Assembly (NCBI GenBank): GCA_013375475.1
Contig: JABXKD010000029.1
Span: 1 to 40,963 of the forward strand
Direction of reading: 5' to 3'
DNA: 40,963 nucleotides
Origin: Promethearchaeota archaeon
Lineage (GTDB): Archaea > Asgardarchaeota > Lokiarchaeia > Sigyniarchaeales > SOKP01
In this document: one piece after another, positions 1-40,963 of the stretch
How the letters are laid out: every line of letters begins with the position of its first letter
Numbering within the stretch: the stretch's first letter is position 1
Made by a program: the position numbers and the translations under genes
Notes under the pieces: model-generated
Told to the model about the DNA's origin: nothing
Databases searched by the model: none
The model's input: the letters and a program-made list of their open reading frames with translations, nothing else

Positions 1-236
1 TGTCTGGTTTTAAATGCCCACACTGTAACGAATATTTTGATCTTTTCCCTCCTGGTGGTGCAGAAAAAGCTTCTAAAGATTTTAACATACAGTTTTTAGG
101 AAAAATTCCTTTTGAGATCGAGGTAAGTCAACAAGGAGATAGTGGTTTACCCTTTATATTGAAATATCCTGAAAGCGAAAGTACTAAAGCATTTAAAGCA
201 GCTGTTTCTAAAATAAGAGAAGAATTAGAAAAATAA
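1..236 (+). CDS. Mrp/NBP35 (ApbC) family Fe-S cluster carrier ATPase, 3' part (runs off the window start)
   Basis: My translation from base 3: SGFKCPHCNEYFDLFPPGGAEKASKDFNIQFLGKIPFEIEVSQQGDSGLPF...IREELEK*. The (M)SGFxCPxC motif, GG, FLGxIP and DxGxP match the Mrp C-terminal half. Not in the ORF track. Confidence 0.9.
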   Translation, partial: SGFKCPHCNEYFDLFPPGGAEKASKDFNIQFLGKIPFEIEVSQQGDSGLPFILKYPESESTKAFKAAVSKIREELEK

Positions 237-262
237 TTTTTTTTAAATTTTTTATTAATAAT

Positions 263-655
263 TTACTGGCAATTATGATTTGGGTCGTTGTTGCCAGCAC
301 ATATTGGTTCATTAAGGGATTGCAGTTTTTCTTGTAAGAATAATTGAATATTTTCGTTTAGAGTCCCACTAACTCCTTTGAATAATCCAATTCCAAATTG
401 GGTAAACCCAGCGTAAGGTCTACCGCCAATACCCCCTACTATCATATGTGTCACGCCTCTATCCTTCATATTCATAACAGGCTCCATACATCCCGAATGT
501 CCATTATTTTGAAGTGAGAATGCTTTCTTAATGTTTTGATCGGAATCAATCTCAACTCCTATAAAGTAATTGCAGTGTCCAAAATGTTCGGAAATAGTGC
601 TTGATAATTCTGGGCCGTTTGAAGGAATTCCTATAATTTTATTCATGGTTACCAT
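263..655 (-). CDS. NifB/NifX family (dinitrogenase FeMo-cofactor-like / IssA-like) protein
   Basis: ISEHFGHC.YF and MIVGGIGGRP motifs; Cys/His-containing tail. The start may be the second Met (646). Confidence 0.85.
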   Translation of the reverse strand: MVTMNKIIGIPSNGPELSSTISEHFGHCNYFIGVEIDSDQNIKKAFSLQNNGHSGCMEPVMNMKDRGVTHMIVGGIGGRPYAGFTQFGIGLFKGVSGTLNENIQLFLQEKLQSLNEPICAGNNDPNHNCQ

Positions 656-677
656 TTTTTTTAAGTATATATTAATT

Positions 678-693
678 GAGAATAGATATTCAT
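678..693. promoter_or_regulatory. Palindromic operator, copy 1 (GAGAAT-agat-ATTCAT)
   Basis: Lies between a minus-strand TATA-like element (~697-703) and the NifX-like gene start at 655; matches the motif seen at four other promoters. Confidence 0.5.
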
Positions 694-924
694 AAGTATA
701 AAAGGTGATGATTATAATAAATAAATCCCTTCTATGAAGAGAAGTTATTAATAAGCAAAAATCGACAAAAAATTAGTAGTCCTTATACTCCTAGGAAATC
801 TAGGTGTATATATCACCATAATATGAAGTCTGATAAATCATAAAAGAATTTAAACAAGTACTTATATGATTTTTATATTCAAATGGAGAAGTTGAAAATC
901 TTCATAATAACAGGTAAAGGGTAA

Positions 925-1419
925 TTTAAAATCAACTTAGCTCAAAACTCAGAAGTTTCAAAACTTTTAAAAGGGATTGTTATTTGTAAACAAACTGGTA
1001 TATATTTATTAGATCTCATTTTAGATTCTGAAATTAATCCTATGTTGCTTTCTTCTTTTGTAGGAGCGTTATCATTATTTGGAGCGGAAAACATGGGGAA
1101 GATTGAAGAAATTACAATTAAGGGATTATCCATACAAATGATAATCGTGAATAAATTTGACCTTGTTTTAATAGCGATAATGGACAAACATTTCGTTAAA
1201 GAAGATATTAGGGAAGAAGCAGTAAAAGCGCTTGATATGTTTTATCACCTGTATAAAAACGAAATTAGCGATTGTACCGATGTTTCTCAGTTTGAATCGT
1301 TTAAACAAGTCTTATACGACCAAATTGTTGAGTACTTCGACCGAAGGAATGGAAGAAATAAAGAGAAAATTCGAGATTTCGGATTTTTCACTGAAGCAAT
1401 TGCTCAAACGAAAAACTAA
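925..1419 (+). CDS. Longin-like domain protein (Asgard type); start uncertain
   Basis: The frame is open from 925 (..LLKGIVICKQTGIYLLDLILDSEINPMLLSSFVGALSLFG..), giving the beta-beta-helix-beta-beta-beta-helix pattern of longin domains. The first ATG (1042) would cut off the first two strands. Confidence 0.6.
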   Translation, partial: FKINLAQNSEVSKLLKGIVICKQTGIYLLDLILDSEINPMLLSSFVGALSLFGAENMGKIEEITIKGLSIQMIIVNKFDLVLIAIMDKHFVKEDIREEAVKALDMFYHLYKNEISDCTDVSQFESFKQVLYDQIVEYFDRRNGRNKEKIRDFGFFTEAIAQTKN

Positions 1420-1469
1420 TGTATTTACTTTAACTCCTAAAGTGATACTTTATTTCTTTCCAATATTTT

Positions 1470-2354
1470 TTAAAAATTTTCCGTCTTTCTTTTAAAAATA
1501 ATATTTCCTTCTTTCACGGAAAAAATTCGCTCCATTAGGGAACATTTAGCTTTTAGTAAATAAAATACTTCTTTGTCCGGTATTTCCATACCATACAAGC
1601 TTTCGAAATTACCTTGGCCTTTTGATAATATCACCCCATCCTTTAAGAAGAAATGTTTCTTGAACTTATTAGATGTTGCTGGTAGATGGATGCCTGGTGT
1701 ACCGCTCCCTTCTATGACTTGGACCAAATCAATTAACCCAATAAATTCAGCGTCTTCTAAAGTAGCATCGTTGATAATAGGGGAAGCTCTAACCGAACAA
1801 ACAATTTCTAGATTTGGGAAGGTTTTAATAATTATTTCTACTAATAACTTATCAAATACAATCTCTCCTGCATTATCAAGTAAAATAAGTAAGTGTTTTG
1901 CATTCTGAAGAGATATTTTGAATTTTTCGTAATCATTTATAGCTAAGTTATCTGGAGTAAAGTTTTTAATATCTCTGATAAAATCTATTTTATGATTGGT
2001 ACCAAAGTCAATTGTATTTCCAAGGGCGGCTACTACAATTGCTTCAAATAAGGGATCTTTAGCGTTATTGACTAGTTCTTTAGCCTCATCGTAGAATTGT
2101 AAAGCTAACTGGTTGTATTCTTTCTTAATTGAAGCGTAGGGGTCTTTTACGTCTAAAGCTTCAGCAACAAGGTGGTATGCTACTTTACCGATTATCGGAG
2201 ACGCTTTTTTTTCCAAATCGAAACTCAGAAGGTATTCCATAAACTTCTTTTGAGTAGTTAAAATTTTTTCACGGGAAATATCTGGTTTCAACAATTGAAA
2301 GGCTCTTAACACTTGGTTAAAAAGACACGGTATACATTCGGGTTCTAATATCAT
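1470..2354 (-). CDS. DUF89/ARMT1-like damage-control metal-dependent phosphatase
   Basis: N-terminal ECIPC, GNxIDFG, LDNAGEIVFD, PIINDAT, SKGQGNFESL and LLKAKC motifs. Confidence 0.92.
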   Translation of the reverse strand: MILEPECIPCLFNQVLRAFQLLKPDISREKILTTQKKFMEYLLSFDLEKKASPIIGKVAYHLVAEALDVKDPYASIKKEYNQLALQFYDEAKELVNNAKDPLFEAIVVAALGNTIDFGTNHKIDFIRDIKNFTPDNLAINDYEKFKISLQNAKHLLILLDNAGEIVFDKLLVEIIIKTFPNLEIVCSVRASPIINDATLEDAEFIGLIDLVQVIEGSGTPGIHLPATSNKFKKHFFLKDGVILSKGQGNFESLYGMEIPDKEVFYLLKAKCSLMERIFSVKEGNIIFKRKTENF

Positions 2355-2386
2355 ATAAATCTATTCATTCTTTTAGGATCTTAAAT

Positions 2387-2396
2387 AAAAAAAAAA
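2387..2396 (-). terminator. Putative oligo-T terminator of the MFS gene
   Basis: T10 on the minus strand about 40 bp downstream of the MFS stop codon. Confidence 0.4.
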
Positions 2397-2434
2397 GATA
2401 AAATTTTGTAAACCAGCTTACATATGGACTGATT

Positions 2435-3772
2435 TTATAAATCTTGGATCGCTTTTTTCTTTGCTAGTTTTTCTTCGTCTGATAGCTCTACTTCGCCTCT
2501 TTTTACAAAGAATACTAAAACAAATGCAATTACAAAAAAGATGAGACCATCAAGAAGCAAAGACCCTGGACCGAAAAGATCTCGCAAACCTCCTACGATT
2601 CCCGGGCCAATTACAGCCGCTAACACACTAAAGAAGTAATAAAGGCCAGTATAAGTTCCAATTTTCTTTACACTAGGTGCTAATTCCCAGACTATTACAA
2701 TAGAGTTAACATTTACAAAAGCCCATCCAATACCGAACAAAACTAAGACAATCATAGTTACTGTTAGAGTTTGAATTAAAAAGCCAGTTAACATCGATAG
2801 AATCATAATAATCAAACCAATTTGAATGCACCTTTTCCTCCCAATTCGAGATGCTAGCAGAGACAATGGAAATGCTGCAATGATAAATGGGAGAGCAACA
2901 AAGTTGAACATAAAAGATGCAAACGCATCAGTTTGATTCAATATGCCATTCGGACCCGTAGCTGCATATATTGAGAAGAAAGATTCTAAACCTTGATATC
3001 CGATAAACCAAGCAAAAATAGCAAATAGTATAAAAAGTGTACTTTTATCTTCTTCATTTAGGATGTCTTTAAAACTAGCGATTAGACCTACTTTATCCTT
3101 TTGCGATTTGATTTTTCCTTCTTTTGCTTCAGCCTCTAGTAGAAGTTTATAACTATAAGCATCATTCTCTTTTACAGCTAATACGAGAACAATCAAAGCT
3201 ACAACCATGATAATCGATGCAATAATAAAAGTTAATGGTAGTCCAATAGTACCTGATATTAATCCCATTGTATAAGCAACGATTGCTCCAACGCCTCCCA
3301 TAATGTTAATAATAGCATTTGCTTTGCTTCTATGTTGAGGTTTAACAAAATCAGGCATTAATGCAACTGCTTGTGATCTATAAAAGCCCATACTTAGACT
3401 GAATAAGAACATCCAAATTAATAGAGTTGGTAGATTACCTGTTGGTAAAAATCCTGTAGGAATTAGAGCAAAGAAAATTGCAGAACAAATAACTCCAACT
3501 ATTATATAAGGTATTCTTCGACCGTATTTAGATCTTGTATTATCAGAGACTGTTCCCATGATTGGTTGTATGATTACTCCTAACATATTATCTAATGCCA
3601 TTAAAATTCCTACGACTAATCCGGCTAACACAAAACCAGCGAAATAGTCGTCTAGTTGTTGATTAACTCGAGTATTATATAAACTCCAAGAAATCCCAGT
3701 CGTAAAAAACGCTAAACCGATTAAAAAAGTATGTTTAATATCAAATTTTTCTTCAGATTTACTTTCTGCCAT
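2435..3772 (-). CDS. MFS transporter, GPH/SLC45-like sugar (glycoside) permease
   Basis: About 12 hydrophobic segments; QPIMGTVSDNTRSKYGRRIPYI loop; ALMPD; ASRIGRKR. Confidence 0.88.
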   Translation of the reverse strand: MAESKSEEKFDIKHTFLIGLAFFTTGISWSLYNTRVNQQLDDYFAGFVLAGLVVGILMALDNMLGVIIQPIMGTVSDNTRSKYGRRIPYIIVGVICSAIFFALIPTGFLPTGNLPTLLIWMFLFSLSMGFYRSQAVALMPDFVKPQHRSKANAIINIMGGVGAIVAYTMGLISGTIGLPLTFIIASIIMVVALIVLVLAVKENDAYSYKLLLEAEAKEGKIKSQKDKVGLIASFKDILNEEDKSTLFILFAIFAWFIGYQGLESFFSIYAATGPNGILNQTDAFASFMFNFVALPFIIAAFPLSLLASRIGRKRCIQIGLIIMILSMLTGFLIQTLTVTMIVLVLFGIGWAFVNVNSIVIVWELAPSVKKIGTYTGLYYFFSVLAAVIGPGIVGGLRDLFGPGSLLLDGLIFFVIAFVLVFFVKRGEVELSDEEKLAKKKAIQDL

Positions 3773-4101
3773 TTATAATTCACTTTTTTTTTTAGATGAA
3801 ATTTAAGAATTTAGAGAATATTATGTTTTCTTATTTAAATAGGTTTATGTAATAATAGCTCTGACTTTTAAGTGAAGTTCAAATCTCATTATTACAAAAA
3901 GTAAAAAAAAATACAGGTTTCTTTCAAGAGAAATCGTTTTTGTTGAAATTTTTACATTTGCTTAATTATGTCTCTCAAAATCAATTCACTGAAAGTTCCA
4001 ATCATTATTCCCTTATTAACGAAAGTCTCCCCATATATTTTGAAGTCTTTATCTGAGAGTTTACCATTCTTAAAAAAAATTAAATTGTGATTGTCTATTC
4101 A

Positions 4102-4299
4102 TTAAGCATTATCTCTTACTTTCACGAAGCAATCTTCACAAAAAAAAATTCTACGCATTTTGCTAGCATCATAAACCATATGCCCTGATTTATGCTTCGT
4201 TTCGCATCCCCAACACATCTTATATGCATTAGTTTGAACTAAATATTCATCGTCTGCCTTAAAAACATCGTCCTTTATTATCTCTTTATAACTTCTCAA
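4102..4299 (-). CDS. Small zinc-ribbon-like protein
   Basis: CWGC...CEDC pair; TTG start; preceded by a tandem operator and a TATA-like element. Confidence 0.65.
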   Translation of the reverse strand: MRSYKEIIKDDVFKADDEYLVQTNAYKMCWGCETKHKSGHMVYDASKMRRIFFCEDCFVKVRDNA

Positions 4300-4333
4300 C
4301 TTCTTAACTCATTTTTTTTAATGATTTTGAATT

Positions 4334-4365
4334 ATGGATTATCATTCATGTGAATTATCATTCAT
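4334..4365. promoter_or_regulatory. Tandem palindromic operators, copies 2 and 3 (ATGGAT-tatc-ATTCAT / GTGAAT-tatc-ATTCAT)
   Basis: Two abutting 16-bp copies downstream of a minus-strand TATA (~4375-4384) and upstream of the gene at 4299. Confidence 0.65.
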
Positions 4366-4520
4366 AATTCCAATAATATAAAAAGTACTTTTTTATTTAA
4401 GTTTGATGAATTAAGCTCATTTTAATTAATTATATTAAAGACTTACCTATACCAATATCTTTTAATATTGATTCTGCTGGTATCTTCTCAAATAAAAAAA
4501 ATATATAAAAAAAACAAAAA

Positions 4521-4673
4521 TTATAAATCAATTTTTACACTAATCGAGGTTATGTCTTCGGGGATACCTTTTGCCGATTTTAAATATCCCAAAAGCAGAT
4601 TTTCTAACATACTTTCCATAAACTCGTTTAAAGGAACCTTTTCATCGTTTACTTTTAAATTAATATCTGACAT
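4521..4673 (-). CDS. 50-aa hypothetical protein resembling the small C-terminal domain of some MobB/Fe-S proteins
   Basis: My translation: MSDINLKVNDEKVPLNEFMESMLENLLLGYLKSAKGIPEDITSISVKIDL*. It lies 45 bp downstream of the DtxR-like gene on the same strand and is below the track's length cut-off. Confidence 0.75.
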   Translation of the reverse strand: MSDINLKVNDEKVPLNEFMESMLENLLLGYLKSAKGIPEDITSISVKIDL

Positions 4674-4718
4674 GATTTCTAATTGCTGACTAAAAGATTT
4701 AAATTTTGAGTTTATTTT

Positions 4719-5114
4719 TTAAATATTTGTTTGAAAAACTCTGAGTGAAAGGTCTTCTAAAGCATCTGATATCTCAGGCGTTATACTGTGCTCTATTTTG
4801 CAGCATAGTTCGTCCAGTTTAAATGTATTGTCGACGCCTAGAACATCTTCAAAAAAGTGCTTTAGCCTATTATATTTATTAATAGTTGTTAAAGCGATTT
4901 TTTTACCTTTCGCTGTTAATCTTACTGATTTCCTAGGATGCCACTGTATGTAATCGTTCTCTTTGAGTTTATATAGCATACTTGTTACTGAAGCGGGTTT
5001 AACTTTAATAAAGCTAGAGATTTCTGAATTTGAGACCCATCCTCCCTTGTTTTTCTTGGACACAAAATAAATTGCTTTAAGATAATCTTCATATGTATCT
5101 TTAATTTGCGACAT
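4719..5114 (-). CDS. DtxR/MntR family metal-dependent transcriptional regulator (no FeoA/SH3 domain)
   Basis: EDYLKAIY, VKPASVTSMLxKL HTH, LTxKG, FFxDVLG, CKIEH. Confidence 0.92.
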   Translation of the reverse strand: MSQIKDTYEDYLKAIYFVSKKNKGGWVSNSEISSFIKVKPASVTSMLYKLKENDYIQWHPRKSVRLTAKGKKIALTTINKYNRLKHFFEDVLGVDNTFKLDELCCKIEHSITPEISDALEDLSLRVFQTNI

Positions 5115-5175
5115 AGCCCTCTAATTATGTTTTTTAAAATTTTCAAGGCTTAAAAATAATAAAATGAAAAAAAAA

Positions 5176-5556
5176 TTATTCCTTTTTCTCTAATTCTTCA
5201 ATACTTTTGGTTATATCATCAATTGCATTACCGATTCCTTTAAGTTCGGATTCCAAGTATTCTTTTTCCTGCTTTAGCATTGTTAATCTATCTATTGGCT
5301 CTAAGGGAACTCTTGAAGCATAAACCGGGGAACCATGCACAATTGGAGGAGGAAGAGCATAAAAAGGCTCTCTATACCCCCACCCTCTTCCATATCCTCT
5401 TCCATAGTCCCGCGCTATCCCTCGTCCTCTACCTCGTCCATAACCAAATCCTGGACCGTAAGCACTCCCTGGAAAGTCATATCCTGCACAATATCCTAAA
5501 CCTCTTCCAGTTCTTGTTCCAAGACCTCTGGGACCAGTTCTATCTCCACCTGGCAT
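5176..5556 (-). CDS. DUF5320 family Gly/Arg/Tyr-rich protein with C-terminal coiled coil
   Basis: MPGGDRTGPxGxGxRTGRGLGYC start, GYGRG repeats, LKQEKEYLESEL heptads. Confidence 0.88.
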   Translation of the reverse strand: MPGGDRTGPRGLGTRTGRGLGYCAGYDFPGSAYGPGFGYGRGRGRGIARDYGRGYGRGWGYREPFYALPPPIVHGSPVYASRVPLEPIDRLTMLKQEKEYLESELKGIGNAIDDITKSIEELEKKE

Positions 5557-5614
5557 TATTTTATTCTCATCTCCTTATACTTTTTTTTGTATTTTTTTTA
5601 AAATTGGATGTGAT

Positions 5615-5632
5615 TGTGAATAATCATTCACA
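5615..5632. promoter_or_regulatory. Palindromic operator, copy 4 (TGTGAAT-aatc-ATTCACA)
   Basis: Perfect 7-bp arms, just downstream of a minus-strand TATA (~5639-5648) of the DUF5320 gene. Confidence 0.7.
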
Positions 5633-5888
5633 TGATCCTATATATAAATTATTTAACACCATATTTAAGTATTTTGAAACTAAATTATATTTTAATCATA
5701 AATGAACAAATTATAAAACTGTTCACACTTCTTAAAGATTTACCCAATAGTGAAGGTTTAACTTGAAAAAGTAGTAAGCTTCAATATTTTCCTAGTTTTA
5801 AATTATTAAATTAGCTCAAACTAAAGGTAATGAATTCAGTCTTAACCAACCAAATTGTAAGGTTAGTGTCATCTCGCTTGGTTTTCTC

Positions 5889-5920
5889 GAAAATTTTATA
5901 TATTCTGAATAATTATTCTT
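5889..5920 (+). promoter_or_regulatory. BRE/TATA promoter followed by operator copy 5 (CTGAAT-aatt-ATTCTT, 5905-5920)
   Basis: GAAAA-TTTTATATA then the GAAT-N4-ATTC core, 20 bp upstream of the GTG at 5941. Confidence 0.6.
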
Positions 5921-5940
5921 TAATATAAATAAAAAAAGAT

Positions 5941-6366
5941 GTGAATCAAAAGTTGAAAATAGCTATATGTACAGAAATGGGAAGCGTTTCGCAACATTTT
6001 GGTCGAGCTCCGGAATTTACTTTTGTTTCGATTGAAAATAACAAAATAGTTGATAAAAAAGTGTTGAATAACCCTGGACACGAAGTTGGAAGCATACCAA
6101 GGTTTATTAACGATCAAGGTGCGAAATGTATGATTGTGGGTGGAATAGGTCATAGAGCAATTGATTTTTTTAACCAATACGGAATCGAAGTTATCAGAGG
6201 TGTTGTTGGTAACATTGACGATGTTATTGCAAAGGTTTTAAACGGGACATTAGAAGGTGGTGAAAACATTTGTTCTCCGGGTGGAGGTAAAGGTTATGGT
6301 GTAGAAAAAATACACACTGAGGCAGACGAAAATTACGAACATAATCATCATAACCATCAGCATTAG
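5941..6366 (+). CDS. NifB/NifX family protein with His-rich C-terminus
   Basis: VSQHFGRAPEF, NPGH, MIVGGIG, GTL motifs; tail EHNHHNHQH. Confidence 0.9.
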   Translation: MNQKLKIAICTEMGSVSQHFGRAPEFTFVSIENNKIVDKKVLNNPGHEVGSIPRFINDQGAKCMIVGGIGHRAIDFFNQYGIEVIRGVVGNIDDVIAKVLNGTLEGGENICSPGGGKGYGVEKIHTEADENYEHNHHNHQH

Positions 6367-6440
6367 CTGAATAACTCAAATATTTGAACAATTAAATTTT
6401 CTAGCAACTATATTAAAATCAAAAATAGTATTCCATACAG

Positions 6441-6899
6441 ATGCCTAAAGATAAGTTTGATGAATATGTAGAGAATCTTCAAAACATTATTTACGAAGAA
6501 GAAATCAAGGAATATAATGAACGCATAGTTTCATTATATCACAAGCCTAAAAACTGGGGTAAACCTCCTGATGATGAGATTACGATTTCAAAAACTTACG
6601 AGGGCCCTTGTGGTGATACCATGTCATTCTTTTTAAAAATAAAGGACAATAATATTGAAAAGGCTAACTTTCTTACTGACGGTTGTGGAGCTTCAGTGGC
6701 AACAGGGTGCCAAACTACACTTCTTATAGAAAACAAATCAGTAGATGATGCTGAAAAATTAGATGCAGAAGACATAGACGCTGCGTTAAACGGTTTACCC
6801 GAAGATCACAAACATTGCGCCGAACTGGCGATAACAACCCTAAAAAGAGCGATAGATGATTATCACATATCAGTAAGGTTTAAAAAAATAAAGAACTAA
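6441..6899 (+). CDS. IscU/NifU-N family Fe-S scaffold protein
   Basis: PKNWG, GPCGD, DGCGAS and LPEDHKHCAELA provide the three conserved Cys. Confidence 0.92.
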   Translation: MPKDKFDEYVENLQNIIYEEEIKEYNERIVSLYHKPKNWGKPPDDEITISKTYEGPCGDTMSFFLKIKDNNIEKANFLTDGCGASVATGCQTTLLIENKSVDDAEKLDAEDIDAALNGLPEDHKHCAELAITTLKRAIDDYHISVRFKKIKN

Positions 6900-6956
6900 A
6901 ATCAAGAGATTCTGGATTTTGCTTTTAAAAATAAGTTTCTTTTATACTAAGGGAAA

Positions 6957-7889
6957 ATGAAATATGTTTATGGACCTGTTCCTAGCAGACGATTAGGGAG
7001 GTCTTTAGGAATTGACCCTATTCCTTCAAAAACATGCGATTATCAGTGTATATATTGTCAATTGGGAAAAACGACTAATTTTACTAGTGAGAGAAAAAAT
7101 TTTTATCCCTTAGAAGAAATTTACGAAGAAATTGAACAAAGTATTAACAAAAATAAAGGGGAGTTTGATTACATAACCTTTGTAGGTAGTGGTGAACCTA
7201 CCTTATGCAAAAGTTTAGGAAAACTGATTTTGAAAGCAAAGGAATTATCTAAAAAACCGATTTGTGTAATTACTAATGGTAGTTTATTATACCAAGACGA
7301 TGTAAAGGATGATCTTATCTTTTCTGACGTTGTTTTACCAACATTAGACGCAGGAGATGAAAAATTATTCATTAAAATTAATCGTCCTCATCCCTCCATC
7401 AAATATGAAAAAATAATTCAGGGTTACATTGATTTTCGGAAAGAATTTAACGGTAAATTTTGGATAGAAATAATGGTAATGAAGGGAATTAACGATTCTA
7501 GGGAAGAGTTATTTAAGATTAAAAAGAAGATAGATTTGATTCAACCCGATAGAATTGATATTAATGTTCCAATAAGACCTCCTACTGAAAGTTGGGTGAA
7601 AATTCCCGACCAAGATGTAATACCAATCCTAAACGATATTTTTGGAGATTATAATAATATAAACTTTCCTGAACAAGGAACATTTAGTGTTTTTGGTTTA
7701 AATTTTGAAAAGGAATTAAAGACTTTACTTGAAAGGCATCCAATGAGACTAGAACAAATTACTGAAACATTTAGTTCAAAAGCGGTTAATGAGCAAGATT
7801 TATTAGATCAATTGAATACTCTAGCATCCCAGAATAAGATTAAAAAAGTAATTTACAATAACCAGACTTTTTGGAAATTAACTAATTAA
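6957..7889 (+). CDS. Radical SAM Fe-S oxidoreductase (COG0731-like), possible C-terminal winged helix
   Basis: YGPVPSRRLGRSLGID, CDYQCIYC (CxxxCxxC), GSGEPTL, ITNGSLL. Confidence 0.9.
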   Translation: MKYVYGPVPSRRLGRSLGIDPIPSKTCDYQCIYCQLGKTTNFTSERKNFYPLEEIYEEIEQSINKNKGEFDYITFVGSGEPTLCKSLGKLILKAKELSKKPICVITNGSLLYQDDVKDDLIFSDVVLPTLDAGDEKLFIKINRPHPSIKYEKIIQGYIDFRKEFNGKFWIEIMVMKGINDSREELFKIKKKIDLIQPDRIDINVPIRPPTESWVKIPDQDVIPILNDIFGDYNNINFPEQGTFSVFGLNFEKELKTLLERHPMRLEQITETFSSKAVNEQDLLDQLNTLASQNKIKKVIYNNQTFWKLTN

Positions 7890-7910
7890 CCAATAACTCA
7901 ACTATTAGCT

Positions 7911-8402
7911 ATGCCAGTTTGCACGAAATGTAAAAAGGAAAAAGAGTTGCACCACCTTGATAAATTTGATGACAAATTCATATGTTATCAATGTTTATAT
8001 CAGAACAATAAGCCGTTTAAGATCTTTCCAATCGGTTTTGTAGAAAATCTATTAGAACGAGGGGAAGGATTTGGTTTGAAGGGGAGTAGAAATGATGTCT
8101 CTAAAATCCGTCTTTTTGAATCTCAACGACCTTTTCTTTACAAGTTAGAAGAAGATAAATGGATTACTGTTGTATATTATTTTCATAAACAGTGTAAAAT
8201 TCGATCGACCTTTTCTCGAGGTATTGATGGGAAGAAAGTAGGTATTTTCGCTTCTCGGACGCCTAATCGATTATCTCGCATTGGAATTACTAATGTTAAA
8301 TTAGTTAAAATTGAAGATACCACTTTATTCGTCAAAAATCTCGATGCGATTAATGGTACACCAATTCTAGATATTAAATTAGGTTCTAAAACGAGATGGT
8401 AA
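7911..8402 (+). CDS. TrmO/TsaA (YaeB)-like SAM-binding protein with N-terminal zinc finger
   Basis: PIGFV, GIFASRTPNR..RIG, LDAINGTPILDIK; N-terminal CTKC...CYQC. Confidence 0.8.
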   Translation: MPVCTKCKKEKELHHLDKFDDKFICYQCLYQNNKPFKIFPIGFVENLLERGEGFGLKGSRNDVSKIRLFESQRPFLYKLEEDKWITVVYYFHKQCKIRSTFSRGIDGKKVGIFASRTPNRLSRIGITNVKLVKIEDTTLFVKNLDAINGTPILDIKLGSKTRW

Positions 8403-8428
8403 TACAAATTAAACTCGTTAAACAAGGG

Positions 8429-8863
8429 CTAAGTTATATTTATATATATATTTGGGATTATTGCATTGTTTGGACAATCCTTAAAACATTTTAAACAATT
8501 ACTACACTTATTCATTGATTTATTATTAAATTCGATGTATTCTTCGTTTGTGCTTGGTTCAACGCAAAGCTTAAATAAATTTTGAAAGCAGAAGTTTGAC
8601 TCTAAACATTTTTTACAAACGGTACATCTCTCCTTATCGATTTCAAAGTCAATTAAACGCCCCTCCTCTAACGAGATTACCACTATAGCGTTGTGCTCGC
8701 AAACATCTACACACTTTAAACATCCTTTACATTTATTATAATCGACATATCGAAGCGAATCCCTAAAAAAGATTGCCTTTGGAGGACAAGAGTAAGAGCA
8801 CTTTTCACAACGGATGCAAAATTGTGGGTTTATACTTATAGGAAATAATTTTTCCGAATGCAT
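8429..8863 (-). CDS. Polyferredoxin, about 4x[4Fe-4S]
   Basis: CIRCEKCSYSCP, CKGCLKCVDVCE, CTVCKKC....FC, CSNCLKCFKDCP. Confidence 0.88.
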   Translation of the reverse strand: MHSEKLFPISINPQFCIRCEKCSYSCPPKAIFFRDSLRYVDYNKCKGCLKCVDVCEHNAIVVISLEEGRLIDFEIDKERCTVCKKCLESNFCFQNLFKLCVEPSTNEEYIEFNNKSMNKCSNCLKCFKDCPNNAIIPNIYINIT

Positions 8864-8884
8864 GTCGTTTTAGTTGATGAAATT

Positions 8885-11284
8885 CTAAAATTTGTTTTCT
8901 AATCTATCTATAATGTCGTTTTGGATTGGAATTCCTAAATCAATAAAAGTAGCGTTATACCCTCCAACTTTCACGATTAAATCTGCGTAATTTTCAGGAT
9001 GGATCTGTGCATCCTTTAAAGTTTCGGTTGAAACCACATTTGGTTGAATCTGCATCCCCCCTTTATCAAAATATGTTTTTAACAAGTAATAGAACTTTTC
9101 GATATTTTCTTGAGTTTCTAAGTTTTGGGGATGTAATCGCACATTAACAGCTACTCCATTCATAGCGTAATCGTAATTTAATTTTGCGATTGAATTCAAT
9201 ATTGCGGTGATTCCGTTCTTTTCAACTTTATTCACGGGAGATAAACTGTTTGAGATGGGTCTTCCTGCTTTTCTCCCATCAGCTGATGGTCGAGTTAAAA
9301 TACCTTCCATTACATGGATGCCCATTGAGTAAGCTCCCGCATTATATCGTCCTCCCCTTAAAGGTTTATTCTTCCTTACCTCTTGTGTAAATAAATCCCA
9401 TAATTCAATAGCAAAGGAATCAATCTCAGCACCATCGTTCCCCCACTTTTCGTAATTATTAATTAATTTTTGGCGGTAAACTTCATTATCTTCAAAGTTT
9501 GAATTGAGAATACTTATAAGATCTGGTAAAGTCATTGACTTTTCGTCGTAAACGACTTTTTTAATGTTATACATAGAATCAACTAAAGTAGCAAACCCAT
9601 AAGCAGTAATCGAAGAATAATTATATTTTGCCCCTCCACATACGTAATCTTTCCCACTTTCCAAGCATCCATCAAGCGTAGCAGACACAATCGGGTGTTG
9701 AAAATAGTTCATCACTACTCTATCCCCTACTTCGGCAATCTTCACAGATTTTTCAATGTTAAATTTAAGCTGCCGTGTAAAAGCGTCGTAAAATTGATCG
9801 TATGTGATAAACTCTCCTGGATTACCTGTCTGTAAACCATCAATATTCTTTGAGAAATTGCTATATCCATTGTTTAAAGTTAATTCTAACACTCCTGGTA
9901 AATTAATGAACATCCTAGCTGTTGCTGAAAAACTGTTTCCTTGACCGGTGGGCTCCACACATCCAATTATAACGTAATTCTGGGCGTCTTCTAGGGAATA
10001 ACCGGTATTTTGAAGCGCGGGAACTATAATTTCATCGTTATAAAAAGCGATACCTGAAGTGTGTTTAAAAACTTTAATCGCGTTTTCAAAGAATTCTCTT
10101 GGAGTTTTCTTATGAATTCTAACTGAAAGATCAGTAGTAAAAACCTTTACTTTCTTATATGCTTCAAGAAAAAGGTAAGATAACTCATTTGTTGCGTCTT
10201 TGCCATTTGAATCCATACCAGCAATAGTAATTGTTTGTGTGTTTTGACCAAGAGCGTTAGCTACTAAAGTAAAGTCTGTAGGTAATATTGTAATGTTCCA
10301 AGTTAATTTTAAATTGAGTTCTTCTATTAATTCTAACGCGTCTTCTCTATCAATTTTCCCGTTTTTAAGATCTTGAAAATAGTAAGGCCAGAGAATTTGA
10401 TCTAATCGACCAAGGGCCACAACACTTCGCTGGTAAGTAATATTTATGATATTTTGAGTAAAATTTATGAGTTGAACTGCCTCGTAAAAAGTTTCTGGGG
10501 TAGTTTCGGTAAGTTTTTTCAACATAGCTCCGATAATTTCAAGCTCTTTTTTCCGTTTTTCGTTGTTTTGAGTTTCTGCCATTTCAAGAGAAAGTGTTGA
10601 AAACCTTTGCAAAAACTCTATAGCAGCTCTGTAATAAATTTTAACAGCTTCGTAGAAGTTATATTTTTCTTGAAATTCTTTATCCACTTTCTCTAAGCGG
10701 GATTGAAATGATTCAGCTTCCTCAATAATTCCTCTATATCCAAGTTTTAAAAGCTTTTCGTAGCCAGCGCATAAATGTCCTTCTGTCGTTCCAATTTGAA
10801 CGGACACATTTGGAGCTAAGGAAGTGATTTTCCCCTCTCCTGTGACCAGTTCTTCTTCCCGTAATTTCTTACTAATACGACCTTCTAATAGCGATTTTTT
10901 TCTCCAAAATGGGATCATTTCGAGTAACTCATCAATCTCCGGCTCGTCGATAAAAAATGGTTGAAGTTTTCTTCTTCTTAGCTTCTTATATGTTGATCTC
11001 TTCTCTAAACTGTTATCATAGCGTTGAAAATCGAGATTGATTTTTTCGCCTAAATTTTTGCTCGTTTCGTTTCCAACCAGTAATTCATCGTCTCTAATAA
11101 AAATGGTCATATTTTTTAGAGTGCGTGCTATAGATTTCGCTCTCTTAATGATTTCGGGATCGTCTGGATATTGTTTATAAATCTCAGTGAAAAATCTCAT
11201 GCGTTCGATACACAATTCATACTTGCTTGATAGCATGTTATTTTTGAGATTATTTATCCGTTTGGAAGGAGTTTTAATAATCAA
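8885..11284 (-). CDS. Glycyl radical enzyme (PFL2/eliminase-like), substrate unknown
   Basis: ELLVG, LGRLDQ, DATNELSY, active-site GCVEP, KWGND, ADGR, LKDAQxHPENYxDLIVKVGGY. Confidence 0.93.
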   Translation of the reverse strand: MIIKTPSKRINNLKNNMLSSKYELCIERMRFFTEIYKQYPDDPEIIKRAKSIARTLKNMTIFIRDDELLVGNETSKNLGEKINLDFQRYDNSLEKRSTYKKLRRRKLQPFFIDEPEIDELLEMIPFWRKKSLLEGRISKKLREEELVTGEGKITSLAPNVSVQIGTTEGHLCAGYEKLLKLGYRGIIEEAESFQSRLEKVDKEFQEKYNFYEAVKIYYRAAIEFLQRFSTLSLEMAETQNNEKRKKELEIIGAMLKKLTETTPETFYEAVQLINFTQNIINITYQRSVVALGRLDQILWPYYFQDLKNGKIDREDALELIEELNLKLTWNITILPTDFTLVANALGQNTQTITIAGMDSNGKDATNELSYLFLEAYKKVKVFTTDLSVRIHKKTPREFFENAIKVFKHTSGIAFYNDEIIVPALQNTGYSLEDAQNYVIIGCVEPTGQGNSFSATARMFINLPGVLELTLNNGYSNFSKNIDGLQTGNPGEFITYDQFYDAFTRQLKFNIEKSVKIAEVGDRVVMNYFQHPIVSATLDGCLESGKDYVCGGAKYNYSSITAYGFATLVDSMYNIKKVVYDEKSMTLPDLISILNSNFEDNEVYRQKLINNYEKWGNDGAEIDSFAIELWDLFTQEVRKNKPLRGGRYNAGAYSMGIHVMEGILTRPSADGRKAGRPISNSLSPVNKVEKNGITAILNSIAKLNYDYAMNGVAVNVRLHPQNLETQENIEKFYYLLKTYFDKGGMQIQPNVVSTETLKDAQIHPENYADLIVKVGGYNATFIDLGIPIQNDIIDRLENKF

Positions 11285-11407
11285 ATTCTTCTCTGAAATT
11301 TAAATTTGTAAATATTGTAAATTATAAATCCACAATCTAATAAGTATTTTTAAACTTTAAAAAATAAGTAAAATCGCTTAATAACAATTATTATCTAATC
11401 GTTCGAA

Positions 11408-12214
11408 ATGAAAGTTAGACTAAACCCAAATACTATTTACCAGAAAATACTCCAGAATAAAATCAACAGGATAGAAGGTATTGAGTTTCTAATTTCGATC
11501 ATAGAGAAATCTGAAAACACGAGCTCGAGGATAGAGAGCTTAAACATTTTAAACAAACTGAAAACTCGAGATCAGATTGTTTTTAGAACACTAGAAAATT
11601 GCATAATTTCTGACGAATATGAAGAGATTAGGATAATTTCCGCTAAAATAATTTTAGAAAATTATTTTAAAGTTGGAGAAAATTGCTTGGAATGGGTTTT
11701 ATTAAACGATAAATCATCAAAATTCCTTAAAGTTCTCGCAAAGTCGTTAAATGATCCAGAAATCGACCACTTCAGGTCTTTATATGCTGTTTATCTTCAA
11801 AGATTAGAGAAAATAGCTGAAAATCTTGATGTTGTGTCCGAGGAAGTTCCGTTCTTATTAGATTTAGAATTTAATCTTGACAATTACAACAGTTTTAATT
11901 GGAATTCAAACAGTAAACTGATCTATGATGACGATGTAATGTTGAAAGTTCAAGACCAACGCATATTGGAATTAAGTATATCTCTAAGAGATCAAATTCC
12001 TTCCTCTATTAAATTATTGAAGAATTTAAAAAATTTGAACCTAAGTTGTAATAATTTAACTAATTTGCCGGATACTTTAAGCGACCTTATAAATCTTGAA
12101 AGTCTAGATTTGAGTTGGAACGACTTTAAAGTAGTTCCAAATGTCTTGAACGAGTTAAAATCGATTAAGAAGATTAATTTTGAAAATAATCTCATTCATA
12201 AATGCCCTAATTGA
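11408..12214 (+). CDS. Helical (HEAT-like) N-terminal domain plus leucine-rich repeat protein
   Basis: LKNLKNLNLSCNNLTNLPDTL, LINLESLDLSWNDF and IKKINFENNLI repeats; ISDEYEEIR helical motif. Confidence 0.85.
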   Translation: MKVRLNPNTIYQKILQNKINRIEGIEFLISIIEKSENTSSRIESLNILNKLKTRDQIVFRTLENCIISDEYEEIRIISAKIILENYFKVGENCLEWVLLNDKSSKFLKVLAKSLNDPEIDHFRSLYAVYLQRLEKIAENLDVVSEEVPFLLDLEFNLDNYNSFNWNSNSKLIYDDDVMLKVQDQRILELSISLRDQIPSSIKLLKNLKNLNLSCNNLTNLPDTLSDLINLESLDLSWNDFKVVPNVLNELKSIKKINFENNLIHKCPN

Positions 12215-12273
12215 AATATATAAAATGAAGAATTTTCAAAAAGCTTCATATTCATTTAATCTTTAGAAGAAAT

Positions 12274-13053
12274 ATGGTGTTTCCAAATTATCCAAATAAA
12301 TATAATGAAAAAACTATGGTTCAAGCTAAGGATTTTTGGAAGTATAAGAAAGAACTTGGTGTATTTCCTGATATTGAACCTCCAAAGGGAGTTATAATAT
12401 GTTATTCCCCCACAATTCTAAATTATATAGTAGAGCATTACTCTCTTACTCAGGTTGACAATGTTCATGCAAATAATTTTTATCTCTTAAACGATTCTGA
12501 CAAAAAAATTGCTATTTGTGGGACTATTGGAGTAGGGGCTCCCGTTGTAGGAATTTTATTAGAAGAACTTCACGCTTTTGGTACAAATTTCTTTATATCA
12601 ATAGGGACTGCTGGATCTCTCCAAAAAAATCTTAAATTAGGAAGCCATATAATTTGCGATAGGGCGATTAGGGACGAAGGAACTTCGCATCATTACGCTT
12701 CAAGCGAAAAATATTCATATCCCTCTAAAACTTTGACAGATAAAATGATCGAAGTAGCGAACCAGATGGATGTAAATTATCACACTGGAACAAGTTGGAC
12801 GACTGATGCTCCATACCGTGAAACTCTAACTGAGTTAAAACATTACAGAAACGAGGGCGTAATGACAGTTGAAATGGAAGCTTCCGCTATATTCGCGATC
12901 GCAAAATATCTGAATATCGAAGCAGGAGTAATTCTTACCATAAGCGATTATTTGACCGAAGAAAGGTGGGAGCTTCATTTTCACCTAACTAAACAGCATC
13001 TTCATACTTTATTTATGTTAGCTAAAGAAACTTTAAATTCACTATTATTCTGA
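12274..13053 (+). CDS. Nucleoside phosphorylase (PNP/UDP family)
   Basis: GVGAP, IGTAGSL, AIRDEGTSHHY, WTTDAPYRET, VEMEASA, ISD. Confidence 0.92.
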   Translation: MVFPNYPNKYNEKTMVQAKDFWKYKKELGVFPDIEPPKGVIICYSPTILNYIVEHYSLTQVDNVHANNFYLLNDSDKKIAICGTIGVGAPVVGILLEELHAFGTNFFISIGTAGSLQKNLKLGSHIICDRAIRDEGTSHHYASSEKYSYPSKTLTDKMIEVANQMDVNYHTGTSWTTDAPYRETLTELKHYRNEGVMTVEMEASAIFAIAKYLNIEAGVILTISDYLTEERWELHFHLTKQHLHTLFMLAKETLNSLLF

Positions 13054-13140
13054 GGATTCTAAATTCATTTCCCATCATTTAAAAATGCAATTTACTTATT
13101 AATGATATTAAATTTAGTTTGTATAATAGAAATCTAATAG

Positions 13141-14889
13141 ATGGTAAGAATGAGCGATCAGGAAGGAAATAGAGATAATCCGTATTCGTTTGATGATTAT
13201 ATTTTTGTTAAAAATAATTTTAATTATTATAGAGATGATGAATTTTTTCAAGCCTTAGTTAAAAAATATCTTCCCTTTAATGAACTTGAAAAAATTGACC
13301 TAGAGCTTCAAGAACTTTCAGACATCGTTTCGTTTCGATTTAAAGCTCTCGCTGACGAAGCAACTAGGCTTGAAAATCGAGTAAAATGCACGCTTATTCA
13401 GCATTACGATGCGTATAATCATCGCATTGATAAAATAAAAAGATGCTCCGAAACAGAAACGCTTGAGCGTGAAATCTTTGATCTCGGATTATTTGATCCG
13501 AAGCGAAATAGTCCTTGGAGTAGATTCGTTAAAATGTTTTTACTCTACCAAATCGGTGAATCTGGAGTAATGTGCCCTATAGCTTGTACTCATGGTGCTG
13601 TAGAATTACTTCAAAAATACGAAAACGAACTTGAACCAGAAGCCTATAATATATTGACATATCTTCGAGACGGTATTGGAGGATATAAACTAGGTTCGCA
13701 GTTCGTAAGTGAAATCCAAGGTGGTAGCGATGTTCCAGCAAATCTCGTCGAAGCCGTTTTCGAAGAAGAAGAAGGTTCCGATGGCGTTTCAAATTGTTGG
13801 CGGTTGTATGGTCAAAAATACTTTTGCTCAGCAATGCAATCAGACTACGCAGTAGTAACCGCTAAACCAAAAAACGTCTCATCATCAACTAGAGTTGCCG
13901 CTTTTGTAGTTCCAGCCTGGCTTCCCGGAAACAAAGAAAAAGAAATTAGAAATTCCTATACTATTGATAGATTAAAACAAAAACTTGGAACTGCCGAATT
14001 GCCTACAGCAGAAATCACATATAACGGCGCTGTCGCTTATCCTGTTGGACCTTTAGAAAAGGGTTTAGCAGATATTGTAGGCATTGTGCTTTCATTATCA
14101 AGACTCCACGTTGCTCTTGGCATGGCAGCAGGATTGCTGAAAGTAACAAGAGAAGCAATTTTATATTCTCAGTTTAGAACTGCTTTTGGTGTTCCAGTCT
14201 CTTCTTTTCCACTCATGATTAACCAAATTAATGATATAAACCACAACGCAATGAGGAGCGCGGCAGGAGCGTTTAAAGTATACTCCGAATACATCCATTT
14301 TAACGAAGAACTCATCAGCGGGATAAGAGAACTACAAAAAATTGAAGACCTTACTGAACGAAAAAGGCGTTTTAGATTACGAGAGCTTATAATGCTGCAA
14401 AAAATAGTTGTAGCTGACGATGCACCCGCTATAATTCGGAAAGCAATTTCGTTTTTTGGTGGACACGGAATAATGGAAGATTTTATCGATTTTCCTCGAT
14501 TACATCGAGATTCCTTAATAATGGAATTATGGGAAGGTCCACGAAATGTTTTACTTGCCCAAATACATCGTGATTTCCAAAGGGTTGCTGAATGGTACTC
14601 CGCTGATGATTTTATTAAGGATTTACTTGAAGGAGTGGATCAAAAAACTATTGGAAATTTAACTACTGAGTTTTCAAAAATAATATCACACGATACACTT
14701 TTGAGGAACGACGAAGAAACCTTAGAGATTTGTCGAGATTGGGAAAGAATATCGAACAATCTCTTTCATATTTATCAAGATCAAGCTCTTATTGAATTAA
14801 ATTATAAGGGAAAACCTCTTAAATTTTCAAGGTTGTTGCGTAAGTTTAAAAAGAAGCCGGAAGAGAAAGAGATTTTGGTAGAACTTTAA
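13141..14889 (+). CDS. Acyl-CoA dehydrogenase family, AidB-like
   Basis: CPIACT, SEIQGGSDV, LYGQKYFCS, RLKQKLGT, RTAFG, FGGHG, LWEGPRNV. Confidence 0.85.
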   Translation: MVRMSDQEGNRDNPYSFDDYIFVKNNFNYYRDDEFFQALVKKYLPFNELEKIDLELQELSDIVSFRFKALADEATRLENRVKCTLIQHYDAYNHRIDKIKRCSETETLEREIFDLGLFDPKRNSPWSRFVKMFLLYQIGESGVMCPIACTHGAVELLQKYENELEPEAYNILTYLRDGIGGYKLGSQFVSEIQGGSDVPANLVEAVFEEEEGSDGVSNCWRLYGQKYFCSAMQSDYAVVTAKPKNVSSSTRVAAFVVPAWLPGNKEKEIRNSYTIDRLKQKLGTAELPTAEITYNGAVAYPVGPLEKGLADIVGIVLSLSRLHVALGMAAGLLKVTREAILYSQFRTAFGVPVSSFPLMINQINDINHNAMRSAAGAFKVYSEYIHFNEELISGIRELQKIEDLTERKRRFRLRELIMLQKIVVADDAPAIIRKAISFFGGHGIMEDFIDFPRLHRDSLIMELWEGPRNVLLAQIHRDFQRVAEWYSADDFIKDLLEGVDQKTIGNLTTEFSKIISHDTLLRNDEETLEICRDWERISNNLFHIYQDQALIELNYKGKPLKFSRLLRKFKKKPEEKEILVEL

Positions 14890-15029
14890 GTCTCCTTAGG
14901 GAAAGGTGTATTTAAAAGAGATTTAGAATTCTCTTTGATAGTGGGACTGTTAATTACCAATTGTAGATCAGTCTTAAATTATAAATTCAAATGTTGTTTT
15001 ATTACATTATTAGAAGAATTGTGATAAAT

Positions 15030-15884
15030 GTGAATTTTGAGACTATTAACTTTGAGTTAAGAGAAAATGGAATAGGGATACTAACGCTTAATCGTCCCAA
15101 CAAACTAAATGCTATGTCTTTTCAGATGATTAAAGATTTACACGCATTATTTGATTCTTTAATGGTAAATTTAGATTGTCGTGTTGTTATATTAAAAGCA
15201 GAAGGGAAAGCGTTTTGTGCTGGCTTGGATTTGAAAGAATCGACGATTTTGCAATCTAAAAAAAAGCCACCAGAATTGAAAGAAAAGTTCCATTTTCTAA
15301 ACGCTCCCGATAAGGATATTATTAAAGCTAAATTATACGCTCAGTGGTATACCAGTCATATTATCGTAAAAATGCGTAAAATTAGTCAACCAATCATCGC
15401 TTTAATTCAAGGCGCAGCATCTGGAGCTGGTTTCGCATTTTCTTTAGCGGCAGATATTAGGATTGCTAGCAATAACGCAAAGTTTAATAATGCATTTATC
15501 AACGTTGGATTTTCTGGTTCAGACCTAGGATCTAGTTATTATCTTCCTCGACTTATAGGGATGTCAAGAGCAACAGAGATTTTATACACAGGAAGATTTG
15601 TAGATGCTTATGAAGCTGAAAAGATAGGATTAGTATTAAGTGTAGTTGAAGAAGCAAAATTACTTGATACAGCTATTGAACTAGCAGAAAATTTGCTACA
15701 TAAAAGCCCTTTAGGGTTAAGAATGACTAAACAAGCACTCAATTTATCTCTTGATTCTCCAAGTCTAGAAACGATTCTTCAATTAGAAAATCGCGCACAA
15801 ATGCTTTGTTCTGCATCAGATGATATTATGGAAGGAATTCAATCCTTTTTCGAAAAAAGAGACCCAAAATATCCCTTGAGATGA
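15030..15884 (+). CDS. Crotonase superfamily enoyl-CoA hydratase/isomerase (paralog 1)
   Basis: LNRPNKLNA, FCAGLDL, QPIIA, ADIR, LPRLIG. Start moved from 14991 to GTG 15030 by alignment with paralog 2 (xNFETI) and a GTGAT ribosome-binding site. Confidence 0.9.
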   Translation: MNFETINFELRENGIGILTLNRPNKLNAMSFQMIKDLHALFDSLMVNLDCRVVILKAEGKAFCAGLDLKESTILQSKKKPPELKEKFHFLNAPDKDIIKAKLYAQWYTSHIIVKMRKISQPIIALIQGAASGAGFAFSLAADIRIASNNAKFNNAFINVGFSGSDLGSSYYLPRLIGMSRATEILYTGRFVDAYEAEKIGLVLSVVEEAKLLDTAIELAENLLHKSPLGLRMTKQALNLSLDSPSLETILQLENRAQMLCSASDDIMEGIQSFFEKRDPKYPLR

Positions 15885-15917
15885 GAATTAGAACATAAAA
15901 TATCAAATTAAAAATAA

Positions 15918-16772
15918 GTGAAAAAAATGAATTTTGAGACAATAAAATTTGAATTGAAAGAAAATGGGATTGGAATATTATCCCTAAATCGCCCTAACAA
16001 ATTAAATGCAATTAACTTCCAAATGGAACAGGAATTACACGAGGTATTTGACCACCTCACAATGAATTTGGATTGTCGCGTTTTAATTTTAAAGGCTGAA
16101 GGAAGAGCTTTTTGCGCTGGTACTGATTTACAGGAAGGTTTAGTCTTAAACACGAAAAAAATCCCTGAAGGTTATGAGAAATATTACTTTCTAAATACAG
16201 CAGAGCCAATTAAAAAAAAAATGTATCATCAATGGCGGATAAGTTCAATTTACGTAAAAATGCGGAAGATTAGTCAACCAATCATTGCTTTGGTTCACGG
16301 TGGAGCTGCTGGGGGAGGGTTTGGGTTCGCAATGGCTGCAGACTTTCGAATTGTAGCTCCCGATGTTAAATTTATAAACGCCTCAATTAATATTGGTTTA
16401 ACTGGAGCAGATGTAGGAGGTAGCTATTTTCTTCCAAGATTAATTGGATTGTCTAGAGCTTCTGAAATAATGTATACTGGAAGAGATGTGGGAGCTGAAG
16501 AATCGGTAAAAATTGGATTGGCTCTAAGATCCGTTGACTCGAAAGATTTGTTAGAATCCGGGATGGAGCTAGCGAATTTATTGTTAAAAAAAAGCCCCTT
16601 AGGGTTAAGAATGACAAAACAAGCTCTAAATTTAACTCTGGATTCTCCAAGTTTGGAGACTATATGCCAATTGGAAAATGCTAGTATTGTGCTTTCCTTT
16701 AGTTCTAAAGACGTGAACGAAGCCTCGGCAGCGTTTTTCGGCAAAAAAGATCCCAAGTATCCTCTTCGCTAA
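15918..16772 (+). CDS. Crotonase superfamily enoyl-CoA hydratase/isomerase (paralog 2)
   Basis: Same motifs as paralog 1 and collinear with it over the full length; likely start is ATG 15927. Confidence 0.92.
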   Translation: MKKMNFETIKFELKENGIGILSLNRPNKLNAINFQMEQELHEVFDHLTMNLDCRVLILKAEGRAFCAGTDLQEGLVLNTKKIPEGYEKYYFLNTAEPIKKKMYHQWRISSIYVKMRKISQPIIALVHGGAAGGGFGFAMAADFRIVAPDVKFINASINIGLTGADVGGSYFLPRLIGLSRASEIMYTGRDVGAEESVKIGLALRSVDSKDLLESGMELANLLLKKSPLGLRMTKQALNLTLDSPSLETICQLENASIVLSFSSKDVNEASAAFFGKKDPKYPLR

Positions 16773-16816
16773 AATGTTTATAATGCATCTTAAAATGTTT
16801 GTAATGCATCTTAAAA
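16770..16816 (+). repeat. 21-bp tandem direct repeat (2.2 copies)
   Basis: TAAAATGTTTATAATGCATCT / TAAAATGTTTGTAATGCATCT / TAAAA; one mismatch; begins at the stop codon. Confidence 0.9.
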
Positions 16817-17010
16817 AGAACAAATCCATTTTATAAGAGGCTTTCATCAAGCAGATAAGGGTTCGATCAATCAAAGTTTTAACCTATTGCTCTCTCATCT
16901 TGAAAGAATCCATAGAAATCTGAGCAAAAAAATTTCTCTTTATTCTAGTGATATATCAGATAAATCTTCTGAACGGGACTTAAAATAAAACAAAATAAAA
17001 AAAATAGAGT

Positions 17011-17520
17011 TTATTCTCTAATTTGTAATTTTGGAGTAATAGGTGAAGCTCCACCCATATTAGTTATAACTGGACAATGAGAAAACACTTTTTCCATCAA
17101 TTCTTCTATTTTTTCTTTTGAAGCGTCTGCTTTAATCCTAACAACAGGTTCGAGTTTATCGTAACCCGCTAGTTTAGTATCGTCAATTCCAAAAATTGCT
17201 CCAAGATTAATATGGCCACGAGAAAATACTTTCAACTCATTGATTTTTATATCCATAATCTTGGCCCAAAATTTCGTAACTGCTACTATACACGCTCCCA
17301 CAGAAGCTAAAATTACTAGTAGTGGAGATGGACCTTCATTTGTACCATCTAAACCCGGAGGCGCGTCAATTAGTATTTCAAAAGGCTTTGCTCCCATCGT
17401 GCACTTAACTTGCATACCTTCTGATAACATCTCACACTCAACATTGAAATTCTTTTCCCCATTATTCCAATCATTCTTTATTGCTTCATATGTCTCTTTA
17501 AAGCTTGGCATTTTTTTCAC
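17011..17520 (-). CDS. OsmC/Ohr-like family protein
   Basis: IDAPPGLDGTNEGPSP, LASVGAC and HCPV (two conserved Cys); likely start is ATG 17511. Confidence 0.88.
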   Translation of the reverse strand: MKKMPSFKETYEAIKNDWNNGEKNFNVECEMLSEGMQVKCTMGAKPFEILIDAPPGLDGTNEGPSPLLVILASVGACIVAVTKFWAKIMDIKINELKVFSRGHINLGAIFGIDDTKLAGYDKLEPVVRIKADASKEKIEELMEKVFSHCPVITNMGGASPITPKLQIRE

Positions 17521-17538
17521 TTTTTGATGATATTTTTT

Positions 17539-17560
17539 ATTATGAATGAGTATTCATAAT
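17539..17560. promoter_or_regulatory. Palindromic operator, copy 6 (ATTATGAAT-gagt-ATTCATAAT)
   Basis: Perfect 9-bp arms, about 20 bp upstream of the OsmC-like gene. Confidence 0.7.
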
Positions 17561-17728
17561 TTGTAACCATATGATACAGAATAAAGTATTCCATTTAAAT
17601 TTCTCTAATTAGAGATAAACATCCAAGAAGGCTTTTTTCTCTATATTTTAAATTAAAAGAGTTACCTTTATCATTACTTTTTTCATTTGCATCTTTAGAC
17701 CAAATTAGCTAAAAAGTGGTAGAATCAA

Positions 17729-18244
17729 TTGGAAGCTAAGACAGTTTCGCAATCAAAAGTTGAAATCGCCCAGGTAATGATGCCAGAGCACGCAAATCCC
17801 GCTGGTAATGTCCATGGGGGTAATTTACTAAAGCTTGCCGATCAGGCTGGAGCTATTGTAGCCGCCAGACACACGCATTCCAATGTAGTAACAGCCTCAG
17901 TCGATAGATTTGATTTTATATCTCCTGCTTATATCGGAAATCTTGTTTTCATTAAAGCATCGATGAATTATGTTTCTAGAACCTCAATGGAAGTTGGAGT
18001 CAGAATAGAGGCAGAATGTCTCAGAACTGGAACTCACACACATATAGGGTCTGCTTATCTTAATTTTGTCGCTCTCGATAAGGACGATAAGCCTACTGAA
18101 GTGCCCGGATTAATTCCAGAAACTGAAACTGAAATAAATCGCTATGAGGAAGCAAAAAAAAGGAGAGAAATAAGGTTGCAGCTAGTGAAACCGCATCGTC
18201 ATCGCCAACAGGCGTGTATAATTAGACTAGAAAAATTAAAATAA
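17729..18244 (+). CDS. Acyl-CoA thioesterase (hotdog fold, YciA-like)
   Basis: HANPAGNVHGGNLL, VVTASVD, RTSMEVGV, FVALD. Confidence 0.92.
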   Translation: MEAKTVSQSKVEIAQVMMPEHANPAGNVHGGNLLKLADQAGAIVAARHTHSNVVTASVDRFDFISPAYIGNLVFIKASMNYVSRTSMEVGVRIEAECLRTGTHTHIGSAYLNFVALDKDDKPTEVPGLIPETETEINRYEEAKKRREIRLQLVKPHRHRQQACIIRLEKLK

Positions 18245-18332
18245 AATTCAATCTTTTTCTGGATAGAACTACATTCGTTTTCAAATATAACTTTTTATTA
18301 GGGGAAGTATAAAATTATTTATATTTAGGTAG

Positions 18333-19676
18333 GTGATTATATTGGAAGAAGTCAAGAAAAGACCTGAACTAAAGAGAAGGATATCTCTATTTGGCGTTAC
18401 TGTCTATGGGGTTGGAAATGTCCTAGGAGCGGGCATCTATGCCTTAATTGGAGAAGTAGTAGGAATTACGGGAAATTTATCGTGGTTGGCTTTTATATTA
18501 GCTTCAGTTACTGGAGCTTTGACAGGTTTGTCCTATGCTGAACTTTCTGCTATGTTCCCTAAAAGCGCTGCGGAGTTTGTGTATACAGAAAAAGCCTTTA
18601 AAATCCGGCTTTTATCGTTCCTTCTTGGCTGGATAATAATCTTTTCAGGAATACTCTCAGCAGCTACGGTCGCGTTAGGATTTGCGGGTTATTTAGCCGC
18701 ATTAATCGGATTTTCTCCGATTATTCTTGTAGTAATTTTTGCTGTTATACTCATCGTGATTGTTAGTCTTATTAATTTCGTTGGTATAAGGGCATCTACG
18801 TGGACAAATATAATATTTACATTAATTGAGGCTTCGGGACTCATCTTCATTATTATAATTGGTATACCATATTTAGGTACGGTCAACTATTTTGTACTAC
18901 CTATAGGAGGTTCGTTTGGGGCAATCTTTTCAGCAGTCGCTTTAATATTTTTTGCGTATATTGGCTTCGAGGATATCGCTAATGTCGCAGAGGAGGTTAA
19001 AGAACCCACTAGAAACCTTCCTCGAGCTATAATTTATTCAATTATTATAACAACAGTTTTATATTGTTTAACTGCCTTATCAGTAGTTAGCATTCTACAA
19101 GATAATCCTATTGCAGACCCTCAAGCTCCCTTAAACAGCGTTGCTACAATAGCAATAGGTCCCATTGGAGGAATTATAATGTCGTTTATAGCTCTCTTTG
19201 CAACAGCTAACACTGTTCTAATAATGATGATTGTCACATCAAGGATGATGTACGGAATGGCAAGAGATAAAGCGTTACCAGACGGATTAAGTAAAATATC
19301 ACCTAAATTTAAAACACCCGCTGTAGCTATTTTAGTAACAATGATTCTAACCATGATTCCATTAGGATTATATTTTATTGGGGATATATCTACTATCGCA
19401 GATGCCACCGTTTTTGGAGTGCTAATTACTTTTTTCCTGGTGAATCTAAGCTTAATAGTTTTACGTAAGAAAAGCCCTGAACTTGAACGACCTTTTAAGC
19501 TAAAACCAAATATTCGTTGGTTGCCAATAGTTGCATTATTAGGATGTATTGTTTGTCTTGGACTACTTTTTACATTTGATTTGTTGACAATTATTATTCA
19601 AGCAATTATAGTCCTATGTGGAATAGTAGTTTTTTATGCAATGAAATCAAAAATCGAAACTAAAACTAAGAAATAA
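18333..19676 (+). CDS. APC family amino acid permease
   Basis: GNVLGAGIY, SYAELSAMFP, FFAYIGFE, AEEVKEP, SRMMYGMARD, ERPFK; about 12 TM segments. The start is probably TTG 18342. Confidence 0.93.
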   Translation: MIILEEVKKRPELKRRISLFGVTVYGVGNVLGAGIYALIGEVVGITGNLSWLAFILASVTGALTGLSYAELSAMFPKSAAEFVYTEKAFKIRLLSFLLGWIIIFSGILSAATVALGFAGYLAALIGFSPIILVVIFAVILIVIVSLINFVGIRASTWTNIIFTLIEASGLIFIIIIGIPYLGTVNYFVLPIGGSFGAIFSAVALIFFAYIGFEDIANVAEEVKEPTRNLPRAIIYSIIITTVLYCLTALSVVSILQDNPIADPQAPLNSVATIAIGPIGGIIMSFIALFATANTVLIMMIVTSRMMYGMARDKALPDGLSKISPKFKTPAVAILVTMILTMIPLGLYFIGDISTIADATVFGVLITFFLVNLSLIVLRKKSPELERPFKLKPNIRWLPIVALLGCIVCLGLLFTFDLLTIIIQAIIVLCGIVVFYAMKSKIETKTKK

Positions 19677-19694
19677 ATCAGATATAATTAAAGA

Positions 19695-19862
19695 TTAACT
19701 ATATTTTTCTTTCCATTTTTTTTGCTTTTCTTCACTGTCTCCTTTCATTTTGCATGTTTTGTGAATTTGGGTCTGCATTTCCCATTGTTTTTCTAATTCG
19801 TCTTCGAGATCCTCTTTCCTTTGGTCATTTTCCTTATCGGATTGTTTCTTATCTTTGCTCAT
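19695..19862 (-). CDS. 55-aa highly charged hypothetical protein
   Basis: My translation: MSKDKKQSDKENDQRKEDLEDELEKQWEMQTQIHKTCKMKGDSEEKQKKWKEKYS*. Has an AGGGAGA RBS, starts 11 bp after the activase stop and fills the gap. Not in the track. Confidence 0.7.
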   Translation of the reverse strand: MSKDKKQSDKENDQRKEDLEDELEKQWEMQTQIHKTCKMKGDSEEKQKKWKEKYS

Positions 19863-19873
19863 TTTTTCTCCCT

Positions 19874-20632
19874 TTAAGCGTCTAAATAGTCATATATTTG
19901 ATCAATCCTGCTATATCCTACAACATCGTCTCTTAAATAGATTTGGAATGGTAAATTCATATTTTTGTAAGGTTTTAGGATATTGAGTAGCGTGATATGC
20001 TCTGGCTTTTGAAACTTCTGTTTATGTTCCTCCCCAACACCTTCAGAATATTGATATTGTTGAAGGACAAAGTTCCCTCGGAACATATTTTTTCTTAGAT
20101 ATGAAATAATCTTATCGATGTCATTAGGTTTCATCAGATTTTCCACATAAGTGGTTCTTATTTCGAAATCAATATCCTCACGATTATTAATAATAATAAA
20201 TGATTCAGAGATAAGATCAGAATCTACTTGATTTCCAGTAATTTTAGCTAGTTTTTTATTATTAAGCGGAGCTTTAATATCTAAAGCAACTCTATTGATG
20301 AATGGGAGTAATTTCGTGATAATTTCCGGATTTGTTCCATTTGTATCTATACTAATATATTTCCCAATATTTTTAATTTCTTCACACAGTTCAAGTAAGT
20401 CGTTTTGAAGCGTAGGTTCTCCTCCAGAAATGCTTACACCACTGACTAACATGTTACTTTTAATTTGCTCCATTAATTTGGGAACATCGATATCTCTACC
20501 CACACCCTCATGAAGTAAATATTTATTGTGGCAAAATCCACAACTTAAATTGCACCCAACTGTGAATATAACCATTGTTGACTTATTAGGGATGTCCTTT
20601 GTTGAAATGTCTATAATTCCACCGACTCTCAT
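19874..20632 (-). CDS. Glycyl-radical activating radical SAM enzyme, NrdG2-type (anaerobic RNR activase-like)
   Basis: MRVGG....STxDxP, FTVGCNLSCGFCHN, ISGGEPTLQ, IDTNGTNP, ALDIKAP, EIRTT. Confidence 0.88.
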   Translation of the reverse strand: MRVGGIIDISTKDIPNKSTMVIFTVGCNLSCGFCHNKYLLHEGVGRDIDVPKLMEQIKSNMLVSGVSISGGEPTLQNDLLELCEEIKNIGKYISIDTNGTNPEIITKLLPFINRVALDIKAPLNNKKLAKITGNQVDSDLISESFIIINNREDIDFEIRTTYVENLMKPNDIDKIISYLRKNMFRGNFVLQQYQYSEGVGEEHKQKFQKPEHITLLNILKPYKNMNLPFQIYLRDDVVGYSRIDQIYDYLDA

Positions 20633-20759
20633 TGATAAGGATTAATTTTATATTTTTATTAAGTTCAACGCTACTATATGTTATCTAAAAATTTTATCAA
20701 ATTTAAAAAATAATCTTATATTTTAGATGATTGTAATATTAAACTAATTAAAACTTGAA

Positions 20760-21989
20760 GTGATATATTTGGAAGGACATGTTCAATTTAGCGATTTGGA
20801 TTTTGAGTTTGGATATTCTTGTATGCCTGATAGGTTGCACTTCTATACAAAAGAGGAAAACGATTTCCGAATGGAAGTGCGAGAATGGTGTAAGAATAAT
20901 GTCGAACCTGTTTCTGAGAAGATAGATCGGGAGAGAAATTCTAGTTTAGCAGTAGAGGTTTTACGTAAGATGAAACCCTATTTGAATATTATCATCCCAA
21001 AAGAAGCTGGAGGACTTGGGAAAGGAGTATTATACCGAACGATATTTGGCGAGGAACTTACGGCTTTTAACTACGCTCTCGCAGGAATTTTCGGGGCTTC
21101 CTCTTGCTTATTTGCTGGCCCAATAATTGAGTTTGGGACAGAAGACCAGAAAATGAAATATCTCTCAGGAATAGCTGATGGGTCAAAAATAGGTGCAATA
21201 GGTATCACTGAACCTACAGGTGGCTCAGATGCGATAGGGGGTATGAGATTAAAGGCCGTGAGAGAAGGTGATCATTATGTCCTCAATGGAGAAAAATGCT
21301 TTATAACAAATGGTAGCGTTGCGGATTATATTTGTTTATATGCTAAAACTAACGATCAAGTAAAAGCGCATCAAGGAATATCTGCATTTATTTTCGAAAC
21401 TGATACTCCAGGATTTGAAGTAATTAAAGAATACAAGCACATGGGACGCAGGGGGATGCCCAACTCCCGTCTTCGATTTAACAACTGTAAAGTGCCAGCT
21501 GAAAATATGCTGCATAGAGAGAACGAAGGTGTAGATGTTTTATTATTTGGTCTTGATGGTGAGAGAACATTTACGGCTTCTCAATATCTTGGGCTTGCAC
21601 GAAGTGCCTTAGAAGTCTCATACAAATACGCTCATAAACGCGTACAATTCAAAAAACCACTCTATTCTTTTGAAGGAATATCGTTCAAACTTAGCGAAAT
21701 GTTTATGTATGTAGAACTTAGTAGAATGGCAATAGCTCAAATCGCTAGAATGCTTGATAATAGTCATAATTGTAGGGCTTCCGTTGCTGCTGTTAAAACT
21801 CGGATAGCGGATGCCACTGTGAGAATTACACAAGACGCAATCCAAATTGCTGGAGGACTTGGGTACTCTGAAGAATATCCTTTAGAGCGTTATTATCGAG
21901 ATGCAAAGATCGGACAAATCTCAGCAGGAACATCGGAAATTATGAGATATATCATTACAAGGGAAATGATAAGAATGTGGGGCAAATAA
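20760..21989 (+). CDS. Acyl-CoA dehydrogenase (isovaleryl-CoA DH/LCAD-type catalytic arrangement)
   Basis: ITEPTGGSD, LNGEKCFITNG, RVQFKKP, IQIAGGLGY, ERYYRDAK, ISAGTSEI; start uncertain (TTG 20769 or ATG 20823). Confidence 0.92.
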   Translation: MIYLEGHVQFSDLDFEFGYSCMPDRLHFYTKEENDFRMEVREWCKNNVEPVSEKIDRERNSSLAVEVLRKMKPYLNIIIPKEAGGLGKGVLYRTIFGEELTAFNYALAGIFGASSCLFAGPIIEFGTEDQKMKYLSGIADGSKIGAIGITEPTGGSDAIGGMRLKAVREGDHYVLNGEKCFITNGSVADYICLYAKTNDQVKAHQGISAFIFETDTPGFEVIKEYKHMGRRGMPNSRLRFNNCKVPAENMLHRENEGVDVLLFGLDGERTFTASQYLGLARSALEVSYKYAHKRVQFKKPLYSFEGISFKLSEMFMYVELSRMAIAQIARMLDNSHNCRASVAAVKTRIADATVRITQDAIQIAGGLGYSEEYPLERYYRDAKIGQISAGTSEIMRYIITREMIRMWGK

Positions 21990-22276
21990 GTATAGATAAA
22001 TTCTTCCCGTATTAAATTTCAGTTTAACGCCAGATTTGGAACAAAAAATTAACTCAGAAAGCCATTGTTTGTATATAACTTGATATTTTTTTGACTTCTC
22101 TATTAAAAGCATAGAAAAGACTTATATCTGAACATACCCTTAAATAAAATTAACATAATTTTTTTTAATGAAATTGAAATTTCTTTGAGAAAAATTGAAT
22201 AACGGGTTGAAAAATTAGTTTTGTTAACAAACAAAAATAAACCTATCTAAGAATTTCATTTAATTACATTTTAAAA

Positions 22277-24901
22277 GTGAAATTAATGAGAAAAAATAAT
22301 AAAAAAATAATTTGCTTTTTAATGATTTGCTTTCTAACACTTGGAATATTTAATTTTGGAAATCAATCTTCAAGAGTTCTTGAATTAAGAGAAGATTTTC
22401 TTCAACCTAAGACCGCTGATACAGATCTAAAGGTTGCGATTTTAGATTCTATTTCTTCTCCTTCTTATGCAACAGGTGGTTACAATAATGATTTCGCGAG
22501 CATATATAATGGATTAATCTCTAATGGAGTTGACGCAATAAATATCACAAATGCTGATATCCTCGCAGGTATTTTAGAAACCGTTGATGTTCTAGTGTTA
22601 ATAGACAATTTGCCAAGTGATGCTGCTTCGGCAATTGTTAAGGATTGGGCTCTTTATGGAGGCGGCATACTCTCTTTCGATAGTAGTATTGCATTTTTGA
22701 ATTGGGCGGGAATCATACCGCCAGAAGCAGATGGAGCAAATGGGCAACTCACATATTGGGATTATATTTCCCCAGATGAAGGGATAGTAGTTAATGATGG
22801 ACACCCAGTTATGAATGGTTATAATTATGGAGATAATGTTAGTGGGATGGCAGGTGATTCTGCATATTTTTCAGATGGGATTATGATGTCTTCTGCAGGA
22901 CCTTATTATACTCCCTTAGTAAAAGAAGATCTTAGTAGTAATTACGATCTGGTAGTTGCTTTAGACGCCCCCTATTGCGGGAGAGTTGTTCACATTTGGG
23001 ATCGAGACCATTGGAATACCATCTCCAATCAACAAATGATTCTAAATGGGATCAATTGGATCAGAGAAAAATTTACAGACGTACCTCAAACTATAATTCT
23101 TAATGAGGTAAATATTGGCGATCCTGATTGGCTCGAACTTTATAACTTTGGACCCAGTACAAACATGACGGGATGGTCTATACTGATGTATTCTAATAAT
23201 GTTCTTGATGTTAATTACACTTTCCCTGATGGATGGATGTTTAATTCTCACCATGTAGTAGTTTTACATGAGGGTAGTGGAACCGATACGAGTACAGATT
23301 TATATATGGGAACAAGTGTTTATTGGATGAGTGAACCTCTAGCAGTCGGTCTTTTTGACGACACGAATGCAAATATTGATTGGTTCCAAACATTTGATCA
23401 CATATTGACCCTTCCTGGTGATGCTGTATGGATCAATGATACAATTATAGATTTAGTTAATAATGCTAATGAGGATGCTCACCGAAAAAATGATATAGAC
23501 ACGAATAGAGCCTCTGATTGGATCTTGTCAACTAGTGGTTCGAGTGGTTCATTGAATTTTGGGCAAAGAGGATATTTCTTCCCATTTCAAACAATTACTG
23601 GACCGGTTGCCATTTTTCAGGATGTATATCCTTGGGATTATAACTCAACCGATGAAATTTTAGCTTTGTATGGTATTTCGTATGACATTTACGATTCATT
23701 AGATTTTGGATTAGTAGATCTTTCACCTTATCAGAAAGTCATTATTTCATCATATCAAAGTCAGACCTTTTATGATAGGTTGAATGGATATGTATCCTGG
23801 TTTGAAAGTTACGCTGCAGGTGGGGGTATTCTTGAAATTCATGCATGTGATAGTCCTTCGGGAGACCAATGGCACGATACTTATTCGATGCCTGGGGGTT
23901 TAGACGCCACAGAATTAATTCTTGACGATGTAGATATTAATTTAGCTCAACATCCGATTATATTGAATCCTCACACTGTTAATGATACAGCTCTTGATAG
24001 TTGGAGTGCTTCTGCTCATGGATATTTCGATACATTTCCAGATCCTCATAGAGAGATATTACAACACACAGCTACATCCATGCCTATTTTGTTAGAATTT
24101 GAATATGGGAATGGATACATAGTTGCGAGCATGCAAGCACTCGAACATGCGTATCATTATGGAGATGTTGGATCTGAGGTATTTGAAAATATTATTCTAT
24201 ACGATCCATCATCTACTTATTTTTCTGATACTCTCACTGTGGAAACTCCTAATAGTCTAAGTTCATGGCATACGGATACTTCACATGATATCGAATGGGT
24301 TACCACAGGTAATGTTCCTAATGTCAAAATTGAGCTGTATAGAGGTGGTGTTTTTGAATTGGAGATTACTGCAAACATTACAAATGATGGCGAATTCTCT
24401 TGGTCTATCCCTTTAAGTCTAATTGATTCTACTCAATATCAAATTAAAGTTACTGATGTTTCCAATCCCTCTACATATGATTATAGCCAATATTTTGAAA
24501 TATACAACCCCACACTTACTGTGACATCTCCTGATATCTCAAGTACATGGATAAGGGGTACAGAAAATACTATCAGTTGGACTTCAACGGGAATTCTTAC
24601 AAATGTGAAAATTGACCTATTTTTGAATGATACCTTTATGTTAGAAATTATCGCAAGTACGCCCAATGACGGAGATTATAATTGGACATTACCATCAGAT
24701 CTTGATCCTTCTACTCTATACCAAATAAAGTTAACTGATAGCTCTAATGCTTTAATTTACGATTTTAGTGAATATTTTGAAGTTACTATTCCAGGCAACG
24801 GACCTACTCCAGGAATTCCAGGTTATAATCTGGTGATATTCATAGCATCATTAGTAGGAGTTTCTATACTACTTCTAAAAAAGAAACTAAAAACCAAATA
24901 A
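22277..24901 (+). CDS. Multidomain surface glycoprotein with lamin-tail-like domain, two Kre9/Ser-Thr-rich Ig-like repeats and Loki-CTERM-like anchor
   Basis: Basic + hydrophobic signal peptide; IILNEV...DWLELYN; two LTVxxP....W......I.W...G...NVKIxL......NDGxxxW repeats; IPGYNL + TM + KKKLKTK. Confidence 0.85.
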   Translation: MKLMRKNNKKIICFLMICFLTLGIFNFGNQSSRVLELREDFLQPKTADTDLKVAILDSISSPSYATGGYNNDFASIYNGLISNGVDAINITNADILAGILETVDVLVLIDNLPSDAASAIVKDWALYGGGILSFDSSIAFLNWAGIIPPEADGANGQLTYWDYISPDEGIVVNDGHPVMNGYNYGDNVSGMAGDSAYFSDGIMMSSAGPYYTPLVKEDLSSNYDLVVALDAPYCGRVVHIWDRDHWNTISNQQMILNGINWIREKFTDVPQTIILNEVNIGDPDWLELYNFGPSTNMTGWSILMYSNNVLDVNYTFPDGWMFNSHHVVVLHEGSGTDTSTDLYMGTSVYWMSEPLAVGLFDDTNANIDWFQTFDHILTLPGDAVWINDTIIDLVNNANEDAHRKNDIDTNRASDWILSTSGSSGSLNFGQRGYFFPFQTITGPVAIFQDVYPWDYNSTDEILALYGISYDIYDSLDFGLVDLSPYQKVIISSYQSQTFYDRLNGYVSWFESYAAGGGILEIHACDSPSGDQWHDTYSMPGGLDATELILDDVDINLAQHPIILNPHTVNDTALDSWSASAHGYFDTFPDPHREILQHTATSMPILLEFEYGNGYIVASMQALEHAYHYGDVGSEVFENIILYDPSSTYFSDTLTVETPNSLSSWHTDTSHDIEWVTTGNVPNVKIELYRGGVFELEITANITNDGEFSWSIPLSLIDSTQYQIKVTDVSNPSTYDYSQYFEIYNPTLTVTSPDISSTWIRGTENTISWTSTGILTNVKIDLFLNDTFMLEIIASTPNDGDYNWTLPSDLDPSTLYQIKLTDSSNALIYDFSEYFEVTIPGNGPTPGIPGYNLVIFIASLVGVSILLLKKKLKTK
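24227..24787 (+). repeat. Two tandem ~94-aa domain repeats within the surface protein
   Basis: DTLTVETP...STQYQIKVTD...YDYSQYFEI versus PTLTVTSP...STLYQIKLTD...YDFSEYFEV. Confidence 0.85.
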
Positions 24902-24903
24902 TC

Positions 24904-24914
24904 TTTTTTTTTTT
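24904..24914 (+). terminator. Putative oligo-T terminator
   Basis: T11 directly after the stop codon at 24901. Confidence 0.55.
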
Positions 24915-24983
24915 AACTTTATATCAAATTTATTTTAGAAACCCAATTTTTTAGAATATCATCTAATTGAATCATTAATAGGT

Positions 24984-25883
24984 TTAGATATATTCTTCCT
25001 TCATTAAATTTTCAACTTCATTTAGAGGCACTGAAAAGGGTTCTATTGATTCCATTTTAAGTGAAGTTAAAGCCGCAGAAAATCTTAAGGAATCTTCAGG
25101 ATTTTTGGTTATACGCGATCCTAAATAACTGATAAACGCAGTATCCCCCCTACCTGTTCTTCCGATATTACTTAAATTTTTCCAAGGAAAGAAGTACGAT
25201 TCGTCTTTTAAACTTAAATTTATTCCGCTTTTGTGAGTAATAAGAACTTCTTTCGGTCCTAAATTATTCATTTGCTTTCCTGCCTTTGATAAAGAAGATA
25301 GGTTTGTGAGGATCTTTGCCTCAGTTTCATCAACTTTTAAGTAATCTACTTTTGATAATATTTCAACTTTCTCTTTTTCAGTCAAGCTGAAATATTGCAT
25401 TTTACTATCCTTTACACCTCTAATAAACCCTTGGATATCAAGCCCCAATCTTCCGTTATATCTCTCATTCAAATATTTTAACAGGTCTAAATCAATTTCA
25501 CCAGCAATTATCGAACCTATAACAAAAAATTTTGTTTTAATATCTGGGATTTCTTCCTTATTAAACGCACCCGCAAAACCTAAAGGCTCATAACTTCTAG
25601 ATTCCATATTTTGCGAGGAGTATATGTTTTTTATTCCTGAAGTTTCTTTAGCTGGGTACGCAAAGTATTTGATATTGTGCTTCTCAAACGAATCTAAAAT
25701 TGGGAAATCTTCGTGCTTTAACCTCGTGATGATCGCGAGCTTCAATCCCATTCTACTGCCAGCTACCCCTCCGTAGTATACGGCACCCCCTAAGTACTCT
25801 TTACCCACTCCGTCGATTTCTATGATATCCTTTGCTATGTGCCCAAGTAGTACAATATCGAACTCAATTACTTCTTTAACCAT
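24984..25883 (-). CDS. PfkB/ribokinase family carbohydrate kinase
   Basis: GHIAKD, GGAVYY, DIQG, KVDETEA, RTGRGDT (variant of DTxGAGD). Confidence 0.88.
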   Translation of the reverse strand: MVKEVIEFDIVLLGHIAKDIIEIDGVGKEYLGGAVYYGGVAGSRMGLKLAIITRLKHEDFPILDSFEKHNIKYFAYPAKETSGIKNIYSSQNMESRSYEPLGFAGAFNKEEIPDIKTKFFVIGSIIAGEIDLDLLKYLNERYNGRLGLDIQGFIRGVKDSKMQYFSLTEKEKVEILSKVDYLKVDETEAKILTNLSSLSKAGKQMNNLGPKEVLITHKSGINLSLKDESYFFPWKNLSNIGRTGRGDTAFISYLGSRITKNPEDSLRFSAALTSLKMESIEPFSVPLNEVENLMKEEYI

Positions 25884-25999
25884 AATGAATGGTTTTAAAA
25901 TGAAATTATTGTTTAAGAAATTATCTTTTTTAATTTGTAATGGTTGAAATTTCCAGAAATTAGAGAAAAAAAGATAAAATAAAAATAATTAAAGTGAAA

Positions 26000-26215
26000 T
26001 TAATCGTAAATTAATAGCGGGTTTTCTTTTGGGTTGTTTAAAACGCTATCTAAAATTCTCTCCTCAATCTTATATATGCTTGAAGCGTCTGTTATAAAAC
26101 AATTCCAATCGTAACATTTTAGGTCGTCTTGAAACACTACTCCATGACCTATTGTAATTTGAATACAATCGTGGTATAGAGCGTGCACTTTACCACATTT
26201 TTCGCATTTTATCAC
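26000..26215 (-). CDS. Small Cys-containing hypothetical protein
   Basis: CEKC.....YHDC and CYDWNC; upstream AGGTGAT and TATA-like element. Confidence 0.55.
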   Translation of the reverse strand: MIKCEKCGKVHALYHDCIQITIGHGVVFQDDLKCYDWNCFITDASSIYKIEERILDSVLNNPKENPLLIYD

Positions 26216-26589
26216 TTTTTTTTTTCACATCACCTTTGTTTGTGAGTGGGAATAATTTCCCAATTAATATATAATTATGAAAAAAGCTTAATAAATATTA
26301 CAATCTTTTTCACTTTTTCGTAATTTTTCTGTATAGATTTTCTAATTTTAGACAATAAGTGAAAAAACTTCAGATCCCACATATTTTTTTAGTACAAAAC
26401 AACAAAACTTCGTTCTAATTATGCAGATATCTGAACTTTTTTCAGCGAAAATCCGTTTAAACCGACTAAAAAAGAAGTTATTTGAGTCAAAATGGATAAT
26501 AATACTTGATTTTTTACCTAATATTAATCTCTTATTCACACAAAATTAAAGGCACAAGTCTTAAAGAGAGGTAAACATTTAATAGAATA

Positions 26590-26811
26590 ATGAAGAAGGA
26601 AAGGGAAAAGGCATTTCTAAAGAACCTAATATTCTTCGCGGTTTTTTTGGTTGGCGCCGTATTGTCTATAACATTTCTGGTTCTCAGAGAATTTGAAAAT
26701 TGGGTAGAATATCAGATTTCTATTAGTATAATGGTAACGATAATTTTCTTTATGGGATTTTTTTTCTTTTCTGCCCTGCATTATGTAATACGGAAAGATC
26801 GCTCTCCGTAA
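26590..26811 (+). CDS. Small two-TM membrane protein
   Basis: Two hydrophobic helices flanked by basic termini; GAGAGGT upstream. Confidence 0.7.
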   Translation: MKKEREKAFLKNLIFFAVFLVGAVLSITFLVLREFENWVEYQISISIMVTIIFFMGFFFFSALHYVIRKDRSP

Positions 26812-26827
26812 TTTGTAAGAAATTGAA

Positions 26828-27553
26828 TTAATTTTCATTAATAGATTTAATAATGGCCTTTGTGAACGCTTTAACAAATTTTTTTGTAAGTGATGCGTCC
26901 GTTCGAATGTTTTTTGCGACCTCAACTTGAATTGTATTTATGTTCTTAGTCTTTAAAAATTGGTGAGTAATATATCCACCTGAATATGCTAAGCTATATT
27001 CTGATTCTGCAAATCCTTTATCAATACTAAAATGCTTTGAAATCTCTTTTTCTAAATGATAACATCCCCAGAATCTTTCACACGCATCATTCGTAGCATC
27101 TTGAATAAGATCAAGTGTTTTACCGAAGATGTGACCAAAAATTACATCAGGATAGTTTTTATAGGGACGTGTAAACCCATGGAAATCTATCACCAATGCT
27201 TTATCAAACTGAGTAAGGCACTCTTGAGAGAATATAATTAGTTGGTCGTGAAAAGCATGAAAGATACCGTTCGCTTCAGTAGAAGATTTGTTTAAAGCCG
27301 AGGGAGAGTGCGGTGGTCGGTTTAAATCTAATTTACTTCTGTGAATTTTATTTAGAATATAGTAAATATTGATTCCTTCTTTTTTTAGTAGATTGATTAT
27401 TAATTTAGAGATGAAATAAGTGTTCTTATCGGCGATATTTGGCCCCATAGTTTTATCTGGTATCCTTTTGGGCTTTTTATAACCTCCGTGAGGGCAAGAT
27501 AAAATCACTGGAGTGGAGCCTTCAGCGAAATCAAAATATTTGCGAAATTCCAT
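26828..27553 (-). CDS. N-formylglutamate amidohydrolase-like Zn hydrolase
   Basis: LSCPHGG, DLNR, FH, IDFHG, YSGGYIT, IQVE. Confidence 0.8.
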   Translation of the reverse strand: MEFRKYFDFAEGSTPVILSCPHGGYKKPKRIPDKTMGPNIADKNTYFISKLIINLLKKEGINIYYILNKIHRSKLDLNRPPHSPSALNKSSTEANGIFHAFHDQLIIFSQECLTQFDKALVIDFHGFTRPYKNYPDVIFGHIFGKTLDLIQDATNDACERFWGCYHLEKEISKHFSIDKGFAESEYSLAYSGGYITHQFLKTKNINTIQVEVAKNIRTDASLTKKFVKAFTKAIIKSINEN

Positions 27554-27637
27554 TCAAGATAAAAAATTAATATCGAATTATAAAGTTTGATAAATAATTT
27601 TGAAGTGGATATACTTATTCATATTAAGGGTTTTTTG

Positions 27638-27651
27638 AAGGCTTAAGCCTT
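27638..27651. promoter_or_regulatory. Perfect 14-bp palindrome AAGGCTTAAGCCTT in a divergent intergenic region
   Basis: Read directly from the sequence; a regulatory role is inferred from position only. Confidence 0.35.
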
Positions 27652-27818
27652 AATAGAATTATTTGTCGGTAGTTATTTTGAGCTTTCTTGTTGGATTATA
27701 AGTGTGATTCATTATTGACTTAATAATTATTTTCGCAATGTTTTTTAAATTTGTTAATTTTTATTTATTACAATTTAGTAAATAATAACGTTACCATTAA
27801 ATTGAGGTTAAGAACAGA

Positions 27819-28106
27819 TTGACTATTGACGACTTAATAAGTTTTTTAAAGAAGAAGGGTTTTAGGGATACTTTAGAAGTTTTAATGAATTCTAAAGGGC
27901 ATAAGATTGACAAGCACGCCTTCTATAGCGAATTAAACAAATTTAGTTACTATAATTCGTATTTTCGCGTTAAGGAGGATTTAATCGAACGAGGCTTGAT
28001 TACTATCGAGCAGAACAATAAAAAGAAATTCGTTAAACTAACACCTAAGGGTTTAGATGTGTATAATAGGTTGGTAGAAATCAATAACTTAATAACTAAT
28101 AAGTAG
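27819..28106 (+). CDS. Small winged-helix DNA-binding protein
   Basis: DLIERGLI....KKFVKLTPKG.DVY wing motif (MarR/ArsR-like). Confidence 0.8.
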   Translation: MTIDDLISFLKKKGFRDTLEVLMNSKGHKIDKHAFYSELNKFSYYNSYFRVKEDLIERGLITIEQNNKKKFVKLTPKGLDVYNRLVEINNLITNK

Positions 28107-28216
28107 ATAAACCTTCTTAGACATTTTTTTAAAACTCCAGTAAAAATTTTTTTATTCTTTCTTTCTTTTTTTAACCTATTGAACCTTTTTATTGATGAGT
28201 TAGGAGTAAGGATATT

Positions 28217-28849
28217 ATGATTTTCAAAAAACTCGTAGTTGGATCCTTAGCAACAAATTGCTACATTTTTGGCTCTAAAAAAACAAGTGAACTTGTTATA
28301 ATAGACCCCGGAGGAAACGCGGATGAGATTATTAAATCTATAGAGGAATTAGGGGGAAAACCTGTAGCTGTTTTGTTAACACATGGACACTTCGATCACA
28401 CTACAAAAGTTAGTAGAATCTCGCGACACTATCAAATTCCATTGATGTATAATAAAAAAGAATATGAATTTGGAACATTCACCCAAAAAGAGGCTGATAG
28501 ATGGTTAAAAGAAGGGGATGAGATCAATATCGGAGAAATGGTTCTTCACACTTTAGAAACTCCTGGACATAGCCCCGGCTCTCTATGCTTTTATTCTACA
28601 GATGTACAAGAATTTAATGGAAAGAGGATTGACGGAATATTATTTTCGGGGGATTTAATCTTCCAAGGGAGCGTCGGTAGATCTGACTTTCAAGGTGGTA
28701 ACCAAAACCTTCTATTTTCAAGTATTAAAAACAAAATAATGAATAATAAAGAACTCACTGATAACTTTATTATTTGCTCTGGGCATATGGGTTTGACTAC
28801 GATAGGGGAAGAAAGAGCCCATAATATGTTTAGAAAGTATTTCCTTTAA
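28217..28849 (+). CDS. MBL-fold metallo-hydrolase (glyoxalase II-like)
   Basis: TNCY, IDPG, THGHFDH, TPGHSPG, FSGDLIF..SVGRSD, GH. Confidence 0.92.
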   Translation: MIFKKLVVGSLATNCYIFGSKKTSELVIIDPGGNADEIIKSIEELGGKPVAVLLTHGHFDHTTKVSRISRHYQIPLMYNKKEYEFGTFTQKEADRWLKEGDEINIGEMVLHTLETPGHSPGSLCFYSTDVQEFNGKRIDGILFSGDLIFQGSVGRSDFQGGNQNLLFSSIKNKIMNNKELTDNFIICSGHMGLTTIGEERAHNMFRKYFL

Positions 28850-28900
28850 TGATTTAGCAAAATAAGGAAGTATACAAAGTTAGGACCATAAAAAAGAGAT

Positions 28901-29185
28901 TTACTTTAGGATAATTAGAATAAGTTGTTCCTCTAAAGCAATCATAGTTTCTCCTTTCGAAGTTTCCAAGCGTATAAATTTCAAACCCCCTTCTTTCAAA
29001 GCATCGACTACTTGTTTACCTTTTCCTATCAATGAAGTTACATAAGCAGAGATCTCTTCGCTTATTTCAATTTCCATATTGGAATCTATTGGTAAGCCGC
29101 TTGAGTCGCAAATAATAACCCCACGAATACCTTCTCTTTCCTCAAAACGACGTATGATAGCTTTTACTTCTTGTCTATTAATCAT
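28901..29185 (-). CDS. Roadblock/LC7 protein, dynein light chain roadblock-like
   Basis: EV..II.R.....GIRGVII.D..GLPI.S.M ... LKFIRLETSKGETMIA; GGTGA RBS upstream. Confidence 0.9.
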   Translation of the reverse strand: MINRQEVKAIIRRFEEREGIRGVIICDSSGLPIDSNMEIEISEEISAYVTSLIGKGKQVVDALKEGGLKFIRLETSKGETMIALEEQLILIILK

Positions 29186-29450
29186 ATTCTAGTTATCACC
29201 ATTCAAATGTAAAATAAATTATATTTAATTTTAATGATATAATTATAATATATTCAGTATTTAAAAAATTATCATCTTCTTTTAATTCCTTTAATAAGCT
29301 ATAAATAATTTAATGGAATTTTGGACCACAATATCTGAACTAAATATACTAAAATAAATTTAAATTACTTTAAAATATATATATATTTAAGAATTTATCT
29401 GTACTAATTTAGATAAGCTAATTCAGAATTCAAACTGATAGAAAAAAAAA

Positions 29451-29819
29451 TTGAGTAGCGATACCATGGTAGACAAAAAAGTAATTGAAAATAAATTGGC
29501 TGAATTAATGGATATCGTACCTGAAGCCGAGGGACTAATAGCATCTGATCTTGAAGGCAAAGTTATCGTTGGACAAACTTTGACTGATATGGATCACAGT
29601 GGAATTGCGAAAAAATGTAGCACAATAATAAAAGAGTTTAATGGATTAGGTACCAATACAGGAAAAGGAGCTTTAAAATCTGCCACTATCGAATTAGAAA
29701 GCGGTTATGCGGTAATTGTTGGTTCTGATACGGGGATATTAATTGCTTTAGCAGGATTAGACGGAAAATCGTCTCTAAGCCTACTTAAAAGAAATTTAGT
29801 TTCAATTTCAAACTTATAA
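29451..29819 (+). CDS. Roadblock/LC7 (MglB/LAMTOR-like) protein
   Basis: L.ELM..VPEAEGLIASDLEGKVI, G.L....IELESG..VI, and a C-terminal helix LSLLKRNL. Confidence 0.8.
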   Translation: MSSDTMVDKKVIENKLAELMDIVPEAEGLIASDLEGKVIVGQTLTDMDHSGIAKKCSTIIKEFNGLGTNTGKGALKSATIELESGYAVIVGSDTGILIALAGLDGKSSLSLLKRNLVSISNL

Positions 29820-29872
29820 TTTTATTTCCTCTTTTTTAAAATAAAGAGTATAAAAGAAGTAGGGAATTAGTT

Positions 29873-32800
29873 TTAATCTTTAAGACCTTTTTCTTCTAGT
29901 AAAGAATCTAAATCTGTCTCTTGTTTGTCTTTTTCCTCGACTTCAGTTTTTTTAGATTTCTTTTTACTTAGTTTTTTAGCTTTCTTAGCTGGAATTTCTT
30001 CTAACTTTTCTTCCGGTTCTTCAGCGGGTAGTTCACTCACCGATACGTATTTCCCTTTTCTTGGTCTGGCTTTTATTGGTTCTTCGAAAGGAGTTTCAAT
30101 TTTCTTGATTGTTTTTCTAACATACATATACATAATTGCCCACACTATCACGAAAATACCAATCATTATTAAAGTAAAAAAGCCGAACACTAAATCTTCA
30201 AGAAGAGGGGCGTAGATGTCAAATATCTTAGAGTTTTGAAAAATTACTTCTTCTTGAGTTACTTCGTTTCTTGCTCCAATAGATACTGAAATGCTCATTT
30301 GATTGATGGTTAGGACATTTATTTTTATCAAAATCTTCGTCGCATCTCCAGGTTTAAATTGTGCTAATGCCAAATAATCTATCTGCACAATACTATAAGT
30401 TAAAGAAGGAGATATATCAATAGAAATATCGGGGATTGACACATTGAGCTCAGAATCACCTACATTAGTTAATAATATCTGTATTGTCGATGGTTTGTTT
30501 TTATAAATCTGATCTACATTCGAAATTATCCGTAATGATATGTTGTTAAATGCTCTAAACATAGGGACAGTAATATTATGCGAAATAGCTGAGGTATATT
30601 GATCCCCTTGCCAGGTTAATCGTAATTTGAACTCATCTTCACTTGGTAACAATAAGGTATCGATTTCAAAATTTGTTGTTCCATTAATACCCGAGATTTG
30701 ACTCGAGAAGTTTTCCCATATGTCATTATTTAAGTATTGGAGTGAAACATTTTTGTTAGGGATTTCAGCGCCAAGCTCAGTAGTTAAAACAGAACTGACA
30801 TTAAATTTTTGCCCGTAAATAGGTGTATTGGGGGCGATATCGATGTTTGAGAATTTACTATTAATTTTCAAGGAGAAGGATTCAATGAATTGATTATAAC
30901 TGCTAACGAAATTTTTATCAAATATATTTATTACAAATGTTGTTTGGTTTGGCAGGTATAAACATTCGTCTCTCTCGAAAGGTTTTAATATTGAAGCTCC
31001 TGTAATGTCTCTGTTTACTTTCAAAGCAATTAAATAGCCTTCAAACTCAGATTGTGTACTATTTATGAGTAAGGCATAATCGTTACTCTCAAAAGTATCA
31101 ACTTTATGACTTTCTCCACCGTATTCAAAGAAAATGGTAAACTTAGTTTTGACTCCTCCTTTTCGTATTGGTGCATTAACACCTTTCCAAATTCCATCTC
31201 CTAAAAGTGTTGGTATTGTAAGATCAACAAAGAAATCCTGCGAATCAGCACCATTAGGATCAATACTAGGTTTTAGTTTTTTAATCCCCGTAGTTTTTTC
31301 AGCAATTATCCATTCTTCATTAACTAAAGATACCAATTGAACTTTGATTTTTACTTTTAATTCGAGAAATCCATGTAAATTACGAATTCGCGTACCAATT
31401 CTAATATCTTCATTAGGGTTCAAGATAGTTTCATTCTGCAAAAAAGTTTCAACTAATATCGGTATTTGTTCATTGTTTATTCTATATATAAATTCTTGAT
31501 CAACACTAGAGTCATTAATGGCGTAAAATTTGGGGTAATACTTATCATCGGTAACATTCACAGAACCTATTAATATTGAATATTCATTGAAGACTCTATC
31601 TACTATTCCATCTAGGACATTTTGGTCGAATTTTGGTTCGTAAAAGAAATCGTTCATCTCGATATCGTAAGTATCGATGTATAACTTAAGCTTACTGCAT
31701 CCAATTGAGGAACCATTTTCCCAGAAGAAACCTAAATAGTAGTTTCCAAGAAGGGGAATATCTTGGGTAACATCTAGAATTGTTTGATTGTTAAAATCAT
31801 ATATAAGATGAGTACCATCGACTACTCCAACTCCAGAATTCATTTCAGCTCCAGGAAATTTGGTGCTATTATCAGGATAAAATAAAATTACATTTGCGTT
31901 TCCCGTAGAAGGTAGTGTACCACCAGGACCTTGAATGTCTAACTTAACAGAGATATTATCTCCATACATGAAACCATTTGTCTCCCATAATATGTCGTTA
32001 TAGTTGATGTAACTATGCATGCCATCAATGAAATTACTACTAGTTAAAGCCAGAGAGTAAATTCCGCTTTTACCATTAATAATGTAATCAGGAACTGCTG
32101 TAAAATCGTAGGAGGGCCTGGAGAGTAAGCTGCGCTCTCCTCCCGTTTTGTTTACAACTTCAGCGTATATATCGTCATAAAAAGGACTAGGATTTGTTAA
32201 ATTGTGCGCATTATAATCGTTCGGATAAACAAACCAAAATTCTTGAAAAGTCCAATCGTTTAAGTTAGCATCTGCAAGGTTTAGCGTGAAATTTAACTGC
32301 CATTCGGGATCAATATCATACGATACATTATAATAACTAATTGCGTTTTCTATCCAATACGCCTTTACAGTATAGCTTACATTGAATTCAAATCCTTTTA
32401 TAATGCTTGTATTCCAAGAAAGGTCAATTGGGAAATTAAACGATCCGTCATTAACTATAGGCGTTGTAAAACTATTATTCCATAGTCCTAAACCCCATGT
32501 TAACGAAGAGCTCTCATCGTAAGGAGGGTCGCTAATAACGCTATTATTTAACGCAATATCTTGGATTCTTAATGTGTCTTGATTATTATAAGGATTTATA
32601 AAGTCTGAAGGCACATATGCCCTAGTTACATTTAATTTAAACGCTGCAGCATCCAATTTTTCTGACTGATAGAGCGGTGACGAGAGTACTTGTTTCTCGG
32701 CGACATTCCACGTAAATCCGTTATTAATAGAAGTTCTTAATTGATGGTCAATTGTCTCCTCGGGATCGCCATAAGTTTGTCTCGGTAGCGTTACTAAGCT

Positions 32801-34078
32801 GTATATTTCTTCAGTACGGTTTGATTTTATTACTATGAAGTAATTGTAAAGTTTTAGATTTTGAGTGTTCGCGAGATTAAATTCGAAGTATGTTAAGGAA
32901 TCTCCATGGTATTCGTTAAAACCAACGATCTTAGAATCGATTAACTTAGCACCATCGGGTTTCAGATTATTTGAAGCTAAATTTGCTTGAGTTCGTGCTA
33001 TAGTATCGTTTGCTTCATACAGCGTTATATTTAATTCTGCATTCACAGCTTCGTTTAGGTCCAAAGTTCTAATCCACGCATAGAAACCGTTTACTGTAGA
33101 ACTTTTACCTTTTAAATCAAACTCTAAAGCCACTTGTTTGCTATCGGAAATTGGTAAGTCAAATCCGTAGTTAGACGCTAGCTCGAATTCTCTTAGCAGA
33201 AGGATAAAATCAGGAGTATCGTATTTTTGGAGGTAAAATTGTATTTGACTAACATCAGAGGTGTTAATGTAGTTTAGATTTTCGTTGACGAATCGGTCTT
33301 CAAACTGTTGAGTACCTAAACTGCTATTTATAAACATCCTATCAGTTACATTTATCCAAGTTGAGTCAGAAATATCTAGCATTTTCAACGTTAAAAAAGC
33401 ACTACTATTAAGGCTACTCGTAAATCTTGAAATTAAACCTAATATTAAGTCTCTATCGAAATTCAAATCGAATAAAGATCCATCATAGATAGTACCAGCA
33501 AAATTTGAGGAAATTGTAAAATTCAGTATACCACCTAAAGATTCTAATTGTATGTAAGTAGCTAAGTTGCCATCGACTAAATCATTAAAATTTTTTGAAG
33601 GAGGTTCAATTCCTGTGTTAACACTCATAGCCGATGTATCTTCATCATAAACAAATTTTATAAAATCATCTGCATACAACGCGTCAGTGTCTTCCATTAT
33701 ATAATCTGTGGTATAATTATTCTGAAATTCGAAGTTAAAATTACCATATGTTAGGTATGTTGTATCTGTAGTTGACATAGAAGGAATGTCAAAAGATGCT
33801 TGATTATTAATGTTAGATGAGGAACTATTTACCGCGTAGATTCTAACATCTTGATTGACTCCTGAACCCGTAATATAGTAATCTGTTAGATACGGGTCAA
33901 TATCAGAAGACTTAATATTATTATCGTCATTTAACCAATTTTGTTCTTGGTTATTACTTATATCAAAATTAAAATTACTAAAAAGCTGAATATTTGCTAA
34001 CAGCATAGAGATCATAAATATGCTGGCCACTACAATTCTTTTAACATCCTTTTTTCGTCGTTGAATCAAAAAAACCAA
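29873..34078 (-). CDS. Large (1401 aa) membrane-anchored surface glycoprotein of unknown function
   Basis: N-terminal signal/TM, Asn/Ser/Thr/aromatic beta-rich ectodomain with many NxS/T sequons, C-terminal TM and Lys/Glu-rich tail. Confidence 0.85.
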   Translation of the reverse strand: MVFLIQRRKKDVKRIVVASIFMISMLLANIQLFSNFNFDISNNQEQNWLNDDNNIKSSDIDPYLTDYYITGSGVNQDVRIYAVNSSSSNINNQASFDIPSMSTTDTTYLTYGNFNFEFQNNYTTDYIMEDTDALYADDFIKFVYDEDTSAMSVNTGIEPPSKNFNDLVDGNLATYIQLESLGGILNFTISSNFAGTIYDGSLFDLNFDRDLILGLISRFTSSLNSSAFLTLKMLDISDSTWINVTDRMFINSSLGTQQFEDRFVNENLNYINTSDVSQIQFYLQKYDTPDFILLLREFELASNYGFDLPISDSKQVALEFDLKGKSSTVNGFYAWIRTLDLNEAVNAELNITLYEANDTIARTQANLASNNLKPDGAKLIDSKIVGFNEYHGDSLTYFEFNLANTQNLKLYNYFIVIKSNRTEEIYSLVTLPRQTYGDPEETIDHQLRTSINNGFTWNVAEKQVLSSPLYQSEKLDAAAFKLNVTRAYVPSDFINPYNNQDTLRIQDIALNNSVISDPPYDESSSLTWGLGLWNNSFTTPIVNDGSFNFPIDLSWNTSIIKGFEFNVSYTVKAYWIENAISYYNVSYDIDPEWQLNFTLNLADANLNDWTFQEFWFVYPNDYNAHNLTNPSPFYDDIYAEVVNKTGGERSLLSRPSYDFTAVPDYIINGKSGIYSLALTSSNFIDGMHSYINYNDILWETNGFMYGDNISVKLDIQGPGGTLPSTGNANVILFYPDNSTKFPGAEMNSGVGVVDGTHLIYDFNNQTILDVTQDIPLLGNYYLGFFWENGSSIGCSKLKLYIDTYDIEMNDFFYEPKFDQNVLDGIVDRVFNEYSILIGSVNVTDDKYYPKFYAINDSSVDQEFIYRINNEQIPILVETFLQNETILNPNEDIRIGTRIRNLHGFLELKVKIKVQLVSLVNEEWIIAEKTTGIKKLKPSIDPNGADSQDFFVDLTIPTLLGDGIWKGVNAPIRKGGVKTKFTIFFEYGGESHKVDTFESNDYALLINSTQSEFEGYLIALKVNRDITGASILKPFERDECLYLPNQTTFVINIFDKNFVSSYNQFIESFSLKINSKFSNIDIAPNTPIYGQKFNVSSVLTTELGAEIPNKNVSLQYLNNDIWENFSSQISGINGTTNFEIDTLLLPSEDEFKLRLTWQGDQYTSAISHNITVPMFRAFNNISLRIISNVDQIYKNKPSTIQILLTNVGDSELNVSIPDISIDISPSLTYSIVQIDYLALAQFKPGDATKILIKINVLTINQMSISVSIGARNEVTQEEVIFQNSKIFDIYAPLLEDLVFGFFTLIMIGIFVIVWAIMYMYVRKTIKKIETPFEEPIKARPRKGKYVSVSELPAEEPEEKLEEIPAKKAKKLSKKKSKKTEVEEKDKQETDLDSLLEEKGLKD

Positions 34079-34230
34079 CCGTTATTATCAATATTTTAGT
34101 TATTAAATAATTTAAGAATATTAAAATTTGCCAATTTATATTAAATTTATTCGATAGATTACTAAATGACAAGATATTCAGATTATTAGTACATAAAAAA
34201 AATAAAATATGAAGATGGTTAAATTAGATT

Positions 34231-35589
34231 ATGAGGGAAGAATTAATTATAGATAAAATTGAACAAGAAAAAGAAGAATACATCGAATTCTTTAGGAAAC
34301 TTGTCCAAAGCGACTCTATAAATCCACCTGGGAATGAAAAGAATGTTGCTTTAATTATTGATGATTTCTTGAAAGCGATAGGAGTGAAAACCGAAATTTT
34401 CTCATTTGGAAATAACCGTGCCAATTTAGTAGCGTATTTAAATGATTCTTTTGATGGCCGAAATTTGTTATATAATGGACATATGGACACTGTTCCTCCC
34501 GGTTCCGAAGAAGATTGGAAATACTCCCCATTATCGGCTTTGATAAAGCGTAATAAGCTTATGTTTGGCAGAGGTACTACTGATATGAAAGGAGGCTTAG
34601 CTGCTATGGTTATTGCATTAAAAATTTTAAAAGAGTTAAAAATGGAAGTTGCGGGAAACTTAATTTTAAACGCCGTGGCTGACGAAGAAACAGGGGGAAA
34701 ATTTGGAACTGGTTGGTGCGTAGATAACCCTCTAAAGGAGATAAAATGTGATTTTGCAATCATTGGCGAAGCTACAGGTCTTAACCCTCTTCCAAAAGCA
34801 ATACTTGTAGGGGAAAAGGGACATCTTCAAATAAAAATAACTACAAATGGGATTTCTGGTCATTCTGGAATGCCCGCGATGAGTAAAAATGCAATCTATA
34901 TGATGAGCGAGATCATTGAGAAATTAGATAAACTCGAGAAGTATATTCCTAAAACCAAACCACCAATAGAATTAGATAAACTTAAAAGATTAGTTGGAGT
35001 GTCATTTCCAAGCGAGGAAATTTTTGAAAGAATTATGAAGGAACAACCTGATTTAGATAGCGTTCTTCAATCTCTAACATCCTTTTCTAAAGCACTAACG
35101 ATGATTAAAGGAGGAATAAAAGTAAATGTTATTCCAGACTCTTGTGAAGCAGTCCTCGATGTCAGGCTTTTACCCGAACAAAAGAGTGAACCCATTTTAA
35201 TGGCTTTAAAAAAACTGATCGAAGAAGATGTTGGGTATGTAGTAAAAGATCAATCAAACGATACTTCCAGCCAAATCTTTGTTGAGCTCCAAGTAATTAC
35301 CGACTCTGAAGGATCTTATTGGAGTGAATGGGAGGAATCAAGCGATCTAAAAGAATTTTACGAACTTGTTGAAATGGTTTACGAAAAAAAGCCCTTTTAC
35401 TTTCTATTACCTGCATCTGCAGATGCACATTTTTTACGTAACAAAGGTTATTGCCCCCAGACTATTCTCTTTGGACCCGGTCGAGGAAGAACTGCCCATG
35501 CAGCTGATGAATTCATCGAAATTTTAGATTTTATTCGAGCCATCAAAGTTTATGCGATCTTTGCTTATAGATTTCTAACTAAAAAATAA
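34231..35589 (+). CDS. M20 family metallopeptidase/deacylase (ArgE/DapE-like)
   Basis: NPPGNE, NGHMDTVP, GRGTTDMKGG, DEETGG, GE, GHS, NVIPD, AHAADE. Confidence 0.93.
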   Translation: MREELIIDKIEQEKEEYIEFFRKLVQSDSINPPGNEKNVALIIDDFLKAIGVKTEIFSFGNNRANLVAYLNDSFDGRNLLYNGHMDTVPPGSEEDWKYSPLSALIKRNKLMFGRGTTDMKGGLAAMVIALKILKELKMEVAGNLILNAVADEETGGKFGTGWCVDNPLKEIKCDFAIIGEATGLNPLPKAILVGEKGHLQIKITTNGISGHSGMPAMSKNAIYMMSEIIEKLDKLEKYIPKTKPPIELDKLKRLVGVSFPSEEIFERIMKEQPDLDSVLQSLTSFSKALTMIKGGIKVNVIPDSCEAVLDVRLLPEQKSEPILMALKKLIEEDVGYVVKDQSNDTSSQIFVELQVITDSEGSYWSEWEESSDLKEFYELVEMVYEKKPFYFLLPASADAHFLRNKGYCPQTILFGPGRGRTAHAADEFIEILDFIRAIKVYAIFAYRFLTKK

Positions 35590-35701
35590 AGAAATATAGG
35601 CTAAAAAACTATATAGCATAAATAATTAGAATAGAAATTTATTTAAGACCTTTTTATTTTAATACCTTTAAATTCATTGATGATTTTATAGAAACAAGAA
35701 A

Positions 35702-36886
35702 GTGCAAGATTTAGTAAAAATAGAAGACTGCGTAATTCTTATAGATTCCTCAAGATCTATGGTAAGGAAAGATTTCAAACCTAATCGACTAGGAGTTGCA
35801 TTAGAAACCGCAAAAAGGTTTATTCACGAGAAATTCCTAATAGATCCCAAGGATCGTATAGCGATATTCTCGTTTGGGGCAAATATTGCTAAATTGAGCC
35901 CATTTAGTTTCGAAAAAGATAAATTAGTAGAAGCTTTAAGCCGAATTCATATTTCAGGGAAAGGATCGCTTGACGAGGGTCTCGCATTTTCACTTCAATT
36001 TTTAGTTGGAGAGATGCGAAAGTTAGGAGGTAGAACAAGTAGGATTTTCATTATCTCTGACAATAAACTAGAATATAGTGATAAAATCCACAAAATTGTT
36101 GAGATAGCAAAAGGTTTGGGAATTTACATTGACGCGTGTCAATTAGGGAAAACTGAAGACCACTCACAGAGTATCTTAAAAAACCTAGCTAAAAATACTG
36201 GAGGTCAGTATGGTTTTTTTAACAATTCAAAAGCGTTATTAAATGCTGGAGCCTCTTATGCTTCAAAAAAAGAACTTAAAGATTCTACCGATTATTTTGA
36301 TCCTGCTAAAAAAAGCGACATAGCCCCTTTAATTAGCGAGATTGCTTTACAACTTAGGAGACCAAACGTACTCGATATTCGTCTAATGATGAGCAATAAA
36401 GAACGAGGTCAAGAAAAATGTCAAATTTGCCATTCAGTGAAAGCCCAAATTACAGGAGCCGATTTTTATAGCGAGGGACGCTACTGTCCATCTTGTGAGA
36501 GACCAATGCATCTTTCTTGCGTCGCTATGTGGGCAAAGAAGACAGAATATAGGGAAAATGTATTCAGATGTCCATTTTGTTATTTCTTGTTAGAACTCCC
36601 TGCCAGTGCGTCAAAGTTAGTTGAAGAAAAGGTTGAATTAGAAGAGCCTAAAATAAAATTAATTGATGAGAGCGGGATAAATGTCACAAAAATGACTCAA
36701 ATTCAGGAATCTGAAATCGGTAAAATCGACGCTTCATGTACACTTTGCCATAGCATATTTTTAGGCGACTATAACGTATTTCAATGCGATAAATGTGGAG
36801 CGTACTACCACGAACCGTGTTTAAATAAAATGCATAACGAAATCAATGCGTGTAGAAATTGTGGTGCTCAAATCACTTTAAAATAG
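35702..36886 (+). CDS. vWA domain protein with two C-terminal RING/PHD-like zinc fingers (TFIIH p44/Ssl1-like)
   Basis: IDSSRSM...DFKPNRL, DP, TSR, LAKNTGGQY; CQIC..CPSC..H..C..CPFC and CTLC..CDKC..H..C..CRNC. Confidence 0.8.
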   Translation: MQDLVKIEDCVILIDSSRSMVRKDFKPNRLGVALETAKRFIHEKFLIDPKDRIAIFSFGANIAKLSPFSFEKDKLVEALSRIHISGKGSLDEGLAFSLQFLVGEMRKLGGRTSRIFIISDNKLEYSDKIHKIVEIAKGLGIYIDACQLGKTEDHSQSILKNLAKNTGGQYGFFNNSKALLNAGASYASKKELKDSTDYFDPAKKSDIAPLISEIALQLRRPNVLDIRLMMSNKERGQEKCQICHSVKAQITGADFYSEGRYCPSCERPMHLSCVAMWAKKTEYRENVFRCPFCYFLLELPASASKLVEEKVELEEPKIKLIDESGINVTKMTQIQESEIGKIDASCTLCHSIFLGDYNVFQCDKCGAYYHEPCLNKMHNEINACRNCGAQITLK

Positions 36887-36980
36887 TATATTATTTATCA
36901 ACCAAAACTTAAAATTTTAACTCCTTTTGTTGAAAATATTTAAGCTAACCTTCGTTATATTTATAAACGAGAGTTAATAG

Positions 36981-39038
36981 GTGATCAATTTAACGAGTAA
37001 TCCAAAAGGTAAATGGGTTGTAACATCTGCATGGCCTTATGTAAATGCTACACCACATTTGGGCAATTTAATTGGAAGTACTCTATCAGCGGATGTGTTT
37101 GCAAGATTTTTGAGAATGAAGGGTGAAGATGTGGTTTTTGTTTCAGGATCAGATTCTCATGGAACGCCCATTTCTGTGGAAGCAAAAAGATCTAAAGTTC
37201 CGGCCAAAGAATTAGCTTTGAAATATCATAATATTATTAAAGACTTACACGAGAAATGGCAGATCTCTTTTGATAATTATACAATAACTCATAATCCTAC
37301 TCATATTGAATATGTAAAAAAGATGTATTTGGATATTCAAAAAAATGGATATGTAAAAGAAAAAGAAATTGAATCTCTCTATTGTGAAAATGATAACTTG
37401 TTCTTGCCTGATAGATTTGTAGAAGGTACTTGTCCTAACTGCAAAGATGATGGCGCCAGAGGAGATCAGTGTGATAAGTGCCAAAAAATCCTCACACCAT
37501 TAGAATTAATAAATCCAAGATGTGCAATATGTGGAAACACGCCTGTAAATAAGAAAACAAAACACTGGTACTTGAATTTACCTAAATTACAAGACCGATT
37601 GAAAAAATTGATTGATGAAAATGAAATAATCCCCCCTAATGCACGAAAAATGTGTTTAAATAGTATTGAAGAGGGACTACCAGAACGAGCAATTACACGA
37701 GATCTTGAATGGGGGATCCCTGCACCTTTCAAAGGCGCTGAACAAAAGACGATTTATGTATGGTTTGAAGCTGTATTGGGATATATTACCGCAGTGAAAG
37801 AATGGGCAGATAAAATTATCAAGGAACCCGATAGATTTGATTCCTTTTGGAAAGATCCTAATACGAAAACAGTCTATTTTATAGGGAAGGATAACATTAT
37901 ATTTCACTTAATAGTTTTTCCCGGTTTGTTGATTGCATATAATGAAGACAAAGTAGATAGTGAAAAACTTGTGTTGCCATATAATGTCTCCTCAACAGAA
38001 TGGTTGCTTTATGAGAATGAGAAACTTTCTAAATCTAGAGGAATTGGGATATGGATTGATGAGGCACTAGAATTAGCTCCCCTTGATTACTGGAGATTTA
38101 ATTTGTTATTTAATCGCCCAGAAACAAGTGACACATCGTTTTTATGGTCTGAATTTGAGAATAATATAAAAACTCTTAATGATAATATTGGTAATTTCAT
38201 CCATCGTACGTTAACTTTTATTGAAAAGCAATTTAATAATACTATTCCCCCGAAAATAGAATCTGTTGAATCTGATATAAAATTTATAGAGAAAATAAAT
38301 ACAATAAGCCTAATGGTGGGAGAGAGTTTACAAAACTTTAAAATAAGAAAAGCTATAAGAGATATCGTCAATTTTGGAAAAGAGGGGAATATATTTTTAA
38401 ATGAAAGAGCCCCTTGGCATTTGATCAAAGAAAATAAAGAAGCTGCCGGACATGTATTTAATATTTGTGCTCAAGCAGTGTATGCATTAGCGATTCTATT
38501 AGGTCCATTTATACCAGATACTTCGGAAAAGATATTATCATATTTAAATGCTCCAAAATTAAGTGAATTGTCATGGGATAGTATCAATGATGACTCGATA
38601 AAAGCAGGACAAAAAATCAAGAAACCCCAACCTCTTTTTCAAAAATTAGAGATTGGAGAAGTTAAAGAAGAATATAAAAAGTTAAAAGAAGGAAAACCCA
38701 AAAAAGGTGGTAAAGAATTGGTTTCATACGAAGAATTTAAGAAGCTCGATATACGAATAGCACTCATTGAGAGTGTAGAAAAGGTTCCTAAAGCAGACAA
38801 ATTGTATAAATTATCTATTGCTTTAGGAGACGAAAAGAGGACATTAGTTGCGGGTTTAGCTGAACAATATAAAGCAGACGAACTAAAAGGTAAAAAAATC
38901 GCAATACTTGCAAACTTGGAACCGAGAAAACTTAAAGGGATTCTAAGCGAAGGTATGCTTCTTGCTGCTGTTGATGGGAAAATCGTATCTGTTTTAACAC
39001 CTGATAAAGAAATCCCCTCAGGCGCAAAAGTAGAATAA
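36981..39038 (+). CDS. metG: Methionyl-tRNA synthetase with C-terminal tRNA-binding OB domain
   Basis: TSAWPYVN..PHLGN, GSDSHGTPI, zinc knuckles, ITRDLEWGIP, YVWFEA, IGKDNI.FH, KLSKS, FKKLDIR...NLEPRKLKG..SEGMLL. Confidence 0.98.
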   Translation: MINLTSNPKGKWVVTSAWPYVNATPHLGNLIGSTLSADVFARFLRMKGEDVVFVSGSDSHGTPISVEAKRSKVPAKELALKYHNIIKDLHEKWQISFDNYTITHNPTHIEYVKKMYLDIQKNGYVKEKEIESLYCENDNLFLPDRFVEGTCPNCKDDGARGDQCDKCQKILTPLELINPRCAICGNTPVNKKTKHWYLNLPKLQDRLKKLIDENEIIPPNARKMCLNSIEEGLPERAITRDLEWGIPAPFKGAEQKTIYVWFEAVLGYITAVKEWADKIIKEPDRFDSFWKDPNTKTVYFIGKDNIIFHLIVFPGLLIAYNEDKVDSEKLVLPYNVSSTEWLLYENEKLSKSRGIGIWIDEALELAPLDYWRFNLLFNRPETSDTSFLWSEFENNIKTLNDNIGNFIHRTLTFIEKQFNNTIPPKIESVESDIKFIEKINTISLMVGESLQNFKIRKAIRDIVNFGKEGNIFLNERAPWHLIKENKEAAGHVFNICAQAVYALAILLGPFIPDTSEKILSYLNAPKLSELSWDSINDDSIKAGQKIKKPQPLFQKLEIGEVKEEYKKLKEGKPKKGGKELVSYEEFKKLDIRIALIESVEKVPKADKLYKLSIALGDEKRTLVAGLAEQYKADELKGKKIAILANLEPRKLKGILSEGMLLAAVDGKIVSVLTPDKEIPSGAKVE

Positions 39039-39039
39039 T

Positions 39040-40284
39040 TTATAACTTCAAAGAAAATATTGGATTTAATCGAGCAATTATTTCGCCAAGCTCCAATTGG
39101 AGAGTTTTAAGTATCACATCTCTTCCTCTATACTCGAATTGTAATTCCTTTACATTGCGGATGATCTTTAATTTATTTCTAGCTTTTATTAATTCACAAG
39201 CAAAATATCTCTGGTCTTTATATTCTAATACTTTTTGTACTCGGCTTATGTCAGGTAACAAGTATCCCCCTCCGTGGGGCAACAAATTAGCGTTTGTTAA
39301 AAGGTCTTTCAATTCAAAATTTACTGCTCTTTCTAAGAAATCGTTATTTTTTAAGGTCGTTTCAGAAAAACTCTTTCGTCCTCTAAAAAGATAAGCTGCC
39401 AAGTCTGCTCGTAATGCGGTTGGGAAGATATCATTTGAGATAAAATCGCTTTGTACATCTGTACAGTTGCTTCCTAGGTACATATTATTGTAATCTTTTA
39501 AAAATTGATGGGGTGTATTACAAATTACCTTATAATCAGAACTGAACAGATTCATAGCAATTATCTCTCTTTTTAAATTTGAAAAGTTTATTGCCTTTTT
39601 GTTAAATTCAAAATATTCTTTAGCATCTGAGTCAAGTAGTATAAATTGATTTCCAAGTTCAGTAGGTTCCTTAATTGCATGATCAATTAAAGATTTTGAG
39701 CTGTCAATGTATAAGCCTATACCATAGCGATCATCGCGAAATTCTGGAGCAGAACCATGTATCATAAAAATATATGGAGGGAAATTTAGATCTGAGAGAT
39801 TTTTTGTTTCATAACAGTTAATGAAATGATTGGATATCCCATAATCCCAATTTATAAGAACTTCTCCACTGTATAATTCCATACTCTTTACATTGTCTAT
39901 TTCTTTTATGATCTCGTAAGCGTCTGGTAATTCTTCTAATCCTCCTACTAATATTCCGCAACAATTTGGTTTAATGTTCAAAAAAACAATTTTATCGCTC
40001 CCAGAACCCCAATTTAATCTCCCACCATAACCAAGTCCGGAATTCCATCTAAAATTATTCCTTGAAATCGTTTCATCTGGAGAAGATATAAAGGTAGCTT
40101 TAGGTTCAAATCCATATTTCTCTTGAATGAGGTGAAATTGAGCTAAACCATATTTCATATTCGCTTTACATAATTTCGAAGCACCATCATTCAAACCAGT
40201 AGAAAAAATGTAATCGTTTGCTCTTTGAAGTAGCTCTATTTTAGACAATTCAGAAATTTTATTGGATAACCTAATTGAACCCAT
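39040..40284 (-). CDS. Divergent RtcB-like protein (putative GTP/Mn-dependent RNA ligase fold)
   Basis: Ordered motifs SPD, PNCCG, GISNHFI, IHGS, PHQ, PHGGG correspond to RtcB PD, DxxCG, GNHF, HxGS, HN, HGAG. Confidence 0.65.
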   Translation of the reverse strand: MGSIRLSNKISELSKIELLQRANDYIFSTGLNDGASKLCKANMKYGLAQFHLIQEKYGFEPKATFISSPDETISRNNFRWNSGLGYGGRLNWGSGSDKIVFLNIKPNCCGILVGGLEELPDAYEIIKEIDNVKSMELYSGEVLINWDYGISNHFINCYETKNLSDLNFPPYIFMIHGSAPEFRDDRYGIGLYIDSSKSLIDHAIKEPTELGNQFILLDSDAKEYFEFNKKAINFSNLKREIIAMNLFSSDYKVICNTPHQFLKDYNNMYLGSNCTDVQSDFISNDIFPTALRADLAAYLFRGRKSFSETTLKNNDFLERAVNFELKDLLTNANLLPHGGGYLLPDISRVQKVLEYKDQRYFACELIKARNKLKIIRNVKELQFEYRGRDVILKTLQLELGEIIARLNPIFSLKL

Positions 40285-40372
40285 TCTACTTAATAATTAG
40301 ATACTATTATATTTATATATACGATAGTATGAATAGTTGTTAGGGAAAATTGATCTTGATTAAATAATAATT

Positions 40373-40963
40373 ATGAGCGACTCAGATAACAGAATACTAT
40401 TCGATTCATTAAAAGGGATACTATTGGAAGGTGTATTTGAAGGTTCAATAATTACACGGTGTAGAGATGACAACGACTCTATTATTTTCTCGGATAATCT
40501 AAAAATTTCAAGCTCAGAAGGTATTTTTATAACCGAAGGTTTTAGAGTAGGCTTCGAATTAAATTACAATAAAAAAATTGCCTTCTCTCGCAAGATTGAA
40601 GCTCAGTGGTACGAAGATTTTGAATCAATTGAATATTCAATATTAATTTCAGAAGATATAATGCAAATTTATGACGAAGGTCAGTTTTCAGACGCTTTTC
40701 CTTATACATTAAACAAACTCAATACGGCAGCTCTTTTTTTGGAAGATTATCAATATGGAATCAACCATTTAGATTTCTTTAAAGGAGAAATGCTTAGGAA
40801 TCCGGTAGCTGTTGTTGGAGACGGAGTTATCGTTGCAGATAGAGTGGTCATAGATGAAAGAATTGATCCTGTTTTTTATGATTGCTTAATTATTGGACGA
40901 GATGAAAAAGAAGATCTTTCGGTATCTTTTGAGCCCTATATGAACGTCAAGAAGTCGATAACC
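40373..40963 (+). CDS. Acidic hypothetical protein, 5' part (runs off the window end)
   Basis: Open frame of 197 codons from ATG 40373 (MSDSDNRILFDSLKGILLEGVFEGSII...) with no stop; divergent from the RtcB-like gene; absent from the track. Confidence 0.8.
   Translation, partial: MSDSDNRILFDSLKGILLEGVFEGSIITRCRDDNDSIIFSDNLKISSSEGIFITEGFRVGFELNYNKKIAFSRKIEAQWYEDFESIEYSILISEDIMQIYDEGQFSDAFPYTLNKLNTAALFLEDYQYGINHLDFFKGEMLRNPVAVVGDGVIVADRVVIDERIDPVFYDCLIIGRDEKEDLSVSFEPYMNVKKSIT

Follow-up and report, generated by a model that had tools for sequence, protein, structure and literature searches.

In the bacterial systems governed by IscR, SufR or RirA, and in the Fur control of suf, one repressor coordinates scaffold and carrier genes together with its own gene, and the usual sensor of bacterial Fe-S assembly regulators is a cysteine-ligated cofactor. 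In archaea, repression by DtxR-family proteins through palindromic operators downstream of the TATA box is known from MDR1 of Archaeoglobus, and archaeal DtxR regulons were reportedly treated by Leyn and Rodionov in 2015. The Desulfovibrio protein DVU2106 is an enhancer-binding protein. It is the cognate regulator of the orp (orange protein complex) operons, which are activated from sigma-54 promoters and require IHF, according to the accessible parts of the two reports (PMC6345978, PMC3897727). The metal-responsive TroR of Haloferax volcanii recognizes the motif TTTAGGC-N3-CCTAAA (PMC10783522), whereas the left operator of Bacillus subtilis DeoR at dra-nupC-pdp is ATTGAACAAAATTTCAAT, with core TGAA-N6-TTCA and an AT-rich spacer, as given in the accessible part of PMC11229326.

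Here we describe a palindrome from the window, by which we mean the whole stretch of DNA analysed (40,963 nucleotides, positions 1 to 40,963 of contig JABXKD010000029.1, Promethearchaeota archaeon assembly GCA_013375475.1). The gene set resembles the orp operons of Desulfovibrio vulgaris by domain, since those comprise PF02579 proteins, two MinD-like ATPases with ferredoxin domains and Mrp/NBP35 in an arrangement of divergent operons found in anaerobes, as far as the accessible parts of the sources go (PMC6345978, PMC3897727). An ORP-like set of this composition is clustered in the window and contig C281, a likeness at the level of domains. C281:1-549 encodes the N-terminal part of the Mrp/NUBPL gene whose end opens the window, so that C281 abuts the window start, in agreement with synteny in relatives. 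Unlike the Desulfovibrio operons, the genes here have archaeal promoters with a repressor-type palindrome, and the regulon extends beyond the orp set to IscU, DUF5320, OsmC, TusA-YeeE-DsrEFH and a DtxR-like gene. It includes three NifX-like transcription units, of which one continues into IscU, radical SAM and TrmO-like genes (an order that recurs, with sites, in genome G022) and another into the two MinD-ferredoxin ATPases. Further members are Mrp/NUBPL, an operon of DUF5320, the DtxR-like gene and a 50-aa ORF, a Zn-ribbon protein, OsmC and, on another contig, TusA-YeeE-DsrE/E/H. Pfam agrees with the gene identities proposed in the initial annotation, the Zn-ribbon gene being without a family; this protein has ten homologous matches in related loci, four of them beside sites. 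The 50-aa ORF has full-length tblastn matches of 34-80% identity in 26 related loci.

Table 1. Candidate operator sites and the genes around them (positions refer to the window).
Feature	Position	Strand	Basis and remarks
Mrp/NUBPL P-loop ATPase, C-terminal end	3..236	+	PF10609 positions 175-245 of 246
NifX-like (Nitro_FeMo-Co), target	263..655	-	PF02579, E 6.5e-16
Putative operator site	675..696	.	Core 678-693, one mismatch; 22 bp upstream of NifX-like start 655; PWM2 15.5
Zn-ribbon protein, 65 aa, CxxC...CxxC, target	4102..4299	-	Translation; no Pfam family
Two tandem putative operator sites	4331..4368	.	Cores 4334-4349 (one mismatch) and 4350-4365 (exact); PWM2 12.4, 19.0
Conserved 50-aa ORF, last in DUF5320-DtxR operon	4521..4673	-	tblastn; no Pfam family
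Short DtxR/MntR-family protein (E), 131 aa	4719..5114	-	PF01325 E 1.6e-15, PF02742 E 2.6e-8
DUF5320, first gene of operon behind site 5616	5176..5556	-	PF17253, E 2.3e-22
Putative operator site	5613..5634	.	Core 5616-5631, exact; 59 bp upstream of DUF5320 start 5556; PWM2 22.2
Putative operator site	5902..5923	.	Core 5905-5920, two mismatches; PWM2 21.6
Operon behind site 5905	5941..8402	+	Pfam; NifX-like 5941/5953-6366, IscU 6441-6899, radical SAM 6957-7889, TrmO_N-like 7911-8402
OsmC-like, target	17011..17511	-	PF02566
Putative operator site	17539..17560	.	Core 17542-17557, exact; 30 bp upstream of OsmC ATG 17511; PWM2 24.4

The complete element is palindromic over 22 bp, ATTATGAAT-AATT-ATTCATAAT, with core TGAA-N6-TTCA. 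All six copies listed in the initial annotation were found where it had placed them, and they are real and non-random. Exact matches to RTGAAT-N4-ATTCAY number three in the window against 0.03 expected, and at least three were seen in none of 100 shuffles; with at most one mismatch there are seven against 1.19 expected (at least seven in 0/100 shuffles). Enrichment over shuffled sequence, which had been proposed as a check, is thus present at both levels. When two mismatches are allowed, the palindrome is no longer distinct in the window (19 against 16.3 expected, with at least 19 in 24 of 100 shuffles). The whole assembly of 3.92 Mb holds five exact matches, three of them inside the window, and a PWM trained on relatives' sites alone puts the window's sites at the top of the genome-wide ranking. 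Two further one-mismatch matches, at 4087-4102 by the Zn-ribbon stop codon and at 7357-7372 within the radical-SAM gene, had PWM scores below 10 and were left outside the site set.

Conservation was assessed in related genomes (G handles) and loci (L handles). When all 5+5 gapped palindromes were counted without bias, TGAAT-N4-ATTCA came first: in relatives, 15 of the 18 regions upstream of DUF5320 have it, compared with 5 of 3546 background upstream regions. Eighteen related loci contain 56 sites, and the 60 ORFs lying at most 250 bp downstream include 23 NifX-like, 12 DUF5320, 6 Mrp/NUBPL, 5 DtxR-type, 2 IscU, 1 OsmC and 4 Zn-ribbon homologues. Orthologues of the NifX-like gene behind site 5905 have the site 33-62 bp upstream, orthologues of the first NifX-like gene of the window have it upstream too (for instance at L035:8884), and in the Zn-ribbon homologues of relatives it lies at 27-86 bp. 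Of 20 OsmC orthologue promoters, 15 have it, between -34 and -115 and most often between -46 and -57, as do 8/12 TusA promoters, and it precedes the DUF5320 operon at 42 of the 48 Promethearchaeota loci. In G020, NifX-like genes occur with no site. Conservation upstream of orthologues, the second check that had been proposed, therefore extends across Promethearchaeota to NifX-like, DUF5320-DtxR, Mrp/NUBPL, IscU, Zn-ribbon, OsmC and TusA-YeeE-DsrEFH genes, and this supports the existence of a regulon. Together with the enrichment over shuffles it bears out the earlier proposal of a palindrome-defined Fe-S and redox regulon in Asgard archaea: judged from sequence, the palindrome of 22 bases that precedes genes for iron-sulfur clusters and sulfur handling is a real and conserved genetic switch.

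The position of the sites suggests how such a switch would work. Across the window they lie 20-59 bp from the start codon. As had been noted earlier, and read from the sequence, a TATA-like box stands directly upstream at four of the five promoters (sites 678, 4350, 5616 and 5905). The tandem cores, with centres 16 bp apart, directly follow such a box and precede the Zn-ribbon TTG start by 34 and 50 bp; site 5616-5631 follows TTTATATA on the minus strand at a distance of 8 nt; and site 5902..5923 overlaps the TATA-like box of its operon, its core being 20 bp from GTG 5941 or 32 bp from TTG 5953. In the OsmC promoter, where the site is palindromic over 22 bp except for the central 4 bp, the TATA-like box is about 30 bp further upstream, which places the site over the expected start site. 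Distal DUF5320 sites are found upstream of the TATA box. A location on or beside the TATA box or start site, as expected of a repressor operator, suggests that ATTATGAAT-AATT-ATTCATAAT is the operator of a dimeric helix-turn-helix repressor. Such a protein would silence a small regulon through promoter occlusion, since some sites fall between TATA box and start site, some cover the start site and others flank the TATA box.

Two candidates for the reader had been put forward in the initial annotation, the first being the embedded DtxR-like protein E. By its domain and structure matches (6kta, E 8e-14) E is a member of the DtxR/MntR family, with an N-terminal winged HTH and a dimerisation and metal-binding domain that contains predicted ligands. 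It is like MntR of B. subtilis (1on1, 6kta) and like DtxR (1bi0) in having both family domains, the C-x-x-E-H ligands (C105-x-x-E108-H109, invariant in 12/12; position 10 varies among D, E, N and H) and a position resembling that of an autoregulated gene. Unlike these regulators it lacks the ancillary metal-site residues, whose positions are taken by Y81 and K85, and the SH3-like domain, and the targets here serve Fe-S and sulfur trafficking, not metal uptake. E could bind the palindrome as a metal-loaded dimer and repress its own operon along with the other targets, a C44-type paralogue of 40-46% identity, which has much of its recognition helix, replacing it where it is absent. In agreement with this, the site is upstream of the E transcription unit in 42/48 Promethearchaeota loci and at 16 of the 17 loci of its orthologues in relatives; nearly all genomes that possess the gene have a site ahead of it, the picture expected of an autoregulated local regulator; and where E is apart from DUF5320 (L044-L048), the site is directly before E or its Zn-ribbon operon. 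In G055 and G056 the E type is the sole DtxR-family gene and sites are strong, but both genomes have DUF134 too.

The sites, however, outlast the gene. No E-type gene was found in G032 and G038 (both single-contig), G033, G030 and G035, yet their sites score up to 29, and the long-type DtxR loci of G032 and G038 are without a site. Eight of the 34 genus genomes lack an intact E gene, which is deleted at the syntenic place in G007, reduced to a fragment in G049 and interrupted by in-frame stops in G001, G046 and G053; sites are still strong in G007, G009, G012 and G022, all without the E type. The recognition helix of E varies while the motif is constant, and the palindrome is unlike both the TroR motif (PMC10783522) and the DtxR box: the classical box, from which the initial annotation had already set the site apart, gives no matches at up to three mismatches. 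We therefore consider E an unlikely reader, and the regulator is probably encoded elsewhere. With another protein as reader, the DtxR-like gene would be a conserved target of the regulon, and perhaps a second-tier metal sensor.

The likeliest reader, ahead of the embedded DtxR-like protein, is in our view a DUF134 (PF02001) protein, to which we assign a probability of about 0.6 on phyletic pattern, gene neighbourhood and domain architecture. Five genomes of other families of the same order, all without E, have DUF134 (5/5), four with a copy within about 3 kb of NifX-like genes, and their sites reach PWM2 scores of 27.9 and 26.8 (G032), 22.2 (G038), 29.1, 27.2 and 26.6 (G035), 17.4 (G030) and 16.0 (G033, in a locus of 57% GC). 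In the genus genomes without E (G007, G009, G012, G019) DUF134 is present and sites are kept before OsmC (27.6, 19.8, 23.5) and DUF5320 (22.9). The gene was found in 28 of 34 genus genomes and in 10/10 other Promethearchaeota genomes tested. Outside the genus it is located in, or within about 3 kb of, site-bearing NifX islands in G032, G035, G038 and G054-G057, the last four having it within 3 kb of NifX-like genes, and a perfect ATGAATAATTATTCAT is found 185-220 bp upstream of it in G054, G055 and G057. Within the genus DUF134 is away from the island; its promoters contain, 25-45 bp before the ATG, an imperfect but conserved version of the site, TGAATAATTATTxx, and a nearby site scoring at least 12 occurs at only 7 of 28 loci.

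In this assembly (G000) the family search gave no DUF134 match and the best tblastn hit had an E-value of 0.49. The gene that neighbours DUF134 in close relatives corresponds to C49:3414-4478, on a contig of 4480 bp, and ends 2 bp before the contig end; in G020, G051 and G022, three further genomes without a DUF134 match, this neighbour gene likewise faces the end of a contig. Most likely, as this synteny suggests, the DUF134 gene of the present genome falls in an assembly gap just past the end of C49, outside the window.

In DUF134 an HTH of the DeoR type precedes an invariant Cys4 knuckle, and a profile of 11 DUF134 proteins matches the DNA-binding domain of B. subtilis DeoR (SorC family; 7bhy, E 4e-7; 8r7y, E 6e-6), to which its HTH is homologous. 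The recognition helices are alike (SRPTVSRLL in DeoR, SQPTFSRIL in DUF134), and by this analogy the TGAA-N6-TTCA geometry would fit the DUF134 DNA-binding domain. In 41/41 distinct Asgard sequences the helix S-Q-x-T-(F)-S-R-I-L has invariant S, Q, T and SRIL, with x being P, S or T and F near-invariant, which fits an unchanging operator. Like DeoR, DUF134 is proposed to act as a promoter repressor. Unlike DeoR, it has the Cys4 knuckle at its C-terminus in place of a SorC sugar-phosphate effector domain. The targets also differ, being nucleoside catabolism for DeoR and Fe-S and sulfur genes behind archaeal TATA/TFB promoters here, and DeoR occupies, as a tetramer, a bipartite operator of 39 bp, according to the accessible part of PMC11229326, whereas here palindromes are single, tandem or spaced by 61 bp. 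DUF134 is unrelated to the IscR, SufR, RirA and Fur families (Rrf2, DeoR-like SufR, Fur), and its Fe-S or metal binding is putative; the knuckle might sense metal or Fe-S status. Five DUF134 loci from a small sample of three bacterial genomes had neither TGAAT-N4-ATTCA nor any positive PWM2 score (0/5), so the pairing of site and DUF134 is not universal in its present form.

Another transcription factor present throughout the order could read the site, with DUF134 and the DtxR-like gene being mere targets. All regulator assignments rest on co-occurrence, DUF134 was not found in 6/34 genus assemblies, and its genus promoters have the imperfect site only. No other regulator recurs at the islands, however, where a single HTH_20/DUF7347 gene was seen at 1 of 18 loci, and the site geometry is that of the nearest solved relative of the DUF134 HTH; we regard this explanation as improbable. 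A Fur-type regulator, one form of the second earlier candidate (a Fur- or TetR-type protein encoded elsewhere), was not borne out: a PF01475 search found no Fur-family gene in the genome, its sole match (28 bits) being residues 156-214 of a 313-aa tandem Lrp/AsnC-type protein. That the palindrome is an RNA hairpin of 5' leaders, or a remnant of duplicated promoters of paralogous NifX genes, and not a protein operator, is very improbable: some sites would be within the transcript, many targets are paralogues and one of five sites (17542, -6.1 kcal/mol, z -6.7) folds better than shuffles, yet the other four hairpins do not (-0.3 to -6.6 kcal/mol), specific bases and not pairing are kept (all 103 distinct sites have G3, A5 and T6, though they were chosen by a PWM favouring these bases), the distal DUF5320 sites are upstream of the TATA box, and the site stays on unrelated genes (OsmC, TusA, Zn-ribbon, DUF5320) while flanks diverge.

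In the literature searched, as far as its accessible parts go, we found no functional study of DUF134 / UPF0251 / PF02001, nothing related on DUF5320 and, for Asgard archaea, no transcription factor described together with its operator; the palindrome was not found there under five spellings. With DUF134 as the preferred reader, the palindrome offers a directly testable operator with a defined target list and two distinguishable candidate regulators, and the site places three little-understood groups of genes from anaerobes (ORP-like, NifX-like and DUF5320) under one common control with IscU and the genes of sulfur relay. More speculatively, and still doubtful, DUF134 proteins could be the missing master regulators of Asgard Fe-S cluster and sulfur trafficking, sensing iron or Fe-S through Cys4 as IscR does in bacteria, with the DtxR-like sensor, DUF5320 and the 50-aa protein nested as a second input. 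If true, the prokaryotes most closely related to eukaryotes would have a metal circuit of two tiers.

All six copies of the palindrome RTGAAT-N4-ATTCAY proposed in the initial annotation were found where it had placed them. The match is exact at 4350, 5616 and 17542, those at 678 and 4334 carry one mismatch each and that at 5905 carries two. The window contains three exact matches (0.03 expected) and seven with at most one mismatch (1.19 expected), counts that were reached by 0 of 100 shuffles in either case, which confirms enrichment over shuffled sequence. When two mismatches are allowed the signal is lost, since 24 of 100 shuffles reach the 19 observed matches (16.3 expected). Additional one-mismatch matches at 4087 and 7357 were dropped based on PWM scores below 10, the latter also being in coding sequence. 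Genome-wide (3.92 Mb, 32.5% GC) five exact matches exist, including the three of the window. Alignment of the sites shows that the flanks are conserved and that the element is a 22-bp palindrome; the PWM, made with 103 distinct sites from relatives, has the consensus ATTATGAATAATTATTCATAAT. Its top ranks in the window's genome are 17542, 5616 and 5905, and its specificity is modest, with nine matches scoring at least 18 versus three in the reversed-genome control.

Every gene identity in the initial annotation agrees with Pfam, including those of IscU, radical SAM, TrmO_N and OsmC. Other genes and sites are listed in the table. A Mrp/NUBPL gene is split over two contigs, its C-terminal end at 3-236 of the window and its N-terminal part at C281:1-549, hence contig C281 of the same assembly abuts the window. 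C281 extends the island leftward with two more NifX-like genes and two MinD-ferredoxin ATPases, and further carries genes for an Fe-S protein and a molybdopterin oxidoreductase. Membership of the sites at C17:5384 and C285:4156 is unconfirmed because of the modest PWM specificity. The DUF5320 gene is Gly/Arg/Tyr-rich and its opposite strand keeps a longer open frame, 5280-5705 (+), as a result of which a longest-ORF gene caller takes the wrong strand, both here and in relatives. A 50-aa ORF at 4521-4673 (-), without Pfam family, is kept in 26 related loci, behind either the DtxR-like gene or DUF5320, with full-length homologues at 34-80% identity, and has the appearance of a genuine small gene. 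A pyruvate formate-lyase-like glycyl radical enzyme (8885-11284, -) adjoins a polyferredoxin (8429-8863, -), and the regulon's radical SAM gene (6957-7889) could encode its activase.

Genes and palindromic sites of the window, of other contigs of its assembly (C-numbers; G000 is the window's assembly) and of loci in relatives (L-numbers)
Feature	Position	Basis or context
NifX-like genes	263-655 and 5941-6366	Pfam
DtxR-type protein E	4719-5114 (-)	PF01325 + PF02742
DUF5320	5176-5556	Pfam
Site	C281:725	between Mrp and a 305-aa gene
Site	C281:3350	59 bp upstream of third NifX-like gene, followed by two MinD-ferredoxin ATPases
Sites	C265:10731, 10844, 10906	upstream of TusA-YeeE-DsrE-DsrE-DsrH
Single site far from islands	C17:5384	MBL-fold gene; unconfirmed regulon member
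Single site far from islands	C285:4156	Zn-ADH-like gene; unconfirmed regulon member
Small GTPase genes beside regulon promoters	L039:4218-4760, L064:10561-11103, G000 C285:4228-4782	

Conservation upstream of orthologues was found for DUF5320, OsmC, TusA, NifX-like and other genes. When all gapped 5+5 palindromes were counted without bias, TGAAT-N4-ATTCA ranked first; of the regions upstream of DUF5320 in relatives 15 of 18 have it, versus 5 of 3546 background upstream regions, and although the relatives are non-independent samples, their proteins are only 50-86% identical. Eighteen larger related loci contain 56 sites with 60 ORFs at most 250 bp downstream: 23 NifX-like, 12 DUF5320, six Mrp/NUBPL, five DtxR-type, two IscU, one OsmC, five of other families and six without family, four of which are homologous to the Zn-ribbon protein of the window. 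OsmC orthologue promoters have the site in 15 of 20 cases, at -34 to -115 and mostly at -46 to -57, and TusA promoters in eight of 12, the four without being second copies. The regulon is very probably real. In several genomes, Ras/Roc-family small GTPase genes that diverge from NifX-like genes directly adjoin regulon promoters.

The initial annotation named the embedded DtxR-like protein, E, as possible regulator. Its orthologues (at least 48% identity) occur in 17 of 24 same-genus relatives, and the site is present at 16 of these 17 loci, the exception being a 2.3-kb contig. In a scan of public genomes the E clade (at least 46% identity) is confined to Promethearchaeota MAGs, where 42 of 48 loci have a site at most 750 bp upstream; the other six comprise two with short flanks, three of paralogue type and one other. 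None of 32 outgroup loci has one, but these differ in GC content. E has DtxR-type ligands, D10 and invariant C105, E108 and H109, and lacks the ancillary site. The phyletic pattern argues against E nevertheless, since strong sites occur in genomes without it, and we consider it an unlikely reader. An E-grade copy is absent in eight of 34 genus genomes (all at least 85% complete), G049 keeping a 49-aa fragment only, and two of the 26 copies found have in-frame stops. Orthologues interrupted by in-frame stops were seen in G001, G046 and G053. In G007 the DUF5320 gene is directly followed by the 50-aa ORF, E being cleanly gone, while sites score 22.9 (DUF5320) and 27.6 (OsmC); in G022 four sites remain, with scores of 19.6-24.6; and G012, without E, NifX, DUF5320, Zn-ribbon protein or 50-aa ORF, keeps an OsmC site of 23.5. 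Moreover, the recognition helix of E is variable. Exact-core counts in two E-less genomes are near control (five versus three in G012, four versus two in G020), most matches being low-scoring or in coding sequence. The E gene has thus decayed more than once within the genus.

That another factor reads the site is similarly improbable. The Fur-type regulator that was also suggested initially is rejected. The 50-aa protein, DUF5320 and the Zn-ribbon protein were each rejected as reader because the 100% complete genome G012 has none of them and still retains its OsmC site. A short DtxR paralogue of E on contig C44 (C44:23562-23975; L068:9562-9975) could substitute for E but was rejected as sole reader: four genomes (G006, G021, G055 and G056) do not have it, and no site lies in its promoters, G007 excepted (five of six viewed have no core). 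In G007, which lost E, a perfect TGAAT-N4-ATTCA core lies approximately 75 bp upstream of this paralogue (L023 / L072). Its metal ligands are unlike those of E (Q-R at positions 9-10, D13, H81, C/E/H/H), and its neighbours encode a 254-aa protein and a ribbon-helix-helix protein, no transporters.

In most DUF5320 promoters two sites flank a (C/T)TTAAATA box: one touches it on the upstream side, and the other lies approximately 25 bp downstream, covering the position where transcription is expected to start, with a Shine-Dalgarno sequence and the ATG coming next. The window's DUF5320 promoter has a single site that begins 8 nt past TTTATATA, whereas in OsmC promoters the box lies approximately 30 bp upstream of the site. 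Given what is known of archaeal promoters, these would be repressor positions. That the site is no protein operator is very improbable. The RNA-hairpin reading is weak because four of five sites fold no better than shuffles.

The leading candidate reader is DUF134 (PF02001), an HTH/Cys4 protein that the window does not encode, to which we assign a probability of roughly 0.6. Of the 34 genus genomes, 28 were found to have it, among which the E-less G007, G009, G012, G019, G045 and G049, and so were all 10 of the other Promethearchaeota genomes examined. No E-type DtxR was detected in five genomes from other families, two of them single-contig; they do have sites, scoring up to 29.1 with one of 16.0 in a 57% GC locus, and in four of the five a DUF134 copy lies within approximately 3 kb of NifX-like genes. 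Among 41 distinct sequences the recognition helix, S-Q-x-T-(F)-S-R-I-L, never varies at S, Q, T and SRIL; its x position holds P, S or T and its F is near-invariant. Four C-terminal cysteines are invariant as well. The DUF134 profile matches the DNA-binding domain of DeoR (E 4e-7), whose left operator, ATTGAACAAAATTTCAAT (PMC11229326), shares the core TGAA-N6-TTCA with the Asgard site. On the other side, genus DUF134 promoters have an imperfect copy of the site only, none of five bacterial DUF134 loci has the motif and the NifX-like genes of G020 have no sites.

No DUF134 gene was detected in the window's assembly. The gene neighbouring it in the closest relatives is found at C49:3414-4478, on a contig that ends at 4480 bp, and the other flank of the locus has no match in this assembly. 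The neighbour gene faces a contig end on the DUF134 side in four assemblies (G000, G020, G051 and G022; L308, L309, L310), thus the absence is probably a recurrent assembly break. Aligned to a close relative's DUF134 locus at no less than 80% likeness, contigs from three runs that contain the window cover the DUF134 gene only in patches, and none bridges it.

In its domains the gene set is similar to the orp operons of Desulfovibrio, which have sigma-54 promoters, are IHF-dependent and have a cognate regulator (PMC6345978, PMC3897727). Literature searches at the level of record summaries found no functional study of DUF134, no relevant literature on DUF5320 and no mention of the motif. G022 encodes a CDF cation-efflux transporter fused to a NifX-like domain (L063:8427-9665), directly downstream and on the same strand of a NifX-like gene that is preceded by a site scoring 24.6. 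This fusion ties the regulon to metal transport.

Follow-up and report, generated by a model that had tools for sequence, protein, structure and literature searches.

A Loki-type Asgard clade of glycyl radical enzymes with a Lys-type Gly loop and a distinctive predicted pocket

Background

According to the available text of a 2026 review, the PFL-like glycyl radical enzymes (GREs) of known function are all bacterial and the archaeal clades are an explicit gap; Archaeoglobus fulgidus PFL2/PflD is described there as still debated in function (PMC13450708). The same source sets out the roles of the GRE catalytic Cys and Glu, and of the glycerol dehydratase His and CXE motif, and lists Fe-S accessory subunits for several GREs (HPAD gamma, BSS beta/gamma, MASS beta/gamma/delta), which are HiPIP-like or rubredoxin-like and required for solubility or activity (PMC13450708). 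Reconstructions of Asgard metabolism have labelled such genes 2-oxoacid formate-lyases in one case (PMC7015854) and alkyl- or benzylsuccinate synthases in another (PMC8163825). The PFL2 branch holds both 1,2-eliminases and isomerases.

Here we describe a GRE gene and its surroundings in a 40,963-nt contig of a Promethearchaeota archaeon (the window). We consider it reasonably probable that the gene encodes a functional, oxygen-sensitive radical eliminase or isomerase of the PFL2 branch, with a clade-specific pocket, activated in trans and not requiring the polyferredoxin encoded behind it. The two genes are:

8885..11284, minus strand: GRE gene, 799 aa, PFL2/eliminase-like (Pfam, PDB matches, AF2 model)
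8429..8863, minus strand: polyferredoxin, 144 aa, four [4Fe-4S]-type Cys motifs (Fer4-family Pfam matches)

An initial annotation, made from the window's letters, had placed a four-motif ferredoxin 21 bp behind the GRE; both reading frames and the gap (exactly 21 nt from the GRE stop to the polyferredoxin ATG) are as it described, and the strings that it quoted (TEGH, YQRSVV, NALGQNT, GCVEP, SATARMF, AYSMG and LIVKVGGYNATF) all lie within the 799-aa frame, which starts at a TTG codon (translation of 8885-11284, minus strand).

Results and discussion

Comparison with described enzymes

The GRE matches the PFL-like (PF02901, 1.2e-170) and Gly_radical (PF01228, 1.1e-27) Pfam families, both above their cut-offs. 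Its best full-length match by sequence and structure is the B12-independent glycerol dehydratase (GD) DhaB1 of Clostridium butyricum (1r8w/1r9d), at 33% identity, with 1r8w the top solved match (E 4.1e-132, 445.1 bits). An AF2 model with the 125-sequence alignment A3 as input (pLDDT 93.6) superposes on 1r8w in Foldseek with TM 0.94/0.96 and an rmsd of 1.7 A, and on the listed solved GREs with query-normalised TM values of 0.85-0.95; it was used in place of a model from the shallow clade alignment A1 (mean column identity 81%), which reached a pLDDT of 51.3 and was set aside. [quoted passage not shown] Counterparts of the Cys-x-Glu motif, His164, Tyr640 and Gln340 of DhaB1 are all present; the differences from DhaB1 lie in the Gly loop (KVGGY vs RVAGY), in several pocket positions considered below, in the lack of an adjacent activase and in the archaeal host.

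After DhaB1, the next two ranks in both sequence and fold are taken by 1,2-propanediol dehydratases (Roseburia inulinivorans 5i2a/5i2g; 9rco-9rcr), which share the CXE motif and the His at 30-32% identity but read GHS and HDA where the GRE reads RSV and ARM. Archaeoglobus fulgidus PFL2/PflD (2f3o), the sole PFL-like GRE of archaeal origin whose structure has been solved, also matches over its full length (371 bits), although more weakly than the bacterial diol dehydratases and at Foldseek rank 19. Every NCBIfam cut-off, subfamily or equivalog, is missed (subfamily TIGR01774 616.7 bits vs 678.2; HypD 456.5 vs 1100; CutC 440.3 vs 1050; HpsG 439.5 vs 1000). The top equivalog model is HpfG, (2S)-3-sulfopropanediol dehydratase (NF048009), an eliminase on an anionic diol, the kind of substrate that we propose below; the likeness rests on a profile score, 513.7 bits, that is about half the cut-off of 1000.

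Two published labels for Asgard homologues can be weighed against these scores. One is pyruvate or 2-oxoacid formate-lyase, the annotation that Asgard PFL-family genes often carry: homologues bear names such as 'formate C-acetyltransferase', and 2-oxoacid-formate lyases have been invoked for a cultured Asgard archaeon, as far as that report's available text goes (PMC7015854). The Cys loop here is GCVEP, a single Cys followed by x-Glu. PFL itself needs an adjacent Cys pair on this loop, and with TIGR01255 at 128.4 bits against a cut-off of 994.2 and PFL structures at about 105 bits we regard this identity as next to incredible. The other label, alkyl- or benzylsuccinate synthase, was published for Asgard 'Hermodarchaeota' homologues, where the available text bases the assignment on 29-33% identity and a single Cys (PMC8163825), and some of the homologues listed in our searches carry Hermodarchaeota labels. 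That label strikes us as extremely improbable for the present enzyme: the solved X-succinate synthases score 235.6 (9o8u) and 207.2 bits (4pkc) against 445.1 for 1r8w and stand at Foldseek ranks 45 and 50, the GD-type His and the CXE motif are retained, no small-subunit genes of the X-succinate synthase type were noticed on inspection of 36 loci, and the two putative pocket Arg residues described below would suit a hydrocarbon substrate poorly. The clade fits neither label: it carries the apparatus typical of C-O cleaving eliminases, with a pocket of its own.

A clade within one archaeal family

Close homologues are confined to one GTDB family of Loki-type Asgard archaea, where they occur in 48 of the 68 genomes sampled. 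Identity among them is 63-93% across genera and falls to at most 42-45% for the nearest sequences outside the clade; this gap and the sub-cut-off profile scores bear out the initial proposal to the extent of an uncharacterised GRE clade. In the tree the clade lies inside an 18-leaf group supported at 0.945 (SH-like) and, in a fast IQ-TREE run with SH-aLRT, at 98 aLRT, of which 11 leaves have Lys at the first loop position and the others read RVSGY or RVSGF, with one leaf lacking the C-terminus. A protein atlas search with the GRE returned generic GRE clusters only, and literature searches on Asgard GREs, on Lokiarchaeota pyruvate formate lyase and for Lys-type loops turned up no description of either the clade or such loops. 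On sequence grounds, the clade is a compact, uncharacterised, paralogous group of GREs.

The Gly loop

8957..8971, minus strand: Gly loop K772-V-G-G775-Y776 (alignment to solved GREs; kept in 121/121 clade sequences)
8960-8962, minus strand: radical Gly, G775 (aligned with the radical Gly of the glycerol dehydratase RVAGY loop)

G775 aligns with the Gly of RVAGY or RVAGF in all five solved GREs printed in the alignment, none of which has Lys at the first loop position; A1 shows no variation at G775, and in A3 no fewer than 90% of the sequences have Gly there. Against the published fingerprint RVxG[FWY]x6-8[FL]x4Qx2[IV]x2R (PMC13450708, available text), the enzyme reads KVGGY-NATFID-L-GIPI-Q-ND-I-ID-R at 8903-8971, so that the substitution of Lys for Arg is the sole mismatch, though one that takes it outside the strict pattern. 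KVGGY is found in 121/121 sequences (the query and the 120 homologues listed, at 69-90% identity) and in all 35 related loci that include the C-terminus; GCVEP is likewise present in 121/121, and with such conservation neither motif is a product of chance. Outside the clade, 13 of 143 GRE sequences also have Lys in place of Arg, and the tree requires at least eight independent changes between the two residues. The loop had initially been called non-canonical: the substitution is real and fixed in the clade, but it is not unique, and the other fingerprint positions are intact. As far as the alignments and tree can tell, Lys for Arg is a conservative, recurrent and tolerated variant and not a new cofactor site.

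The departure from the RVxG fingerprint would be expected if Lys772, Gly774 and other changes marked a non-radical or catalytically dead homologue, as would the TIGR01774 score below its cut-off and the 21 of 170 GRE-wide conserved columns that are changed, among them GATPDGR to TRPSADGR (139 of the 170 are retained). We think a dead enzyme very improbable, however, as neither the radical Gly nor the catalytic residues (Cys, Glu, His) vary, the clade holds 63-93% identity across genera with the loop kept in all 121 sequences, and Lys-type loops have turned up repeatedly in numerous other clades of GREs. According to the available review text, the radical can even reside on Thr, Ser or Ala in place of the Gly (PMC13450708).

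Active site and predicted pocket

9950..9964, minus strand: Cys loop G-C442-V-E444-P, CXE motif (aligned with C433/E435 of 1r8w; invariant in A1)
10775..10777, minus strand: His170 of TEGH, counterpart of GD His164 (pairwise HMMER alignment; invariant in A1)
10427..10429, minus strand: Arg286 of YQRSV, beside the positions aligned with GD His281/Ser282 (clade-specific, invariant)
9914..9916, minus strand: Arg457 of ATARMF, aligned with GD Ser448, next to Asp447, which is Ala here (clade-specific, invariant)

R286, R457, H170, C442, E444 and G775 are all invariant in A1, and C442 is invariant across the 125 sequences of A3. Pocket positions were read by eye from a pairwise sequence alignment to GD, not from model coordinates. 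At H281, S282, Y339, D447 and S448, which we take to be the GD substrate-contact positions, the enzyme has S, V, T, A and R, and the stretch G280/H281/S282 becomes R/S/V. With five contact positions changed, the substrate should be neither glycerol nor propanediol. Among 22 rows compared, R286, R457 and TRP[ST]ADGR occur only in the five clade rows (two of which read TQP or TRA in the last motif), and Arg286 is missing in all 17 neighbouring-clade and paralogue rows. At aligned positions the pocket differs from glycerol and propanediol dehydratase, CutC-type choline lyase and YbiW, in agreement with the unfamiliar pocket first noted; the suggestion made then, that Arg residues hint at an anionic substrate, gains from these two residues. 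Because R286 and R457 are invariant and clade-specific, we propose an anionic substrate (carboxylate, phosphate or sulfonate), and the retained CXE motif and His, with altered contacts, suggest that this compound is hydroxylated and undergoes a 1,2-elimination or an isomerase-type reaction.

In the mechanism that we favour, for which we infer radical formation, reaction type, anionic substrate and choice of activase, an activase of the canonical ferredoxin-insert type, the product of an unlinked gene, would abstract a hydrogen from Gly775 and the radical would move to Cys442, whose thiyl form would take a hydrogen from the hydroxylated substrate while Glu444 holds the substrate OH. His170 might then donate a proton to the departing oxygen group, a role also proposed in glycerol dehydratase, and the substrate would be either dehydrated or isomerised with cleavage of a C-O bond. 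Its identity, once found, would correct carbon-flow models for the abundant sediment Lokiarchaeia, and the same work would show whether activation proceeds normally on a Gly loop of the Lys type.

Activases in trans

The initial annotation saw no activase next door and took the ferredoxin to be the only partner of the GRE, a reading that the rest of the genome weakens. Two other contigs, C177 and C22, each carry an activase that clears the TIGR02494 cut-off (354.4 and 317.5 bits), and the lack of a neighbouring activase is a genome-wide trait, seen in all four full-length GRE genes; no activase was found within any of 36 related GRE loci. At least one activase-like gene is present in 90 of 100 family genomes, while one genome that has the GRE (G222, 89% complete) gave no activase match at E<=1e-30. 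Co-occurrence does not discriminate between possible GRE-activase pairs, because genomes carry 1-6 activase paralogues and the C177 gene has close orthologues in just two genomes. The C177 and C22 genes make a radical SAM activating enzyme available to the cell, and one of them presumably serves this GRE.

Two radical SAM genes within the window were considered as activases and rejected. The 310-aa gene at 6957-7889 reaches no equivalog (PFLA just 32.9 bits), and is missing, together with its TrmO-like neighbour, from loci L014, L017 and L027. The gene at 19874-20632 matches the NrdG2 equivalog (157.6 vs 131.15 bits), and the genome has NrdD.

The downstream polyferredoxin

The polyferredoxin (P0002) has four CxxCxxCx3-5C motifs and in the query sublineage is probably co-transcribed with the GRE. 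It had been put forward as the GRE's partner, a role that its distribution does not sustain: of the 33 related loci that are informative, 7 carry it behind the GRE, which falls short of the consistent co-encoding expected of a subunit, and orthologues in other genera are unlinked. Two close relatives retain just the first dicluster half and two lack it altogether, and no P0002 homologue was found in 20 distant GRE loci. Orthologues at 62-64% identity in G276 and G171 are found on a different contig from the GRE or tens of kb away from it, the G276 copy at a distance of 89 kb among Nitro_FeMo-Co and MinD/NUBPL-Fer4 genes, and in other genera they sit inside Fe-S/NifX-like clusters; G147 (100% complete) has the GRE and no full-length P0002-type gene. 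The polyferredoxin looks like a facultative, evolutionarily young and dispensable neighbour and not a fixed partner, to judge from these gene neighbourhoods.

Several observations would nonetheless fit a reading in which this ferredoxin and analogous Fe-S or flavodoxin-ferredoxin proteins are true functional partners of the clade, either as a dedicated low-potential donor to the activase or as a new ferredoxin-type accessory subunit with a role like that of HPAD gamma or BSS beta/gamma. The gap is tight (20-27 nt) in all seven loci with the polyferredoxin, and the six full-length copies keep every one of the 16 cluster Cys. In 11 of 33 loci the gene directly behind the GRE, on the same strand, codes for an Fe-S protein, against a background of 100 in 3712 genome ORFs (2.7%). 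Three non-orthologous types fill this position: P0002-type proteins, a 365-aa protein whose C-terminal part is a dicluster domain, and a flavodoxin-ferredoxin of the EFR1 type. The excess fits a real electron-carrier link; the explanation we favour counts such a link as optional. Fe-S accessory subunits of GREs are already known, and like them this is a small Fe-S protein encoded with a GRE, but in the available review text those are HiPIP- or rubredoxin-like, not clostridial-type ferredoxins (PMC13450708). The polyferredoxin is clostridial-type, has four motifs and is lacking in most clade members. Weighing against partnership are also the 22 of 33 loci without any such gene behind the GRE, the 0/20 distant loci, the halved or missing copies in close relatives and the unlinked or absent genes of G276, G171 and G147, and we judge it unlikely, if worth keeping in mind. 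A complex prediction for the GRE and polyferredoxin (score 0.00, mark 0.32) weighs neither way.

More doubtful, and to be taken or left as a whole, is a ferredoxin-served archaeal GRE system in which a low-potential Fe-S carrier (the polyferredoxin, the dicluster-domain protein or the flavodoxin-ferredoxin fusion) was recruited behind the gene three times as a dedicated reductant that would install, re-install or quench the radical on the Lys-type Gly loop of an anionic-metabolite enzyme, a new radical dehydratase or isomerase feeding the conserved crotonase and acyl-CoA genes nearby. If true, Lokiarchaeia would have a catabolic pathway without a known bacterial counterpart.

An 'LCVEP' string in the ferredoxin, considered as an echo of the GRE Cys loop, is unconserved and was dismissed as chance.

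Other neighbours

14991..16772, plus strand: two crotonase-family (enoyl-CoA hydratase/isomerase) genes (Pfam ECH_1 6.3e-54, 5.4e-44)
5941..8402, plus strand: Fe-S-related block converging on the ferredoxin (Pfam/NCBIfam)

The crotonase genes, transcribed away from the GRE, are the most persistent neighbours of the clade, with homologues upstream in 14 of the 20 distant loci and in 11 of the 16 close ones, whose remaining five are truncated by the end of a contig; they may be functionally linked to the GRE. The block at 5941..8402 encodes a Nitro_FeMo-Co protein, a NifU-like protein, the 310-aa radical SAM protein and a TrmO_N-like protein, and is the kind of module that hosts ferredoxin orthologues in other genera.

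Identity and distribution

Two genes of the window are considered here:

8885-11284, minus strand: glycyl radical enzyme (GRE), 799-aa ORF with a TTG start
8429-8863, minus strand: polyferredoxin P0002, 144 aa, four ferredoxin-type Cys motifs

Every GRE segment quoted in the initial annotation is present in the translated ORF, with motif coordinates re-derived here. The protein matches the Pfam families PFL-like (1.2e-170) and Gly_radical (1.1e-27); its nearest NCBIfam model is TIGR01774 (PFL2/glycerol dehydratase family), whose cut-off it falls below (616.7 vs 678.2), and it does not approach the NCBIfam equivalog cut-offs for HpfG (513.7 against 1000), HypD (456.5 against 1100) or CutC (440.3 against 1050). 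The closest solved structures are the B12-independent glycerol dehydratase (GD) of Clostridium butyricum (1r8w, E 4.1e-132), then the propanediol dehydratases 9rco and 5i2a. An AF2 model built on only 17 close homologues scored low (pLDDT 51.3); one from a 125-sequence alignment was confident (pLDDT 93.6, pTM 0.94) and matches 1r8w with TM 0.94/0.96 and an rmsd of 1.7 A.

Among 301 sampled genomes of the phylum, matches of at least 63% identity are confined to the window's own GTDB family, where 48 of 68 genomes (the window's own excluded) carry a GRE of this clade; the next best matches beyond it are at most 45% identical. Across 1.84 billion representatives the clade appears as one full-length cluster (66%) and one fragment, followed by a match at 42%, and the 60 nearest representatives that were scanned all stay below every equivalog cut-off. 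The homologues carry Promethearchaeota/Lokiarchaeota or other Asgard labels as source names. The GRE is real and conserved, an uncharacterised enzyme that belongs to a known kind: the proposal of a new GRE class holds as regards an uncharacterised clade below all NCBIfam cut-offs, but not as regards the kind of enzyme. The same genome encodes three further full-length GRE paralogues, 28-40% identical to the query, with canonical loops (RIAGY, RVAGY, RITGY), and another genome of the family holds three tandem GRE genes (G207:C26:203533-211170), each ~40% identical to it.

Asgard GRE homologues have been labelled Ass/Bss (PMC8163825) or 2-oxoacid formate-lyases (PMC7015854); for this clade the ranking of matches speaks against both labels, as do its single Cys and its CXE-His set. 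A 2026 review (PMC13450708) states that function has been assigned to no PFL-like GRE of archaea. No paper on the clade was found among the main texts searched, and its loop may appear unremarked in the figure alignments of PMC8163825.

Active site

Pocket positions were read by eye from a HMMER alignment of the query with 1r8w. Residues kept are C442/E444 (C433/E435 in GD), H170 (H164), Y652 (Y640) and Q350 (Q340), whereas G280/H281/S282 of GD are replaced by R286/S287/V288, Y339 by T349, and D447/S448 by A456/R457. In GD, Glu435 deprotonates the substrate hydroxyl and His164 protonates the leaving hydroxyl, and CXE is common to 1,2-eliminases and isomerases (PMC13450708). The active site described earlier as unfamiliar is so at GD contact positions, but not at C442/E444, H170 and the other retained residues. 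Of 170 columns conserved GRE-wide, the clade keeps 139 and differs consistently at 21. R286 and R457 are invariant within it, and the widespread GATPDGR becomes TRP[ST]ADGR (TQP or TRA in two of five clade rows); neither the two Arg nor the motif change occurs in any of 17 neighbouring-clade and paralogue rows compared. Judged from these alignments, the predicted catalytic apparatus is that of a C-O cleaving eliminase, and the residues predicted to hold the substrate are the clade's own. We infer that R286 and R457 line the cavity. The substrate may plausibly be anionic, given the two added Arg and the analogy to C-S lyases, where a pair of Arg anchors the sulfonate (PMC13450708).

Radical loop

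In the alignment Gly775 falls opposite the radical Gly of RVAGY/RVAGF in each of the five solved GREs compared. Against the published fingerprint RVxG[FWY]x6-8[FL]x4Qx2[IV]x2R (PMC13450708), the query loop (KVGGY-NATFID-L-GIPI-Q-ND-I-ID-R) departs only by Arg to Lys. KVGGY is found in 121 of 121 clade sequences (the query and 120 listed homologues, 69-90% identity) and in each of the 35 related loci whose sequence covers the GRE C-terminus. None of the solved GREs that could be aligned has Lys here, and a full-text search with three Lys-type loop strings gave no GRE paper among the matches listed. Lys occupies the position in 17 of the best 150 50%-identity representatives (KVGG[YF] in 5), and in an alignment of 143 sequences from outside the clade it is R in 129, K in 13 and a gap in one. 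Parsimony requires at least 8 R/K switches on a 148-leaf tree, in which the clade falls inside a group of uncharacterised GREs, 18 leaves in all, mixing RVSGY with KV[SG]G[YF] (K in 11 of 18; support 0.945 SH-like in FastTree, 98 SH-aLRT in IQ-TREE). Since Lys occurs in other GREs, has switched with Arg repeatedly and is mixed with it in this group, it is a tolerated, recurrent state, and KVGGY is a mild variant; the non-canonical loop of the initial annotation is real and fixed in the clade, but not unique to it.

Separately, Thr or Ala replaces the radical Gly in 9 of 142 loop-readable GRE sequences (RVSTY, RVATW, RVAAY; representatives P0196, P0201, P0202 and P0160 among them), and these match published aminoacyl radical enzymes.

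Activases

No activase adjoins the GRE, as first noted, but the genome encodes two, on contigs C177 and C22, above the TIGR02494 cut-off (354.4 and 317.5 bits), both with a ferredoxin-like insert and neither beside a GRE gene. An activase is found in none of the 36 related loci (16 close, 20 distant), and 90 of 100 genomes in the family encode one activase-like gene or more. As activases are unlinked both in this genome and across the related loci, the missing neighbour is a lineage-wide arrangement for all its GREs. At G000:C22:48720-52162 (L058), the C22 gene lies two genes upstream of a sulfatase gene.

Two radical SAM genes of the window were rejected as candidates. That at 19874-20632 (minus strand) encodes an activase of anaerobic ribonucleotide reductase (NrdG2 equivalog at 157.6 bits; the genome also has NrdD), and the 310-aa gene at 6957-7889 matches no equivalog and is lacking in three close relatives. 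NrdD itself (G000 contig C211:33699-36872) lies within one 1189-aa open frame, where the division of the Pfam match into two parts suggests an intein.

Downstream ferredoxin

The ferredoxin reported downstream is confirmed, its ATG lying 21 nt past the GRE stop. The downstream comparison uses the 33 of 36 related loci that reach at least 4 kb beyond the GRE.

Gene directly downstream of and co-directional with the GRE (33 loci)
P0002-type polyferredoxin, full length: 5
P0002-type, first dicluster half only: 2
365-aa protein with C-terminal dicluster domain: 2
EFR1-type flavodoxin-ferredoxin: 2
No Fe-S gene directly downstream: 22

The seven P0002-type copies all lie behind GREs that share 83% identity or more with the query, and none occurs in the 20 more distant loci. 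Orthologues (62-64% identity) in genomes G276 and G171 are unlinked to the GRE; that of G276 is 89 kb distant, surrounded by genes for three Nitro_FeMo-Co proteins, two MinD/NUBPL ATPases containing Fer4 inserts and an OsmC-like protein. P0002 paralogues adjoin SufBD/ABC genes, and G147 (100% complete) has the GRE and no full-length P0002 homologue. In the window P0002 sits exactly between the GRE and an Fe-S block (iron-dependent repressor family, DUF5320, Nitro_FeMo-Co, NifU-like, radical SAM and TrmO-like genes). The simplest reading of this gene order is a recent juxtaposition that would yield co-transcription in one sublineage, and the GRE-ferredoxin coupling is weak. A functional link between the GRE and electron carriers is kept as the main rival, because the slot is filled by Fe-S genes of three unrelated forms against a background of only 100 in 3712 genome ORFs (2.7%) with at least two ferredoxin-type motifs.

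Other neighbours

Of the 16 close loci, 11 have one to three crotonase-family genes upstream of and divergent from the GRE, and contig ends cut the remaining five; among the 20 distant loci, 14 have crotonase-family genes upstream. The window also has acyl-CoA dehydrogenase, thioesterase and amino-acid permease genes close to the GRE. This neighbourhood hints at a catabolic setting and names no substrate.

Further features of the window are:

5941-8402, plus strand: Nitro_FeMo-Co protein, NifU-like, 310-aa radical SAM (CxxxCxxC near the N-terminus), TrmO_N-like
11408-12214, plus strand: 268-aa leucine-rich-repeat protein, a conserved divergent GRE neighbour in close relatives
29873-34078, minus strand: 1401-aa ORF, no Pfam match at E<=1e-4
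35702-36886, plus strand: VWA/Ssl1-like domain, then PHD-like and RING-like zinc fingers, a eukaryote-like domain combination

The radical SAM and TrmO-like genes of the 5941-8402 block vary together in the manner of an indel cassette and are absent from loci L014, L017 and L027; at locus L033 a radical SAM homologue and a NifU-like gene are co-directional with and downstream of the GRE.

Follow-up and report, generated by a model that had tools for sequence, protein, structure and literature searches.

The locus described here raises the question of whether a protein that joins a vWA domain to two zinc fingers is an archaeal counterpart of the TFIIH subunit p44/Ssl1 or a component of a ubiquitin-type system. 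Both had been put forward by a first-pass annotation of the window (the whole 40,963-nucleotide stretch of DNA analysed), which spoke of a proto-TFIIH subunit or a vWA-RING E3 ligase near the ancestor of p44 and Rpn10. The gene itself was confirmed exactly as first called in coordinates, strand, length and start codon (Table 1), and its GTG lies at the position where the orthologues also start. Its product is best read as a cytosolic protein of vWA-RING-RING make-up, from a family that occurs throughout the class Lokiarchaeia, and is most likely a ubiquitin-type ligase that resembles p44 without having a specific kinship to it. A Pfam scan of the protein returned 16 families at E≤1. The linker region keeps K189/K190, A215, L218 and P221 in the family alignment and has no Pfam match other than a weak one to DUF4171 that falls under the cut-off. 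NCBIfam gave nothing but sub-threshold vWA/BatA matches for the vWA-RING protein, and the PADLOC defence models had no match on the four proteins scanned. The product of the downstream gene metG is a methionyl-tRNA synthetase with a C-terminal tRNA-binding domain.

Table 1. Coordinates of the gene, its domains and its neighbours in the window
Feature	Position	Strand	Description or evidence
Whole gene, type A paralogue	35702..36886	+	394 aa, GTG start, vWA and two C4HC3 fingers (ORF list, translation)
vWA domain, residues about 8-190	35723..36271	+	Pfam VWA_2, Ssl1 and VWA matches
Conserved linker, residues 191-239	36272..36418	+	Family alignment
Finger 1, residues 240-293	36419..36580	+	Pfam PHD, conserved ligands
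Finger 2, residues 346-387	36737..36862	+	Family finger profile against RING-H2 E3 ligases
metG, downstream neighbour	36981..39038	+	Pfam tRNA-synt_1g, 486 bits
M20-family peptidase, upstream neighbour	34231..35589	+	Pfam Peptidase_M20, 107.8 bits

The vWA domain and its relatives

The vWA domain of the window protein scores 57.9 bits with the Pfam model VWA_2, 40.2 bits with Ssl1 (cut-off 27) and 39.9 bits with VWA. Residues D15, S17, S19 and D120, which we take to be the MIDAS positions of the vWA, are invariant in the 22-sequence family alignment. The window copy has a Gly where the prokaryotic vWA consensus GGxT has its conserved T, which renders metal-dependent ligand binding by this domain uncertain. 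A phmmer comparison of the protein with 177,635 PDB sequences gave human p44 as the best solved-structure match (E 2.4e-6), with query residues 10-172 aligned to p44 residues 61-221. The motif pairs that had been quoted in the first-pass annotation are reproduced in this alignment, specifically IDSSRSMVRKDFKPNRL / VDGSRTMEDQDLKPNRL, F..E.F..[DN]P, GRTSR / GHTSR and LAKNTGGQY / LARETGGTY. Judged by sequence comparison, the match of the vWA to human p44 is beyond chance. The likeness also includes the module order of a vWA followed by zinc fingers, a chain length of 394 aa versus the 395 aa of the human chains, and a motif common to both, D-x-S-R-[ST]-M...D-[FL]-K-P-N-R-L.

The similarity is not specific to p44, however, because a control profile built from ordinary prokaryotic vWA proteins matches p44 and Rpn10 as well as the family profile does, or better. 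Specifically, the family vWA profile has Rpn10 as its best PDB match over nearly the whole domain (66.1 bits for S. pombe and 61.7 bits for human) and scores 56.8 bits with human p44 and 31-34 bits with yeast Ssl1, whereas the control profile scores 83.3 bits with Rpn10, 57.2 bits with human p44 and 51.1 bits with yeast Ssl1. Unnamed prokaryote-type vWAs that are either BatA-like or stand-alone reach 83-115.5 bits with the family profile. Judged by bit scores, ordinary prokaryotic vWAs are thus at least as close to p44 as this vWA is. The appearance of p44 as the best PDB match is here an effect of database composition, which calls for caution when claims of eukaryotic signature proteins are made from such matches. 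Together with the finger, TFIIH-subunit, XPD-neighbourhood and distribution results given below, the bit scores come close to a grouping of the vWA with prokaryotic vWAs, an outcome that the first-pass annotation had itself set against its proposal. One cluster among the high-scoring unnamed vWAs is named archaeal.

BatA-type and stand-alone vWAs are the top relatives outside the family and share the motif D-x-S-x-S-M-x3-D-[FY]-x-P-[NS]-R-L. The earlier caveat that DFKPNRL is not exclusive to p44 was well placed, since it also occurs in BatA-type vWA proteins. These relatives have membrane anchors (the BatA N-terminal domain is present in 9 of the 51 nearest prokaryotic vWAs) or no extra domain, and a Prok-RING_1 finger is found in just 2 of the 51. 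In contrast, the BatA N-terminal domain (PF07584) is missing from the Pfam matches of the window protein and of the 22 family members, and the vWA of the vWA-RING protein begins right at residue 8. The likeness to Rpn10/PSMD4 consists of the top profile match and a ubiquitin-linked function. The vWA-RING protein differs in lacking a UIM among its Pfam matches at E≤1, Rpn10 has no RING fingers, and Rpn10 is scored higher by the control profile than by the family profile.

Matches to Ssl1, Ku_N and Tfb4 are commoner in the family than in the 51 nearest non-family prokaryotic vWAs. Of the 22 family members, 21 exceed the cut-off of the Ssl1 model, and 21 of the 51 prokaryotic vWAs match it at E≤1e-3; Ku_N matches 8/22 members versus 3/51, and Tfb4 matches 4/22 versus 1/51. 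Among 400 Asgard genomes, those in which the Ssl1 model exceeds its cut-off, 153 in all, belong solely to the window's class, and the loci concerned code for about 400 aa, like the vWA-RING family. When language-model features of the whole protein were used, the nearest clusters outside its own were eukaryotic p44 (0.91, 9/30 matches); with features of the vWA alone, prokaryotic vWAs lead and Ssl1 appears at rank 8.

Two C4HC3 fingers with cross-brace spacing

Both fingers have eight ligands with the cross-brace spacing C-x2-C...C-x2-C-x4-H-x2-C...C-x2-C, which is kept across 22 sequences, and the alignment bears out the earlier caveat that both are of the C4HC3 type. The ligands of finger 1 are C240-x2-C243-x18-C262-x2-C265-x4-H270-x2-C273-x16-C290-x2-C293. 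All 22 of 22 sequences have these eight ligands and W277, and I242 and P291 are kept in at least 90%. RING domains contact their E2 through an Ile or Val between ligands 1 and 2, a Trp after ligand 6 and a Pro between ligands 7 and 8. We take I242, W277 and P291 to be these Ile, Trp and Pro positions, as in RING-E2 structures such as c-Cbl/UbcH7, and finger 1, with all three residues present, fits this contact pattern. Pfam assigns finger 1 to PHD (27.8 bits, cut-off 24), and C4HC3 fingers of such spacing can be PHD-type peptide readers instead of E3 domains. The PDB matches of finger 1 are all weak (NSE1, EL5, FANCL and the KMT2D PHD), and searching with this finger alone gave no significant PDB match, the best being the KMT2D PHD at E 0.085 and EL5 at E 0.14.

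The ligands of finger 2 are C346-x2-C349-x12-C362-x2-C365-x4-H370-x2-C373-x10-C384-x2-C387, and all are invariant across 22 diverse members except C346, which is kept in at least 90%. A profile of the finger region has the RING-H2 E3 ligase Arkadia as its top PDB match (30.3 bits, E 3.3e-6), with further matches to ARK2C/RNF165, RNF38, RLIM, RNF4, RNF13 and synoviolin, and more than 15 annotated RING E3 ligases are among the matches listed. At the E2-contact sites, finger 2 has across the family a Leu, then Met, Trp or Tyr, and no Pro; hmmsearch aligned the Trp and Pro of Arkadia with Leu/Met and Arg, respectively. On the window protein, Prok-RING_1 (PF14446) reaches 23.9 bits over residues 343-380 (cut-off 29.1) and zf-RING_2 reaches 16.4 bits (cut-off 27.3), both under threshold, and C1_1 and PHD_NSD match finger 2 weakly. 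Among the 22 members, finger families at E≤0.01 include Prok-RING_1 in 17, zf-RING_2 in 16 and zf-ANAPC11 in 4, and C1_1 is found in 17 and PHD in 15. The two fingers align with one another in hhalign at E 1.1e-4 and a probability of 57%.

The parallel that had been drawn between the terminal finger and that of p44 does not rise above chance (HMMER scores of -1.9 and -4.9 bits). From its third ligand onward, finger 2 has the Cys/His spacing of p44, C-x2-C-x4-[H/C]-x2-C-x10-C-x2-C, a spacing that is common to PHD/RING-type fingers. None of the 16 Pfam families matched by the window protein at E≤1 is the C4C4 "TFIIH C1-like" finger of p44 (PF07975), and none of the 22 family members matches it at E≤0.01. 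A genome scan with this model gave no match on the vWA-RING gene and two chance-level matches elsewhere (best E 0.22). Finger 1 together with the linker has no p44 match at E≤10; the finger profile has a weak match (E 0.0066) to a C-terminal fragment of Chaetomium p44. In p44 the middle finger is of the single-zinc C4 type, whereas its counterpart in the vWA-RING protein is a binuclear C4HC3.

Family distribution and gene neighbourhoods

The window protein has 393 homologues at E≤1e-3, and the best 120 of these 393 are 61-93% identical to it; wherever the source name of one of these best 120 names an organism, it is Asgard. The sources label family members as VWA domain-containing protein, as YegL- or RpoP-like, or as hypothetical. 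A family member occurs in 159 of the 160 other genomes from the window's class, and 237 of the 239 Asgard genomes from outside it yielded none. The suggestion of a core, vertically inherited gene holds at the level of the class, given these 159 genomes and an adjacency to metG that spans three families of the order. In the tree, the cluster-linked genes of families f5-f7 (SH-aLRT 96) are sister to types A, B and C of the window's order (95), which indicates that the ancestor of type A was itself cluster-linked. The window copy, type A, is a later duplicate that now lies upstream of metG.

Within f1, the window's own family, metG is directly adjacent in 8 of 10 loci, lies farther off in L047 and was not found in L042; outside f1 the adjacency is seen in f3 (L076, L078) and f4 (L052, L053). 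The upstream M20 peptidase accompanies 9/10 loci of f1 and 0/10 loci outside it. The window copy, with these two genes as neighbours, has no ubiquitin-system gene adjacent to it. The type B paralogue likewise has no E1, E2 or JAB nearby in 8/8 f1 loci, and its upstream neighbour is a RagA-like GTPase, the orthologue of which begins contig C257. Of the ubiquitin-system genes of this genome, those for a Ub-like protein, an E1, an E2 and a JAB protein lie on contig C37, C226 carries a further E1/E2 pair, and C9 also has an E2. A join of C37, which ends after JAB, to C236, which has type B at its end, was considered and rejected because type B is unlinked in the 8/8 related loci and has the RagA-like GTPase as its upstream neighbour.

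Ubiquitin-system genes do accompany the family at 4 of 5 deep-branch genome loci. The gene order is E1, E2, JAB, small ThiF and then vWA-RING in L057, E2, JAB, small ThiF and vWA-RING in L082, and small ThiF and vWA-RING in L081, and in L056 JAB adjoins vWA-RING. A similar picture is seen at deep-type loci from metagenomes, 12/15 of which adjoin JAB (10) and/or a small ThiF (4), with the other 3/15 ending on the side where JAB/ThiF would be expected. An E2 lies at 3-8 kb in 2/15 of these loci and a membrane protein is a neighbour in 12/15. These counts are not independent of one another, as the metagenome contigs and the genome loci may partly share organisms. No ORF resembling the genome's own Ub-like gene was found in the deep-type clusters at E≤1.

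A probable ubiquitin-type ligase and its alternatives

Asgard archaea carry eukaryote-like E1-E2-RING E3 systems and, to our knowledge, their E3 repertoire and targets have barely been charted. We consider it slightly more likely than not that the window protein is a vWA-RING E3 ligase or adaptor of such an archaeal ubiquitin system. This half of the original proposal is supported by the significant match of finger 2 to RING-H2 E3s and from the JAB, E1-like and E2 genes that adjoin the deepest orthologues. The vWA domain would serve to bind the target, the two C4HC3 fingers would be RING-type domains of cross-brace fold, and at least one of them would recruit the charged E2 of an archaeal ubiquitin-like system, making the protein an E3 ligase or E3-like adaptor. 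Ancestrally, the gene would have been single-copy and clustered with genes for a JAB deubiquitinase-like protein, a small ThiF/E1-like protein, an E2 and a small membrane protein. After a duplication within the window's order, type A would have settled upstream of metG and type B head-to-head with a RagA/Gtr1-like GTPase. The data show the domains, the conserved residues, the likeness of finger 2 to RING-H2 domains, the gene neighbourhoods and the paralogy; that the protein binds an E2, acts as a ligase and has particular targets, and that type A kept its ancestral activity on leaving the cluster, is what we infer.

The archaeal RING E3s of E1-E2-E3-JAB clusters likewise have binuclear RING-type fingers and the same kinds of neighbours as the deep-branch orthologues. 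They differ in being a single small RING, whereas the vWA-RING protein has about 394 aa with a vWA and two tandem C4HC3 fingers, and the window copy, unlike them, lies outside the E1-E2-JAB cluster. In vitro reconstitution of an E1-E2-RING E3 cascade from Asgard archaea has been achieved with another E3, a small RING protein (bioRxiv 10.1101/2023.07.25.550441); the text on this Helarchaeial E3 contains neither "vWA" nor "von Willebrand". Several results speak against the ligase reading, namely that the window copy and type B are unlinked to ubiquitin genes, that finger 1 by itself has no significant PDB match and is called a PHD by Pfam, that zf-RING_2 and Prok-RING_1 stay under cut-off on the window protein, that finger 2 lacks the Trp and Pro of Arkadia, that no ORF like the genome's own Ub-like gene was found in the deep-type clusters and that a Gly replaces the T of GGxT.

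Some of the same results would suit a non-catalytic adaptor or reader, in which PHD/C1-like fingers would bind peptide, lipid or nucleic acid ligands, the vWA would add a second binding module, and the protein would scaffold or regulate the JAB/E1-like system or act, in the manner of Rpn10, as a receptor for modified proteins. PHD is over its cut-off on finger 1, C1_1 and PHD_NSD are weakly matched by finger 2, C1_1 and PHD recur among the members, the ubiquitin receptor Rpn10 tops the PDB matches of the vWA profile, and the steadiest deep-type neighbours are JAB (10/15) and the membrane protein (12/15) rather than E2 (2/15). However, the fingers match RING-H2 E3 ligases and nothing else significantly in the PDB, finger 1 keeps Ile, Trp and Pro at the E2-contact positions, and neither a UIM nor any other ubiquitin-binding family occurs among the Pfam matches at E≤1, which leaves this alternative a minority prospect of roughly one chance in a handful. 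A generic prokaryotic BatA-like vWA, fused by chance to zinc ribbons and with no ubiquitin-type link, would agree with stand-alone and BatA-type vWAs being the closest relatives outside the family and with NCBIfam yielding just sub-threshold BatA/VWA matches. We regard it as improbable given the absence of PF07584, the strict conservation of both eight-ligand fingers across the class and the recurrence of the JAB/ThiF/E2 neighbourhood.

An identity as a proto-TFIIH subunit is unlikely. Such a p44/Ssl1 would use its vWA to bind and stimulate the genome's XPD helicase and its C-terminal finger to bind a p34-like partner, and p44 would have its archaeal ancestor in this family. This is consistent with human p44 as the best single-sequence PDB match, with the enrichment of Ssl1, Ku_N and Tfb4 matches over the nearest prokaryotic vWAs, with the confinement of the Ssl1 model to the window's class, with the whole-protein features, with the weak Chaetomium finger match and with an XPD-like helicase gene in the genome (L063:6498-8468, 657 aa, contig C277). 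Against it, the family vWA profile scores prokaryote-type vWAs above both Rpn10 (66 bits) and p44 (57 bits), the control profile does as well or better with human p44 and yeast Ssl1, and the vWA-only features rank prokaryotic vWAs first. PF07975 is unmatched, finger 1 with the linker has no p44 match, and no other TFIIH core subunit was found in a genome that is 100% complete by marker genes but split into 288 contigs: p52/Tfb2 (PF03849) has no match at E≤1, and p34/Tfb4 (PF03850) reaches only 21.1 bits against a cut-off of 27, on the paralogue's own vWA. No vWA gene is among the neighbours of XPD, nor is the vWA-RING gene near it; the family went undetected in nearly all Asgard genomes outside the class; and the ancestral gene context is of a ubiquitin type, not repair. 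Taken together, these results make the proto-TFIIH half of the original proposal the least credible of the readings considered.

A separate possibility, which we hold to be doubtful, is that an Asgard vWA-RING E3 ligase like this one gave rise to the vWA and finger architecture of p44/Ssl1 and perhaps p34, as might be read from the class restriction of the Ssl1 model, the whole-protein features and the p44-like spacing of finger 2. If so, the p44 of TFIIH would be a domesticated ubiquitin ligase, the E3 activity that yeast Ssl1 reportedly has would be a relic, and the restriction of the family to a single class would reflect loss elsewhere in Asgard archaea. No relevant report tying Asgard archaea to Ssl1, to p44 or to a TFIIH vWA was found in the literature searched, although supplementary tables of Asgard ESP or asCOG catalogues may list the family. 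Papers on Asgard or archaeal ubiquitin RING proteins with a vWA (and JAB) were judged not relevant, and one on an Asgard vWA describes a different vWA operon. With the vWA-RING family, virtually all genomes of the class have an E3 candidate that brings its own protein-binding domain, and three conserved contexts, that of the JAB/E1-like cluster with the membrane protein, that of metG and that of the Rag-like GTPase, offer leads to its targets.

The vWA domain and its likeness to p44 and Rpn10

An ATG upstream of the vWA-RING-RING reading frame runs into a stop after three codons, and the start position of the frame is the same in its orthologues in A1, an alignment that spans 22 diverse relatives and is also the basis of the invariant-residue calls given here. 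The protein matches the Pfam models VWA_2 (57.9 bits), Ssl1 (residues 14-172, 40.2 bits against a cut-off of 27) and VWA (39.9 bits), and D15, S17, S19 and D120 of its vWA domain, which we take to be MIDAS positions, are invariant among the 22 relatives. The top phmmer match in the PDB was human TFIIH p44 (E 2.4e-6, query 10-172 against p44 61-221), followed by S. pombe Rpn10 (1.4e-4) and yeast Ssl1 (3.3e-4). The first-pass annotation had likened both the vWA and the terminal finger to p44. The vWA part of this observation is confirmed, since p44 heads the PDB list and the motif pairs quoted in that annotation lie in the alignment. The terminal finger has its spacing in common with p44, to which it aligned at -1.9 and -4.9 bits in the PDB search, which is not significant.

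That p44 comes first in the PDB list is because the nearest relatives are without a solved structure. The family vWA profile (A2) scored 66.1 bits against S. pombe Rpn10, 61.7 against human Rpn10, 56.8 against human p44, 50.4, 43.4 and 40.5 against BatA/BatB-like proteins and 31-34 against yeast Ssl1. Among 1.84 billion representatives its matches numbered 20,286 at E<=1e-3, of which 1,842 reached E<=1e-10, and next below the family, at 83-115 bits, were unnamed proteins of two prokaryote-type architectures, a stand-alone vWA of about 200-260 aa with D-Y-P-P-S-R-L-E-A and a BatA-type protein of about 310-335 aa with D-F-K-P-N-R-L-E-A. Named members, from Desulfurococcales, occurred in one of ten checked clusters of prokaryote-type vWAs. 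A control profile (A3), built from 51 ordinary vWAs chosen among the best matches of the family profile, gave 83.3 bits for human Rpn10, 79.3 for S. pombe Rpn10, 57.2 for human p44 and 51.1 for yeast Ssl1. It also gave 140.9 bits for the window protein, a figure that is partly circular because the control was drawn from the family profile's own top matches. At the level of sequence, the similarity to p44 and Rpn10 is a trait of the whole vWA neighbourhood and not of the Asgard family, since the ordinary-vWA profile also matches both proteins and 21 of the 51 ordinary prokaryotic vWAs match Pfam Ssl1 (E<=1e-3).

It is unlikely that the family represents a proto-TFIIH p44, one of the two readings initially offered. 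Eukaryotic intracellular vWA models are matched more often by the family than by its nearest prokaryotic vWAs (Ssl1 21/22 versus 21/51, Ku_N 8/22 versus 3/51, Tfb4 4/22 versus 1/51), and with whole-protein language-model features eukaryotic p44 clusters come next after the family's own (0.91, 9 of 30 matches). With vWA-only features, however, prokaryotic vWAs lead and Ssl1 and Rpn10 fall to ranks 8 and 14; the p44 signal is thus lost with the vWA alone, so the whole-protein likeness rests on the vWA and the C-terminal fingers combined. The p44 finger family, PF07975, matched none of the 22 members and was not placed on the window gene by the genome scan. Within the window's genome, Tfb2 gave no match and Tfb4 a single sub-threshold match on the type B paralogue's own vWA. 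No vWA gene was found among the neighbours of its XPD gene (657 aa), whose flanking genes encode a glycosyltransferase and a 293-aa protein unmatched in Pfam; a Ras-type GTPase lies a little farther out.

Two C4HC3 fingers and a candidate ligase

Both fingers are C4HC3. The invariant residues of finger 1 are C240, C243, C262, C265, H270, C273, C290 and C293 together with W277, with I242 and P291 conserved at 90% or more; those of finger 2 are C349, C362, C365, H370, C373, C384 and C387, with C346 at 90% or more. Aligned by hhalign, the ligands of the two fingers match one-to-one (E 1.1e-4, probability 57%). Pfam PHD covers residues 240-293 (27.8 bits, cut-off 24), while on residues 343-388 Prok-RING_1 (23.9 bits, cut-off 29.1), C1_1 and zf-RING_2 all stay below cut-off. 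Across the 22 members, matches at E<=0.01 number 17 for Prok-RING_1, 17 for C1_1, 16 for zf-RING_2, 15 for PHD and 4 for zf-ANAPC11.

In a PDB search with the finger-region profile (A5), finger 2 matched RING-H2 E3 ligases, with Arkadia first (30.3 bits, E 3.3e-6) and ARK2C/RNF165, RNF38, RLIM, RNF4, RNF13 and synoviolin after it; Chaetomium p44 appeared at E 0.0066 as a C-terminal fragment and at 0.12 as the full chain. The second half of finger 1 plus the linker weakly matched NSE1, EL5, SLX1 and FANCL, with p44 absent at E<=10, and finger 1 by itself had no match better than E 0.085. Presumably I242, W277 and P291 of finger 1 occupy the positions of RING-E2 contact in RING-E2 structures.

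On balance we lean towards a vWA-RING-RING E3 ligase or E3-like adaptor of the archaeal ubiquitin-like system, whose gene would descend from a cluster-linked ancestor and have undergone duplication in the window's order; its E2 binding, its ligase activity and its targets are inferences. The main rival, a non-catalytic reader or adaptor, appears considerably less probable. Full-text literature searches found no description of the vWA-RING-RING family; supplementary catalogues may list it. A Helarchaeial E1-E2-RING E3 cascade has been reconstituted with a different RING E3, and 'vWA' and 'von Willebrand' are absent from the accessible portion of that text (bioRxiv 10.1101/2023.07.25.550441). 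A 2026 structural-clustering preprint, as far as its accessible portion goes, names Asgard ESP clusters that include RING E3 ligases and mentions neither TFIIH nor vWA.

Ubiquitin-system genes around the deep single-copy type

The genomic context of the deep single-copy type, found in families f5-f7 of the class, is ubiquitin-like. Locus L057 (G128, f7) holds E1, E2, JAB, small ThiF, vWA-RING and a VTT-domain protein; L082 (G123, f5) holds E2, JAB, small ThiF, vWA-RING and a 197-aa membrane protein; L081 (G124, f5) has small ThiF, vWA-RING and a 193-aa membrane protein; in L056 (G127, f6) JAB adjoins vWA-RING; and L055 (G129, f7) has none of these E1, E2, JAB, ThiF or membrane-protein genes around it. 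Among 15 deep-type metagenome loci, whose contigs may share origin with these genomes, 12 have JAB (10) and/or small ThiF (4) adjoining, and the other three contigs are cut off on the side where these are expected. An E2 lies within 3-8 kb in two of the 15, and a membrane protein of roughly 190 aa adjoins vWA-RING in 12. The latter has no match in Pfam, NCBIfam or PADLOC and no homologue in the window's genome; f7 has a VTT/DedA-domain membrane protein in its place.

In the window's genome, contig C37 carries E1, E2 and JAB genes along with a Ub-like one, and another E1/E2 pair lies on C226. Contig C37 stops about 170 nt past JAB. Conservation of its E2 is high: the best 120 matches are 61-93% identical, and one match is source-named Heimdallarchaeota. 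The long JAB protein (about 480-500 aa) that neighbours deep-type vWA-RING genes has at least six more paralogues in this genome, on C228 (three grouped), C273, C266 and C148.

Distribution, paralogues and neighbouring genes

Homologues number 393 at E<=1e-3, the best 120 of them at 61-93% identity; among those listed, every source name giving an organism is Asgard, and products are named 'VWA domain-containing protein', 'hypothetical protein' or RpoP/YegL-like. Matches at E<=1e-5 occur in 162 of 400 genomes of the phylum (by family of the class, f1, the window's own, 134/134, f2 1/1, f3 14/14, f4 4/4, f5 3/3, f6 1/2 and f7 2/2). Outside the class, 2 of 239 genomes have a match, and the matches listed there are to the vWA alone or to a finger alone in another ORF. 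Pfam Ssl1 exceeds its cut-off in 153 of the 400, every one in the class, with one weak match outside it and none above cut-off in 14 control genomes.

In a quick ML tree with 37 rows, its root assumed on 600-700-aa 'long' variants, type A (the window gene; SH-aLRT 100) and type B (98) are clades, and the f5-f7 single-copy genes (96) form the sister lineage of the A+B+C genes found in the window's order (95). In the window's genome, C236 carries a full-length type B paralogue (phmmer 6e-60), C55 a tandem pair of divergent copies and C122 a protein sharing finger 2 alone. In both C55 copies the match to the query spans finger 1 and the second half of the vWA, and the 465-aa one has an additional weak C-terminal match. 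Their branch in the family tree is very long (3.6).

Coordinates of the vWA-RING-RING gene and associated features
Feature	Location	Strand	Remarks
vWA-RING-RING ORF	window 35702..36886	+	394 aa, GTG start
Synteny-block genes	window 39040-40284; 40373-40963	-; +	no Pfam/NCBIfam match
1401-aa protein	window 29873-34078	-	no Pfam match
874-aa protein	window 22277-24901	+	Kre9/KNH-like and lamin-tail domains
Glycyl-radical enzyme, pyruvate-formate-lyase-like, near radical-SAM protein	window 8885-11284; 6957-7889	-; +
Type B paralogue with RagA/Gtr1-like GTPase, window's genome	C236:24910-26124; C257:248-1456	-; +
Type B-GTPase paired loci	L058, L066-L071, L073-L075, L077
Tandem family copies	C55:33931-35298; 35441-36838	-; -	455 and 465 aa
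Ubiquitin-like cluster on C37	L059:67-6161		Ub-like gene, LRR protein, E1, E2, JAB
~190-aa protein	L082:5092-5682; L081:3263-3841; metagenome loci L090-L102		appears multi-pass membrane

The window gene is flanked by an M20 peptidase gene and metG, and a block of surface protein, M20, vWA, metG and two unknown genes recurs around type A in f1. M20 is present in 9 of 10 f1 type A loci and metG directly downstream in 8 (farther off in L047, not found in L042); the vWA also lies upstream of metG in f3 (L076, L078) and f4 (L052, L053). Of the synteny-block genes, the 414-aa one is in 7/10 f1 loci and the 197-aa one in 6/10. Type B stands head-to-head with a RagA/Gtr1-like GTPase of roughly 400 aa in 8/8 f1 loci and also in f2 and f3. 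Of 17 A/B-type metagenome loci, 10 show the pairing; among the seven that do not, six offer no more than 358 nt of flank upstream and one is type A with metG. This divergent pairing suggests a functional link between the RING-type protein and the Rag-like GTPase in these archaea.

Elsewhere in the window, the 1401-aa protein, whose C-terminal stretch is membrane-anchor-like and then a Lys/Glu-rich tail, and the 874-aa protein are probably cell-surface proteins. NifU-like and FeMo-cofactor-family genes lie near the glycyl-radical enzyme and radical-SAM genes.
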